Shown here piece by piece: positions 1-32,000 of a stretch of DNA of 32,000 nucleotides. Each line of letters begins with the position of its first letter. Within the stretch, counting starts at the first letter, position 1. Under the pieces are notes generated by a model. The model did not search any database, had not been told where the DNA came from, and saw nothing but the letters and a program-made list of their open reading frames with translations. The stretch spans positions 995,636 through 1,027,635 of the forward strand of contig JAWAHN010000001.1 of the NCBI GenBank assembly GCA_038889235.1, in the 5' to 3' direction. A program made the position numbers and the translations under genes. This stretch comes from Candidatus Jordarchaeales archaeon. GTDB lineage: Archaea > Asgardarchaeota > Jordiarchaeia > Jordiarchaeales > Freyrarchaeaceae.

Positions 1-2
1 TA

Positions 3-287
3 CCCACCCCGGTTCATCTGTTTGTTTTTCTTCATAATTTGTCGTATGTATTCTCCCAAATGGTTGACTTCAATTACTTTTTTGTTGGGTCCACGCTCAT
101 AGGTTGGGTCATTATTGCACTAGGACACTTTTCAAGCGACATAGCATGGTATACCTCAGTTTCCGTGGTTGCAGCAAAAAGTGTCCGTTTCCTAAGCACC
201 AAGTTATACCAGAAAATTACACTTCTATGCGGTCTAAGTCTCCTCCTTTTTGGATTACTATTCCTCACTTCATCGTTCCTCTTTTAA
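3..287 (+). CDS. C-terminal part of a LysE/RhtB-like membrane transporter; frame is open to the left window edge
   Basis: The frame contains VGSTLIGWVIIALGHFSSDIAWYTSVSVVAAKSVRFLSTKLYQKI followed by a hydrophobic helix, resembling LysE-family C-termini (GHF-x-SD-x-xWY). No stop occurs upstream of the ORF-track start. Confidence 0.5.
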   Translation, partial: PTPVHLFVFLHNLSYVFSQMVDFNYFFVGSTLIGWVIIALGHFSSDIAWYTSVSVVAAKSVRFLSTKLYQKITLLCGLSLLLFGLLFLTSSFLF

Positions 288-451
288 CACCAAAAGTAGT
301 TTAACACTTTAGAGCTGCCGCCCCTGTTTTCGTCGCTTCCTTTTACTCCAGCTTTATGGGCTTAACATATTTAAAACCTTTCAGTTATTTTCCTTCAGTG
401 AAGTCGCAAATATGAAGATTAATTGAAGAAAGAAAAAGGAGGTTTTAGTAT

Positions 452-1044
452 ATGTCGAAAGAACTTATCTACAAAGTAATTCTCGCAGGGGACGGAGACG
501 GGCTGGTGTATTCCTCTAACTGAGACACCAACCCGCCGGAACTGTAGGAAAGACCAGTCTAATCTCTCAGTACATTAGTGGAAAATTCCAAGTCGAGTAC
601 AAGAAGACTATACATGGGTAGAATTACTACCCGTGGGTTAAAGGCATCGATATATTCTCGAAAATACTTAAGGTAGGTGACTCTGCAGTTAAACTAGTAA
701 TTTGGGACCTTGGAGGGCAACCTCACTTTAAACATGTCCGAAGTAGTTTCTATCAGGGCGCTATGGGCGCCATGCTTGTTTACGACATAACGCGCCGCTC
801 CACGTTCGAAAATTTAGAAAACTGGAGGAAAGAAATGCTGAAAAACACGAAAGAAGAACCAGTCACTATAGTTATAGGGAACAAAGTTGATCTTGCGCAC
901 TTGCGCGAAGTAAGAACAGAGGATGGAAAAAAATATGCCAAAGAGATAAACGCTCCTTTTTTTGAAACATCCGCAAAGGACGGCAAGAACGTTGAGGCCG
1001 CCTTTGAGACGTTAGTCAAAATGATCTTAGAAAGGAAAAAATGA
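452..1044 (+). CDS. Ras/Rab-like small GTPase, intron-interrupted: join(452..497,542..611,642..1044), 172 aa
   Basis: SD-like aaaaggaggt precedes ATG 452. The joined translation is MSKELIYKVILAGDGAVGKTSLISQYISGKFQVEYKKTIGIDIFSKILKVGDSAVKLVIWDLGGQPHFKHVRSSFYQGAMGAMLVYDITRRSTFENLENWRKEMLKNTKEEPVTIVIGNKVDLAHLREVRTEDGKKYAKEINAPFFETSAKDGKNVEAAFETLVKMILERKK. It has P-loop GDGAVGKT, WDLGG, NKVD and ETSAK motifs. The exons total 519 nt (173 codons). Confidence 0.88.
498..541 (+). other. Predicted BHB-type intron 1 (44 nt) in the P-loop codons of the small GTPase mRNA
   Basis: Hairpin CGGGCUGGUGU/ACACCAACCCG (499-509/525-535) has one mismatch. Helix CGG/CCG (493-495/536-538) is followed by 5' bulge AG|A (496-498), with 3' cut AA|C (540-542). 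Removal gives GGA GCT GTA GGA AAG ACC = GAVGKT. The 44-nt length breaks frame and contains an in-frame TGA. The central helix has 3 bp plus a mismatch. Confidence 0.8.
612..641 (+). other. Predicted BHB-type intron 2 (30 nt) in the switch-I codons of the small GTPase mRNA
   Basis: Hairpin CAUGGGUAG AAUUA CUACCCGUG (613-635). Four-bp helix GACU/GGUU (606-609/636-639). 5' bulge AU|A (610-612) and 3' bulge AA|A (640-642). Contains in-frame TAG at 619. Removal gives KKTI-GIDIF. Confidence 0.8.
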
Positions 1045-1183
1045 TATATTTTGTCTTTTTCCTATATCACAGAAGATAGGTTTACACAGTCTTCCTTATC
1101 GTCTTTAGGAGAACGCTTAAAAATTGGTTACCTTACGTATTCTTGTAAACGCCCGCCAGCTAGCGACTCTTGGAGGCTTTTAG

Positions 1184-2128
1184 TTGGGGCGAACTGTTGT
1201 AGTATTGGATCCAATACATGCCAGCGGAATCGAACTGATACAGAAAGCAGGGTTTAACGTTATCGAGGCTTACGACTCTCCACCAAATGCTGTAGAAGAA
1301 TTTATCAAAAACGCTGACGTCGTTATAGTTAGAAGTAGAACTAAGGTTACTCGTTCTCTAATAGAGAAAGCACCACATTTAAAATTAATAGCGCGATGTG
1401 GAGTAGGCCTTGATAACATTGACTTAAAGGCCGCCGAGGAACGCGGAATATGTGTAATTAATTCCCCTGAATCATCCGCCGTTTCTGTCGCAGAGTTGAC
1501 TATAGGCCTCATATTATCTCTTCTCAGAATGATCCCCCTTGCAGATCGTTCCATGAAAGACGGAAAGTGGCTTAAAAAAGAACTTGAGGGCACCCAATTT
1601 TATGGAAAAACATTAGGGATAATAGGGTTTGGAAGAATAGGGCAAGCTGTCGCAGAACGCGCGTTAGCTTTCGGAGCAAAAATTATTGCGTATGATGTCG
1701 ATGAAAGCAAGGCATCCATCGCTAAAAAGATGGGCATTACTTTTGTCTCCGGTCCAGGATCCTTAGAATTTTTACTGAGAAATTCCGACATAGTATCCTT
1801 GCATGTTCCATTGAGTGAAGAAACTCGTAAACTAATAGGTCCGCGGGAGCTGGAATTAATGAAGCCAGGCTCTTATCTGGTTAACACAGCGCGTGGAGGA
1901 CTTATCGACGAAGAAGCACTCTACCAAGCGTTAAAGAGTGGGAAACTTGCAGGAGCAGCGTTAGATGTTTTCAGTGAAGAACCACCGAAAAATAAGGACC
2001 TCATTTCCCTACCTAACGTGATCTGCACTCCCCACATAGGGGCTTCTACCTACGAGTGCCAGCTGGCGAACGCTGTTGAAATAGCCCAAAAAATCGTCGA
2101 TTTTTTCAAAAGTGAGCGGAACGCATAA
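1184..2128 (+). CDS. serA: D-3-phosphoglycerate dehydrogenase / 2-hydroxyacid dehydrogenase family protein
   Basis: Contains the Rossmann motif GIIGFGRIGQAVAERA, NTARGGLIDEEAL, ALDVFSEEPP and PHIGAST. TTG start has ggagg upstream. Confidence 0.85.
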   Translation: MGRTVVVLDPIHASGIELIQKAGFNVIEAYDSPPNAVEEFIKNADVVIVRSRTKVTRSLIEKAPHLKLIARCGVGLDNIDLKAAEERGICVINSPESSAVSVAELTIGLILSLLRMIPLADRSMKDGKWLKKELEGTQFYGKTLGIIGFGRIGQAVAERALAFGAKIIAYDVDESKASIAKKMGITFVSGPGSLEFLLRNSDIVSLHVPLSEETRKLIGPRELELMKPGSYLVNTARGGLIDEEALYQALKSGKLAGAALDVFSEEPPKNKDLISLPNVICTPHIGASTYECQLANAVEIAQKIVDFFKSERNA

Positions 2129-2142
2129 ACGCCTTTAGGTTA

Positions 2143-2625
2143 TCAGGAAAGTCTTTCTAGGATTACATGTGCCTCCGTTGACAAAACGCCCTCTATCTGA
2201 GATATTTTCTTCAAGAAACTGTTAAGTTTGTTCCTGTTGACTTCCGCAATTAAATCAATCTCTCCTGTTACTCTGAAAATTCGCGTTGCACCTGCTTCTG
2301 CAATCTTCTTGTAAGCGTTTTCTCTCTCATGCGGGTTAACTTTTATCAGAACAAAGGCTGAGATATCCGCTTCACCCAAAGCACTTAGCCCCTTTTCTGT
2401 CACGTCTATAAATCCTCTCCCCGTCCTTATGTATCCTTTTTCCCTCAATTTCTTTAAATGGGCATTTAATGCCTGTCTGGTAATTCCAAGCTCTCTAGAA
2501 ATTTCAGTTTGAGACTTATATGTAGTACAGACCGAAATTGGTTTTCCATCGAAAACAAGCTTCTTCAGTATCTGAATTTGTTTATCAGTAAGTCCCTCCC
2601 CTTCCTTCATTAGGGGTTCCTCCAA
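2143..2625 (-). CDS. Transcriptional regulator, winged HTH plus Lrp/AsnC-like ligand-binding domain
   Basis: HTH SQTEISRELGITRQALNAHLKKLREKGYI followed by a RAM-like AFVLIKVNPHERENAYKKI...GEIDLIAEV domain. Confidence 0.7.
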   Translation of the reverse strand: MEEPLMKEGEGLTDKQIQILKKLVFDGKPISVCTTYKSQTEISRELGITRQALNAHLKKLREKGYIRTGRGFIDVTEKGLSALGEADISAFVLIKVNPHERENAYKKIAEAGATRIFRVTGEIDLIAEVNRNKLNSFLKKISQIEGVLSTEAHVILERLS

Positions 2626-2723
2626 GAAACATTTTTTATGACCCGAGTGATTTTAATTTTGTTATGGAGCACAAAATTATTATTTTTCCGTTTTTGAACT
2701 GAGGATAAGGAGAGCGATAAATT

Positions 2724-3371
2724 TTGCATGTAGAGCGTGTTCGCATCCCCTCTGGAACTATTACATTAGAAGGTGAAATAGGAAAACCAGAAAAATTTAA
2801 CGGAAAAATTGCGGCTGTTATATGCCACCCCCACCCGTTGTTTGGGGGGACTATGCATAACAACGTAGTAAGCGCCTTATTCTACACTTTACCCGAAAAT
2901 GGAATAGTAGCCTTGCGTTTTAACTTCAGGGGAGTAGACGGGTCCCAAGGAGAATACGAAAACGGAATAGGTGAAAAAGAAGATGTTAATTCAGCAATAA
3001 ACTACCTCATTAAAGAACTATCTCCACGATTGAAGGAAGTAGCCGTAATAGGATACTCATTTGGAGCATGGGTTGGTTTATCGGCTGCCGTTGAAAATAA
3101 ACTAGCAAAAATCATGATTGCAATAGCTCCACCTGTAAAACTGTTCAATTTTGATTACATTAAAAACGTAAAAAAACCCAAGTTTTTCATACTAGGCGAT
3201 CTGGACGACTTTGCCCCACTAGAAGACTTCCTGACGTTTTACGAAAAAGTATCTCCTCCTAAAAATTACGCAATATTGCAAGGAGCGGATCACTTTTTCT
3301 ACGGTTACGAGTTAGAACTAGCAACTATTGTAACTAACTTATTGAAAACGGGCGTTAATAAAAAGAAATAA
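2724..3371 (+). CDS. Alpha/beta hydrolase family protein
   Basis: ICHPHPLFGGTMHNNVV, FNFRGVDGSQGEYENG, nucleophile elbow GYSFGAW and the GADHFFYG histidine motif. Confidence 0.8.
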   Translation: MHVERVRIPSGTITLEGEIGKPEKFNGKIAAVICHPHPLFGGTMHNNVVSALFYTLPENGIVALRFNFRGVDGSQGEYENGIGEKEDVNSAINYLIKELSPRLKEVAVIGYSFGAWVGLSAAVENKLAKIMIAIAPPVKLFNFDYIKNVKKPKFFILGDLDDFAPLEDFLTFYEKVSPPKNYAILQGADHFFYGYELELATIVTNLLKTGVNKKK

Positions 3372-3401
3372 AAAGAATTAGAGACAAATCACACCTTTCC
3401 C

Positions 3402-3824
3402 CTACTTTTTAGCCTTCTTTCCCTCTTCCTTTTGCTCCCCTGTCTCTTTCTTCTCTTCTTCAGCTTCAAGCTCTTCTAGAGGAACCGGCGGCGGCGTCGT
3501 CAACATAGTCCAACCTATCCATGCAGCTATACCGAGTATCGCTGTTATTGCCAGCCAAATGGGAACACCCACAGCCAGAAACTTTGGCGGAGTGGGAATC
3601 CACTGAAGTATCGCTGGTGCAGTGAGCGAGTAGATTAAGCTTTCAATGGCGTGCGAACCTAGGTAAATTACTAAGATGTTGTTCGACAAAAGTAGTGGAA
3701 TCACGCTAGACTCTACCTGTGACCCAATCCAACAAGCATAGTATAATGCCCAGTATGTGTACCAGACTATCAGTATCACTGAAACTATTAGAATTATCCC
3801 TCCATAAACCTTGTCCTTTGACAT
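3402..3824 (-). CDS. Membrane protein with several predicted TM helices and a charged Glu/Lys-rich C-terminus
   Basis: Hydrophobic segments (IILIVSVILIVWYTYWALYYACW, LAVGVPIWLAITAILGIAAWIGW) with tail EELEAEEEKKETGEQKEEGKKAKK. Confidence 0.55.
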   Translation of the reverse strand: MSKDKVYGGIILIVSVILIVWYTYWALYYACWIGSQVESSVIPLLLSNNILVIYLGSHAIESLIYSLTAPAILQWIPTPPKFLAVGVPIWLAITAILGIAAWIGWTMLTTPPPVPLEELEAEEEKKETGEQKEEGKKAKK

Positions 3825-3909
3825 TTACATCTCTCCTCTTGCTTTTGTCTCTAACTTGTACATCTCTTTTATTAGTTTTTTGGGTTTAAAGCTCCAGCCC
3901 CTCCTTGCT

Positions 3910-4467
3910 TCAAAATAAAAATCTATCATCCCCCACTTTAGGAAGCGGGGGAAGTTCACCCTCCTTAGGAATTATTATTTTTTCACCTTTCGCACCCACC
4001 GCTCTTGCTTTACCCTCAAGCGCCATCGCAGCCGTCAGGGCGCACACTACAGCATCCGTCTCGTGCTTGTTTCGGGGTTTGTTCAAGAAAATAACAAATT
4101 TTTCTAGATCTTCCTCCTTCACCTTCAAAATCTTGTAAAACGCGCCGGGGAAAACTTCTATAACATTTCCTAATCTAGCTTTTAATCGCATAGCTCTAAA
4201 AACAAGCTCTGAGATAAAATTAGGTGGAAAAACACGTATACCCATACGTATTAACTCTTTATCAGCTTCCCTATAACCTTGCCGAAAGGTTAACGGTGCA
4301 TCTATCGCTATTAGCTGAGGACAGACACGTAAACAAGCACTTATTATTTCAAGGTCTGTGTATACACTAAAAACTCTAACAAACCCGTCACTCCATACGG
4401 CAAAACCACTAGGATTCAAAGGTTTAGCAGCAAGATCTATCCCCACGGTCACTACCAAAGTCTTCAC
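3910..4467 (-). CDS. DUF429-like protein (predicted RNase H-like nuclease fold)
   Basis: N-terminal VGIDLAAKPLNPSGFAVW, AIDAPLTF, and KHETDAVVCALTAAM near the C-terminus. Confidence 0.65.
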   Translation of the reverse strand: MKTLVVTVGIDLAAKPLNPSGFAVWSDGFVRVFSVYTDLEIISACLRVCPQLIAIDAPLTFRQGYREADKELIRMGIRVFPPNFISELVFRAMRLKARLGNVIEVFPGAFYKILKVKEEDLEKFVIFLNKPRNKHETDAVVCALTAAMALEGKARAVGAKGEKIIIPKEGELPPLPKVGDDRFLF

Positions 4468-4497
4468 CTATAAGAAAAGAAACGAGTTGCAATCAGT

Positions 4498-4665
4498 TTA
4501 AAGCCGTCCCTGCTGACCAACAGGTTTACCTAAAATAACCCTCCGCACATAGTTCTTTCTATTCCTAACTCTCGGAATAACGGGCGGCCTTTCTTTCCTA
4601 GGAACCTTCGGCGTCTGGTTTCTAACCTTTCCCGCTTTAGTTAAGCTTCCATGTGACCCAGGCAC
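4498..4665 (-). CDS. Small ribosomal subunit protein eS30 (S30e), 55 aa, GTG start; absent from the ORF track
   Basis: Translation [55 protein letters not shown] matches the S30e pattern ([17 protein letters not shown]...PR-RNR-xY-x-R). Confidence 0.9.
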
Positions 4666-4804
4666 CTATCTTCCACCCCTTTCCCGTTTTTCATCCTAAT
4701 TTTCCCAGGAAACTAATTAAATATTTTTCTACAATCTTGTTGCATTTTTCTTTCGAGAAATATCGATAAATGCAGATGAAAGAATAAATAAAAACAAATG
4801 AGTG

Positions 4805-6208
4805 CTATTTCTTCTTTATTTTCCTCGCTATAACTTCAGCAACTAATGTTATTTCACTCCATGTTGGGCAGCTTATCGGCGCATAGCACGTCTCAAGCCA
4901 CTCTAACTGTTCTACATTCATGTTTGCTTGCATAGCTGCAGCTATTATGTTTATCTTCTGGTGTATGTCTTCGTATCCGACAATTTGTGCTCCAAGTATT
5001 CTGCCTTTTTCATCCGCCATCATTTTTATCTTTAACGGCTTCCCGCCGGGCATGTATTCTGGCTTGCTCGAATACGTCATTTTGCCTACTATTGGTTTTA
5101 GTCCTGCTTTTTCCAAAGTCTCTGTAAGAGGCCCTACAGCCGCCACTTCTACCCCAAAAACTTTCGTTATCCTTGTAAGCAAGATTCCTTTAGGCATCTC
5201 GGCATCTCCGCCAGCAGCGTTTATTCCGGCGACTTTGCCTTGCCTAACTGCTATGGTGCCCATTCCTACTGCTATCGGTTGACCAGTTACAAAGTCGACA
5301 TACTCTGTACAGTCTCCGGCGGCATATATTCCTTCGACGTTAGTTCGTGCACGTGAGTCGACTTTTATGTATTTCGTGCTTCCCAGCGCCACTCCAGCTT
5401 TAACTGCTAACTCCGTGTTAGGTCTTACTCCTGCAGACACTACGACGAAGTCTGTGGGTATTACTTCCTCCTCTCCGGTCGTCCTATCCTTTAAAACGGC
5501 TTTTTCGGCTTTATCTTCTCCTATTAGTTCTGTTACGGCAGTATTTGTGTATATCTTTACCCCGTGCTCTTTAAGAGCGTTCTCCACCATGTCTGACATA
5601 TCGGCGTCTACCATTAATGGGAGGACACTAGGAAGGAATTCCACGAGAGTTACGTCCACTCCGAGCTCAACTAAGGCCTCTGTTGTTTCTACACCTATAA
5701 GTCCTGCACCTATAACAACACACTTTTTCCCTTTTTTTGCCGCCTCATGGATGGCCATGGCGTCATCTATAGTTCTCAGAGAGTAAACGTTCTTTTTTCC
5801 TTCTATCCCCTTTATAGGCGGAAAAGCAGGCCTCGACCCGGTAGCTATCACCAGAGCATCATACTCTAATTTTTTCTCTTCCTTGCTTCGTAAGTCTTTG
5901 ACTGTTACTGTTCTATTGGAAACGTCTATGTCTGTGGCTTCTGTCTCTAAAAGCAGGTTCATCTTCCCAAAACTTGAATACCATCCTGCGTCATGAGTTA
6001 TTAAGTTCGTGAACTCTGGAATATATTTCGAAATGGTGTATGGAAGACCGCACCGGGAGTATTCTGGGTATTTTTCTTTGGTTACTAATGTTATTTCCGC
6101 CTTCCTGTCAGTTTTTCTCGCCCATATGCCTGCCGTAGTTCCAGCTGCTCCCGCTCCAATAATAACTATTTTCGTCAATCTTCGTTTCCTCCCAATTTTT
6201 AAATTCAA
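4805..6208 (-). CDS. FAD-dependent pyridine nucleotide-disulfide oxidoreductase (CoA-disulfide reductase/NADH oxidase family)
   Basis: GAGAAGTTAG FAD-binding motif, redox EYSRCGLPY, VVIGAGLIGVE, and GIYAAGDCTEYVD. Confidence 0.85.
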   Translation of the reverse strand: MNLKIGRKRRLTKIVIIGAGAAGTTAGIWARKTDRKAEITLVTKEKYPEYSRCGLPYTISKYIPEFTNLITHDAGWYSSFGKMNLLLETEATDIDVSNRTVTVKDLRSKEEKKLEYDALVIATGSRPAFPPIKGIEGKKNVYSLRTIDDAMAIHEAAKKGKKCVVIGAGLIGVETTEALVELGVDVTLVEFLPSVLPLMVDADMSDMVENALKEHGVKIYTNTAVTELIGEDKAEKAVLKDRTTGEEEVIPTDFVVVSAGVRPNTELAVKAGVALGSTKYIKVDSRARTNVEGIYAAGDCTEYVDFVTGQPIAVGMGTIAVRQGKVAGINAAGGDAEMPKGILLTRITKVFGVEVAAVGPLTETLEKAGLKPIVGKMTYSSKPEYMPGGKPLKIKMMADEKGRILGAQIVGYEDIHQKINIIAAAMQANMNVEQLEWLETCYAPISCPTWSEITLVAEVIARKIKKK

Positions 6209-6406
6209 GGTTTCATCGATAGCATTTAACTAAAAAATGTTATGTTTCTCTTTTCCACTCAAGTAGATGGCGAAAAATAGCTAACTTAAATTATCAACTA
6301 TAACTTGCCGAACTTTGTGCAAGTCTTCATACATCAAGGGAAAAATATAATATTGCTGGCTAGTTTTTCATTCATGTTTCCCTTGAGTGGTTGTCTCCCT
6401 ATCAGT

Positions 6407-7612
6407 TTACTTTAGACCTTTAGCTGAAACTATCTTGATTATGTCTCTGTCTTTTAATTCATAATCCTCTGGAAGGCGCTGTTTGGTTCGTGCATCTATG
6501 GCATAAATGAAGGTTTCTCCTAGTTCTGTGTGGATTTTGTAAGCTAACTCTTTCACAGTAGTCCCTTTTGGAACGAGCAACGCGTCTGGAAGAACGTTCC
6601 CTTTATGGTCTGTAAGCTTGTTTACGTCCTCTATAGGGTAAACTGTTATCATCCTGAGTGTTTCGAAAACTGCTTTGTTTAGTGTTTCTTGGACTCCAGT
6701 TGAACCGTAAACGCGGAGTATCTCTTCCCTTATCTTTTCTAATAATTCTTTCTGTTTTTCAGTTATTCTTTCAGAAAGTAGTCTAAAATCACTGTCTCCA
6801 GGAAGATACTCTATTATTTTCTCTTTTACGAGGCGTTTTAAAAAGTACTCTGCAAGTGCACTAGCAGGAACAAAATCTATATTCTGCTTTCTAAGTCTCT
6901 CTACGTTCTTCCTGGCGGTTTTTTTGTCTATCTTGTTTAGGCAGATAACAATAGGTTTTGCCATAACCCTTAATTGGTGAGCGAAAAGGTACAACTCCTC
7001 ATCACTCCATCTACTCGGCTTCGCCGTGTCAAAACCGCTAACTTTAATCGCTGCTTTTATGTGTGATCGTTTTATAGAAAGACCAGCAAGTTTCTCGGTG
7101 AGTACCTCTTCTAGTGGTTTAGCCCCTGACTCAACCTGTTTAACTATTTTTTGCCAGTCCCTCGCAATCACTTGTTTAGTCCACATGTCTATTTCTCTCT
7201 CAAGGAACTCTATGTCTTTAACAGGATCCCATGCTCCCTCCTCCAAAATTCTACCTTCAGCATCGGTACTGCCTGACGCGTCAACCACATGAATTAACAC
7301 ATCAGCCCTTCTAAGTTCGTCGAGGAATTGGTTTCCAAGTCCTCTGCCTTTCCATGCATCTGGAACTAATCCAGCTACATCCAGCAGCTTTACTGGAATG
7401 AAGCGATTGCCTTTTATACAAATGGAGTTCCGAGGGTTATCCTTCACCCCTAACTCTTCGCAAACGCACTTAACTCTAACATGCCCCGTTCCAGGCTGAG
7501 GCTCTATAGTTGTAAAAGGATAATCCGCAACCTTATACTCCGTGCCACTTGCCGCATTAAGAAACGTAGTTTTTCCAGAGTTAGGCTTTCCCACTATACC
7601 TATTAGCATCAC
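6407..7612 (-). CDS. YchF/OBG-related archaeal GTPase with C-terminal TGS domain
   Basis: G1 GKPNSGKTT, G3 DVAG, G4 NKID, and C-terminal TGS-like GNVLPDALLVPKGTTVKELAYKIHTELGETFIYAIDA...LKDRDIIKIVSA. Confidence 0.85.
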   Translation of the reverse strand: MMLIGIVGKPNSGKTTFLNAASGTEYKVADYPFTTIEPQPGTGHVRVKCVCEELGVKDNPRNSICIKGNRFIPVKLLDVAGLVPDAWKGRGLGNQFLDELRRADVLIHVVDASGSTDAEGRILEEGAWDPVKDIEFLEREIDMWTKQVIARDWQKIVKQVESGAKPLEEVLTEKLAGLSIKRSHIKAAIKVSGFDTAKPSRWSDEELYLFAHQLRVMAKPIVICLNKIDKKTARKNVERLRKQNIDFVPASALAEYFLKRLVKEKIIEYLPGDSDFRLLSERITEKQKELLEKIREEILRVYGSTGVQETLNKAVFETLRMITVYPIEDVNKLTDHKGNVLPDALLVPKGTTVKELAYKIHTELGETFIYAIDARTKQRLPEDYELKDRDIIKIVSAKGLK

Positions 7613-7715
7613 TTAACCTCCCCTTTCTCCCTAAAAATTCTCACCGAAGGGCCCAAGGTCACCAGGTTTCTTGGCTGAAAACTCCTTTCTCAAGCCAAGA
7701 TACAGCACTTTCAAT

Positions 7716-8033
7716 CTAGAAATTGTTTCTATACTCTTTTTCGAAGAACCCCCACGAGATTTTACTTCCAAAAGACCGCAACCCTTTTTCCTTCAACTGC
7801 TTAAGTATCTGCGCAGCATATTCTTCGGTGATTTCCCCCCTTTTCCTCAGGTACTCTATGATCTCTAGTGCCTGCTCTTCATTGTCGCATCTTCGTAGCA
7901 GCCTAACGACGTCTATATCCTTTATTTCACAAGTCCTTATACCCCTTATCGGAATCCTTATCCCTTCTGCTTCTTCGAGTTCTTTTGCAAGATGGGGGAA
8001 CTCCTCCCTAAACCTCTTTCTGTCGTACTCCAT
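7716..8033 (-). CDS. Small conserved archaeal protein (resembles DUF2095)
   Basis: ORF with N-terminal DRKRFREEFPHLAKELE...; family assignment is from memory of its pattern. Confidence 0.5.
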   Translation of the reverse strand: MEYDRKRFREEFPHLAKELEEAEGIRIPIRGIRTCEIKDIDVVRLLRRCDNEEQALEIIEYLRKRGEITEEYAAQILKQLKEKGLRSFGSKISWGFFEKEYRNNF

Positions 8034-8159
8034 TAGTCGACGCCTCTATCATTTCTTACTAATATTCTGGTTTTTCGAACTTAAAATAATTAGGTTTTAG
8101 AATACAATTTTTTCAAATATTAGCACAAAACTTAATATTATAATTCAATAATTTATTTT

Positions 8160-9770
8160 TCAGCAATTACAAACCATGCACTCTTTACAGTGACTGTAAG
8201 GTGGTGTCCACACCTCTTCTTTAGCTCTTTCCCACTCTTTCACTAAAAAACTCTTGTTAACTCCTACATCAATTATCTCCCACGGATACTCTTTATCAGG
8301 ATCTTTTAACTCATGTACGTAATCAATTCTAACTCTACTTTCCTTAAGTGCACGTCTCCAGGCCCCAAGCCCTCCACCGTAAATCGCTGCCAATTCTATC
8401 ACCTGCCCGACCTCTTTTCCCCCTAACGATAAGATCGCTTCAATCAAAGCCCTCCTTGGGTCCTCTCCCTCGATAACTACGCCTCCAATCTTTGCTTGCT
8501 TTCTTACTTTCTCTTTCTTGTTTCTGAGCGTTGGAAGCGTATTCATCGGAGCCCAGGAGAAGGGCGTGTGCGGTTTTGGGACAAATGGATTTAAGTCTAT
8601 TTTTAACTTTCCTCTCATACCTTTTCTAACCATTTTACCAGTAATTTTTGCGATAGCTTCTACGTCTTCATCGCTTTCGTAAGGAAGCCCAATCATAAAA
8701 TACGCTTTCAAATTGAAGCCACGTTCTAGTATCCTTTCAGCAGTGGAGATTACTTCATCGTCTGAAAACGGCTTATTTATCCTTCTTCTCATGCTTTCAG
8801 TTCCTGCTTCGGGAGCTATTGTAATCGTACGTTGCCCTCCCTTCATCAAGGCTTCTAGTAGTTCGTCTGTTATCGTGTCTATGCTCAAAGAAGGTAATGA
8901 TATTTCAAAGCCAGCGTTTACTGCTTCCCAGCAAAGATCAACTATATCTAACCCTGCCATTGAAGACGCTATAAAAGTGATTTTTTGCACGCCGCTTTGC
9001 TTCACCCCTTCATCCATAAGCTTCCTAAGAACTTCCTTACTTCTAGTACGCCTAGGCCTCCCTATGAAACCTATTAAACAAAATCTGCACCCTCTTTCAC
9101 ACCCTCTAGCAACTTCTAAGAGGAAGGTTCTCCCGAAAACGGGGGCGAGCCTCTCCCCTCCAGCCGGAACCACCTGCCTAATTGGATAGAAGACGTTTTC
9201 AATAGATTTACACCACACTCTTCTAACTTTCTCCCCATCATTAAAAGCTGGTGTATAGATCCCCTCTATGTTTGACAGTGCTTCTATGCATGCTTCCCTA
9301 TCTCTCTCTTCAATGCATATGTCCGCCAACTTGTCTGCCAGAATTTCTCCGTCACCAACCACAAAAACGTCGACGAAATCCGACAGCGGCATTGGATTTT
9401 CAGTAGCGCAAACCCCTCCGGCAACGATTAATGGATCATCCTCACTTCTTTCACTTCTCCTAACAGGTATTTTTGAATCGATGAGCATTCTTACCATATT
9501 CACGTAGTCCTCTTCGTATTGAAGAGAAAAACCAATTACGTCGAACTCACTTAACCTTAAACCTGACTCGACGCTCCTAGGCTCTCCCTCAAAAGTATAA
9601 AAGAACCTCTCGCATGCAACATCGTCTCTGGAGTTTAGAAGAGCGTAGATTAAGCGGAAACCCAAAGAGGACATGCCAACAGCATAGGTGCTAGGGTAGC
9701 ATAATGCAAATTTTAAATCTACTTTGCGGTGGTCTTTTCTAACTAAATTGTATTCTTTCATTTTGACCAA
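8160..9770 (-). CDS. Radical SAM protein with N-terminal B12-binding-like domain
   Basis: Radical SAM cysteines in EVARGCERGCRFCLIGF, an upstream PSTYAVGMSSLGFRLIYALLN domain, and C-terminal CKECMVCNC. Confidence 0.85.
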   Translation of the reverse strand: MVKMKEYNLVRKDHRKVDLKFALCYPSTYAVGMSSLGFRLIYALLNSRDDVACERFFYTFEGEPRSVESGLRLSEFDVIGFSLQYEEDYVNMVRMLIDSKIPVRRSERSEDDPLIVAGGVCATENPMPLSDFVDVFVVGDGEILADKLADICIEERDREACIEALSNIEGIYTPAFNDGEKVRRVWCKSIENVFYPIRQVVPAGGERLAPVFGRTFLLEVARGCERGCRFCLIGFIGRPRRTRSKEVLRKLMDEGVKQSGVQKITFIASSMAGLDIVDLCWEAVNAGFEISLPSLSIDTITDELLEALMKGGQRTITIAPEAGTESMRRRINKPFSDDEVISTAERILERGFNLKAYFMIGLPYESDEDVEAIAKITGKMVRKGMRGKLKIDLNPFVPKPHTPFSWAPMNTLPTLRNKKEKVRKQAKIGGVVIEGEDPRRALIEAILSLGGKEVGQVIELAAIYGGGLGAWRRALKESRVRIDYVHELKDPDKEYPWEIIDVGVNKSFLVKEWERAKEEVWTPPYSHCKECMVCNC

Positions 9771-9920
9771 AAACCACCCTTACACTGGCAAAACTTTAGC
9801 AAAGTACTGAGAAATATTCCACAGTTAAGATTACATCGCATCAGTAAGTTTAAGAACTTTCCTTTCAACACATTCTTTTACAAAACAAACGTAAAAAAGT
9901 AGTAAAGAAAAAGAGTTTTT

Positions 9921-11105
9921 CTAGAAGCATCTGTGAATTACTCCTACGCCTCCCTCTTGATACTCTTTCTTTGTAACCCACATCTTCTGGAACGTCCTTA
10001 ACGAAGCTAATATTGATCCTCCGATCCAGACACTATATTGTCTCTCGGGCGGCGCAATTATCTTTATTTCAACATTTTCTGGAACTAGCTCTGATATCTC
10101 TTTGTGCAATCTTTCCTTTAAACCTGGAAACATTGTTGAGCCGCCTGAAAGGACTATGTTAGCGTATAACTCTCTTCTCAAGTCGATGTCGCACTTCTTA
10201 ATAGTCTCGACTATTGCTTCATCTAGCGGCGGTGCATCTAATCCGATAACTCCCGGGTTGAAGAAGACTTCTGGTGCTAGGAATCTCTCGGCACCAATAG
10301 TAATAGTTTCGCCATCAGGTAGTACGTATGTTTTTTCTATGCCTGAAACTTTCTCTGCAAGTTTGAGCTCCTTTTCAGGGTCCAATGCCACATAGCAGAG
10401 CTTTTCCTTAATGTCCCTGACTATTTCTCTTTCAGCTGTTGAAACGAAGCTGTAACCGCGTTGTCTTAGGAGCCTTCGCAAGTACTCAGTTATATCCCTC
10501 CCTGCAAGATCTATCCTGGTAATGGCGTGTGTTAACGCGAAACCTTCATAGATTGGAACTATGTGTGTTACTCCATCTCCCGAGTCTACCACTAGACCCG
10601 TTGTCCTTCCAGACGCATAGAGCGAGAGAACAGCTTGCATTGCAACATATATAGCCGGTGTATTAAATGTTTCAAACATTATTTCAGCCATTTTTTCCCT
10701 GTTTTCACGCGGGTTCAGCGGCGGCTCCGTTAGTAATACAGGGTGCTCTGAAGGGTCGACTCTCAAGTCGTTGAAGAACGTGTAGTGCCAGATTTTTTCC
10801 ATAGCATCCCAATCTGTAACTACACCATGCTCTATTGGGTAAACTAACCTGAGTACTCCTCGCAGGTTAAGTGCCTCCTCTCCAATGTAATATTCTCTCG
10901 TGTAGTGTTCTACGTCCGTCATTATTGACGCATACTTCGGATATCCTATACAAGTTGGCCATACGGAACGAGGCTGATCCTCCCCTGCAAACCCATTCTT
11001 AGTTAACCCTGTTCCATTGTCTATTACTATAGGTTTCGCAGCAATCATTTCTTCTTCGCGTGCCATTTTCTCATATCTCCTAACATTTTTTAAAGGTCTC
11101 TTCAT
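9921..11105 (-). CDS. Actin-family protein closely resembling eukaryotic actin/lokiactin; true start may be the internal MAREEEM
   Basis: [142 protein letters not shown], and C-terminal HRCF. Confidence 0.97.
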
Positions 11106-11312
11106 TCTTCCCCATTTTTCGAAAGAAATTATTGCCTTATGTTCTATTTTAATTTTTTGAATGTCATTTTTGTCAACAATATAGTTGATAACTACACAAT
11201 TTTTTCTCTTTTAATGGCGATCTTCTCAAATACGAGATGTTTAGCATGCGTGGTGCTTATATACGCTTCTGGAGCTTCAGCAGTAAAGGATGTACGAGGA
11301 GGTTTTTAAAAT

Positions 11313-11492
11313 TTGGAGTTAGTTAGAGACGAAAAAGGATCTCCCATGGTGGAAGAGGCCATCCTCATCGGTCTGTCAGTTTTGGGGTTAGCTATAATGC
11401 TAAATATAATGTTCGGCGTCTTTAATTGGTCAGGAAATTTACTAACGAACTTAATCAATTATCTAAACCACCTATTTGGCAGCATCTTCTAA
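11313..11492 (+). CDS. Predicted 59-aa single-pass membrane microprotein (TTG start; alternative ATG at 11346)
   Basis: gaggagg lies upstream of TTG. Translation MELVRDEKGSPMVEEAILIGLSVLGLAIMLNIMFGVFNWSGNLLTNLINYLNHLFGSIF has one strong hydrophobic helix and an amphipathic tail. Confidence 0.5.
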   Translation: MELVRDEKGSPMVEEAILIGLSVLGLAIMLNIMFGVFNWSGNLLTNLINYLNHLFGSIF

Positions 11493-11618
11493 TTCCATAA
11501 ACTTAACTTTTCAGGAAAAGGCAAAGCAAAAATAAAATATTGTCTTTTTCCTTTATTCCATTCTTAGTTTTAGTTTTGCGCATAGGTCATACATCAAAGT
11601 AGTTAAGAAGGTGGGCAT

Positions 11619-12029
11619 TTGGTTGACTCGCTCTGGAAAGGCCGATTTAACAGGTGCTGGCTTGTGGGTATGTTCGTCCAACAAACTTTACTTTCTATCG
11701 AGGGAGTAAAGATCCCGTCTGTCGAGGAAATACTGCATTCCAATCCCGAGATGACGGTGGCAGACGCGATAAACATGCGAAGAGAGTTGTATGGTGTTAA
11801 AGTTGACTGGGAGAAGCGCAGACTTATTGTGCACTTCAAGGGAAAATATTATGATGTCACCGATCTTCTCATAGACATAGTAAACGAAAACAGTTACGGA
11901 GAAAGAGTTGACGAATTAGGGATGGATACCTGCGGCTTCGATTTTTGTAGTGCCGTGAAAGAAGCACAAAAGAAGATAATTCTTAAGATAGTAACCGGCG
12001 AAATGACGCCCACTTATGAAGTAATTTGA
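11619..12029 (+). CDS. Hypothetical protein, 136 aa; N-terminus uncertain
   Basis: Long ORF with TTG start and upstream aaggtgg; no recognised family. Confidence 0.5.
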   Translation: MVDSLWKGRFNRCWLVGMFVQQTLLSIEGVKIPSVEEILHSNPEMTVADAINMRRELYGVKVDWEKRRLIVHFKGKYYDVTDLLIDIVNENSYGERVDELGMDTCGFDFCSAVKEAQKKIILKIVTGEMTPTYEVI

Positions 12030-12043
12030 GTACAAGCGAGTAG

Positions 12044-12835
12044 TTAAATTTTCCCATTTTTCTCCTTTCTTTGCCATTCTTCGATGCCTAGAGCTATTCT
12101 CCCCACTATCGTCGGGTCTTTCATGGCTGCTCGTGCAATAGAAACAGCGTCAGCACCTGCCTTTATCATTTCAATAGCACTCTCAACGTCCCTAATCGAA
12201 TTATTACCTATTAAAAAAACATTAACGCTTTTGGAAATCTTTCTAATTAAATCTAGGTCTCCACAATTCACTCCCTCCTTCATCGCGTCTACATGTATCG
12301 CGTCGACCCCTGCTTTTTCAGCAATTCTGGCAACATTCAAGTCGTCCACCACATTCCCTCTCCACTTAAGTATAACTTTTATATCGAAAGAGTCTTTTAG
12401 ACGTGTTATCCACTCAGAAAGCTCATCTAGCCTTTTCAAAAGAGCCTGTCCTGCACCTACTGCCATAATTTCAGGCTGGCGGCAATGTGCATCTATTTCC
12501 AACGCTACCGCGCCACTCTTTGACACCACTTCTCCTGCAAACATAATTCCCTCTAAACTTGTTGCACGTGCATTTACAGCGACAGGCGCCCCTCCCTCCA
12601 GCGCTCTTCTAACCTCCTTTATAAGAAAATCCTCAATCTCTTCTACTTCAACTTCGAACTCTGTTCGCCCCCTAAGCTTCACGGCCTTGCCAGCCATAAC
12701 CGTTTCTCGGTCAAAGTTCAAACCTCCTAGAGTTACCATTCCCGCCCCCGCTTTCGCGGCACGGAAACAAAATTCTCCGTCACATATTCCAGCCATCGCG
12801 GCAAGTATCGCCTTACGTTTCAGGACGTCTCTCAT
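12044..12835 (-). CDS. Predicted TIM-barrel protein, dihydroorotate dehydrogenase/dihydrouridine synthase-like
   Basis: Repeated barrel features such as VILKWRGNVVDDLNVARIAEKAGVDAIHVDAM and FLIGNNSIRDVESAIEMIKAGADAVSIARAAM; overlaps cofD by 4 nt. Confidence 0.65.
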   Translation of the reverse strand: MRDVLKRKAILAAMAGICDGEFCFRAAKAGAGMVTLGGLNFDRETVMAGKAVKLRGRTEFEVEVEEIEDFLIKEVRRALEGGAPVAVNARATSLEGIMFAGEVVSKSGAVALEIDAHCRQPEIMAVGAGQALLKRLDELSEWITRLKDSFDIKVILKWRGNVVDDLNVARIAEKAGVDAIHVDAMKEGVNCGDLDLIRKISKSVNVFLIGNNSIRDVESAIEMIKAGADAVSIARAAMKDPTIVGRIALGIEEWQRKEKNGKI

Positions 12836-13767
12836 TTTCCCCTCACCAAGCTCATTATTTCAGAGGCTAAACGTTGCATATCTCTTTCATCATTCATTAA
12901 CGTATCCGTGACGTATGGAATAACACCAATAGATCTTACTTTATCCACCAGCGAACTGTCAACTCTGTCGAAGACCAAGATTTCGGCCACATCTTTGTAA
13001 AATTGTGCCACACCAAGTGGGGAAACTTCAACACCTAGGCTTCGCATAAGCTTTGCCGCCGGCCCGCTTACAGCTTTCCCTCCCACTATAGGGCTAACTG
13101 CAATCTTCCTGCAGCGTACTCTCCTGATAGTTTCTCTAATTTCCTTGATAGAAAGTATTGGTGCTATACTTGTAACCGGGTTACTTGGTCCTATGATAAC
13201 TGCTTCCGCTCCTTTTAGTACATCAATAACCTCGCGAGGGGGCCTGGCTTTTTCCGCCCCTCTATATTCTACACCAAAAACCTCAGGTTGTCCCTTATAC
13301 TTAACCCAAAATTCTTGCAAGGAAAGGACGCCAAGGTTAGTGTTTATGTATGTTTGTACCTTGTCATTTGTCATAGGGAGAATTCTTACTCTGACATCAA
13401 GCTTGTCGCACATGATTTTTACTACTTCGGAAAGCTGAAGGCCGCATCTGAGAAGATGTGTCCTCCATATGTGCGTTGCCAAATCGCGATCTCCCAAAGC
13501 GAACCAGGTGGGTAAACCATATCTATGCATCATTTCGAGGCAATTGAAAGTGTCCCCCTTAATCCCCCAAAATTTTTCTTCGTCAAGAATACCCGCAACG
13601 AGGTAGACTGCGCTATCTAAATCCGGACTTATGTATAGACCATGAAGTTCAATATCGTCGCCAGTGTTCACTATGACTGAAATGTCTTCTTGCGGAAGAA
13701 CTTTAAGAAACCCTTTAAGCAGTTTTAGCCCACCAGTGCCTCCTGTTAATAATGCAATCAACGTCAC
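12832..13767 (-). CDS. cofD: 2-phospho-L-lactate transferase (F420 biosynthesis)
   Basis: LLTGGTGGLKLLKGF, VNTGDDIELHGLYISPDLDSAVYLVAG, and VSPIVGGKAVSGPAAKLMRSLG; adjacent to cofE. Confidence 0.92.
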   Translation of the reverse strand: MTLIALLTGGTGGLKLLKGFLKVLPQEDISVIVNTGDDIELHGLYISPDLDSAVYLVAGILDEEKFWGIKGDTFNCLEMMHRYGLPTWFALGDRDLATHIWRTHLLRCGLQLSEVVKIMCDKLDVRVRILPMTNDKVQTYINTNLGVLSLQEFWVKYKGQPEVFGVEYRGAEKARPPREVIDVLKGAEAVIIGPSNPVTSIAPILSIKEIRETIRRVRCRKIAVSPIVGGKAVSGPAAKLMRSLGVEVSPLGVAQFYKDVAEILVFDRVDSSLVDKVRSIGVIPYVTDTLMNDERDMQRLASEIMSLVRGK

Positions 13768-13768
13768 G

Positions 13769-14527
13769 TCACCTGAAAAGGTCTCTTTCAGGCGGCATTA
13801 AAAGTTCTTTGTAACTTCCGTCACCTTTAATGTACTTGTATCCTCTTATTATTACTACGGGAATTCCTTCATCGGCTTGCCCCATGATTAGCTCGGCTGC
13901 TGAAGCTAACTCGTCCGCCACGGCGACTATTGTCGAACGCAAGACGTACCCATACAAATCCTTGTCTCCGCGCCTGTCCCAAAGCGGCTTAAGTCCCGCT
14001 ACTCCTATAGCTACGTTTACCACTCCCTCCCTGAAGGGTCTTCCAAACGTATCAGAGATTATAACAGCAACATCTGCCCCCGTGAGGTTGAAAATGCCCT
14101 CTCTAATGCGTCTTGCCGACTCGTCTGGGTCCAAAGGGAGAAGCGTGACTTTCCCCCCTCCGGATACATTTGACTCGTCTACCCCCGAATTCGCGCAAAC
14201 GAATCCGTGAAATGTTTCCGTAATAATTATGTGTCGCATCCTAACAACTTTTTTTGCCTCTCTCAGGATAACTTCAACCATTTGGGGGGACTTGCCGATT
14301 TGTTTGCTTACATTGATAGCGAAAGGTGAGGGTGTAACCTTCGACAAGTCTACAACTCGTCCCTCAGCCTTAGAAACTATCGATTGCGCCACAACGATGA
14401 CATCATTATCGAGTATTTTAACACCTTGCTTTTCCGCTGCTTCAACGATCAGCTTCGCTACGTCATCTCCTTCCTTCACAAGCGGTATACCTTTAATTCC
14501 TATTAATTCTATTTTAATTTGTACCAC
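13769..14527 (-). CDS. cofE: Coenzyme F420:L-glutamate ligase
   Basis: ELIGIKGIPLVKEGDDVAKLI, DVIVVAQSIVSKAEGRVV, GFVCANSGVDESN, and ISDTFGRPFREGVVNVAIG. Confidence 0.93.
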   Translation of the reverse strand: MVQIKIELIGIKGIPLVKEGDDVAKLIVEAAEKQGVKILDNDVIVVAQSIVSKAEGRVVDLSKVTPSPFAINVSKQIGKSPQMVEVILREAKKVVRMRHIIITETFHGFVCANSGVDESNVSGGGKVTLLPLDPDESARRIREGIFNLTGADVAVIISDTFGRPFREGVVNVAIGVAGLKPLWDRRGDKDLYGYVLRSTIVAVADELASAAELIMGQADEGIPVVIIRGYKYIKGDGSYKELLMPPERDLFR

Positions 14528-14610
14528 CCTCTTAAGCGCCTCTTCTGCTCTTAGATAGCATCACGTTTATCTTAATTCTTTTGAATTAGAGGAAGCGTGG
14601 AGGTCGTGCG

Positions 14611-15285
14611 ATGAACAATACATACTTGGTTATTCCTTTTAAAGGACTGGAAACTGCAAAATCGAGATTATCTCCCTTCCTTCCTCCTGATGCACGACAA
14701 AAACTAAGTCTTGCTATGTTACTTGACGTAATAACTGCCGCAAAGAAGTCTAAAATGTTCAAGAAAATTCTTATTGTGACAACAGACAGAAAATTTAAAG
14801 TTTCCTATAAAGGAGTCACCCTCATATTCGAGTCTCCTCCATATGATCTAAACAAAGCAGTTCAACTCGGAGTCGACTTTTGTTCTAAGCATGGCGCAAA
14901 AGCCGCTCTCATCCTACCCGCAGATTTACCACTTATAACGCCAAGCGATATAAAAAACATAATTAAGATGGGGGAGCCAGATGAGAAAGTTGTTGTTATT
15001 TCTCCGTCAGAGTCAAATGGGACTAACGCACTCTTCATGAAACCTCCCGGGATCATTCCCCCTTACTTTGGGGAGGACAGCTTCAACAAGCATATTTCTG
15101 CATCCAGAGAGCGAGGTGTATCAGTCAAAGTATATACCTCCCCGACAATTAAGACTGACATAGATTACATCAACACACTTTTAATAAACGCCCTTAATTT
15201 AGGTAAGAACACGAAGAAAGTAATTGATGTAATAAAAAACCATCTGAAAGTGGAAGGTAAAACCCTTCAACCATCCGCAATATAA
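14611..15285 (+). CDS. cofC: 2-phospho-L-lactate guanylyltransferase (F420 biosynthesis)
   Basis: VIPFKGLETAKSRLSPFLPPDARQKLSLAMLLDVITAA, LILPADLPLI, and SPSESNGTNALFMKPPGIIPPYFGEDSFNKH. Confidence 0.9.
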   Translation: MNNTYLVIPFKGLETAKSRLSPFLPPDARQKLSLAMLLDVITAAKKSKMFKKILIVTTDRKFKVSYKGVTLIFESPPYDLNKAVQLGVDFCSKHGAKAALILPADLPLITPSDIKNIIKMGEPDEKVVVISPSESNGTNALFMKPPGIIPPYFGEDSFNKHISASRERGVSVKVYTSPTIKTDIDYINTLLINALNLGKNTKKVIDVIKNHLKVEGKTLQPSAI

Positions 15286-15323
15286 AACCCGCTACTCTTC
15301 GCCACAAAGACTATTAATGGTTG

Positions 15324-15749
15324 TTACTCTGCAAAAACCTCTTTGATCTCCTTCACCGCATCTTCTATTATTCGTTCATACCTTCTCTCTTTATGTAGAA
15401 GGACCGATGCTGCATCAGCAATCCTCCGTTTAGCTGAAATCGGTAGTATAGCTGCCAGTATAAACCTTTTATTTGAGACCTCTATACTTTTGAATACAAT
15501 AATCCCATCGCTTGTTTCTATAGTTACTTGTTCTAGGTCTCCAAGTCCTATCTGATCTTTAACTCTAATGGCAGTCGCGTGAGCTAGACCAGCCATCGCG
15601 GCGATTACCTGTTTACTTTCAGGACCGCTCGCCTCAGCAACCACTAGTCCATCCTCCCTAGAAATGACACTCGCTGAAAAACCCCCCTTTTTGTTCATGT
15701 CCTCTAAAATTTTTGTTAATGTCGAAAGCTTATCTTTAGACATCAACAC
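15324..15749 (-). CDS. Roadblock/LC7 domain protein
   Basis: Roadblock fold pattern: LTKILEDM...GFSASVISREDGLVVAEASG...VIAAMAGLAHATAIRV...VTIETSDGIIVFKSI...FILAAILP. Confidence 0.75.
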   Translation of the reverse strand: MLMSKDKLSTLTKILEDMNKKGGFSASVISREDGLVVAEASGPESKQVIAAMAGLAHATAIRVKDQIGLGDLEQVTIETSDGIIVFKSIEVSNKRFILAAILPISAKRRIADAASVLLHKERRYERIIEDAVKEIKEVFAE

Positions 15750-15867
15750 CCACCCTTTTTGTAGGAGTCTTCTTTTAGTGCAATAATTTCTGTCCTCCCA
15801 AACATTTAAATCTAGTCTTTTTACCCTCCTTTTTCAAAGAACATTAAGTGCCTAACGGTGAAGAGTT

Positions 15868-16842
15868 TTGAAACTAAACTTTGTTATTCCTAAGGGCTCC
15901 CTTCAGGAAGCCACGCTGGCTTTGCTTAGACAGGCTGGATACGAGATAAAGGGAAGTGATAGGTCCTATAGGCCTTGGATAAACGACCCAGAAATAAACC
16001 TCAAAGTTCTCAGACCGCAAGAAATACCTACCTTCGTGGAATCAGGGGCTCATGACTTAGGAATCACCGGGATGGACTGGGTAGAAGAAACTTCAGCAGA
16101 CGTCGTAATATTGTCAAACCTAGCTTATGGTAAAGTAAAAATAGTTTTAGCTGTTCCAAACTACTGGACTCATATAAATTCCCTTTCAGATTTAATACGT
16201 ACCTTCGCTGAAAATGGAAAGCCTATACGTATAGCAACAGAATATATAAATATCACAGCTCGGTACGTATCATCAAACCCCGAATATAAATCACGTTTCG
16301 GCTCGCTAACCCCTGAGGTCATAACCCCCTGGTACAGATATGGAGAAAACCCTAACGTAAAAATACTGCTTTCCTTTGGCGCTACAGAGGCTAAGCCGCC
16401 TGAGGATGCGGAAGCAATAGTCGATAATACCGAAACCGGGACCACTATTCTCTCTAACAACCTTAAGATAATCGAAGAAATATGTGAATCTCAAGCGGTT
16501 CTCATATCTAACAGAGATGCTTTAAGCCACCCTTGGAAAAGAGAAAAGATAAAAGATGTAATGACTCTTCTCGAGGGTGCGGTTGACGCGAGAGAACGCT
16601 TGCACATATTTATGAATGTGAAGGAAGAAAACTTACAAGCGCTTTTGAAAATACTCCCCGCACTCAAAAAGCCGACAATATCTCCACTTGCTGGGGAAGA
16701 AGGATGGTACGCCATTAATACCGTTATTCGCAAAGATGAGTTTCTGAGAATAATACCGTACCTCAGGCAATTAGCGCAAGGACTAGTGGTTTACGAGCCG
16801 CGGCAAGTCCTCCCACTCGAAAAAATACAGAACAAGTTCTAA
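15868..16842 (+). CDS. hisG: ATP phosphoribosyltransferase
   Basis: FVIPKGSLQEATLALLRQAGYEI, LRPQEIPTFVESGAHDLGITGMDWVEE, and VDNTETGTTILSNNLKII. Confidence 0.92.
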   Translation: MKLNFVIPKGSLQEATLALLRQAGYEIKGSDRSYRPWINDPEINLKVLRPQEIPTFVESGAHDLGITGMDWVEETSADVVILSNLAYGKVKIVLAVPNYWTHINSLSDLIRTFAENGKPIRIATEYINITARYVSSNPEYKSRFGSLTPEVITPWYRYGENPNVKILLSFGATEAKPPEDAEAIVDNTETGTTILSNNLKIIEEICESQAVLISNRDALSHPWKREKIKDVMTLLEGAVDARERLHIFMNVKEENLQALLKILPALKKPTISPLAGEEGWYAINTVIRKDEFLRIIPYLRQLAQGLVVYEPRQVLPLEKIQNKF

Positions 16843-16912
16843 ATGTCTTTCAGGAAAAGTTTAAATTCCCTCTATCCAGCTAGTATTAGGGATTTCTTCT
16901 ACTACTTTTGAG

Positions 16913-19585
16913 GTGTCTAGCGTGTCCTTGAGGTTTACCAAAAGAATCCACTCCATACGGTTTAGTGTGCTTTCTCCAGACGAAATAAGGCGTATGTCCG
17001 CTACACGAATAATTACGCCCGACACGTATGATGAGGACGGTACCCCCATAGAGACTGGACTTATGGACGAACGTTTGGGGACTGTAGAACCTGGGCGGCG
17101 TTGTAAGCTTTGCGGTAACCCCATAGGTGAATGTATCGGCCACTTCGGGCATATCGAACTCGTCCGCCCGGTGATACACGTAGGCTTTGTTAAAATTCTT
17201 CATAAAGTTCTAAGAGCTACATGCCGACGTTGTTGCAGACTTCTGCTTCCAGAGGAACAGATAAACGCCTTTTTAATAGAAATGGAAAAGTACGAGGCTG
17301 AAACCGGAGAATTAAGTGACGAAATAGCTGAAGAGGTATTCCGCCGCGCATCCAGAACCACGATATGCCCTCACTGCGGCGAAACCCAACGCAAAGTTAG
17401 GCTTGAAAAACCAACTACGTTTTATGAGGAAACAGAGACTGGATCGATAAGGCTCACGCCGAGTGATGTACGCGAACGGTGCGAACGTGTACCTGACACG
17501 GATTGCAAACTCCTCGGAATAAATCCAAAGTACGCCCGTCCTGAGTGGATGGTACTTACAGTTCTCCCCGTGCCACCGGTCTGTGTCAGACCAAGTATAA
17601 CCCTTGAATCAGGTGTTCGTTCAGAAGATGATTTAACTCATAAGCTCGTCGATATAATCAGGATAAATCAACGTTTAAGGGAGAACATAGAAGCGGGGGC
17701 TCCACAACTTATTGTTGAAGACTTATGGGAGTTGTTGCAATATCACGTAACCACTTACTTTGACAATGAAATCTCCGGCATACCTCCAGCCCGTCATCGT
17801 TCAGGAAGAGTTCTTAGAACTCTTTCCCAGAGATTGAAAGGCAAAGAAGGGCGTTTCAGGAGCAATTTATCCGGAAAACGCGTAGACTTCTCAGCTAGGA
17901 CGGTGATATCTCCTGACCCAAACATCGGGATTAATGAAGTAGGAGTGCCTATCGAGGTAGCTAAAATCCTGACCATACCCGAAAGGGTAACGGAACTCAA
18001 CATCGAAGAAATGAAAGAACTTGTTATGAGAGGACCTGACGAACACCCTGGAGCAAACTACATAATTAGAAGCGACGGGAAACGAATAGACTTGAGGTTT
18101 GTCAAAAACAGGCAAAAAGTCGCTGAAGAACTTACTCCCGGATGTATAGTTGAACGCCACCTTAACGACGGAGATATAGTACTTTTCAATAGACAACCGT
18201 CCCTCCACAGAATGAGTATCATGGCACATGAAGTTAGAGTTATGCCCTACAAGACGTTTAGGTTAAACCTCTGTGTGTGTCCACCTTACAATGCCGACTT
18301 TGATGGGGACGAGATGAACCTCCACGTACCGCAATCAGAGGAAGCTAGAGTAGAAGCATACGTACTTATGAGAGTTCAAGAACATATCCTAAGCCCACGT
18401 TACGGAGGTCCAATCATAGGAGGGCTCCAGGACTTCATTACATCTGCATACCTTTTAACCAGAAAACAGACATTACTCACTAAAGAAGAAGCTTGTGAAC
18501 TCGCTCTAGCTGCTGGAATAACCGAGCTTCCTCCACCAGCAGTAACAGAACCAGTTCCTCTTTGGACTGGAAAACAAATTTTCAGTTTGACCCTACCTAA
18601 GGGGCTTACTGCACGTTTCAAATCAAAGCTGTGCAAACACTGTGATACATGCCGCAAGGATGAGTGTCCTCACGATGCATACGTGGTAGTTATCGACGGA
18701 GTTCTTCAGAAGGGTGTCATAGACAAAGCGGCTTTCGGGGCAGGCGTCCCCGAAAGTCTTCTTCACAAAATAGCAAGAGATTTCGGCACCGATGCTGCAA
18801 GGCAATTCCTAGATTCAGTAACACGAATGTTAATCAGGTACATTACGAACAAGGGCTTCACCTTAGGTCTAGATGACATGGAAATACCTGAAGAAGCGGT
18901 TCAACGCATAAACGAAATACTAGAGGAAGGAGAGCGCAGAGTTAACGAACTAATAGAGACCTACAGGAGAGGCGAGCTTGAAGCTTTACCGGGACGTACC
19001 ATAGAAGAAAGTCTTGAAATGTTAATTATGCAAGAACTCAACAATGTTAGAGACAAAGCTGGTGAAATCGCCAGCGAATATCTAGGTCCAAACAACCATG
19101 CAGTAATAATGGCGTTGACAGGTGCACGCGGCACCATGCTTAACCTTGCAATGATGGCTGCATGTGTAGGGCAACAATCAGTTAGAGGGCAACGTATACA
19201 TAGAGGATATCGAGGAAGAACTTTACCACACTTCAAAAAAGGCGACCTGAGCGCTAAATCAAGAGGCTTTGTAGCTTCCCACTACAGGAAAGGATTAGAC
19301 CCAATAGAGTTCTTCTTCCACGCGATGGGTGGACGAGAGGGCTTGGTAGACACTGCAGTAAAAACGTCGCAATCCGGATACCTACAACGCAGGCTCATTA
19401 ACGCTCTTCAAGATGTAAAGGTCGAATATGACGGCACGGTAAGAGACTCCACAGGTCGTATCATACAATTCAAATACGGAGAAGACTTAGTTGACCCAAC
19501 TAAAAGTTGGTATGGTAAAGCAGTCAACATTGACACAATAATTGATGAATACATATTGCAGCATTCTAAATTATCCAAAAAATGA
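16913..19585 (+). CDS. rpoA1: DNA-directed RNA polymerase subunit A' (Rpo1N)
   Basis: Zinc motif CKLCGNPIGECIGHFGH, LSGKRVDFSARTVISPDPN, catalytic PYNADFDGDEMNLHVPQ, and bridge helix region FFHAMGGREGLVDTAVKTSQSGYLQRRL. Confidence 0.97.
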   Translation: MSSVSLRFTKRIHSIRFSVLSPDEIRRMSATRIITPDTYDEDGTPIETGLMDERLGTVEPGRRCKLCGNPIGECIGHFGHIELVRPVIHVGFVKILHKVLRATCRRCCRLLLPEEQINAFLIEMEKYEAETGELSDEIAEEVFRRASRTTICPHCGETQRKVRLEKPTTFYEETETGSIRLTPSDVRERCERVPDTDCKLLGINPKYARPEWMVLTVLPVPPVCVRPSITLESGVRSEDDLTHKLVDIIRINQRLRENIEAGAPQLIVEDLWELLQYHVTTYFDNEISGIPPARHRSGRVLRTLSQRLKGKEGRFRSNLSGKRVDFSARTVISPDPNIGINEVGVPIEVAKILTIPERVTELNIEEMKELVMRGPDEHPGANYIIRSDGKRIDLRFVKNRQKVAEELTPGCIVERHLNDGDIVLFNRQPSLHRMSIMAHEVRVMPYKTFRLNLCVCPPYNADFDGDEMNLHVPQSEEARVEAYVLMRVQEHILSPRYGGPIIGGLQDFITSAYLLTRKQTLLTKEEACELALAAGITELPPPAVTEPVPLWTGKQIFSLTLPKGLTARFKSKLCKHCDTCRKDECPHDAYVVVIDGVLQKGVIDKAAFGAGVPESLLHKIARDFGTDAARQFLDSVTRMLIRYITNKGFTLGLDDMEIPEEAVQRINEILEEGERRVNELIETYRRGELEALPGRTIEESLEMLIMQELNNVRDKAGEIASEYLGPNNHAVIMALTGARGTMLNLAMMAACVGQQSVRGQRIHRGYRGRTLPHFKKGDLSAKSRGFVASHYRKGLDPIEFFFHAMGGREGLVDTAVKTSQSGYLQRRLINALQDVKVEYDGTVRDSTGRIIQFKYGEDLVDPTKSWYGKAVNIDTIIDEYILQHSKLSKK

Positions 19586-19657
19586 CAAATAAATAAAAAC
19601 CTCAAAATTATTTTTCAATTAAACTTTTTCTAGTGTTGCAACGTATTTATCCGTTTG

Positions 19658-20554
19658 CTATCTTAGCTCTTTTTCAAGGGCCTGAGCTATTAGGGGGGCT
19701 ACGCTAACCTGACTTACTGGGCTAGGAATAGTATCTGTGGCGATTACGTGTTCTGCTCCCGCTTTGTATATTTTCTTTAACGCGTTATCAACAAGAATAG
19801 CGTGCGTGCAAGCAGCGATTATTGTTTTGGCATGCATATTTTTGAGTAACTGAATTGTTTTTACAAGGGTCCCTCCTGTTGAAATTATGTCATCCACTAT
19901 GATAACATCTCTTCCTTGGACTTGAAGCTGGCGTACGCCTATTTCTACTTCCGTCGAACTTATCCTCTTTTTCTCTAGAACATCGTAATCCGTGCAGAGT
20001 ACTGACGCCACAACTTTTGCCCACTGTTCAGATTCTTCATCGGGCCCTATTACAAGAGGCTCTTCCATTTTGAAGTTCTTCATTATGTATTGTGCCAGCA
20101 GGGGCATAGCGGTAAGGTTCTCAGCGGGTATCTTAAATATCTCACTTACGCTCCCTACTCGGTGCAAGTGCATATCTATCGTTATAACTTTATCTGTTCC
20201 TGTCTTCTCAATAAGAGAAGCTACTGTTTTGAGACTTAATGCCTCCCCCTTGTTAAACCGTTGGTCCTGCCTCGAGTAAGGAAAATATGGTATCACACTC
20301 AATATTCTTTTAGCTCCTAAGTCCCTTAAAGCATCCACTAGGAGGAAGTACTCTATGAGGTGTTCGTCAGGGGTATGGTGCATCGAATGTATTACTGCAA
20401 CATGATACCCTTCGACGTCACCTTCCACCCTAACGTATTTTTCTCCGTCGGGAAATTTCTTGTAGTCGCAATCTATGAATGGCGCCTGAAGCATTTTTGC
20501 GACCTTAAGCGCTAAGACCTGTGATGTAGAGCCTCCCACTATTGCAAGCTTCAT
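19658..20554 (-). CDS. prs: Ribose-phosphate pyrophosphokinase
   Basis: RILSVIPYFPYSRQDQRF, VITIDMHLHR, and PRPP-binding VIIVDDIISTGGTLVKT. Confidence 0.93.
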   Translation of the reverse strand: MKLAIVGGSTSQVLALKVAKMLQAPFIDCDYKKFPDGEKYVRVEGDVEGYHVAVIHSMHHTPDEHLIEYFLLVDALRDLGAKRILSVIPYFPYSRQDQRFNKGEALSLKTVASLIEKTGTDKVITIDMHLHRVGSVSEIFKIPAENLTAMPLLAQYIMKNFKMEEPLVIGPDEESEQWAKVVASVLCTDYDVLEKKRISSTEVEIGVRQLQVQGRDVIIVDDIISTGGTLVKTIQLLKNMHAKTIIAACTHAILVDNALKKIYKAGAEHVIATDTIPSPVSQVSVAPLIAQALEKELR

Positions 20555-20662
20555 TTTTATCTCCTTCCTTTACCTAAGGCTGATGAACGCTTCCTTCTTT
20601 ATAAGTCATCGATATCTTTTTAAAGGTTTAACCTTAGTTAGGGGCTCTGAGGGGAGTTATGT

Positions 20663-21214
20663 TTGGCTTGGACTATTTGGCTCTTCGGTCTACCCGGCTC
20701 TGGTAAAAGCACTATTGCTCACGAGCTGCAGGCTATACTAAAGGAGCGAGGTATTAATGCGCAAATTCTCTCGACAGACATTCTAAGAAAGGTTGTAACT
20801 CCCAAACCAACATATTCGGAAGAAGAACGAGAGATCGTTTATGGCACTCTGGTCTTTATCGCCCGTTTGCTTAACGATAATGGTGTTAACGTCATAATTG
20901 ATGCCACGGCTAATAGGAATGCTTACAGGGAAAGAGGAAAAAAAGAAATCAAAAACATAATTTTCGCTTATGTTAAATGCCCCCTAGAAGTTTGCATACA
21001 ACGCGAAGCAACAAGGCAGGAAACTTACGGTGCACCTAGGAGAATATATGAAAAAGGTTTGACTGGGGAGAGCAAAACCGTTCCGGGTTTAGGTGTTCCA
21101 TTCGAGGAGCCTGAAAACCCGGATGTTGTTGTCGAGTCTGACAAGCTCTCCCCCAGAGAGTGCGCTTTAAAGATTCTCGACACTTTAATGAAAAGATTTT
21201 ATGCATCTAACTAG
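20663..21214 (+). CDS. APS kinase-like P-loop kinase
   Basis: IWLFGLPGSGKSTIAHELQ, LSTDILRK, and FAYVKCPLEVCIQR...ETYGAPRRIYEKG, resembling CysC. Confidence 0.7.
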   Translation: MAWTIWLFGLPGSGKSTIAHELQAILKERGINAQILSTDILRKVVTPKPTYSEEEREIVYGTLVFIARLLNDNGVNVIIDATANRNAYRERGKKEIKNIIFAYVKCPLEVCIQREATRQETYGAPRRIYEKGLTGESKTVPGLGVPFEEPENPDVVVESDKLSPRECALKILDTLMKRFYASN

Positions 21215-22293
21215 TAGCTCTTGAGATAGGAGTTCACTTCCTTTGGATTGAACTCTTCGCACTCAAGCACGTTGTTAATGAAGTTTAAGAGTTTTCTCCG
21301 TGTTTCTGGGGTAAGTGTTGGATACCATTGAGGGTGAGATATCACTGAGCCCCGCCAGGCATAAAATGGCTGAACCACTTTGAGGAGTTCTTCGTCTCCT
21401 GTTTTTTCGAGGTAATTCTCGTAAAATAGGTCGAAAAGTTTTTTAAATGGGTCTGCAAGGTGGCCGAAAGTAAGCACACTGAAGAATATGTAGTTTATAG
21501 TCATAGCGGTCACGTCGTCAGCTGGCTCTCCCCACTCACCTCTGCTTCTGTCTAAAAGCGTGAAATCCGTTCCCTCTCTAAAAAGAACGTTCCAAGGGTG
21601 GTAATCCCCGTGAACCACACTTAACCTGTGAGCACACTTTTTGAGTTTCCACCTCCACTCAACGCACTTTTTCTCGATCCTCAGTAAGTCTTCTTCCGTC
21701 GCATACGCGGGGTTAGGGGTATATGTGTCAAGCAGCCCCATGAGCCCCTCTCCGTGACCAACTAAGTCCCTTATTCTTCTAATGTAGATGTGAGGTGCGT
21801 CCTTTTTCTCTTTATGAATTTCCACCAGGTAGTTGGAGAGGGCTATTGCTCTATCGATATCTAACTGTCTCAATTTCTTCTCCTCAGAAAGCCTATCTAG
21901 GTCGAATTTGTACAAATTTCCCTCAGCGTACTCCATGAGAACGAAAAACTCTTCCACGTTCCCGACAGAAACTATCCCCCCTTCCCTGGTTACCCCTCCA
22001 CAGTCAAAGGAGCGAACATGCCTGGGAAGCTTATTGTACGTTTGGTGAGCCAGTAAAACAACTTGTGCTCTGTCCGGCATAAATTCGTGACCATAAGGTC
22101 CAGGAACAACAAAGCTCATAACCATCTTTTTTACTTCATTCCCCACCTTCGCCTCTATGAGGCGAGGAACACCGTAGCCTACTTCCTTTATGTCCTCTTT
22201 CTCTCCACCAAGTCTCTTAACATTCAACACCTCAACACTTTTTTCAAAGACTCGAGTAAGATATTCTTCAAGTTTCTCTTTTGAAATAGACAA
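21211..22293 (-). CDS. Phosphotransferase (aminoglycoside phosphotransferase/choline kinase-like fold)
   Basis: Brenner-type motif VVHGDYHPWNVLF followed by TLLDRSRGEWGEPADDV. Confidence 0.75.
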   Translation of the reverse strand: MSISKEKLEEYLTRVFEKSVEVLNVKRLGGEKEDIKEVGYGVPRLIEAKVGNEVKKMVMSFVVPGPYGHEFMPDRAQVVLLAHQTYNKLPRHVRSFDCGGVTREGGIVSVGNVEEFFVLMEYAEGNLYKFDLDRLSEEKKLRQLDIDRAIALSNYLVEIHKEKKDAPHIYIRRIRDLVGHGEGLMGLLDTYTPNPAYATEEDLLRIEKKCVEWRWKLKKCAHRLSVVHGDYHPWNVLFREGTDFTLLDRSRGEWGEPADDVTAMTINYIFFSVLTFGHLADPFKKLFDLFYENYLEKTGDEELLKVVQPFYAWRGSVISHPQWYPTLTPETRRKLLNFINNVLECEEFNPKEVNSYLKSY

Positions 22294-22481
22294 TGAAACT
22301 ACACCCCCTCAAAACCTGTAGTCACTTAACTCGGGTACTTTAATTGAGAAATACCTTTCGTTAAAAGCTTAATCGTTAAACGTGTGGTTTAATTTCTTCA
22401 AGAAAAGAAGAACGGAACACGCAAAGTTAAAATATTGTTTTCACTCTTCAAACACTCTAGAAGGGCGCCCGGGTCGCCTAG

Positions 22482-22502
22482 AAGAATTTCTACTTTGGGC
22501 AA
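22482..22502 (+). other. Predicted tRNA intron 1 (21 nt) in the D-loop
   Basis: Central helix GCCU/GGGC (22476-22479/22497-22500), bulges AG|A (22480-22482) and AA|U (22501-22503), outer pairs C22475-G22504 and U22474-G22505. The inner hairpin is weak. Boundaries could shift by a nucleotide or two. Confidence 0.7.
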
Positions 22503-22516
22503 TGGTAGGGCGGTGG

Positions 22517-22539
22517 AGCCCCTAAAAAAGGGCGCCGTA
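22517..22539 (+). other. Predicted tRNA intron 2 (23 nt) between positions 30 and 31
   Basis: Full hBHBh': outer GGG/CUC (22508-22510/22541-22543), central CGGU/GCCG (22511-22514/22534-22537), 5' bulge GG|A, 3' bulge UA|G, inner GCCC/GGGC (22518-22521/22530-22533). Confidence 0.85.
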
Positions 22540-22546
22540 GCTCGAG

Positions 22547-22577
22547 ATCTTTCCCAAAGAAATTTGGGGGAAGATAA
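22547..22577 (+). other. Predicted tRNA intron 3 (31 nt) at canonical position 37/38
   Basis: Hairpin AUCUUUCCC.../...GGGGGAAGAU capped by a GAAA loop. 3' bulge AA|A (22576-22578) abuts anticodon stem CCCAC. The central 4-bp helix is poor, so this is a relaxed motif. Excision gives loop CUCGAGA with a fully paired 5-bp stem. Confidence 0.75.
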
Positions 22578-22590
22578 ACCCACTGGCGGA

Positions 22591-22606
22591 TTCCGTATGG
22601 ACGCAA
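22591..22606 (+). other. Predicted tRNA intron 4 (16 nt) in the variable arm
   Basis: Inner UCC/GGA (22592-22594/22599-22601), central GCG/CGC (22586-22588/22602-22604), bulges GA|U and AA|G, outer U22584-A22609 and G22585-C22608. Excision leaves variable arm GGCGG-AGCAC-CCGCC. Confidence 0.6.
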
Positions 22607-22628
22607 GCACCCGCCGCGCGCGTTCGAA

Positions 22629-22659
22629 TGGAAAAGGGAGATTCACTCCCTCCCGGGCA
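22629..22659 (+). other. Predicted tRNA intron 5 (31 nt) in the T-loop (59/60)
   Basis: Outer T-stem GCGCG/CGCGC, 3' bulge CA|U (22658-22660), central UUCG/CGGG (22623-22626/22654-22657, two wobbles), 5' bulge AA|U (22627-22629), inner hairpin containing GGGAG-AUUCA-CUCCC. Confidence 0.88.
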
Positions 22660-22688
22660 TCGCGCCCCGGGCGCCACCATCCTTTAAC

Positions 22689-23186
22689 TCAGTCTAGTAC
22701 ATATCCTAGCTTCTTTACTAGTTCTCTCCTCTCCTCTTTCTGTTTCTCGTTTTCTACTGCTGTGACACTAGTCCCATCAACGGCCCCAATAATTGCCCGC
22801 CCAAGATCAGTTTCCGCTACTAGTATTTGGACAGGGTTACCAGTTGCTACTATTATGTTGCATACTGCTGGGATCCTTTTAAGGGTGTTTAGCACATTGA
22901 TTGGATAAGCGTTTCTGACTAAGACAACATATGCATGTGAAGCTCCTATGGCTAAAGCGTTCTTTGCAGCTAGACTCTTCAACCTCTCGTCATTTCCATT
23001 GACTCTTACGAGACGTGGTGCTGCCTCGTTCATTGCTACGCCACATTTAATTCCGGGGACTGACGTTAGCAGCTCTCTAAAAATATTGTCGACAGTGTAT
23101 ATTGTAAAGTTGGCCATCCCGCAGATAAATTGATCATCCTTCTCCTTCTCTATTGGGACGACGTGAATTTTAACACTCATGCCCAA
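22689..23186 (-). CDS. Adenosine-specific kinase-like family protein
   Basis: PGIKCGVAMNEAAPRLVRVNGND, IGASHAYVVLVRNAYPINVLNTLKRIPAVCNIIVATGNPVQILVAET, and GRAIIGAVDG. Confidence 0.75.
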   Translation of the reverse strand: MGMSVKIHVVPIEKEKDDQFICGMANFTIYTVDNIFRELLTSVPGIKCGVAMNEAAPRLVRVNGNDERLKSLAAKNALAIGASHAYVVLVRNAYPINVLNTLKRIPAVCNIIVATGNPVQILVAETDLGRAIIGAVDGTSVTAVENEKQKEERRELVKKLGYVLD

Positions 23187-23254
23187 TCACCTTAAATCAG
23201 GTTCGCTGGTACCTTTTCTTAATCTTTTTGGTTTTCCGCCTTCACTTTCAAGTT

Positions 23255-24523
23255 TTAGACCGAAATTTTCGCTGAAAACGGTTCTCCAAGCAGTTTTTCT
23301 GAAGCTTTAGCGACAACTTCTCTATACTTTTCGTCCGTGTAAACTCTTATAATATTCAAAAATCCCTTCATTACTGACACTATGTTCGACACATCTTCTA
23401 ACCGTAGTACCCTCTTTCTTCCGTCCTTCCCTCTTTGAACTATCGGCAAGTTTGCAGCGTCCTCATCCATAGTCCTGTGGTAGGGAACCGACGGCAAAGT
23501 CGGCACATCTATATAAACGTTTTCCACGTCAACGCCGGCTTCCTCCGCTATTTCCTCTTCAAGCCGTCTTTTAATCGCTTCTTTGGTCATAATTGCTGAA
23601 AAAACTCCGTTCCTCACGAAAAATATCTTTTCATAGGACACTTTTGGTAAATCTCGCATCTTGAGCCTCTCGATGTAAGGCTTAGATCCTTTACATTGAA
23701 GCATAAGCCCCCACACAGAGTAGTCATCATAGTTTAAGTACTCCTGAGGGCTCACCTTTACTATGTTTATCTCCTCATTAACTTTCTCCAGTCCTTTTTC
23801 CAAAAGAATTTGGGCAGCTCTAGACGCTTTATGAAAGTATATGCTCCTAAAAAGCTCAACCCTGGCCACAAGGAAGGATTCTAAAGTTGGTAGCGCCACT
23901 AAGTCTACCGCTAGATTTCCTTCGTGAAGGTCTATGGTGTGTATTAAGCGAAAGACGTCAATGGAGGCGAACTCTCCCCCAGTGTGGTAGGAGTCTCTCA
24001 GAATATAGTCGAGCTTGTCGCAATCAATCGAGCTAGAAATTATTTGACTTAAAAACTCTTTATGCTTCTTCTGTAGTTTACCTACGGCTAGAAGTGCTAC
24101 GTCTTTAGCGTTTAATCCAATCGACTCTACAGCGTCTTTGAGTGAAGTTTGCGTAATTATTTCCATAGTAATGTCTTCATGTGTCTTTTTAAGGTGCCTA
24201 ATAAGCAGCGCTTCAAACACATGGCTGAATGGACCATGCCCCACATCGTGAAGCAGCCCAGCTATTTTAATCATTTCTACAGCGTCGCTTTCTAAATACC
24301 CCTTACTCACTAAGGACTCGGCCATTAAATTTGAAAGGTGCATTACACCGAGGGAGTGTTCAAACCGTGTATGGACTCCCGCAGGGTAAACAAATTCGCT
24401 TCCAGCTAACTGCCTTATTCTACGCAATCTTTGGACAGCTTCTGTATCTATCACCTTTACTTCTTCGAAATCGCATTGAATGTAACCATAAATGGGATCT
24501 TTGATCAGGATTTTTTTCTTCAC
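23255..24523 (-). CDS. HD-domain phosphohydrolase, paralogue 1
   Basis: YPAGVHTRFEHSLGVMHLSNLM, GLLHDVGHGPFSHVFE, and DCDKLDYILRDSYHTG. Confidence 0.85.
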   Translation of the reverse strand: MKKKILIKDPIYGYIQCDFEEVKVIDTEAVQRLRRIRQLAGSEFVYPAGVHTRFEHSLGVMHLSNLMAESLVSKGYLESDAVEMIKIAGLLHDVGHGPFSHVFEALLIRHLKKTHEDITMEIITQTSLKDAVESIGLNAKDVALLAVGKLQKKHKEFLSQIISSSIDCDKLDYILRDSYHTGGEFASIDVFRLIHTIDLHEGNLAVDLVALPTLESFLVARVELFRSIYFHKASRAAQILLEKGLEKVNEEINIVKVSPQEYLNYDDYSVWGLMLQCKGSKPYIERLKMRDLPKVSYEKIFFVRNGVFSAIMTKEAIKRRLEEEIAEEAGVDVENVYIDVPTLPSVPYHRTMDEDAANLPIVQRGKDGRKRVLRLEDVSNIVSVMKGFLNIIRVYTDEKYREVVAKASEKLLGEPFSAKISV

Positions 24524-25827
24524 TCCCCTTTCTCTCCCCTATTCTTTCTAAAAATTTTTTCACATACTTTTTTGACATCTTCTACATATCTTTTTTCCGC
24601 GAAAACATAAACCTGCATCAGACTATTATACCTCGCTTTCAAGGTTTGAACTAAATTAGGGTCGTATTCCTCAAGTCCCCGCCCTCCTGCCCTCACCTCG
24701 CTCACTTCGGTGTAGTAATCTCGTGGTAGGTATATGAAAACATCTATTTCTGATATGTCAACATCGTGCTGAAGCTTCCTTACTTCCATAATTATTTCGT
24801 TTCGCAGCTCATGATAGTCGACCATCCCGAGGGCGGCTCTAGAAACTTTTTCTGGAAATTCGCTTATGTGTGCGGCATATGCTTTTTTGGGAATTCTACG
24901 GTATCTCAATCTGTATGCTAGCTTTCTAGCCTCCTCCACACTGCTATTTGCAAGCATATTTATGAACTGGTTGTCGTCGAGAAAAAATAGGTGATAGAAG
25001 TCATAATCTCCAAGCCCCTTTAGCAAGAGCTCTAATGCTAGACAACTGGCCGCCAGAGTGGTATGATGCAAGTAAACCTTTTTCATCATCCAGAAACGGC
25101 TTTCCAGAACGCTTATCGCTGCCCCTATAGCGTCAGTCCTGTTTTTTAATGCAAGCCTTCCATCCCCGTCTATTTCAAAAGAGGAGAAAATCCGGTCGTC
25201 ATAACTTTGAGGAACCCCTGTGTAGTAAGCATCTCTTTTCAAGTAGTCGAGTCGGTCAGCATCCAGCGGACCATTCACTAATTGGCTCAAGTATCTTGGC
25301 TTTCCCTCTCCCATTATTATTTCTACAATGCGGCTTCTGTCTCTCTTACCATACCCTTCTTCCTCCAAAACCTCTCTTAATGGTATTGCCGCATCCATTA
25401 TCTCTGGGTTCTCCTTCTGAAATTTCTTATAGCAAACTCCCTCAACTATTTCGCTAACAAATTTCTCATGCGGTGGTATTATGTTTGGATAAAACCTGCG
25501 AAAGAAGTCGGACACTACGTGGCTGAAAACAGGTGTTGCCACATCGTGAAGTAGCGCGGCAAGCCTTACAAATCTAACTTCTTCGTCGTCTAGTGGTATT
25601 TTTGACATCGAAATTATCTTATCGACGCACGCTCGTACGCCGAGGCTGTGCTGAAACCTTGAATGTTCTGCCCCTGGGTAAACTAAGAATGCGAAGTCAA
25701 GCTGCTTAATTCCTCTTAATCTTTGCAATTCGAACGTATCTAGGATCTTCTTGTCAGTGGAAGTTAGGAAAATATCACCCCAAACAGAGTCCCTTACTTT
25801 CCATTCTTCTGTGCGCAAAAACTTCAC
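24520..25827 (-). CDS. HD-domain phosphohydrolase, paralogue 2
   Basis: YPGAEHSRFQHSLGV, AALLHDVATPVFSHV, and DADRLDYLKRDAYYTG; overlaps paralogue 1 by 4 nt. Confidence 0.85.
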   Translation of the reverse strand: MKFLRTEEWKVRDSVWGDIFLTSTDKKILDTFELQRLRGIKQLDFAFLVYPGAEHSRFQHSLGVRACVDKIISMSKIPLDDEEVRFVRLAALLHDVATPVFSHVVSDFFRRFYPNIIPPHEKFVSEIVEGVCYKKFQKENPEIMDAAIPLREVLEEEGYGKRDRSRIVEIIMGEGKPRYLSQLVNGPLDADRLDYLKRDAYYTGVPQSYDDRIFSSFEIDGDGRLALKNRTDAIGAAISVLESRFWMMKKVYLHHTTLAASCLALELLLKGLGDYDFYHLFFLDDNQFINMLANSSVEEARKLAYRLRYRRIPKKAYAAHISEFPEKVSRAALGMVDYHELRNEIIMEVRKLQHDVDISEIDVFIYLPRDYYTEVSEVRAGGRGLEEYDPNLVQTLKARYNSLMQVYVFAEKRYVEDVKKVCEKIFRKNRGEKGE

Positions 25828-27021
25828 CTAAGATGGCGTCTTTTTATAAAGCAGAAGTGAATTACTTGCGCCCTCAATTGCAATACCATTTAGCGCTTTC
25901 CTGTAAGCTTCAATGTATTCTTTCATCTTAGATAGATAATCGTGGACTTTATTGCAGCTCATAAGCGTGTATGTGTAACCCCCAAACGAGTAAGCTCTTG
26001 CCGTTGGAATGTATACGCTCTCCCCCTCCTCTCTTTCCTCCTTCAAAAGTTCTCTTTCACACAAAATTTCCAAATGTTTACTGCACATGTCTATTATCGC
26101 CTCTTTCATCACCTCATACCTTTTTCTTTCACTCTCGTCAATATGCTCGTTTTCGACCATTTTTTCATAATAACTCAATCTGGAAAACGCGATGTTCGCT
26201 ATATCCTTAAGCGTAGGTTGCCCCCCCGTTATCATTATGAAAAAGTTTGCAGCTTCAAGGTATGGAAGCGCTAAACGCTGCCCATCTTTCATGTCATCTC
26301 CATCTAAACCTCTTTTAGCAAATGAAGGGAGGACTAAATCGTCCACATCCACTCTGATCCTCTCTTTTTCGTAGATCCCAATATTCCTTTTTCTTTTCGC
26401 AACTGGTTGATATTTATAAAAATTATAAGCAAATGAATTATATATGACCTTGTCCTCCATTAAAAATGATTCTAAGGGTATTCTCCTCTCGCCCCACTTC
26501 ACATTGAAAAGTACATGGTATGCCGTGTTAACTAAATTTTCATCAATTTTATGGGCCAAATCCGTTAATTCCTGCACAAAATCAACTAGTGAGTGGACTC
26601 TTACACCCATAACCTTCCTAAAATAATCATAGCCGCGCCAAGTCAGTAAAACATGTTCTCTCGAGTTTATATGTTGAACATATAGAAGCTTTCTCGCAGA
26701 AAGCAGACTGACAGCCCTAGGGAAATTTGCGTCTTCAGGACCAAAATAATCTATCACTATATGGTCTCGCTTTCTAAGCACAAGTGCGTCAAGTATGCAA
26801 AGCGCTTTCGCTAAGAGAGTTTTTCCCTCAAAAACTCCATCATGCCTATGCATCAGTAGGAAAATAATTTTATCGTGCAATTTTTCTAATATAATCTTCC
26901 CTGAAAGCTCTTTTCTAACTTCTTTCGCCATCCGTTGAATGAGGTTTAAGGACGCTTCAATGTTAATCATATCCTTTCTCCGAGTGAGGAAAAATCTCTT
27001 TGTATTTATAATTTTTTCCAA
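25828..27021 (-). CDS. Hypothetical protein coupled to the HD-domain pair
   Basis: 397-aa ORF abutting the upstream side of the HD genes on the same strand; no family recognised. Confidence 0.6.
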   Translation of the reverse strand: MEKIINTKRFFLTRRKDMINIEASLNLIQRMAKEVRKELSGKIILEKLHDKIIFLLMHRHDGVFEGKTLLAKALCILDALVLRKRDHIVIDYFGPEDANFPRAVSLLSARKLLYVQHINSREHVLLTWRGYDYFRKVMGVRVHSLVDFVQELTDLAHKIDENLVNTAYHVLFNVKWGERRIPLESFLMEDKVIYNSFAYNFYKYQPVAKRKRNIGIYEKERIRVDVDDLVLPSFAKRGLDGDDMKDGQRLALPYLEAANFFIMITGGQPTLKDIANIAFSRLSYYEKMVENEHIDESERKRYEVMKEAIIDMCSKHLEILCERELLKEEREEGESVYIPTARAYSFGGYTYTLMSCNKVHDYLSKMKEYIEAYRKALNGIAIEGASNSLLLYKKTPS

Positions 27022-27119
27022 AAATTGTATATTCTAGGACTTCCTCCAAAAAATTTGGGATTACACGCCTAAGTACATAGTTAGCGTCAAATATTCTCTC
27101 CGAAGGGAGTGGCGTTCAA

Positions 27120-28247
27120 GTGAGCAAGAGGCTACTTGGTTTCCTTATCAACCCGATTGCTGGAATCGGAGGCCGCTACGGCTTTAAGGGATCGGATGAC
27201 CCCAAGTTGGTAGCTCTAGCTTTAAAGAAGGGGGCAAGGCTTGTTTCCCCTGAACGGGCAGAGAGAACACTAAAAGTCCTTTATCCTGTAAGGCAGAGTC
27301 TGCGTTTGTTATGTCCTCCAGGAATCATGGGTGCCGCCATTGCAAAGAAATACTCCTTTAACGTAGATGAACTACCTCTCGATATTCGCGAGCAAACAAC
27401 TCCTCAAGACACCATAAATGCGGCGAAAATTATGCTTGAAGAAAATGTTTCCCTTATCCTTTACGCTGGCGGTGATGGTACAACAGTAGATTTACTGAGC
27501 GCCGTAGGACAAAATGTACCCATTTTAGGTATACCTGCAGGAGTTAAAATATGGTCTGCAACGTTTGCAGAGAATCCGGAAACAGCTGGCCAAATAGCCA
27601 TACGCTTCCTTTGGGAAGAGTTGCCGTTAAGAGAAGCGGAAGTCTTGGACGTTGACGAGGAGGCTTTCAGAAGAGGCGAGCTAATGGTTAAACTTAAGGG
27701 TTATGCACTAACTCCATACGAGCCCTTCTTACTTCAAGGGGCAAAAATGATGACGCCTCCCTCTTGCTATGAAAGGGACGCCCAATTAGCTATAGCTAAC
27801 TACATTAAAGAGCTAATGGAGCCTGGTGTTCTTTACATTTTGGGACCAGGATCAACTTGCAAAGTCATAGCAGACGTCCTGGGCATCGAAAAAACGCCTC
27901 TAGGAGTGGACCTAGTTAAAGATGGCAAACTTGTCGTTAAGGATGCTAGCGAAGAAGAAATTCTCAAAACCCTTGCGCGTGAGAAAGAAGCAAGAATAAT
28001 AGTTTCTCCCATTGGAAGACAGGGATTCATATTTGGAAGGGGCAACGCGCAGATAAGTAGTGAAGTTATAAGGAAAGTTGGTCTAAACAACGTCATCATT
28101 GTGGCGACTCCGTATAAACTTTCGTCGCTTCCGTTCCTTCGGGTAGACACTGGTGACCCGGAACTAGATGCCAAGTTCAGGAACAATTACGTAAAAATAA
28201 TTATTGGGTATCACGAAGAAACCGTGAAAAAGGTAGGTGGTTTGTGA
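27120..28247 (+). CDS. ATP-NAD kinase family protein
   Basis: FLINPIAGIGGRYGFKGSD, LILYAGGDGTTVDLLSAVG, and VYSATFAEN-type region VWSATFAEN...GPGSTCKVIADVLGIEKTPLGVDLV. Confidence 0.8.
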   Translation: MSKRLLGFLINPIAGIGGRYGFKGSDDPKLVALALKKGARLVSPERAERTLKVLYPVRQSLRLLCPPGIMGAAIAKKYSFNVDELPLDIREQTTPQDTINAAKIMLEENVSLILYAGGDGTTVDLLSAVGQNVPILGIPAGVKIWSATFAENPETAGQIAIRFLWEELPLREAEVLDVDEEAFRRGELMVKLKGYALTPYEPFLLQGAKMMTPPSCYERDAQLAIANYIKELMEPGVLYILGPGSTCKVIADVLGIEKTPLGVDLVKDGKLVVKDASEEEILKTLAREKEARIIVSPIGRQGFIFGRGNAQISSEVIRKVGLNNVIIVATPYKLSSLPFLRVDTGDPELDAKFRNNYVKIIIGYHEETVKKVGGL

Positions 28248-28385
28248 AATTATTCCCACAGTCTTTAGCTTACCTGCTTTATGAATAACCTTTTTAAGCA
28301 CCTGCAACTTACTGTTTCCCGTAACGCCAGGATTGTGAGTTTAATTTTTCAACAAAAATTAATTGGCTAATTAAAGGTGTTAAGA

Positions 28386-28544
28386 ATGCCTAGGTCGAAG
28401 CTCGTTAGTTGTCCTAAATGTGGCTTCTCCTTCGACGTAAGCTACTCTCGCGTCTTTGCATGTAGTGGTTGTTCTTCCTCCGCCCTAGGGGACTGTGGTT
28501 TCATTAGATGTCCAAGATGCAAGCATGAGTTTCCAAGCAGGTAA
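28386..28544 (+). CDS. Zinc-ribbon microprotein, 52 aa; absent from the ORF track
   Basis: ATG start; MPRSKLVSCPKCGFSFDVSYSRVFACSGCSSSALGDCGFIRCPRCKHEFPSR with four CxxC-type knuckles. Confidence 0.75.
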   Translation: MPRSKLVSCPKCGFSFDVSYSRVFACSGCSSSALGDCGFIRCPRCKHEFPSR

Positions 28545-28550
28545 ATTTTC

Positions 28551-29759
28551 CTACTCGACATGTACTCTTAAGAGATCTACGTCGCCGGGTTCTCCCGGAA
28601 TCCGCCTCTTGAGTATTTCAAGGAACTCTCTAACCGACCTTTTGATATCTTTAGACTGCGTGATGTACCTTCCAACTATGAGTATGTGCGCTCCAGCATC
28701 TAATGCTTCGTCGGCATTTTCTGGAACAATGCCTCCTGCCACGGCAAAAAGCATTTTTTGCCCCTCAAAGGTCTTCTTAATCTCTTTTATCAGCTCCCAC
28801 CTAGATCTCCTTCCGGACGACTCTGTATCGATTGCTCTGTGAATTATTACAACATCAGGGAGTTCTTTCAGCGACTTCAATTTCTCAATAGGGTCTGGGA
28901 CATCCATCATATCTAGGAAAGCATAAATTCCAAGTCGTCTCGCTTCATAGATGAACTTATCAATGGATTCCTTAGATGCGAGCCCAGAAGCAACTACTCC
29001 ATCAGCAGTCTCCTCATATGCTAGGTCGACTTCTACCTGTGCAGTGTCTAAAGTTTTCAGGTCAGCTACTATAAACATGTCTGGAACTACTTCTCTAAGT
29101 TTGCCGATAACGCTTACACCATGCCTCTTTATCAGCGGAGTGCCTGCCTCGAGTATTATCATATCACTCTTCGGTATTTCACTTACTACACGAATAGCCT
29201 GCTCCAATGACGGATTATCGAGTGCTATCTGCAAGTATGGAGGCCGCCATAGTCGAGGAACCTTAAAGCCCATTATTGGGTGCACCGCCCTATCTTTATC
29301 ATACATTATCTTCTCTAGCGGCGGATATCCTTGCAAGGCTCGTCTTAAAGCAAGCTTTGTAGCACTATAATTGTAGTGGTATATCTTCCTGTAATCCTTT
29401 GCTTCCGGGTGAACGAAAACGCTTGCTATTATCACCCATTCATCTGCCTTATCCGCTGGAATAATCCCTTCCTCTACAGCGTCCGCTATAGCTTTAGCCA
29501 CAGCAGACTGCGCTGGACCGAATATCTTGTTCGCCTGTTCCATGTTTTTAATAGTGACTTTCGGGATGATCAATACGTGCGGTTTTGGTGGTAGATTAGG
29601 TCTAATCACCCCTAGAAGCGGCGTGTGTCCCTGGGACATATGGGTTAAACCTTGGGCAAACGCTACTCCAACTGGGCCAAACTTGTCCCCTATGATTAGA
29701 TCAATGTGCGCTACCTCCGCACCTTTGCCAACCAACGCCTCACCTATGTAAAACTCCAT
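28551..29759 (-). CDS. fae-hps: Bifunctional formaldehyde-activating enzyme / 3-hexulose-6-phosphate synthase
   Basis: N-terminal Fae: [47 protein letters not shown] and [35 protein letters not shown]-terminal Hps: [43 protein letters not shown], and [27 protein letters not shown]. Confidence 0.93.
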
Positions 29760-29790
29760 TAAAACCCCTCCCGGGGATGTTCTCTTAATA

Positions 29791-30738
29791 TCAATCTACT
29801 GATTTAAACCTTCTGAGCATGAACTTTTCTCCCTTTAGTTGTCGCATCTTTTTACTTACTAATATTCTTGCAACTTTTCCACTCCACTTTTCATGAGCTA
29901 TGTCAACACTTTCTTCAGTTAAAATGAGATCAATATACTCGATCTGTTGCCTTACAGCTTGTTCAAGAACATCGTCTGCTATGTTATTAACTCCCTTAAT
30001 TATACCATAAACTAGCAACTGTTCTAGGGGTGAACGCCAATAGTGGTAAGAATAAGAAACTTTAACTTTCCACCTATTTAGCACTTTTCTTAGAAACCTA
30101 GTATTAATGCTGTGCGTTATCACAACAGGTTCACGGTAATTCGTAAGTAAAGTTAACAGTTTCTCATAGCTTTCCCACACCTTGTTTCCCTCACTAAGAT
30201 AAGCGTTAAGTAGTTGCTTCCACTCGTTTAAAAAGAGCTTACCGGTAGCTTTGCACTTAAATTCGAGAAGCAGCTGTTTTTCTGAAAGAGCAGCGCTTTC
30301 TATATGCTTTGTTACATCGTGATAACAGTACACGTCAAACTTCATTAACTTATATTTTACCTTTAACGCGTTTAAAATTGGTGAAAAAACCTTCCCTAGG
30401 TAACGAGTCGCAGGTTCACTTGCACCCGTAAGTTCCATATATTCTTTCCACAGCTCTCCCTCCTCAACTAATTCTAATAAGACGCACCGTGTGGTTTCAC
30501 TCAACTCCTCTGGTAATGGAATGAAAAGAGCGTCGAACTCTTTACTCAAAATGTACTCTCCCGCACGCCTGCCCGCCTCCACGAATCTCGGGACATGGAG
30601 AAGTATCACACTTCCCATCGTGTCATCTGTTTTAAATGTACTTTTCATATGCTCTCTCCTCTCACTTACCATATGTGCTCTTTTCCGCGCTTGCAAGTGT
30701 CTTTTATCTCTGGAAGGCGTGTCTCTTGGCCGCAACAT
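29791..30738 (-). CDS. Hypothetical protein; N-terminus probably over-extended
   Basis: Long ORF; the start may be the internal MKSTFK or MGSVIL. Confidence 0.5.
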   Translation of the reverse strand: MLRPRDTPSRDKRHLQARKRAHMVSERREHMKSTFKTDDTMGSVILLHVPRFVEAGRRAGEYILSKEFDALFIPLPEELSETTRCVLLELVEEGELWKEYMELTGASEPATRYLGKVFSPILNALKVKYKLMKFDVYCYHDVTKHIESAALSEKQLLLEFKCKATGKLFLNEWKQLLNAYLSEGNKVWESYEKLLTLLTNYREPVVITHSINTRFLRKVLNRWKVKVSYSYHYWRSPLEQLLVYGIIKGVNNIADDVLEQAVRQQIEYIDLILTEESVDIAHEKWSGKVARILVSKKMRQLKGEKFMLRRFKSVD

Positions 30739-30788
30739 TTACCAAAGGAAAAAGAGGGAAAAAGGAAATAAAAGCGTCATGGCTACAT

Positions 30789-31406
30789 GTGTATGAATAC
30801 ATATTAACTTATGGTGGTGTTCCTGTTTTGGCTCCCGATGTAAAGAAGGTTCACAGGTTTGGCGTCGAAGACGATTTAGACGCATCCTTTCTTCATGAGA
30901 AATTTGACGAACTAGAAGAGATAACAGTTTTAGAGTTAGAAAAACTGGCTGATGTTTTACATCTCCTTTTGGATTTAGAACCTTACACATGTCCAGTAAG
31001 AGGTGTAGATACTCCTTGCATTCTATGCGAAGAGAAATGCAGCGCTGCCAATTACCAAGAGATCGAAACTAAACTCGGAAAGGGGCGGAAAACGATCAAC
31101 AGCTCCACGTTCTTTCTCGCCTTTGAGAAACATGACGAGGTTGAAAAGTTTCTAATTAGAAAGTTAGCACGGGAGTTATCCAAGAAAAAACTTAATGTAA
31201 TTGACCCAGAAGAAGGGTATGATATCGGCTTTCTCTTTACACATGAAGATAGGTGGAGAATGGAAGAAATTGTATCCTTTGTGGTGAAACTGTTTGAAAA
31301 AGTGAGAGTTTTGCTGCCTGAAGCAAAGTCCCTCCTCAACTCCTGGGTGAGAAAGAAAGTAGAAGAGATGGAGCGCGAAGAAATGTTAAAGAAAGGGAAG
31401 CACTGA
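30789..31406 (+). CDS. Hypothetical Cys-containing acidic protein; ORF track extends to 30636 but that part overlaps the opposite-strand ORF
   Basis: Coding-like region VYEYILTYGGVPVLAPDVKKVHRFG...CPVRGVDTPCILCEEKCSA.... The GTG start is a guess. Confidence 0.55.
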   Translation: MYEYILTYGGVPVLAPDVKKVHRFGVEDDLDASFLHEKFDELEEITVLELEKLADVLHLLLDLEPYTCPVRGVDTPCILCEEKCSAANYQEIETKLGKGRKTINSSTFFLAFEKHDEVEKFLIRKLARELSKKKLNVIDPEEGYDIGFLFTHEDRWRMEEIVSFVVKLFEKVRVLLPEAKSLLNSWVRKKVEEMEREEMLKKGKH

Positions 31407-31452
31407 CCCAGAATTTTTATTTTCCAAAATCTTTCATTCGCCCGTCTTTATC

Positions 31453-32000
31453 TCACTCTTCTAATTCATATTCCTCGAAGGGGATGCCTGCTCTCTCTTT
31501 TAGTGCCTTTATTCTTTCAATTACTGTACGTATCTCCCCGCGTATTTTCGAGCGCTGGACAGCATATTCTGCTTTCTCTATAGCTCCTGCTTGATACCTC
31601 ATTGTAATATATTCTAATTGTTCCCTAAGCGATTTGAGTCTGCTCTTGAGCTCCTCTATTTCCTCGAGTAAAGTTGGAGATGCTGCCTGCTCTTTTATTA
31701 CCTCGACTGGTAGCTTTGTAACAATTTGTGCTCCTCCTTTCTGAGATAACATTCTCGCAGCAAATACCCTAAACTCGTTTACGAATGCGTCGAAGCGTTT
31801 TCTCAAATTAACAACTTCCACTAGAATTTTATCCAGTTGAGGGACATACATTGTTACATCAGGTACTCCTGACACTGCTGCTCTCTCCGAAGGAAGAATT
31901 ACAGGTGCTTCATGTTGTGAAGTGTCCTCTTCCTCCAACGCGGGGACTGGAAGCGAAATGCTTTGAGCTTCTTTTCTCTTCTCTTTGAGCCAATTAAAGA
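31453..32000 (-). CDS. Coiled-coil protein, open at the right window edge
   Basis: Frame continues upstream of the ORF-track start as NWLKEKRKEAQSISLPVPALEEEDTSQHEA.... Coiled coil: LLEEIEELKSRLKSLREQLEYITMRYQAGAIEKAEYAVQRSKIRGEIRTVIERIKALKERAG. Confidence 0.6.
   Translation of the reverse strand, partial: FNWLKEKRKEAQSISLPVPALEEEDTSQHEAPVILPSERAAVSGVPDVTMYVPQLDKILVEVVNLRKRFDAFVNEFRVFAARMLSQKGGAQIVTKLPVEVIKEQAASPTLLEEIEELKSRLKSLREQLEYITMRYQAGAIEKAEYAVQRSKIRGEIRTVIERIKALKERAGIPFEEYELEE

Follow-up and report, generated by a model that had tools for sequence, protein, structure and literature searches.

The question raised by this locus was why only the C-terminal part of a Rab-type small GTPase gene is visible to gene prediction, and whether the remainder of the protein is encoded just upstream in interrupted form. 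In the window (the whole stretch of 32,000 nt of contig JAWAHN010000001.1 that was analysed), the sole long ORF listed at the Rab locus spans 763..1044 on the plus strand and encodes 93 aa. This ORF had been the only trace of the gene in the ORF track for the first-pass annotation as well, which proposed that excision of 498..541 and 612..641 supplies the missing N-terminus and that the cuts exactly restore GDGAVGKTSL and KKTIGIDIF. We confirmed that removal of the two inserts (44 nt and 30 nt) from 452..1044 leaves 519 nt, which form a complete ORF for a Rab/Ras GTPase of 172 aa, and that both motifs are intact in the spliced translation.

The spliced protein matched the Pfam Ras family (PF00071) over profile positions 1-161 of 162 (E=2.2e-54), and its residues 3-172 aligned with the solved Thorarchaeota Rab (PDB 7ezb; E=3.6e-46) gap-free over both junctions. 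All five G motifs were present (G1-G5: GDGAVGKT, KKTIG with T38, DLGGQ, GNKVD and ETSAK), so that the G domain is complete. In the unspliced frame 0, a TGA stop occurs within insert 1 and an in-frame TAG within insert 2, and only the last 93 codons of exon 3 are visible to an ORF finder. Removal of insert 2 as 613..642 yields an identical product, and it is the bulge-helix-bulge (BHB) geometry described below that picks 612..641. In our reading, this locus of a Jordarchaeia/Freyarchaeia (Asgard) archaeon is very probably a single, functional gene for a Rab-type small GTPase, interrupted by two archaeal BHB introns that are predicted to be excised by EndA (Table 1).

Table 1. Features of the predicted split Rab gene, with positions counted in the window; arrows mark predicted cuts or the corresponding points in the protein.
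Feature	Position	Strand	Description
TATA-box-like element, putative promoter, AACATATTTAAAAC	364..377	+	core TTAAA invariant and AACAYATTTAAAAC context conserved among 6 orthologues aligned over their upstream regions
Shine-Dalgarno-like GGAGG	438..442	+	9 nt before the start codon
Exon 1	452..497	+	codons 1-15 (MSKELIYKVILAGDG) and first base of Ala16
Intron 1 (predicted)	498..541	+	44 nt, phase 1, within the P-loop GDG↓AVGKT
Intron 1 central helix	492-495/536-539	+	ACGG with CCGG: A•G, C-G, G-C, G-C
Intron 1 bulges	496-498, 540-542	+	AG↓A and AA↓C; BHB geometry
Intron 1 helix h'	499-509/525-535	+	CGGG·UGGUGU/ACACCA·CCCG
Exon 2	542..611	+	remainder of Ala16 to first two bases of Ile39 (AVGKTSLISQYISGKFQVEYKKTI); reads (A)VGKTSLISQYISGKFQVEYKKTI
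Intron 2 (predicted)	612..641	+	30 nt, phase 2, within switch I KKTI↓GID
Intron 2 central helix	606-609/636-639	+	exon GACU with intron GGUU: G·U, A-U, C-G, U·G (4/4 pairs)
Intron 2 bulges	610-612, 640-642	+	AU↓A and AA↓A; BHB geometry
Intron 2 helix h'	613-621/627-635	+	9 bp
Exon 3	642..1044	+	last base of Ile39 to the stop codon (1042-1044); GIDIFSK...ERKK and stop; carries G3-G5
T-rich run TTTTGTCTTTTT	1049..1060	+	after the stop codon; read from the sequence; possible terminator

Selection, expression signals and public gene calls

The first-pass annotation had argued against decay of the gene from the lack of frameshifts and stops in the exons. The exons are indeed intact, and the argument is strengthened by the selection acting on them. 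Exons 1 and 2 of the window and of the L083 orthologue differed by 12 synonymous and 0 non-synonymous changes. For all pairs with estimable dS, dN/dS ranged from 0 to 0.08 in exons 1 and 2 and from 0.02 to 0.06 in exon 3, at a synonymous divergence among orthologues of 0.7-0.8 substitutions per site up to saturation; all exons are under strong purifying selection. The TATA-like element, which may act as the promoter, is accompanied by a purine-rich GGAGG/GGGGG block before the start codon (ATG or TTG) that is kept in all orthologues. The low dN/dS and the conserved TATA-like and Shine-Dalgarno signals together exclude decay for practical purposes and indicate that translation of the protein includes the small upstream exons. 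The T-rich run behind the stop codon is possibly an archaeal oligo-T terminator.

The closest database proteins to the GTPase (80-97% identity) were all N-terminally truncated calls annotated as Jordarchaeales or Freyarchaeota, two names for one Asgard group (PMC11291895). Public gene calls for the Rab orthologue were without exception truncated (94-164 aa) because of the introns. The call at 3001..3450 of L001 (P0004) uses an internal TTG start and translates intron 2 as LNIKRLYMGSKHYPWVK, and the L003 gene is called as two overlapping ORFs (2882..3007 and 3001..3435; 41 and 144 aa). No spliced protein or cDNA-like contig for the Rab gene was found in a collection of 15 billion proteins, in which full-length matches reached at most 66% identity and none was an exact match to any of the 6 spliced orthologue proteins; the gene calls seen there were fragments of 140-164 aa.

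Junction geometry and comparison of orthologues

In the BHB motifs of tRNAs and of cbf5, two 3-nt bulges are separated by a 4-bp helix, and EndA cleaves each bulge between its second and third residue (PMC2738675). In both inserts the 5' cut falls behind the second base of a 3-nt bulge that two helices enclose, and two 3-nt bulges on opposite strands around a four-position central helix were found for both introns in all orthologues. The central helix of intron 1 consists of three pairs and a conserved A•G and is therefore not fully paired. Neither intron has the strict hBHBh' form: the intron helix h' is present (4+6 to 11 bp), while an outer exon-exon helix h is lacking for intron 2 in every orthologue and amounts, for intron 1, to 1 bp adjoining the motif in the window compared to 3 bp in L001, L005 and L086. 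Both junctions are relaxed (HBh'-type) motifs, as in cbf5. The stem-loop inserts with BHB-like junctions of the first-pass annotation were thus recovered by MFE folds and by geometry, with the junction type now specified as relaxed.

The cut sites had been set by protein homology, independently of geometry, and it could be asked how often an arbitrary cut pair in the window fits the geometry by chance. This was the case for 2.4e-3 of pairs at the stringency of intron 1 and for 3e-6 at that of intron 2, so that the joint chance is of the order of 1e-8. Folding energies were only modestly better than those of shuffled sequences (z -1.6 to -3.5). A scan of the whole window with a loose BHB pattern returned 18,034 hits compared to roughly 17,000 in shuffled sequence, i.e. 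no enrichment, and the motif on its own therefore proves nothing; with strict settings, the scan mostly returned ordinary hairpins. These pattern-only scans served solely to estimate chance and are unable to find further introns. The weight of the evidence lies in the geometry, the homology and the comparative data, and not in folding energy alone.

Both ends of intron 1 are adjoined by a GGA direct repeat (494..496 and 538..540) that is kept in all orthologues. The BHB core is two-fold symmetric, with CGG-AR on both strands, and this explains the repeat, which is neither a target-site duplication nor a pair of hop codons. The exon half of the central helix is formed by codons whose residues are invariant (D-G-A in the P-loop for intron 1, T-I in switch I for intron 2), and this coding constraint may be what keeps the exon half of the BHB motif stable over evolution. 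The cbf5 intron likewise lies at a codon for a catalytic residue, Asp (PMC2738675). When the introns were checked by eye for C/D-box sRNA content, CUGA was seen in two orthologues, with no C box and no conservation.

Contigs carrying orthologues are syntenic with the window (LysE, Rab, 2-hydroxyacid dehydrogenase, AsnC regulator, hydrolase), and the set comprised 14 independent assemblies from NCBI, JGI, ENA and Logan, representing five sequence lineages besides the window. Insert 2 was present in all lineages at an identical codon position (30, 31 or 32 nt), and insert 1 in four lineages, again at an identical codon position (44, 52, 54 or 55 nt). The loops of the inserts are unrelated in sequence among lineages, while the helix-bulge core is conserved. 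When the window and 7 orthologues were cut by the BHB rule, each yielded an intact GTPase of 171-175 aa. For intron 1 (5 sequences), 94.3% of the alignment cells were paired compared to 24-57% in slid controls, with 5 compensatory pairs; for intron 2 (8 sequences), the values were 97.1% and 26-50%, with 4 compensatory pairs. The covariation score of each intron was reached by 0/500 shuffles. RNAalifold independently predicted the same structure for intron 2, and single-sequence MFE folds recovered the core in 5/5 sequences of intron 1 and 7/8 of intron 2.

A comparison with intron-less orthologues of related genomes, suggested by the first-pass annotation, bears on the junction of intron 1. 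The lineage of L003, L004 and L085 lacks insert 1 exactly (GGT GAT GGT GCC GTG GGA) and keeps intron 2, and its uninterrupted sequence is precisely the junction predicted for carriers of intron 1. The rule-derived junctions thus agree both with the intron-less L003 allele and with PDB 7ezb. No orthologue is more divergent by dN than that of the L003 lineage. Most simply, the common ancestor of the syntenic orthologues acquired intron 2, and intron 1 arrived once L003 had branched off; it is just as possible that L003 has lost intron 1 precisely.

Several further loci were inspected in the course of this comparison. Two full-length proteins with 61-66% identity (P0002 and P0014) were considered as intron-less orthologues and rejected, as they lie in a different neighbourhood (Rab-Rab-creatininase-RibD) and are uninterrupted paralogues. 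An interrupted metagenomic Rab gene in the more distant locus L055 (759..1260) has 20-nt GTAAGT...TAG introns and in-frame TAG codons; it most likely stems from a eukaryote of ciliate type that has reassigned a stop codon, and has nothing to do with the archaeal case. The distant Rab loci L039 and L070 showed no convincing introns on inspection. In the lineage without intron 1, a decayed TnpB of IS200/IS605 type lies directly upstream of the Rab gene (L003 1872..2700; L004 698..1526), its Cas12f1-like TNB domain being divided between two frames (profile positions 1-35 and 37-60). The frame break of this TnpB in L003 was rejected as an intron, since it has the look of a small frameshift and the gene is decayed. 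Behind the TnpB of L003 and L004 lies a structured GC-rich stretch that might be its ωRNA.

Proposed splicing route and rival explanations

We propose that a pre-mRNA containing both introns would be transcribed from the TATA-like promoter. Each intron would pair with the exon just upstream (GACGGAG for intron 1 and GACUAU for intron 2), and this pairing would create the four-position central helix between two 3-nt bulges. The tRNA-splicing endonuclease EndA would then cut past the second base of each bulge, an RtcB-type ligase would join the exons, and the introns would probably be released as circles of 44 nt and 30 nt. In this scheme the P-loop and switch I would be encoded by the spliced mRNA only, which would make splicing obligatory for an active GTPase. 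From the sequence we infer both the identities of the enzymes and the cutting and joining themselves. The route is plausible because Asgard EndA has been reported as an (αβ)2 form with an L1 loop that confers cleavage of relaxed BHB motifs (PMC5829648) and because the lineage is rich in non-canonical tRNA introns: introns interrupt 92-95% of the tRNA genes of Freyarchaeia and Atabeyarchaeia, in many cases at non-canonical positions and more than once in a gene (PMC11291895). The relaxed motifs observed here fit such a broad-specificity endonuclease. EndA of the ε2 form can likewise cut relaxed motifs.

An alternative explanation is that the gene is a pseudogene whose N-terminus was destroyed by two insertions, with at most a C-terminal fragment of 93-149 aa still being made, and the truncated products given by ORF finders and all public annotations would agree with this. 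It is, however, very unlikely in view of the 12 synonymous and 0 non-synonymous differences to L083 in exons 1 and 2 (dN/dS <=0.08 at saturated synonymous sites), the fact that five lineages share the codon positions of the inserts and show covariation in their stems, and the conservation of promoter and Shine-Dalgarno signals before exon 1; moreover, a fragment without P-loop and switch I could not bind nucleotide. The ribosome might instead skip the inserts by translational bypassing, as in the hop of T4 gene 60, or by other recoding, and the matching GGA codons that flank insert 1 in all orthologues, together with the stem-loop inside, could be taken as support for such a hop. We consider this as improbable as decay of the gene. 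The GGA repeat is accounted for by the BHB symmetry, and a hop would place Thr16 in the products of the window and L086 and Ala elsewhere, whereas splicing yields the invariant Ala that is also encoded by the intron-less L003 allele. In addition, insert 2 lacks matched take-off and landing codons and varies in length (30, 31 or 32 nt), and a covarying helix between exon and intron has no role in a hop.

If the inserts are removed from the RNA, this could also occur by a route other than EndA at the BHB bulges, i.e. through another nuclease-ligase pair or through offset cuts, and the relaxed form of the motifs leaves some room for it. To our knowledge, EndA is the only archaeal system acting at the RNA level that is known to excise elements this small. 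Both cut pairs match the EndA rule exactly in every orthologue and the lineage is rich in non-canonical tRNA introns (PMC11291895), so that another route is unlikely, albeit somewhat less so than decay or bypassing. Least credible of all is an assembly or sequencing artefact or a recent insertion of a MITE-like mobile element, which is suggested by the short size of the inserts and nothing more: four repositories hold 14 independent assemblies with the same architecture, the inserts and the gene have diverged together, and terminal inverted repeats are absent beyond the internal stem. Spliceosomal, group I and group II introns were ruled out by the AC...AA borders, by a length of 30-55 nt that is too short for ribozyme domains, and by the lack of Rfam matches in the window. 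Excision of both inserts as BHB introns by EndA is thus the reading that we compare with known systems below.

Known systems, implications and neighbouring genes

A BHB intron in the pre-mRNA of crenarchaeal cbf5 was described by Yokobori in 2009 (PMC2738675) and, reportedly, by Watanabe in 2002 and Yoshinari in 2006. In the literature surveyed, it is the only validated BHB intron in a coding region, besides which there are one case in a Haloferax 5' UTR and some unconfirmed predictions (PMC2738675, PMC7714728); these sources bear out the first-pass annotation, which called such introns rare and named cbf5 as the established example. The cbf5 intron has a length of 16-44 bp, and its splicing was confirmed by cDNA and in vitro cleavage. 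The Rab introns resemble it in being short (30-55 nt) and located in a protein-coding gene, in their relaxed BHB motifs with predicted cuts between the second and third bulge residues, in their position at the codon for a functionally critical residue, in their presence/absence polymorphism among related lineages, in the mis-annotation of the gene by gene callers and in the expected dependence on a hetero-oligomeric EndA. In contrast, cbf5 encodes a pseudouridine synthase, belongs to Thermoproteota and has one intron, whereas a Rab GTPase of an Asgard archaeon would here carry two, and the cDNA and cleavage evidence for cbf5 compares with sequence data for the Rab introns.

The tRNA introns of Freyarchaeia and Atabeyarchaeia (PMC11291895), which are the same lineage as the Rab host or a sister to it, and those of Thermoproteales are likewise small and commonly occur several per gene; they lie away from the standard 37/38 context, and their BHB motifs are relaxed. 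They differ in that presentation of the motif is aided by the fold of the mature tRNA, whereas the Rab motif stands in an mRNA and its exon half is also under coding constraint. The BHB intron in the 5' UTR of the Haloferax volcanii HVO_1309 mRNA, whose removal matters for expression (PMC7714728), offers an mRNA as EndA substrate, as predicted for Rab. It lies, however, in the UTR and not in a reading frame, and the euryarchaeal enzyme is strictly specific. The Thorarchaeota Rab 7ezb aligns with the spliced product including all G motifs, but its gene, like those of the paralogues P0002 and P0014, is uninterrupted. In eukaryotes, the mRNAs of HAC1 and XBP1 are spliced in a regulated manner by Ire1 together with a tRNA ligase or RtcB. 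By analogy, a short mRNA intron is there cut at stem-loops without the spliceosome, a tRNA ligase joins the exons and the frame is changed; the endonuclease and the motif are not those proposed for Rab, and regulation is known for HAC1/XBP1 only.

The mechanism class is already established, and what is new is the host lineage (the first case in Asgards), the host gene (eukaryotic-signature) and the occurrence of two introns in one gene. Our literature search found no report of a BHB intron in an Asgard protein-coding gene, in line with the expectation of the first-pass annotation that two such introns in a eukaryotic-signature small GTPase would be new. The Rab case would extend coding-region BHB introns to the closest prokaryotic relatives of eukaryotes, with two introns placed at the two most conserved motifs of a eukaryotic-signature GTPase, and would imply that the tRNA-type intron expansion of Freyarchaeia-like lineages has spilled into mRNAs. 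The Rab introns are not spliceosomal and say nothing direct on the origin of spliceosomal introns. As a clean and conserved substrate, the Rab pre-mRNA lends itself to tests of Asgard EndA and RtcB, and it makes testable how far mRNA splicing already belonged to gene expression in Asgard lineages. The locus also exposes a systematic annotation error, as every public call for the orthologue is truncated and one of them translates intron sequence.

A wider reading, which we regard as possible but rather doubtful, is that the Rab gene is the tip of a larger population of endonuclease-spliced introns in protein genes of Jordarchaeia, Freyarchaeia and Atabeyarchaeia, those for eukaryotic-signature proteins (ESPs) included. 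In the Asgard lineages concerned, almost every tRNA gene is intron-bearing (PMC11291895). Introns of this kind in protein genes would escape notice, since a gene that carries them is truncated or split by gene callers. If this were true, some Asgards would routinely depend on a form of mRNA splicing with no mechanistic relation to the spliceosome, possibly in regulatory use, and the ESP inventories for Jordarchaeia, Freyarchaeia and Atabeyarchaeia would be systematically incomplete.

Among the other ORFs of the window with a Pfam match, no sign of interruption was found; five ORFs without a Pfam match fall outside this check. A DUF2095 ORF (7716..8033, minus strand) was considered as a second interrupted gene because Pfam covers it only in part and a hit with BHB geometry lies immediately upstream (8052..8125), but it proved to be an ordinary gene without interruption, preceded by an AT-rich promoter. 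Neither the window nor the related loci gave a hit in tRNA or Rfam searches, which left no local tRNA introns to compare with. The 514-nt gene-free gap between the divergent actin gene and the ORF 11619..12029 (11105..11619) contains a long hairpin with a 13-bp stem (11318..11435, plus strand), for which a permissive Rfam search returned no match.

Three further genes of eukaryotic-signature type were found in the window: an Asgard-type actin (9921..11105, minus strand; Pfam Actin, 1e-139), a Roadblock/LC7 domain protein (15324..15749, minus strand; Pfam, 6e-7) and a 256-aa protein (30636..31406, plus strand), the C-terminal half of which matches ARPC4, the 20-kDa subunit of ARP2/3 (2.9e-7; profile positions 66-162 of 167). 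The metabolic context is otherwise ordinary, with a coenzyme F420 biosynthesis cluster at 12044..15285 (F420-0:γ-glutamyl ligase, CofD and a CofC-like gene) and a Fae/OMPdecase-family (Fae-Hps-like) fusion at 28551..29759. Archaea usually keep rpoA', rpoB and rpoA'' together. In the window, RpoA' (16913..19585, plus strand; 890 aa with Rpb1 domains 1-5) has no adjoining rpoB or rpoA'' and stands between hisG (15868..16842) and a ribose-phosphate pyrophosphokinase gene on the opposite strand.

Follow-up and report, generated by a model that had tools for sequence, protein, structure and literature searches.

Short BHB-type introns predicted in a Rab-like GTPase gene and a serine tRNA gene of a Jordarchaeales archaeon

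Relation to described archaeal introns

The closest described counterpart is the cbf5 pre-mRNA of Crenarchaeota (Watanabe 2002, Yoshinari 2006, Yokobori 2009, PMC2738675), in which relaxed BHB motifs are cut by a hetero-oligomeric EndA between the second and third bulge residues (PMC2738675). In Haloferax volcanii, the HVO_1309 mRNA is also a substrate of the tRNA-splicing endonuclease, being cleaved by EndA with ligation of the flanks (PMC7714728); a review lists the enzyme as an alpha2-type TSEN (PMC10485636). Among tRNA genes, several BHB introns can occur together in the Thermoproteales (Sugahara 2008; PMC4033280) and in Atabeyarchaeia and Freyarchaeia (PMC11291895), mostly at non-canonical positions (D-loop, 30/31, variable arm, T-loop), and such genes are invisible to, or score low with, standard tRNA finders. 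HAC1/XBP1 splicing in eukaryotes (IRE1 with Trl1 or RtcB) offers an analogy only: there too a short mRNA intron is excised by proteins guided by structure, the ends are joined by a tRNA ligase and the full-length protein arises only after splicing, but the nuclease is IRE1 rather than EndA/TSEN, the motif is a pair of stem-loops, and the process is stress-regulated.

The window considered here is a 32,000-nucleotide stretch of a Candidatus Jordarchaeales genome. It contains a gene for a Rab-like small GTPase and one for tRNA-Ser(CGA), both of which very probably carry archaeal BHB introns that are excised from RNA by the protein-only tRNA-splicing pathway. The kind of intron is already known from the archaeal examples above, and the present genes are new members. 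The GTPase gene resembles cbf5 in having short introns with relaxed BHB motifs and the same predicted cut position, in a host group with a hetero-oligomeric EndA, with presence/absence polymorphism among relatives and mis-annotation by gene callers. It differs in its host (an Asgard archaeon of the Jordarchaeales, rather than Sulfolobales or Desulfurococcales), in the gene concerned (a eukaryotic signature protein) and in having two introns 70 nt apart in one mRNA instead of one; moreover, cbf5 splicing is backed by cDNA and enzyme work, while splicing of the present genes is predicted from sequence. Compared with HVO_1309, the introns here interrupt conserved codons and must be removed for the protein to be made. 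The tRNA carries five introns, all conserved in four lineages, against stated maxima of three in Thermoproteales (PMC4033280) and four in the table for Freyarchaeia and Atabeyarchaeia (PMC11291895); Freyarchaeia belong to the same wider lineage as the Jordarchaeia. A literature search found neither an earlier Asgard mRNA with a tRNA-type intron nor an mRNA gene carrying two of them, and for tRNAs it found at most four introns.

Restoration of the two genes

All seven introns proposed in the initial annotation are confirmed (Table 1). They had been called unusually small, which is wrong: at 17-44 nt they are ordinary within the archaeal range of 11-175 nt (PMC2738675).

Table 1. Exons and introns of the two interrupted genes (window coordinates). 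Helix pairs are given as central (out of 4)/inner/outer.
Feature	Coordinates	Strand	Helix pairs	Remarks
GTPase exon 1	452..497	+		ATG at 452; translation MSKELIYKVILAGDG plus first base of Ala codon
mRNA intron A	498..541	+	3/4/1	44 nt, phase 1, within P-loop codons; relaxed BHB
GTPase exon 2	542..611	+		70 nt; translation (A)VGKTSLISQYISGKFQVEYKKT plus two bases of Ile codon
mRNA intron B	612..641	+	4/9/0	30 nt, phase 2, in switch-I codons; HBh' motif
GTPase exon 3	642..1044	+		includes TGA stop, 1042-1044
tRNA-Ser(CGA) exon 1	22467..22481	+		positions 1-15; identical in 4 orthologues
tRNA intron I1	22482..22502	+	4/3/3	21 nt, D-loop (15/16); orthologue lengths 14-21 nt
tRNA exon 2	22503..22516	+		positions 16-30
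tRNA intron I2	22517..22539	+	4/4/3	23 nt, at 30/31; strict hBHBh'
tRNA exon 3	22540..22546	+		positions 31-37; anticodon CGA
tRNA intron I3	22547..22577	+	2/6/1	31 nt, canonical position 37/38
tRNA exon 4	22578..22590	+		position 38 to 5' strand of variable arm
tRNA intron I4	22591..22607	+	3/3/1	17 nt, variable-arm loop
tRNA exon 5	22608..22628	+		remaining variable arm, 5' strand of T stem, T-loop to position 59
tRNA intron I5	22629..22659	+	4/3/5	31 nt, T-loop (59/60); strict hBHBh'
tRNA exon 6	22660..22676	+		position 60 to G73, plus CCA encoded at 22674-22676

Removing introns A and B from the gene at 452..1044, which is preceded by a Shine-Dalgarno-like GGAGG motif (439-443), yields a full-length Ras/Rab GTPase of 172 aa that covers positions 1-161 of the 162 in Pfam Ras (E = 2e-54), compared with positions 74-161 for the longest unspliced ORF (763..1044). 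The unspliced message reaches a stop after 24 codons, and intron B carries an in-frame TAG. In the spliced product the P-loop (GDG/AVGKT, the slash marking the junction) and switch I (KTI/G) are intact, and the alignment to uninterrupted homologues from Freyarchaeota and Jordarchaeaceae is gap-free at both junctions; the sequences across them read GDGAVGKTSL and YKKTIGIDIF, the latter also with the alternative intron B boundaries 613..642. Around intron A, C493-G495 pair with C536-G538 beside an A492/G539 mismatch, the bulges are AG/A and AA/C (slash, predicted cut), and an inner hairpin joins 499-509 with 525-535; the minimum-energy fold has the same helices. Around intron B, G606-T609 pair with G636-T639, two G-U pairs included, with bulges AT/A and AA/A and the inner hairpin formed by 613-621 and 627-635; this BHB structure is itself the minimum-energy fold (z = -3.2).

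The GTPase might instead be read by translational bypassing (ribosome hopping, compare phage T4 gene 60) or programmed frameshifting, with no RNA splicing. At intron A a GGA codon (494-496) lies ahead of the gap and recurs just before its end (538-540), the first GGA is followed by a hairpin, and in one orthologue (L003) a GGA-to-GGA hop gives the same protein as splicing. However, the central helix is nearly palindromic (ACGG with CCGG), which accounts for the repeat, and a hop in the window would produce GDGTVGKT, not the GDGAVGKT of the intronless orthologue. The take-off codon is not followed by a stop, the first in-frame one coming nine codons on, and at intron B the take-off and landing codons are unmatched (ATA before the gap, no ATA near 636-645). 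Frameshifting is unable to skip 30-55 nt containing stop codons, and five tRNA introns, to which translation is irrelevant, have the same geometry. A translational explanation is thus extremely improbable, the least credible of those considered.

No tRNA was found in the unspliced window by ARAGORN or Rfam. When the five introns are cut from 22467..22676, ARAGORN recognizes tRNA-Ser(CGA) with a score of 121, a long variable arm and G73, and every stem is perfect. I1 is of the hBH (bulge-helix-loop) type, with the central helix GCCT/GGGC and a weak inner helix. The perfect anticodon stem GTGGG/CCCAC is obtained only with the I2 boundaries given, and the I2 central helix is complete in all four orthologues as well. 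The 3' strand of I2 (GGGCGCC) mimics the 5' end of a tRNA. In I3 a stable hairpin begins at the 5' splice site and the 3' bulge (AA/A) adjoins the anticodon stem, which is its full outer helix; this can form only after I2 has been removed, and an order of splicing is therefore implied. The outer helix of I5 is the T stem. The initial annotation gave coordinates for three of the introns, of which 498..541 and 22547..22577 are reproduced; its third, 22591..22606 (16 nt), becomes the 17-nt I4 of Table 1. Ends at 22607 and 22606 both give a valid tRNA (ARAGORN 121.1 and 123.0) and the BHB register fits 22607 only, a one-base ambiguity.

Conservation and geometry of the introns

The tRNA gene has four distinct orthologous sequences at syntenic loci, with all five introns at the same positions (14-31 nt) and CCA encoded in each. 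Exons and mature tRNAs are 94-98% identical while the introns are mostly only 41-78% identical, an exception being I4, at 94% in L017. The central helices are nevertheless kept (that of I3 has three of four pairs in L012), and in I5 the G57-to-A57 exon change of L010 and L017 is compensated by a C-to-T change on the intron side of the central helix. Orthologues of the GTPase gene occur in five syntenic lineages, with exons 1 and 2 constant at 46 and 70 nt, in frame and conserved at the protein level. Intron A measures 44, 54, 52 or 55 nt or is absent; in the one lineage without it (L005/L006), GDGAVGKTSL is uninterrupted exactly at the predicted junction. Intron B is present in all five lineages (30, 31 or 32 nt). 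Intron lengths vary, so the downstream frame differs between genomes, and therefore only removal at the RNA level preserves the protein. In an alignment of 4-5 related sequences only, 90.6% of cells in the intron A helices are paired, against 25-55% when the partners are slid, and both sides have changed in 6 of 9 inner-helix pairs; for intron B the values are 96.9% against 25-52%, with four pairs changed on both sides.

These patterns bear on whether the loci are decaying pseudogenes, inert insertions or assembly artefacts with incidental BHB-like folds. NCBI, JGI and Logan do call the GTPase a truncated ORF of 94-149 aa, or nothing, and the tRNA locus is blank to tRNA finders. Both genes are missed by standard gene finders because short introns interrupt them, and the same interruptions recur across NCBI, JGI, ENA and Logan in independent assemblies and metagenomes. 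Purifying selection is seen on GTPase exons 1-2, the tRNA stems are perfect beside mostly drifted introns, helices show compensatory changes, and intron lengths vary where exon lengths never do. Decay or artefact is accordingly very unlikely.

The motif was placed with the cut between the second and third bulge nucleotides at both sites, the boundaries themselves having been set independently of it, by restoration of the cloverleaf or of the reading frame. At a random site of the same length, a central helix of at least three pairs with an inner helix of at least three has P = 0.007, rising to 0.053 when each end may shift by one base; that six of the seven boundaries fall in BHB register has a chance of 8e-13 (1.4e-7 with one-base slack). 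The motif is unspecific (629 matches on one strand at the strictest setting tried, central 4/4 and inner at least 5), and the evidence is therefore its coincidence with exon restoration, not the motif itself. The departures from the strict hBHBh' form reported initially are borne out: intron A and I4 have a central helix of three Watson-Crick pairs with a conserved purine-purine mismatch (G/A in I4), the central helix of I3 is nearly absent, and in the window an outer helix is almost or entirely missing from the mRNA introns. The geometry described as common to mRNA and tRNA introns is likewise supported. Counting against splicing, I3 has just two of four central pairs and its minimum-energy fold is a plain hairpin, in which the 3' strand of the central helix is sequestered; the BHB differs from the minimum-energy fold in I4 (z = +1.25), and the minimum-energy folds of I1 and I2 are slightly off the BHB register. 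A collection of 5.8 billion proteins also holds truncated calls only and no full-length spliced-type GTPase at ≥80% identity.

The weak outer helices of introns A and B, and the three central pairs of A, could mean that BHB splicing is real for the tRNA and that the mRNA insertions are removed or tolerated otherwise, by another nuclease or as a regulatory structure that usually silences the gene; one shared system would then be a misdescription. Yet an HBh' motif lacking the outer helix is the relaxed form of cbf5 and of those non-canonical tRNA introns that (alpha-beta)2 EndA cleaves (PMC2738675, PMC5829648), bulge geometry predicts cuts exactly at the junctions that homology demands, the odd mismatch variant is common to intron A and I4, and intron A orthologues have a 3-bp outer helix. 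A separate mechanism for the mRNA is unlikely.

A predicted common splicing pathway

In the BHB splicing model, each intron and its flanking exon sequence would fold into two bulges of 3 nt separated by about 4 bp, with the intron hairpin on one side and, on the other, an exon-exon helix or, in the mRNA introns, nothing. EndA would cleave each bulge between nucleotides 2 and 3, and RtcB would ligate the exons and release a circular intron. Five such excisions would be required for tRNA-Ser(CGA), while two would rebuild the P-loop and switch-I codons of the GTPase mRNA. Neither EndA nor RtcB was located in this genome, which counts against the model. As initially suggested, a single endonuclease/ligase system for mRNA and tRNA introns is the most economical reading, with cbf5 as a precedent (PMC2738675, PMC10485636), and the suggested broad-specificity EndA would fit the Asgard enzyme, an (alpha-beta)2 form with an L1 loop that is associated with relaxed-motif cleavage (PMC5829648).

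The further expectation of many more hidden introns genome-wide is supported for tRNAs only. A sister assembly has a second tRNA invisible to ARAGORN, about 7 kb upstream, and in the published Freyarchaeia and Atabeyarchaeia genomes 92-95% of tRNA genes contain introns. Among about 40 genes (Pfam coverage of the window's 30 largest ORFs plus genes called in a further 9 kb or so of flanking sequence) no other obviously split protein gene was seen, and neither plain relaxed-BHB scans nor those filtered for ORF merging are specific enough for counting further introns. Overall, the two genes would extend a very rare type of archaeal mRNA splicing to the Asgard archaea, the closest relatives of eukaryotes.

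The Rab-like GTPase gene and its two interruptions

The GTPase reading frame opens with an ATG at window position 452, preceded by GGAGG, and its translation is MSKELIYKVILAGDG, followed by a stop. The unspliced frame ends at TGA 524-526, and the remaining Ras-family parts lie in other frames, so that, as in cbf5, a conserved coding sequence is interrupted and the unspliced frame ends early. Removal of introns A and B (see table) gives a 172-aa protein that covers positions 1-161 of the 162 in Pfam Ras (PF00071; E = 2e-54), while the longest unspliced ORF covers positions 74-161 only. The G1 P-loop, the G2 Thr, the DxxGQ motif and the full-length Ras/Rab match are together present only after splicing. 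Across both junctions (GDG-A-VGKT and KTI-G) the spliced protein aligns without gaps to uninterrupted homologues, 61-66% identical, which carry the annotation Rab family GTPase and come from Freyarchaeota and Jordarchaeaceae/Jordarchaeales.

Coordinates of introns and selected genes (window positions), with paired positions in the helices of each intron
Feature	Position	Strand	Length	Location or match	Central helix	Inner helix	Outer helix
Rab-like GTPase gene	452..1044	+		Ras family			
Intron A	498..541	+	44 nt	GTPase gene	3/4	4	1
Intron B	612..641	+	30 nt	GTPase gene; in-frame TAG	4/4	9	0
I1	22482..22502	+	21 nt	tRNA D-loop, 15/16	4/4	3	3
I2	22517..22539	+	23 nt	tRNA 30/31	4/4	4	3
I3	22547..22577	+	31 nt	tRNA canonical, 37/38	2/4	6	1
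I4	22591..22607	+	17 nt	tRNA variable-arm loop	3/4	3	1
I5	22629..22659	+	31 nt	tRNA T-loop, 59/60	4/4	3	5
Actin gene	9921..11105			Pfam E = 1e-139			
Roadblock/LC7 protein gene	15324..15749						
ARPC4-like protein gene	30636..31406			Pfam E = 3e-7			

All close homologues of the GTPase (77-97% identity) are truncated gene calls of 94-149 aa, at syntenic loci with LysE, GTPase, 2-hydroxyacid dehydrogenase, Lrp/AsnC regulator and hydrolase. Both introns are found at the related loci L003/L004, L007/L008 and L019; L005/L006 contain intron B only, and read an uninterrupted GDGAVGKTSL exactly at the predicted intron A junction. In all five lineages (window included) the exons are 46 and 70 nt, while intron A measures 44, 54, 52, 55 or 0 nt and intron B 30, 31 or 32 nt. 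As intron lengths vary and exon lengths are fixed, the downstream frame differs among genomes. In the alignment of intron A, 90.6% of the cells are paired, against 25-55% for slid partners, and six of the nine inner-helix pairs have changed on both sides; for intron B the figures are 96.9% against 25-52%, with both-side changes in four pairs. With four to five related sequences per intron, this covariation is indicative of the predicted helices rather than proof of them; the slid controls and the intron-length polymorphism agree with it. Structure is thus kept within these small sets while sequence and length drift, as in BHB (bulge-helix-bulge) introns.

Public annotation has no gene call at the GTPase locus of the sister assembly GCA_038821275.1 (L021, 9104..10001), and elsewhere it gives C-terminal fragments of 94-149 aa or pieces of 41 and 144 aa (L003 2001-2450, L005 1882-2435, L007 2001-2285). 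Because the calls are truncated or absent, protein databases lack the full GTPase of this clade: the protein collection contains no full-length protein of the spliced type from it at 80% identity or above.

A tRNA-Ser(CGA) gene with five introns

ARAGORN reports no tRNA in the raw sequence of the whole 32 kb, and Rfam gives no match in the window at the gathering threshold, nor at E <= 10 over 22400..22750. The stretch 22467..22676 on the plus strand has GCCCGGG at its 5' end, CCCGGGC-G-CCA at its 3' end and GCGCG-TTCGAA...CGCGC inside. When I1 to I5 are removed, ARAGORN recognizes the remaining 87 nt as tRNA-Ser(CGA) (score 121), with perfect stems throughout, G73 as discriminator and an encoded CCA. 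The tRNA is of class II, and GGCGG/CCGCC pairs as the stem of its variable arm. Where a multi-intron tRNA gene is one with at least two BHB introns, non-canonical positions included, this gene has five. The BHB of I2 occupies tRNA nucleotides 25-28 and 32-34, and I2 would be removed before I3, because I3 has the anticodon stem as its outer helix and this stem forms only after I2 has gone.

Two other readings of this region were rejected. As GGGCGCC occurs twice, 22463..22680 was at first read as two, nested or split tRNAs; the second GGGCGCC is the 3' strand of intron I2. A tRNA-Gly(UCC), with GGCGG-ATTCCG as anticodon arm and a canonical intron, leaves a variable region of 2 nt, and no acceptable arm emerges when up to two introns are searched for exhaustively.

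A search of genome and metagenome collections with the exon 1 plus exon 2 pattern gives three distinct further versions of the gene, L010 (= L013), L017 and L012 (= L014, L018), making four with the window. All lie between an APH-like gene on one side and the genes for adenosine kinase and an HD protein on the other, and each has five introns, of 14-31 nt, at the same positions. Without them, the four versions are scored as tRNA-Ser(CGA) at 119.6-121.1 by ARAGORN. The mature orthologues are 94-98% identical to the window and the introns mostly 41-78%, with I4 of L017 (94%) as the exception. Across all four versions the central helix has four of four pairs in I2 and I5, four or three in I1, three in I4, and two or three in I3. 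At I5, the exon change G57 to A57 is compensated on the intron side, where C has become T, and the T stem of L012 has changed from GCGCG/CGCGC to GTGTG/CACAC. The most divergent version (L012/L014/L018) carries the record title 'Thermoproteota archaeon S9B3_HD70', which may be a misclassification since the locus is syntenic with Jordarchaeales (adenosine kinase 77% and HD protein 72% identical).

Decay or assembly error, leaving pseudogenes or artefacts in place of working genes, is highly improbable for either locus. The short exons are conserved, the tRNA stems are perfect, the helices show compensatory changes, and the same interruptions recur in independent NCBI, JGI, ENA and Logan assemblies.

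ARAGORN also fails to see a further tRNA, some 7 kb upstream of the first window base on the minus strand of the sister assembly (L021, 1774..1899). Minus a 31-nt intron at 29/30 and some 10-12 nt of the D-loop, it is tRNA-Ser(UGA) with a score of 121. The 29/30 intron has a central helix of 3/4 pairs and a 10-bp inner helix, the best D-loop candidate in BHB register is the 12-nt CGCGAACGTAAA, and the canonical position is without an intron. This gene was obtained by manual parsing; brute-force intron combinations with ARAGORN returned a spurious 'tRNA-Stop(tta)', in which the intron hairpin is taken for the anticodon arm. The Freyarchaeota rows in Supplementary Data 4 of PMC11291895 contain a 183-nt 'Ser AGA' (Infernal score 25.2, three observed introns), with Ser CGA unlisted. 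This entry may be the same five-intron Ser(CGA) gene, mis-parsed, since 183 nt fits the 182-210 nt of the five-intron genes found here.

Common geometry and the predicted splicing system

In the register used for all introns, two nucleotides of each 3-nt bulge precede the cut; in cbf5 the cut is likewise between the second and third bulge nucleotides (PMC2738675). I2 and I5 are strict hBHBh' motifs and intron B is an HBh' motif, while I1 combines full central pairing and a 3-bp outer helix with a weak inner helix; I3, at two of four central pairs, is the weak case. The structures are thus strict or of an accepted relaxed form (HBh', hBH, bulge-helix-loop), and cutting at the bulges yields a cloverleaf tRNA-Ser(CGA) and a gapless GTPase. 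The initial annotation had proposed seven short BHB-type introns in tRNA and mRNA, with listed departures from the strict motif: the helix-pair counts agree with those departures, and the introns themselves are borne out by the restored genes, the geometry and the orthologues.

At a random site with the same lengths, at least three central and at least three inner pairs occur with P = 0.007, or 0.053 with one-base slack at each end; for six of seven introns to reach this level the values are 8e-13 and 1.4e-7, respectively. A window-wide relaxed-BHB scan proved unspecific, with 629 matches to the motif alone on a single strand under the most stringent setting tried. As the motif is common, what counts as evidence is that it falls at boundaries which restoration of the exons had fixed. 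Intron A, intron B (z = -3.2) and I5 have the BHB as their minimum-energy fold; I1 and I2 fold in an alternative register close by, and the folds of I3 and I4 do not contain the BHB. Intron A (GC GC CG + A/G) and I4 (GC CG GC + G/A) have the same central-helix variant, invariant in all orthologues. Its purine-purine mismatch lies next to the 3' bulge (492/539, A/G, in intron A; 22585/22605, G/A, in I4) and may be a non-canonical pair tolerated or needed by the enzyme.

The best explanation, inferred from sequence with considerable confidence, is that the tRNA-splicing endonuclease EndA would excise the tRNA and GTPase introns and the ligase RtcB would join the exons, as in archaeal tRNA, rRNA and cbf5 processing. 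Group I and group II introns have a ribozyme core of hundreds of nucleotides, and self-splicing of this kind is ruled out by intron lengths of 17-44 nt; Rfam has no match in the window. Translational bypassing of the T4 gene 60 type would leave the GTPase mRNA unspliced, and draws on the GGA codon before intron A (494-496), which recurs before its 3' end (538-540) like a take-off/landing pair. This repeat is explained by the near-palindromic central helix (ACGG with CCGG); the take-off codon has no adjacent stop, intron B lacks matching codons, and bypassing does not apply to tRNA introns, all of which makes it scarcely credible.

Excision by EndA in both genes agrees with the initial proposal of one system for tRNA and mRNA. 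A single system fits because the geometry is the same in both, because intron A and I4 have an identical, invariant helix variant, and because Asgard archaea are reported to possess an (alpha-beta)2 EndA with an L1 loop, a form connected with the cutting of relaxed motifs (PMC5829648). An Atabeyarchaeia genome is listed with two K01170 (EndA) genes. A separate mechanism for the mRNA introns is improbable; nothing requires it.

Extent and significance of hidden introns

By exact protein match the window falls on contig JAWALQ010000002.1 of NCBI assembly GCA_038886715.1. Closest relatives of the window proteins and of the tRNA locus bear the names Candidatus Jordarchaeales or Freyarchaeota; Jordarchaeales are placed within the Asgard kingdom Promethearchaeati. 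The 32 kb contain four genes of eukaryotic-signature type (actin, Roadblock/LC7, ARPC4-like, Rab-like GTPase), of which the GTPase gene alone is interrupted, as well as genes of F420 and C1 metabolism. RNA polymerase subunit A' (Rpb1 domains 1-5) is encoded at 16913..19585, between hisG (15868..16842) and an opposite-strand PRPP synthetase gene (19658..20554), and its gene adjoins neither rpoB nor rpoA''; the usual archaeal arrangement is an rpoB-A'-A'' operon. On the minus strand at 23255..27021 are two tandem paralogues encoding HD-domain plus HD_assoc_2 proteins (422 and 435 aa, ~27% identical), with a 397-aa ORF without Pfam match upstream; the genes here abut or overlap by a few bases.

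The expectation of many hidden introns genome-wide goes too far. It gains from the second invisible tRNA, but no other obviously split gene is seen among the 30 largest window ORFs (by Pfam coverage) or the gene calls in the extra flank. Combining BHB motifs with ORF merging gives ~1300 matches on the plus strand alone, and without homology is unusable for counting hidden mRNA introns; stricter filters leave 109 matches on both strands, yet miss intron A. The introns were also initially described as unusually small, an overstatement since known archaeal introns range from 11 to 175 nt (PMC2738675), beside which 17-44 nt is ordinary. In number, the five introns of tRNA-Ser(CGA) exceed both the stated maximum of three in the multi-intron tRNAs of Thermoproteales (PMC4033280) and the maximum of four per gene in a supplementary table for Atabeyarchaeia and Freyarchaeia, where 92-95% of tRNA genes have introns (PMC11291895).

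The role of EndA in mRNA splicing is established in the case of cbf5; a 2023 review counts cbf5 and HVO_1309 only and expects more (PMC10485636), and a 2025 paper on EndA structure cites, of mRNA splicing, the cbf5 work alone. No report of BHB/EndA-type introns in Asgard protein-coding genes was found in the literature searched, which lay mostly outside subscription journals. Comparative evidence suggests that the Rab-like GTPase is a third gene family with EndA-spliced mRNA; within that literature, no earlier case comes from Asgard archaea and none has two introns.

As ARAGORN and Rfam miss the tRNA, and GTPase calls are truncated or absent, inventories of tRNAs and signature proteins from Asgard MAGs are under-counted, for which the remedy is BHB-aware, homology-guided annotation. 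The splicing model predicts specific junction sequences and circular introns. A broad-specificity EndA would permit short introns in both a tRNA and a protein-coding gene of one lineage, and the mRNA spliced here would encode a eukaryotic signature protein. A bolder and rather unlikely extension is that, in hot-spring Jordarchaeia, EndA and RtcB form a true mRNA-splicing layer that gates the Rab-like GTPase through two obligatory splices (P-loop and switch-I codons), maybe regulated like HAC1/XBP1 and maybe acting on many further genes now annotated as truncated or unannotated. If true, the archaea most closely related to eukaryotes would splice mRNAs of cell-biology genes by proteins alone.

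Follow-up and report, generated by a model that had tools for sequence, protein, structure and literature searches.

A probable tRNA-Ser(CGA) gene of six exons and five short introns in an Asgard archaeon of the Jordarchaeia/Freyarchaeia group

Can a single archaeal tRNA gene be interrupted by five introns, and which of the interruptions carry the signals by which they could be removed? This question is raised by a 395-nt intergenic gap in the window (i.e. the whole stretch of DNA analysed here, 32,000 nt of the Candidatus Jordarchaeales archaeon assembly GCA_038889235.1, JAWAHN010000001.1:995636-1027635), for which a five-intron tRNA-Ser(CGA) gene had been predicted from the sequence. Our analyses indicate that the locus is very likely a tRNA-Ser(CGA) gene of an Asgard archaeon from the Jordarchaeia/Freyarchaeia group, whose six exons would be split by five short introns of the archaeal type. 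In-silico splicing, covariation, BHB motifs and the presence or absence of the inserts in related lineages all support the original prediction on this point. The gap is the sole strongly GC-rich island among the intergenic gaps of the window (70% GC over 60 nt vs. a background of about 40%), and it is arranged as follows:

21211-22293, minus strand: gene for an APH-like protein, the upstream border of the gap
22294-22688: intergenic gap of 395 nt
22427-22434, plus strand: putative promoter element TTAAAATA, similar to a TATA box and 32 nt upstream of tRNA position 1
22467-22676, plus strand: candidate tRNA-Ser(CGA) gene
22689-23186, minus strand: gene for adenosine kinase (PF04008), the downstream border of the gap

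The window is 99.8-100% identical to contigs from four NCBI MAGs (e.g. GCA_038821275.1) and from one Logan assembly. The 395-nt intergenic region is contained in four of these five contigs and shows 100% identity in all four independent assemblies; hence the tRNA region is not an assembly artefact. An actin homologue is encoded in the neighbourhood, the adenosine kinase has its nearest named relative in Ca. Freyarchaeum deiterrae (71% identity), and an orthologue of the Ser(CGA) gene is present in a MAG titled Ca. Jordarchaeia (L103), which together identify the host as an Asgard archaeon of the Jordarchaeia/Freyarchaeia group. The gene is also found in synteny in the complete genome of Ca. 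Freyarchaeum deiterrae (CP147778.1). The element TTAAAATA may serve as the promoter of the tRNA gene: a TATA-like box is conserved in close relatives, in which GTTAAAATA or ATTAAAATA is present at a similar distance upstream (L006, L009 and L136). UCG accounts for 11% of the serine codons in the ORFs of the window, so that a decoder of UCG is needed; tRNA-Ser(UGA) is in principle able to read UCG, and the Ser(CGA) gene therefore need not be essential.

All of the elements of a class-II tRNA-Ser are present in order within 22467-22676, and they are interrupted five times, viz. in the D-loop, twice in the anticodon arm, in the variable arm and in the T-loop, exactly as had been described. Read directly from the raw sequence are the D stem GCCT/GGGC, the anticodon loop CTCGAGA (22541-22547), the variable stem GGCGG/CCGCC and the T arm GCGCG-TTCGAAT-CGCGC. 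The six exons, all on the plus strand, are read as follows:

22467-22481, plus strand: exon 1, acceptor 5' strand GCCCGGG (22467-22473), U8, C9, D-stem 5' strand GCCT, A14, G15
22503-22516, plus strand: exon 2, remainder of the D-loop UGGUA, D-stem 3' strand GGGC, G26, anticodon-stem positions 27-30 GUGG
22540-22546, plus strand: exon 3, a 7-nt micro-exon GCUCGAG comprising G31, C32, U33, the anticodon C34-G35-A36 and G37
22578-22590, plus strand: exon 4, A38, anticodon-stem 3' strand CCCAC (22579-22583), U44, variable-stem 5' strand GGCGG and the first loop base A
22608-22628, plus strand: exon 5, remainder of the variable loop CAC, variable-stem 3' strand CCGCC, GC, T-stem 5' strand GCGCG, T-loop positions 54-59 TTCGAA
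22660-22676, plus strand: exon 6, U60, T-stem 3' strand CGCGC, acceptor 3' strand CCCGGGC, G73 and the encoded CCA ending at 22676

The six exons joined in silico form a sequence of 87 nt, which ARAGORN calls as tRNA-Ser(cga) at its default settings, with a 7-bp acceptor stem, a D stem of four pairs (one of them G-U) and anticodon, T and variable stems of 5 bp each. The spliced sequence contains the conserved nucleotides of tRNA-Ser (viz. T8, A14, G15, the GG within the D-loop UGGUA, TTCGAAT, G73 and the anticodon CGA), and with the introns removed it shows the cloverleaf, the 7-nt anticodon loop with U33 and the long paired variable arm of the class-II tRNA-Ser. The seven acceptor pairs, the single G-U pair of the D stem, U33, G73 and the encoded CCA that had been predicted are all read from this sequence. 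The five inserts measure 21, 23, 31, 17 and 31 nt and account for over half of the gene; with the register chosen for intron 4, their total varies over 121-123 nt and the product over 87-89 nt, compared with the earlier values of 122 and 88 nt.

The forecast that standard tRNA callers would miss this gene was borne out. On the raw DNA, ARAGORN found no tRNA anywhere in the window, Rfam searches yielded zero families, whether run over the whole window with the gathering threshold or over 22300-22760 with E <= 10, and the Freyarchaeum orthologue is absent from the published tRNAscan-SE/R2DT table. When intron options were switched on and the thresholds lowered for the raw region, ARAGORN proposed a tRNA-Ser(gga) with a 2-nt intron, a tRNA-Gly(gcc) and a tRNA-Trp with a 180-nt intron, all of which were set aside as sub-threshold artefacts. 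A split or permuted tRNA, considered because GGGCGCC occurs three times, was rejected on the grounds of the collinear order of the exons. The Rfam result likewise led us to dismiss a small RNase P or SRP RNA.

Orthologues of the gene were sought in contigs encoding relatives of the flanking adenosine kinase and by two pattern scans of contigs, the first of which was too GC-rich (among the 120 loci listed, L103 alone proved to be a true orthologue, the other 119 being matches by chance in high-GC bacteria). Besides the window, the gene was found in eight further lineages (L006, L009, L136, L137, L103, L139, L135 and L012). It lies directly after the adenosine kinase gene in the four lineages whose flanking genes were read (the window, L006-L008, L009-L011 and L012-L014), and it has the same neighbour in the complete Ca. 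Freyarchaeum deiterrae genome, where the orthologue (CP147778.1:1647848-1648026) has three introns. At default settings ARAGORN calls the spliced sequences as tRNA-Ser(cga) in all nine lineages. Five inserts are present in the window, L006, L009, L136 and L137, four in L103 and L139, and three in L135 and L012; where an insert is missing, the T-loop or the variable arm runs uninterrupted at exactly that point. Introns 1-3 are thus shared by all nine lineages, and dispensability is demonstrated for intron 5 (absent from L103, L139, L135 and L012) and for intron 4 (absent from L135 and L012).

The exon blocks are conserved among these lineages, while the inserts diverge in both sequence and length. 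The sequence GCTCGAGATC and G73 are invariant in all nine, and G31, A31, C39 and T39 of the alternative anticodon-stem registers discussed below are likewise conserved. In the spliced alignment of the nine lineages, 98.1% of the cloverleaf pair cells hold standard pairs, and compensatory double changes are seen at six pairs, viz. 3:70, 4:69 and 7:66 in the acceptor stem, 29:41 in the anticodon stem (G-C to A-U in the Freyarchaeum-like lineages) and 50:64 and 52:62 in the T-stem. Neither the observed percentage of pairing nor the covariation score was matched by any of 500 shuffles, and slid controls were 35-54% paired. The helices of the cloverleaf form only across the proposed junctions, which is the strongest in-silico evidence that the inserts are removed.

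The junctions themselves were examined by the standard archaeal BHB cutting rule. On the 5' side, two bulge bases separate the 4-nt exon strand of the central helix from the cut, after which one further bulge base leads into the inner helix; on the 3' side come four intron nucleotides that pair with this exon strand, again with two bulge bases before the cut and one after it, and then the outer helix. This rule reproduces exactly the published tRNAscan-SE intron of the Freyarchaeum tRNA-Asn (TCCG ag↓a ... CGGA ta↓T, where the arrow marks the cut). Applied to the present gene, it places the introns as follows:

22482-22502, plus strand: intron 1, 21 nt, D-loop 15/16; strict BHB, central helix GCCT/GGGC 4/4, bulges AG↓A and AA↓T, h 3, h' 3
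22517-22539, plus strand: intron 2, 23 nt, 5' strand of the anticodon stem, 30/31; strict hBHBh', central helix CGGT/GCCG 4/4, bulges GG↓A and TA↓G, inner hairpin GCCC/GGGC (h' 4), outer helix GGG/CTC (h 3)
22547-22577, plus strand: intron 3, 31 nt, canonical 37/38 site; degenerate or relaxed BHB; 22548-22578 gives the same product
22591-22607, plus strand: intron 4, 17 nt, loop of the variable arm; relaxed HBh', central helix GGCG/CGCA 3/4, h 1, h' 3
22629-22659, plus strand: intron 5, 31 nt, T-loop 59/60; strict hBHBh', central helix TTCG/CGGG 4/4, inner hairpin GGGAG/CTCCC (h' 3), the 5-bp T-stem serving as outer helix (h 5)

At four of the five junction pairs a BHB-type motif is present, in the strict form (a 4-bp central helix with 3-nt bulges) for introns 1, 2 and 5 and in a relaxed form for intron 4. 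The earlier claim of excision at BHB-rule positions therefore holds for three introns, applies to intron 4 in a relaxed sense and fits intron 3 poorly (two of four central pairs). The gene contains five strict hBHBh' motifs vs. 0.48 +/- 0.78 in 500 dinucleotide shuffles, none of which reached five. Three of them are those of introns 1, 2 and 5, one lies inside intron 3, and one is a shifted register of intron 2 (22518-22538), which also scores as strict but yields no cloverleaf.

Several of the central helices change together with their exons. Intron 1 occupies the same position in all nine lineages with lengths of 14-32 nt and unrelated hairpin sequences, and where the exon differs at position 13, its central helix differs accordingly (GCCT/GGGC to GCCA/TGGC in L103). 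The central helix of intron 2 has all four pairs in the five lineages of the window group and three of four in the four Freyarchaeum-like lineages. For intron 5 the central helix covaries from TTCG/CGGG (window and L137) to TTCG/CGAG (L006), TTCA/TGAA (L009) and TTCA/TGAG (L136), and in the lineages that lack the insert the T-loop reads TTCAAAT.

The weak point of the series is intron 3. It is found at the canonical 37/38 site in every lineage, and its central helix (CTCG/AGAT, C32-G35 vs. the four bases of the intron whose last lies two before the 3' cut) has two of four pairs in the window group and L135 and three of four in L137, L103, L139 and L012. A strict BHB was sought in both the 37/38 and the 38/39 register, with intron 2 either in place or taken out, and no 4/4 helix giving the required product was found; a nested two-step route, in which a strict motif would excise 22556-22571 (cuts after 22555 and before 22572), likewise did not give the required product with a 4/4 helix. 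In the minimum-energy fold, intron 3 forms a hairpin ATCTTTCCC/GGGGAAGAT that starts at the 5' cut; the 3' splice site lies within a 3-nt bulge AA↓A beside the anticodon stem, in a helix-bulge-helix arrangement, but the 5' site is placed at the hairpin's foot with no bulge. An alternative fold is BHB-like with a poor central helix, and its inner helix is formed between the G-run and TCTTTC. Junctions of the relaxed hBH, HBh' and BHL types have been described in organisms with the (alpha-beta)2 endonuclease (PMC4090602) and in a red alga (PMC3728597), and Asgard archaea are reported to possess an (alpha-beta)2 EndA with the L1 loop that is associated with broad substrate specificity (PMC5829648). 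In the light of these findings, we interpret intron 3 as a decayed canonical intron that is probably cut through a relaxed motif. A hairpin with its foot at both splice sites, the AA↓A bulge and the invariant intron start ATC are conserved features of this intron, and it is conceivable, albeit unlikely, that it is recognised without a BHB, its 5' site being found by a BHB-independent route such as measuring from the mature domain in the manner of the eukaryotic enzyme.

A related and quite unlikely alternative is that only four of the segments are true introns, the 17-nt insert of the variable arm being kept as an enlarged arm, or that intron 3 is removed outside the BHB pathway. The variable arms of class-II tRNAs do vary in length, and in the window the motif of intron 4 is relaxed, with three of four central pairs, a single outer base pair and an ambiguous register (22592-22606, i.e. 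15 nt, is the other choice, the ambiguity in the window group being one nucleotide on each side); intron 3, for its part, has just the two central pairs. However, the insert is missing from L012 and L135, whose variable arms close with a normal 4-nt loop (GGCGG-GTTT-CCGCC and GGCGG-AATT-CCGCC, respectively). Among the seven lineages that have it, L137, L103 and L139 show a complete central helix (GCGG/CCGC 4/4) with 3-nt bulges and loops of 4-5 nt after excision, and its inner hairpin varies in sequence while the pairing is kept (TCC/GGA in the window and CG/CG, CC/GG or CT/AG in others). As to intron 3, a 31-nt insert in the anticodon loop would be intolerable in a decoding tRNA, and it must therefore be removed in some manner.

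The exact boundaries of the original prediction, in which the anticodon stem is GUGGA/UCCAC and the two inserts of the anticodon arm are 22518-22540 and 22549-22579, are very unlikely to be the correct ones. The mature tRNA predicted from them would contain GUGGACUCGAGAUCCAC, vs. GUGGGCUCGAGACCCAC from the BHB register. The former version is also called as tRNA-Ser(cga) by ARAGORN, and its A31 and T39 are conserved in all of the lineages, but G31 and C39 are just as invariant. When paired by hand, the earlier boundaries leave intron 2 with two of four central pairs, whereas 22517-22539 forms a full hBHBh' with a 4/4 helix that is conserved in five lineages; for intron 3, hand pairing again provides no BHB central helix. 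The fully paired anticodon stem that had been reported therefore probably has G31-C39 rather than A31-U39 as its closing pair (GTGGG/CCCAC and not GTGGA/TCCAC).

It is most improbable that the locus is a decaying tRNA pseudogene or another structured RNA or coding stretch resembling a broken tRNA by chance: standard tools do not see it, intron 3 is irregular and ORFs of 157 and 82 aa overlap it, but its exons have stayed intact and show covariation over nine lineages in which the flanking protein falls to 71% identity, the central helices of the BHB motifs change in step with the exons, Rfam yields no family at a limit as loose as E <= 10, and the two ORFs have zero Pfam matches and their frames are broken by indels between orthologues (the differences in intron length are not multiples of three), which agrees with the earlier reading that the region holds no plausible protein gene and led us to reject a protein-coding stretch.

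For the five-intron tRNA-Ser(CGA) gene, the following pathway may be envisaged. The precursor would be transcribed from its own TATA-like promoter, and the tRNA splicing endonuclease (EndA), which in Asgard archaea would be of the broad-specificity (alpha-beta)2 type, would cut at the BHB or relaxed helix-bulge-helix motifs formed by each intron with its adjoining exons. An RNA ligase of the RtcB type would then join the exons which, together with processing of the ends, should result in an 87-89-nt class-II tRNA reading UCG. Not all of the motifs can exist at the same time. The central helix of intron 2 uses positions 25-28 (C25-U28), which also belong to the anticodon stem needed for intron 3, and its outer helix uses G22-G24 with C32-C34; both of these helices conflict with the D and anticodon stems. 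Motifs that exclude each other in this way call for refolding between the cuts and probably for an ordered excision, in which intron 2 is probably removed before intron 3.

The closest known systems are the tRNA genes of the same clade. In three complete genomes of Atabeyarchaeia and Freyarchaeia, introns interrupt 92-95% of the tRNA genes, and over half of these genes are multi-intron, often with introns at non-canonical positions (Valentin-Alvarado et al. 2024, Nat Commun, PMC11291895). Similar to the window gene, these tRNAs have non-canonical introns in the D-loop, the anticodon stem and the T-loop, the neighbourhood of the gene is shared, and several of them were missed by tRNAscan-SE; unlike it, their published maximum is four introns per gene (Freyarchaeum Arg-TCT, Ile2-CAT and Leu-GAG; Atabeyarchaeia Trp-CCA and Lys-TTT; PMC11291895, Supplementary Data 4). 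No tRNA-Ser(CGA), the Freyarchaeum orthologue included, appears in any of the three published tRNA lists (PMC11291895, Supplementary Data 4), and our full-text literature searches found no tRNA gene with five introns. The original frame of comparison, viz. two or three introns mainly in Thermoproteales, is consequently out of date. The accompanying view that five introns are exceptional stands in so far as the count is one above the published maximum, but it is an increment in an intron-rich clade rather than an isolated oddity.

Two more distant systems share parts of this architecture. In Thermoproteales, as far as they are covered by the work cited in PMC4090602, BHB, HBh' and hBH introns occur at canonical and non-canonical sites of one pre-tRNA in the presence of a broad-specificity (alpha-beta)2 endonuclease, an example being the tRNA-Pro(UGG) gene of Pyrobaculum, which is interrupted at 25/26, 37/38 and 56/57 (Sugahara et al. 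2007/2008, cited in PMC4090602). These organisms belong to another phylum and the maximum in the same body of work is three introns, whereas the window gene adds an intron in the variable arm and a 7-nt anticodon micro-exon. The nuclear tRNA genes of the red alga Cyanidioschyzon merolae contain up to three BHB-type introns across the cloverleaf with relaxed hBH/BHL junctions (PMC3728597), and RT-PCR has shown that they are removed in an order which correlates with the stability of their motifs (PMC3728597). In contrast to the window gene, whose splicing is deduced from sequence, this is a eukaryote with fewer introns per gene and experimentally confirmed splicing.

The window gene is thus a BHB-intron tRNA gene of a known kind, with one intron more than the published maximum in a clade that is itself extreme. 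What sets it apart is the record count, the anticodon micro-exon, the series of three, four and five introns among its orthologues and, at the canonical site, an intron with a BHB that is for the most part decayed. So far as the literature found extends, the upper limit known for the fragmentation of archaeal tRNA genes by cis-introns moves from four to five. The analysis also supplies the tRNA-Ser(CGA) which the tRNA sets published for this Asgard group had lacked, and because the gene had been missed in those lists, 'incomplete' tRNA sets partly reflect the limits of tRNA callers. The orthologues with three, four and five introns, which are syntenic where their flanks were read, provide a natural series for the gain and loss of BHB introns and bear on how far a splice motif, such as that of intron 3, can decay while the gene stays conserved. 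Were intron 3 indeed recognised independently of a BHB, it would constitute a mechanistic bridge between archaeal and eukaryotic tRNA splicing, situated in a gene whose five excisions would have to follow an obligatory order around an anticodon micro-exon of 7 nt. These features make the gene relevant to the question of how the splicing endonuclease evolved among the archaea related to eukaryotes.

Our analyses have identified a three-intron orthologue of the tRNA-Ser(CGA) gene in the complete genome of Ca. Freyarchaeum deiterrae:

L012 3693-3871 (= CP147778.1:1647848-1648026), minus strand of L012, Freyarchaeum tRNA-Ser(CGA) with three introns

This tRNA is not among the 38 tRNAs of the published Freyarchaeum list, in which the Ser entries are AGA (25 bits), GGA, and TGA only, and Ser(CGA) is likewise missing from both published Atabeyarchaeia lists (Valentin-Alvarado et al., 2024; PMC11291895, Supplementary Data 4).

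Two further regions of the window contain the following genes:

window 23255-25827, minus strand, two HD-domain protein genes (PF01966 + PF19276)
window 9921-11618, actin-family gene (the matching MAG contig has PF00022 here)

The HD-domain protein genes are tandem paralogs (422 and 435 aa) located just past the adenosine-kinase gene; L006 and L009, which are close relatives, also have the pair, and Ca. Freyarchaeum (L012) has a single copy. A 513-nt AT-rich gap is present upstream of the actin-family gene, and neither a match in Rfam nor a T-loop motif was found in it.

The 5' leader GGC of the five-intron gene (window 22464-22466) is able to pair with G73-C74-C75 (22673-22675), so that the extended acceptor helix has 10 bp (GGCGCCCGGG/CCCGGGCGCC). 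L006 and L136 preserve this pairing, as does L009 by way of a G-U pair; L137 forms only two of the pairs, and the Freyarchaeum-like lineages lack the pairing.

Intron 3 encloses a complete strict hBHBh' motif (ATC-TTTC-cca ... GGGG-gaa-GAT, cut between cc and a and between ga and a):

window 22556-22571, strict hBHBh' within intron 3, cuts after 22555 and before 22572

The central and outer helices of this nested motif can also be drawn in L006, L009, and L136. Excision here would leave a 15-nt mini-hairpin, and the outer sites would gain no BHB; the nested motif may be no more than another register in which the G-run pairs.

Three copies of the heptamer GGGCGCC are present (window 22463-22469, 22530-22536, and 22669-22675). 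The middle copy, with GTAGCTC directly after it, resembles the start of another tRNA, but this segment is actually the intron strand mimicking the exon partner in the intron 2 BHB. The 3' bulge of intron 2 differs by one base (window equivalent 22539) between L006/L007 (GTG) and L008 (GTA); these contigs encode one and the same adenosine-kinase protein. This variant affects an unpaired bulge position, as would be expected of a tolerated site.
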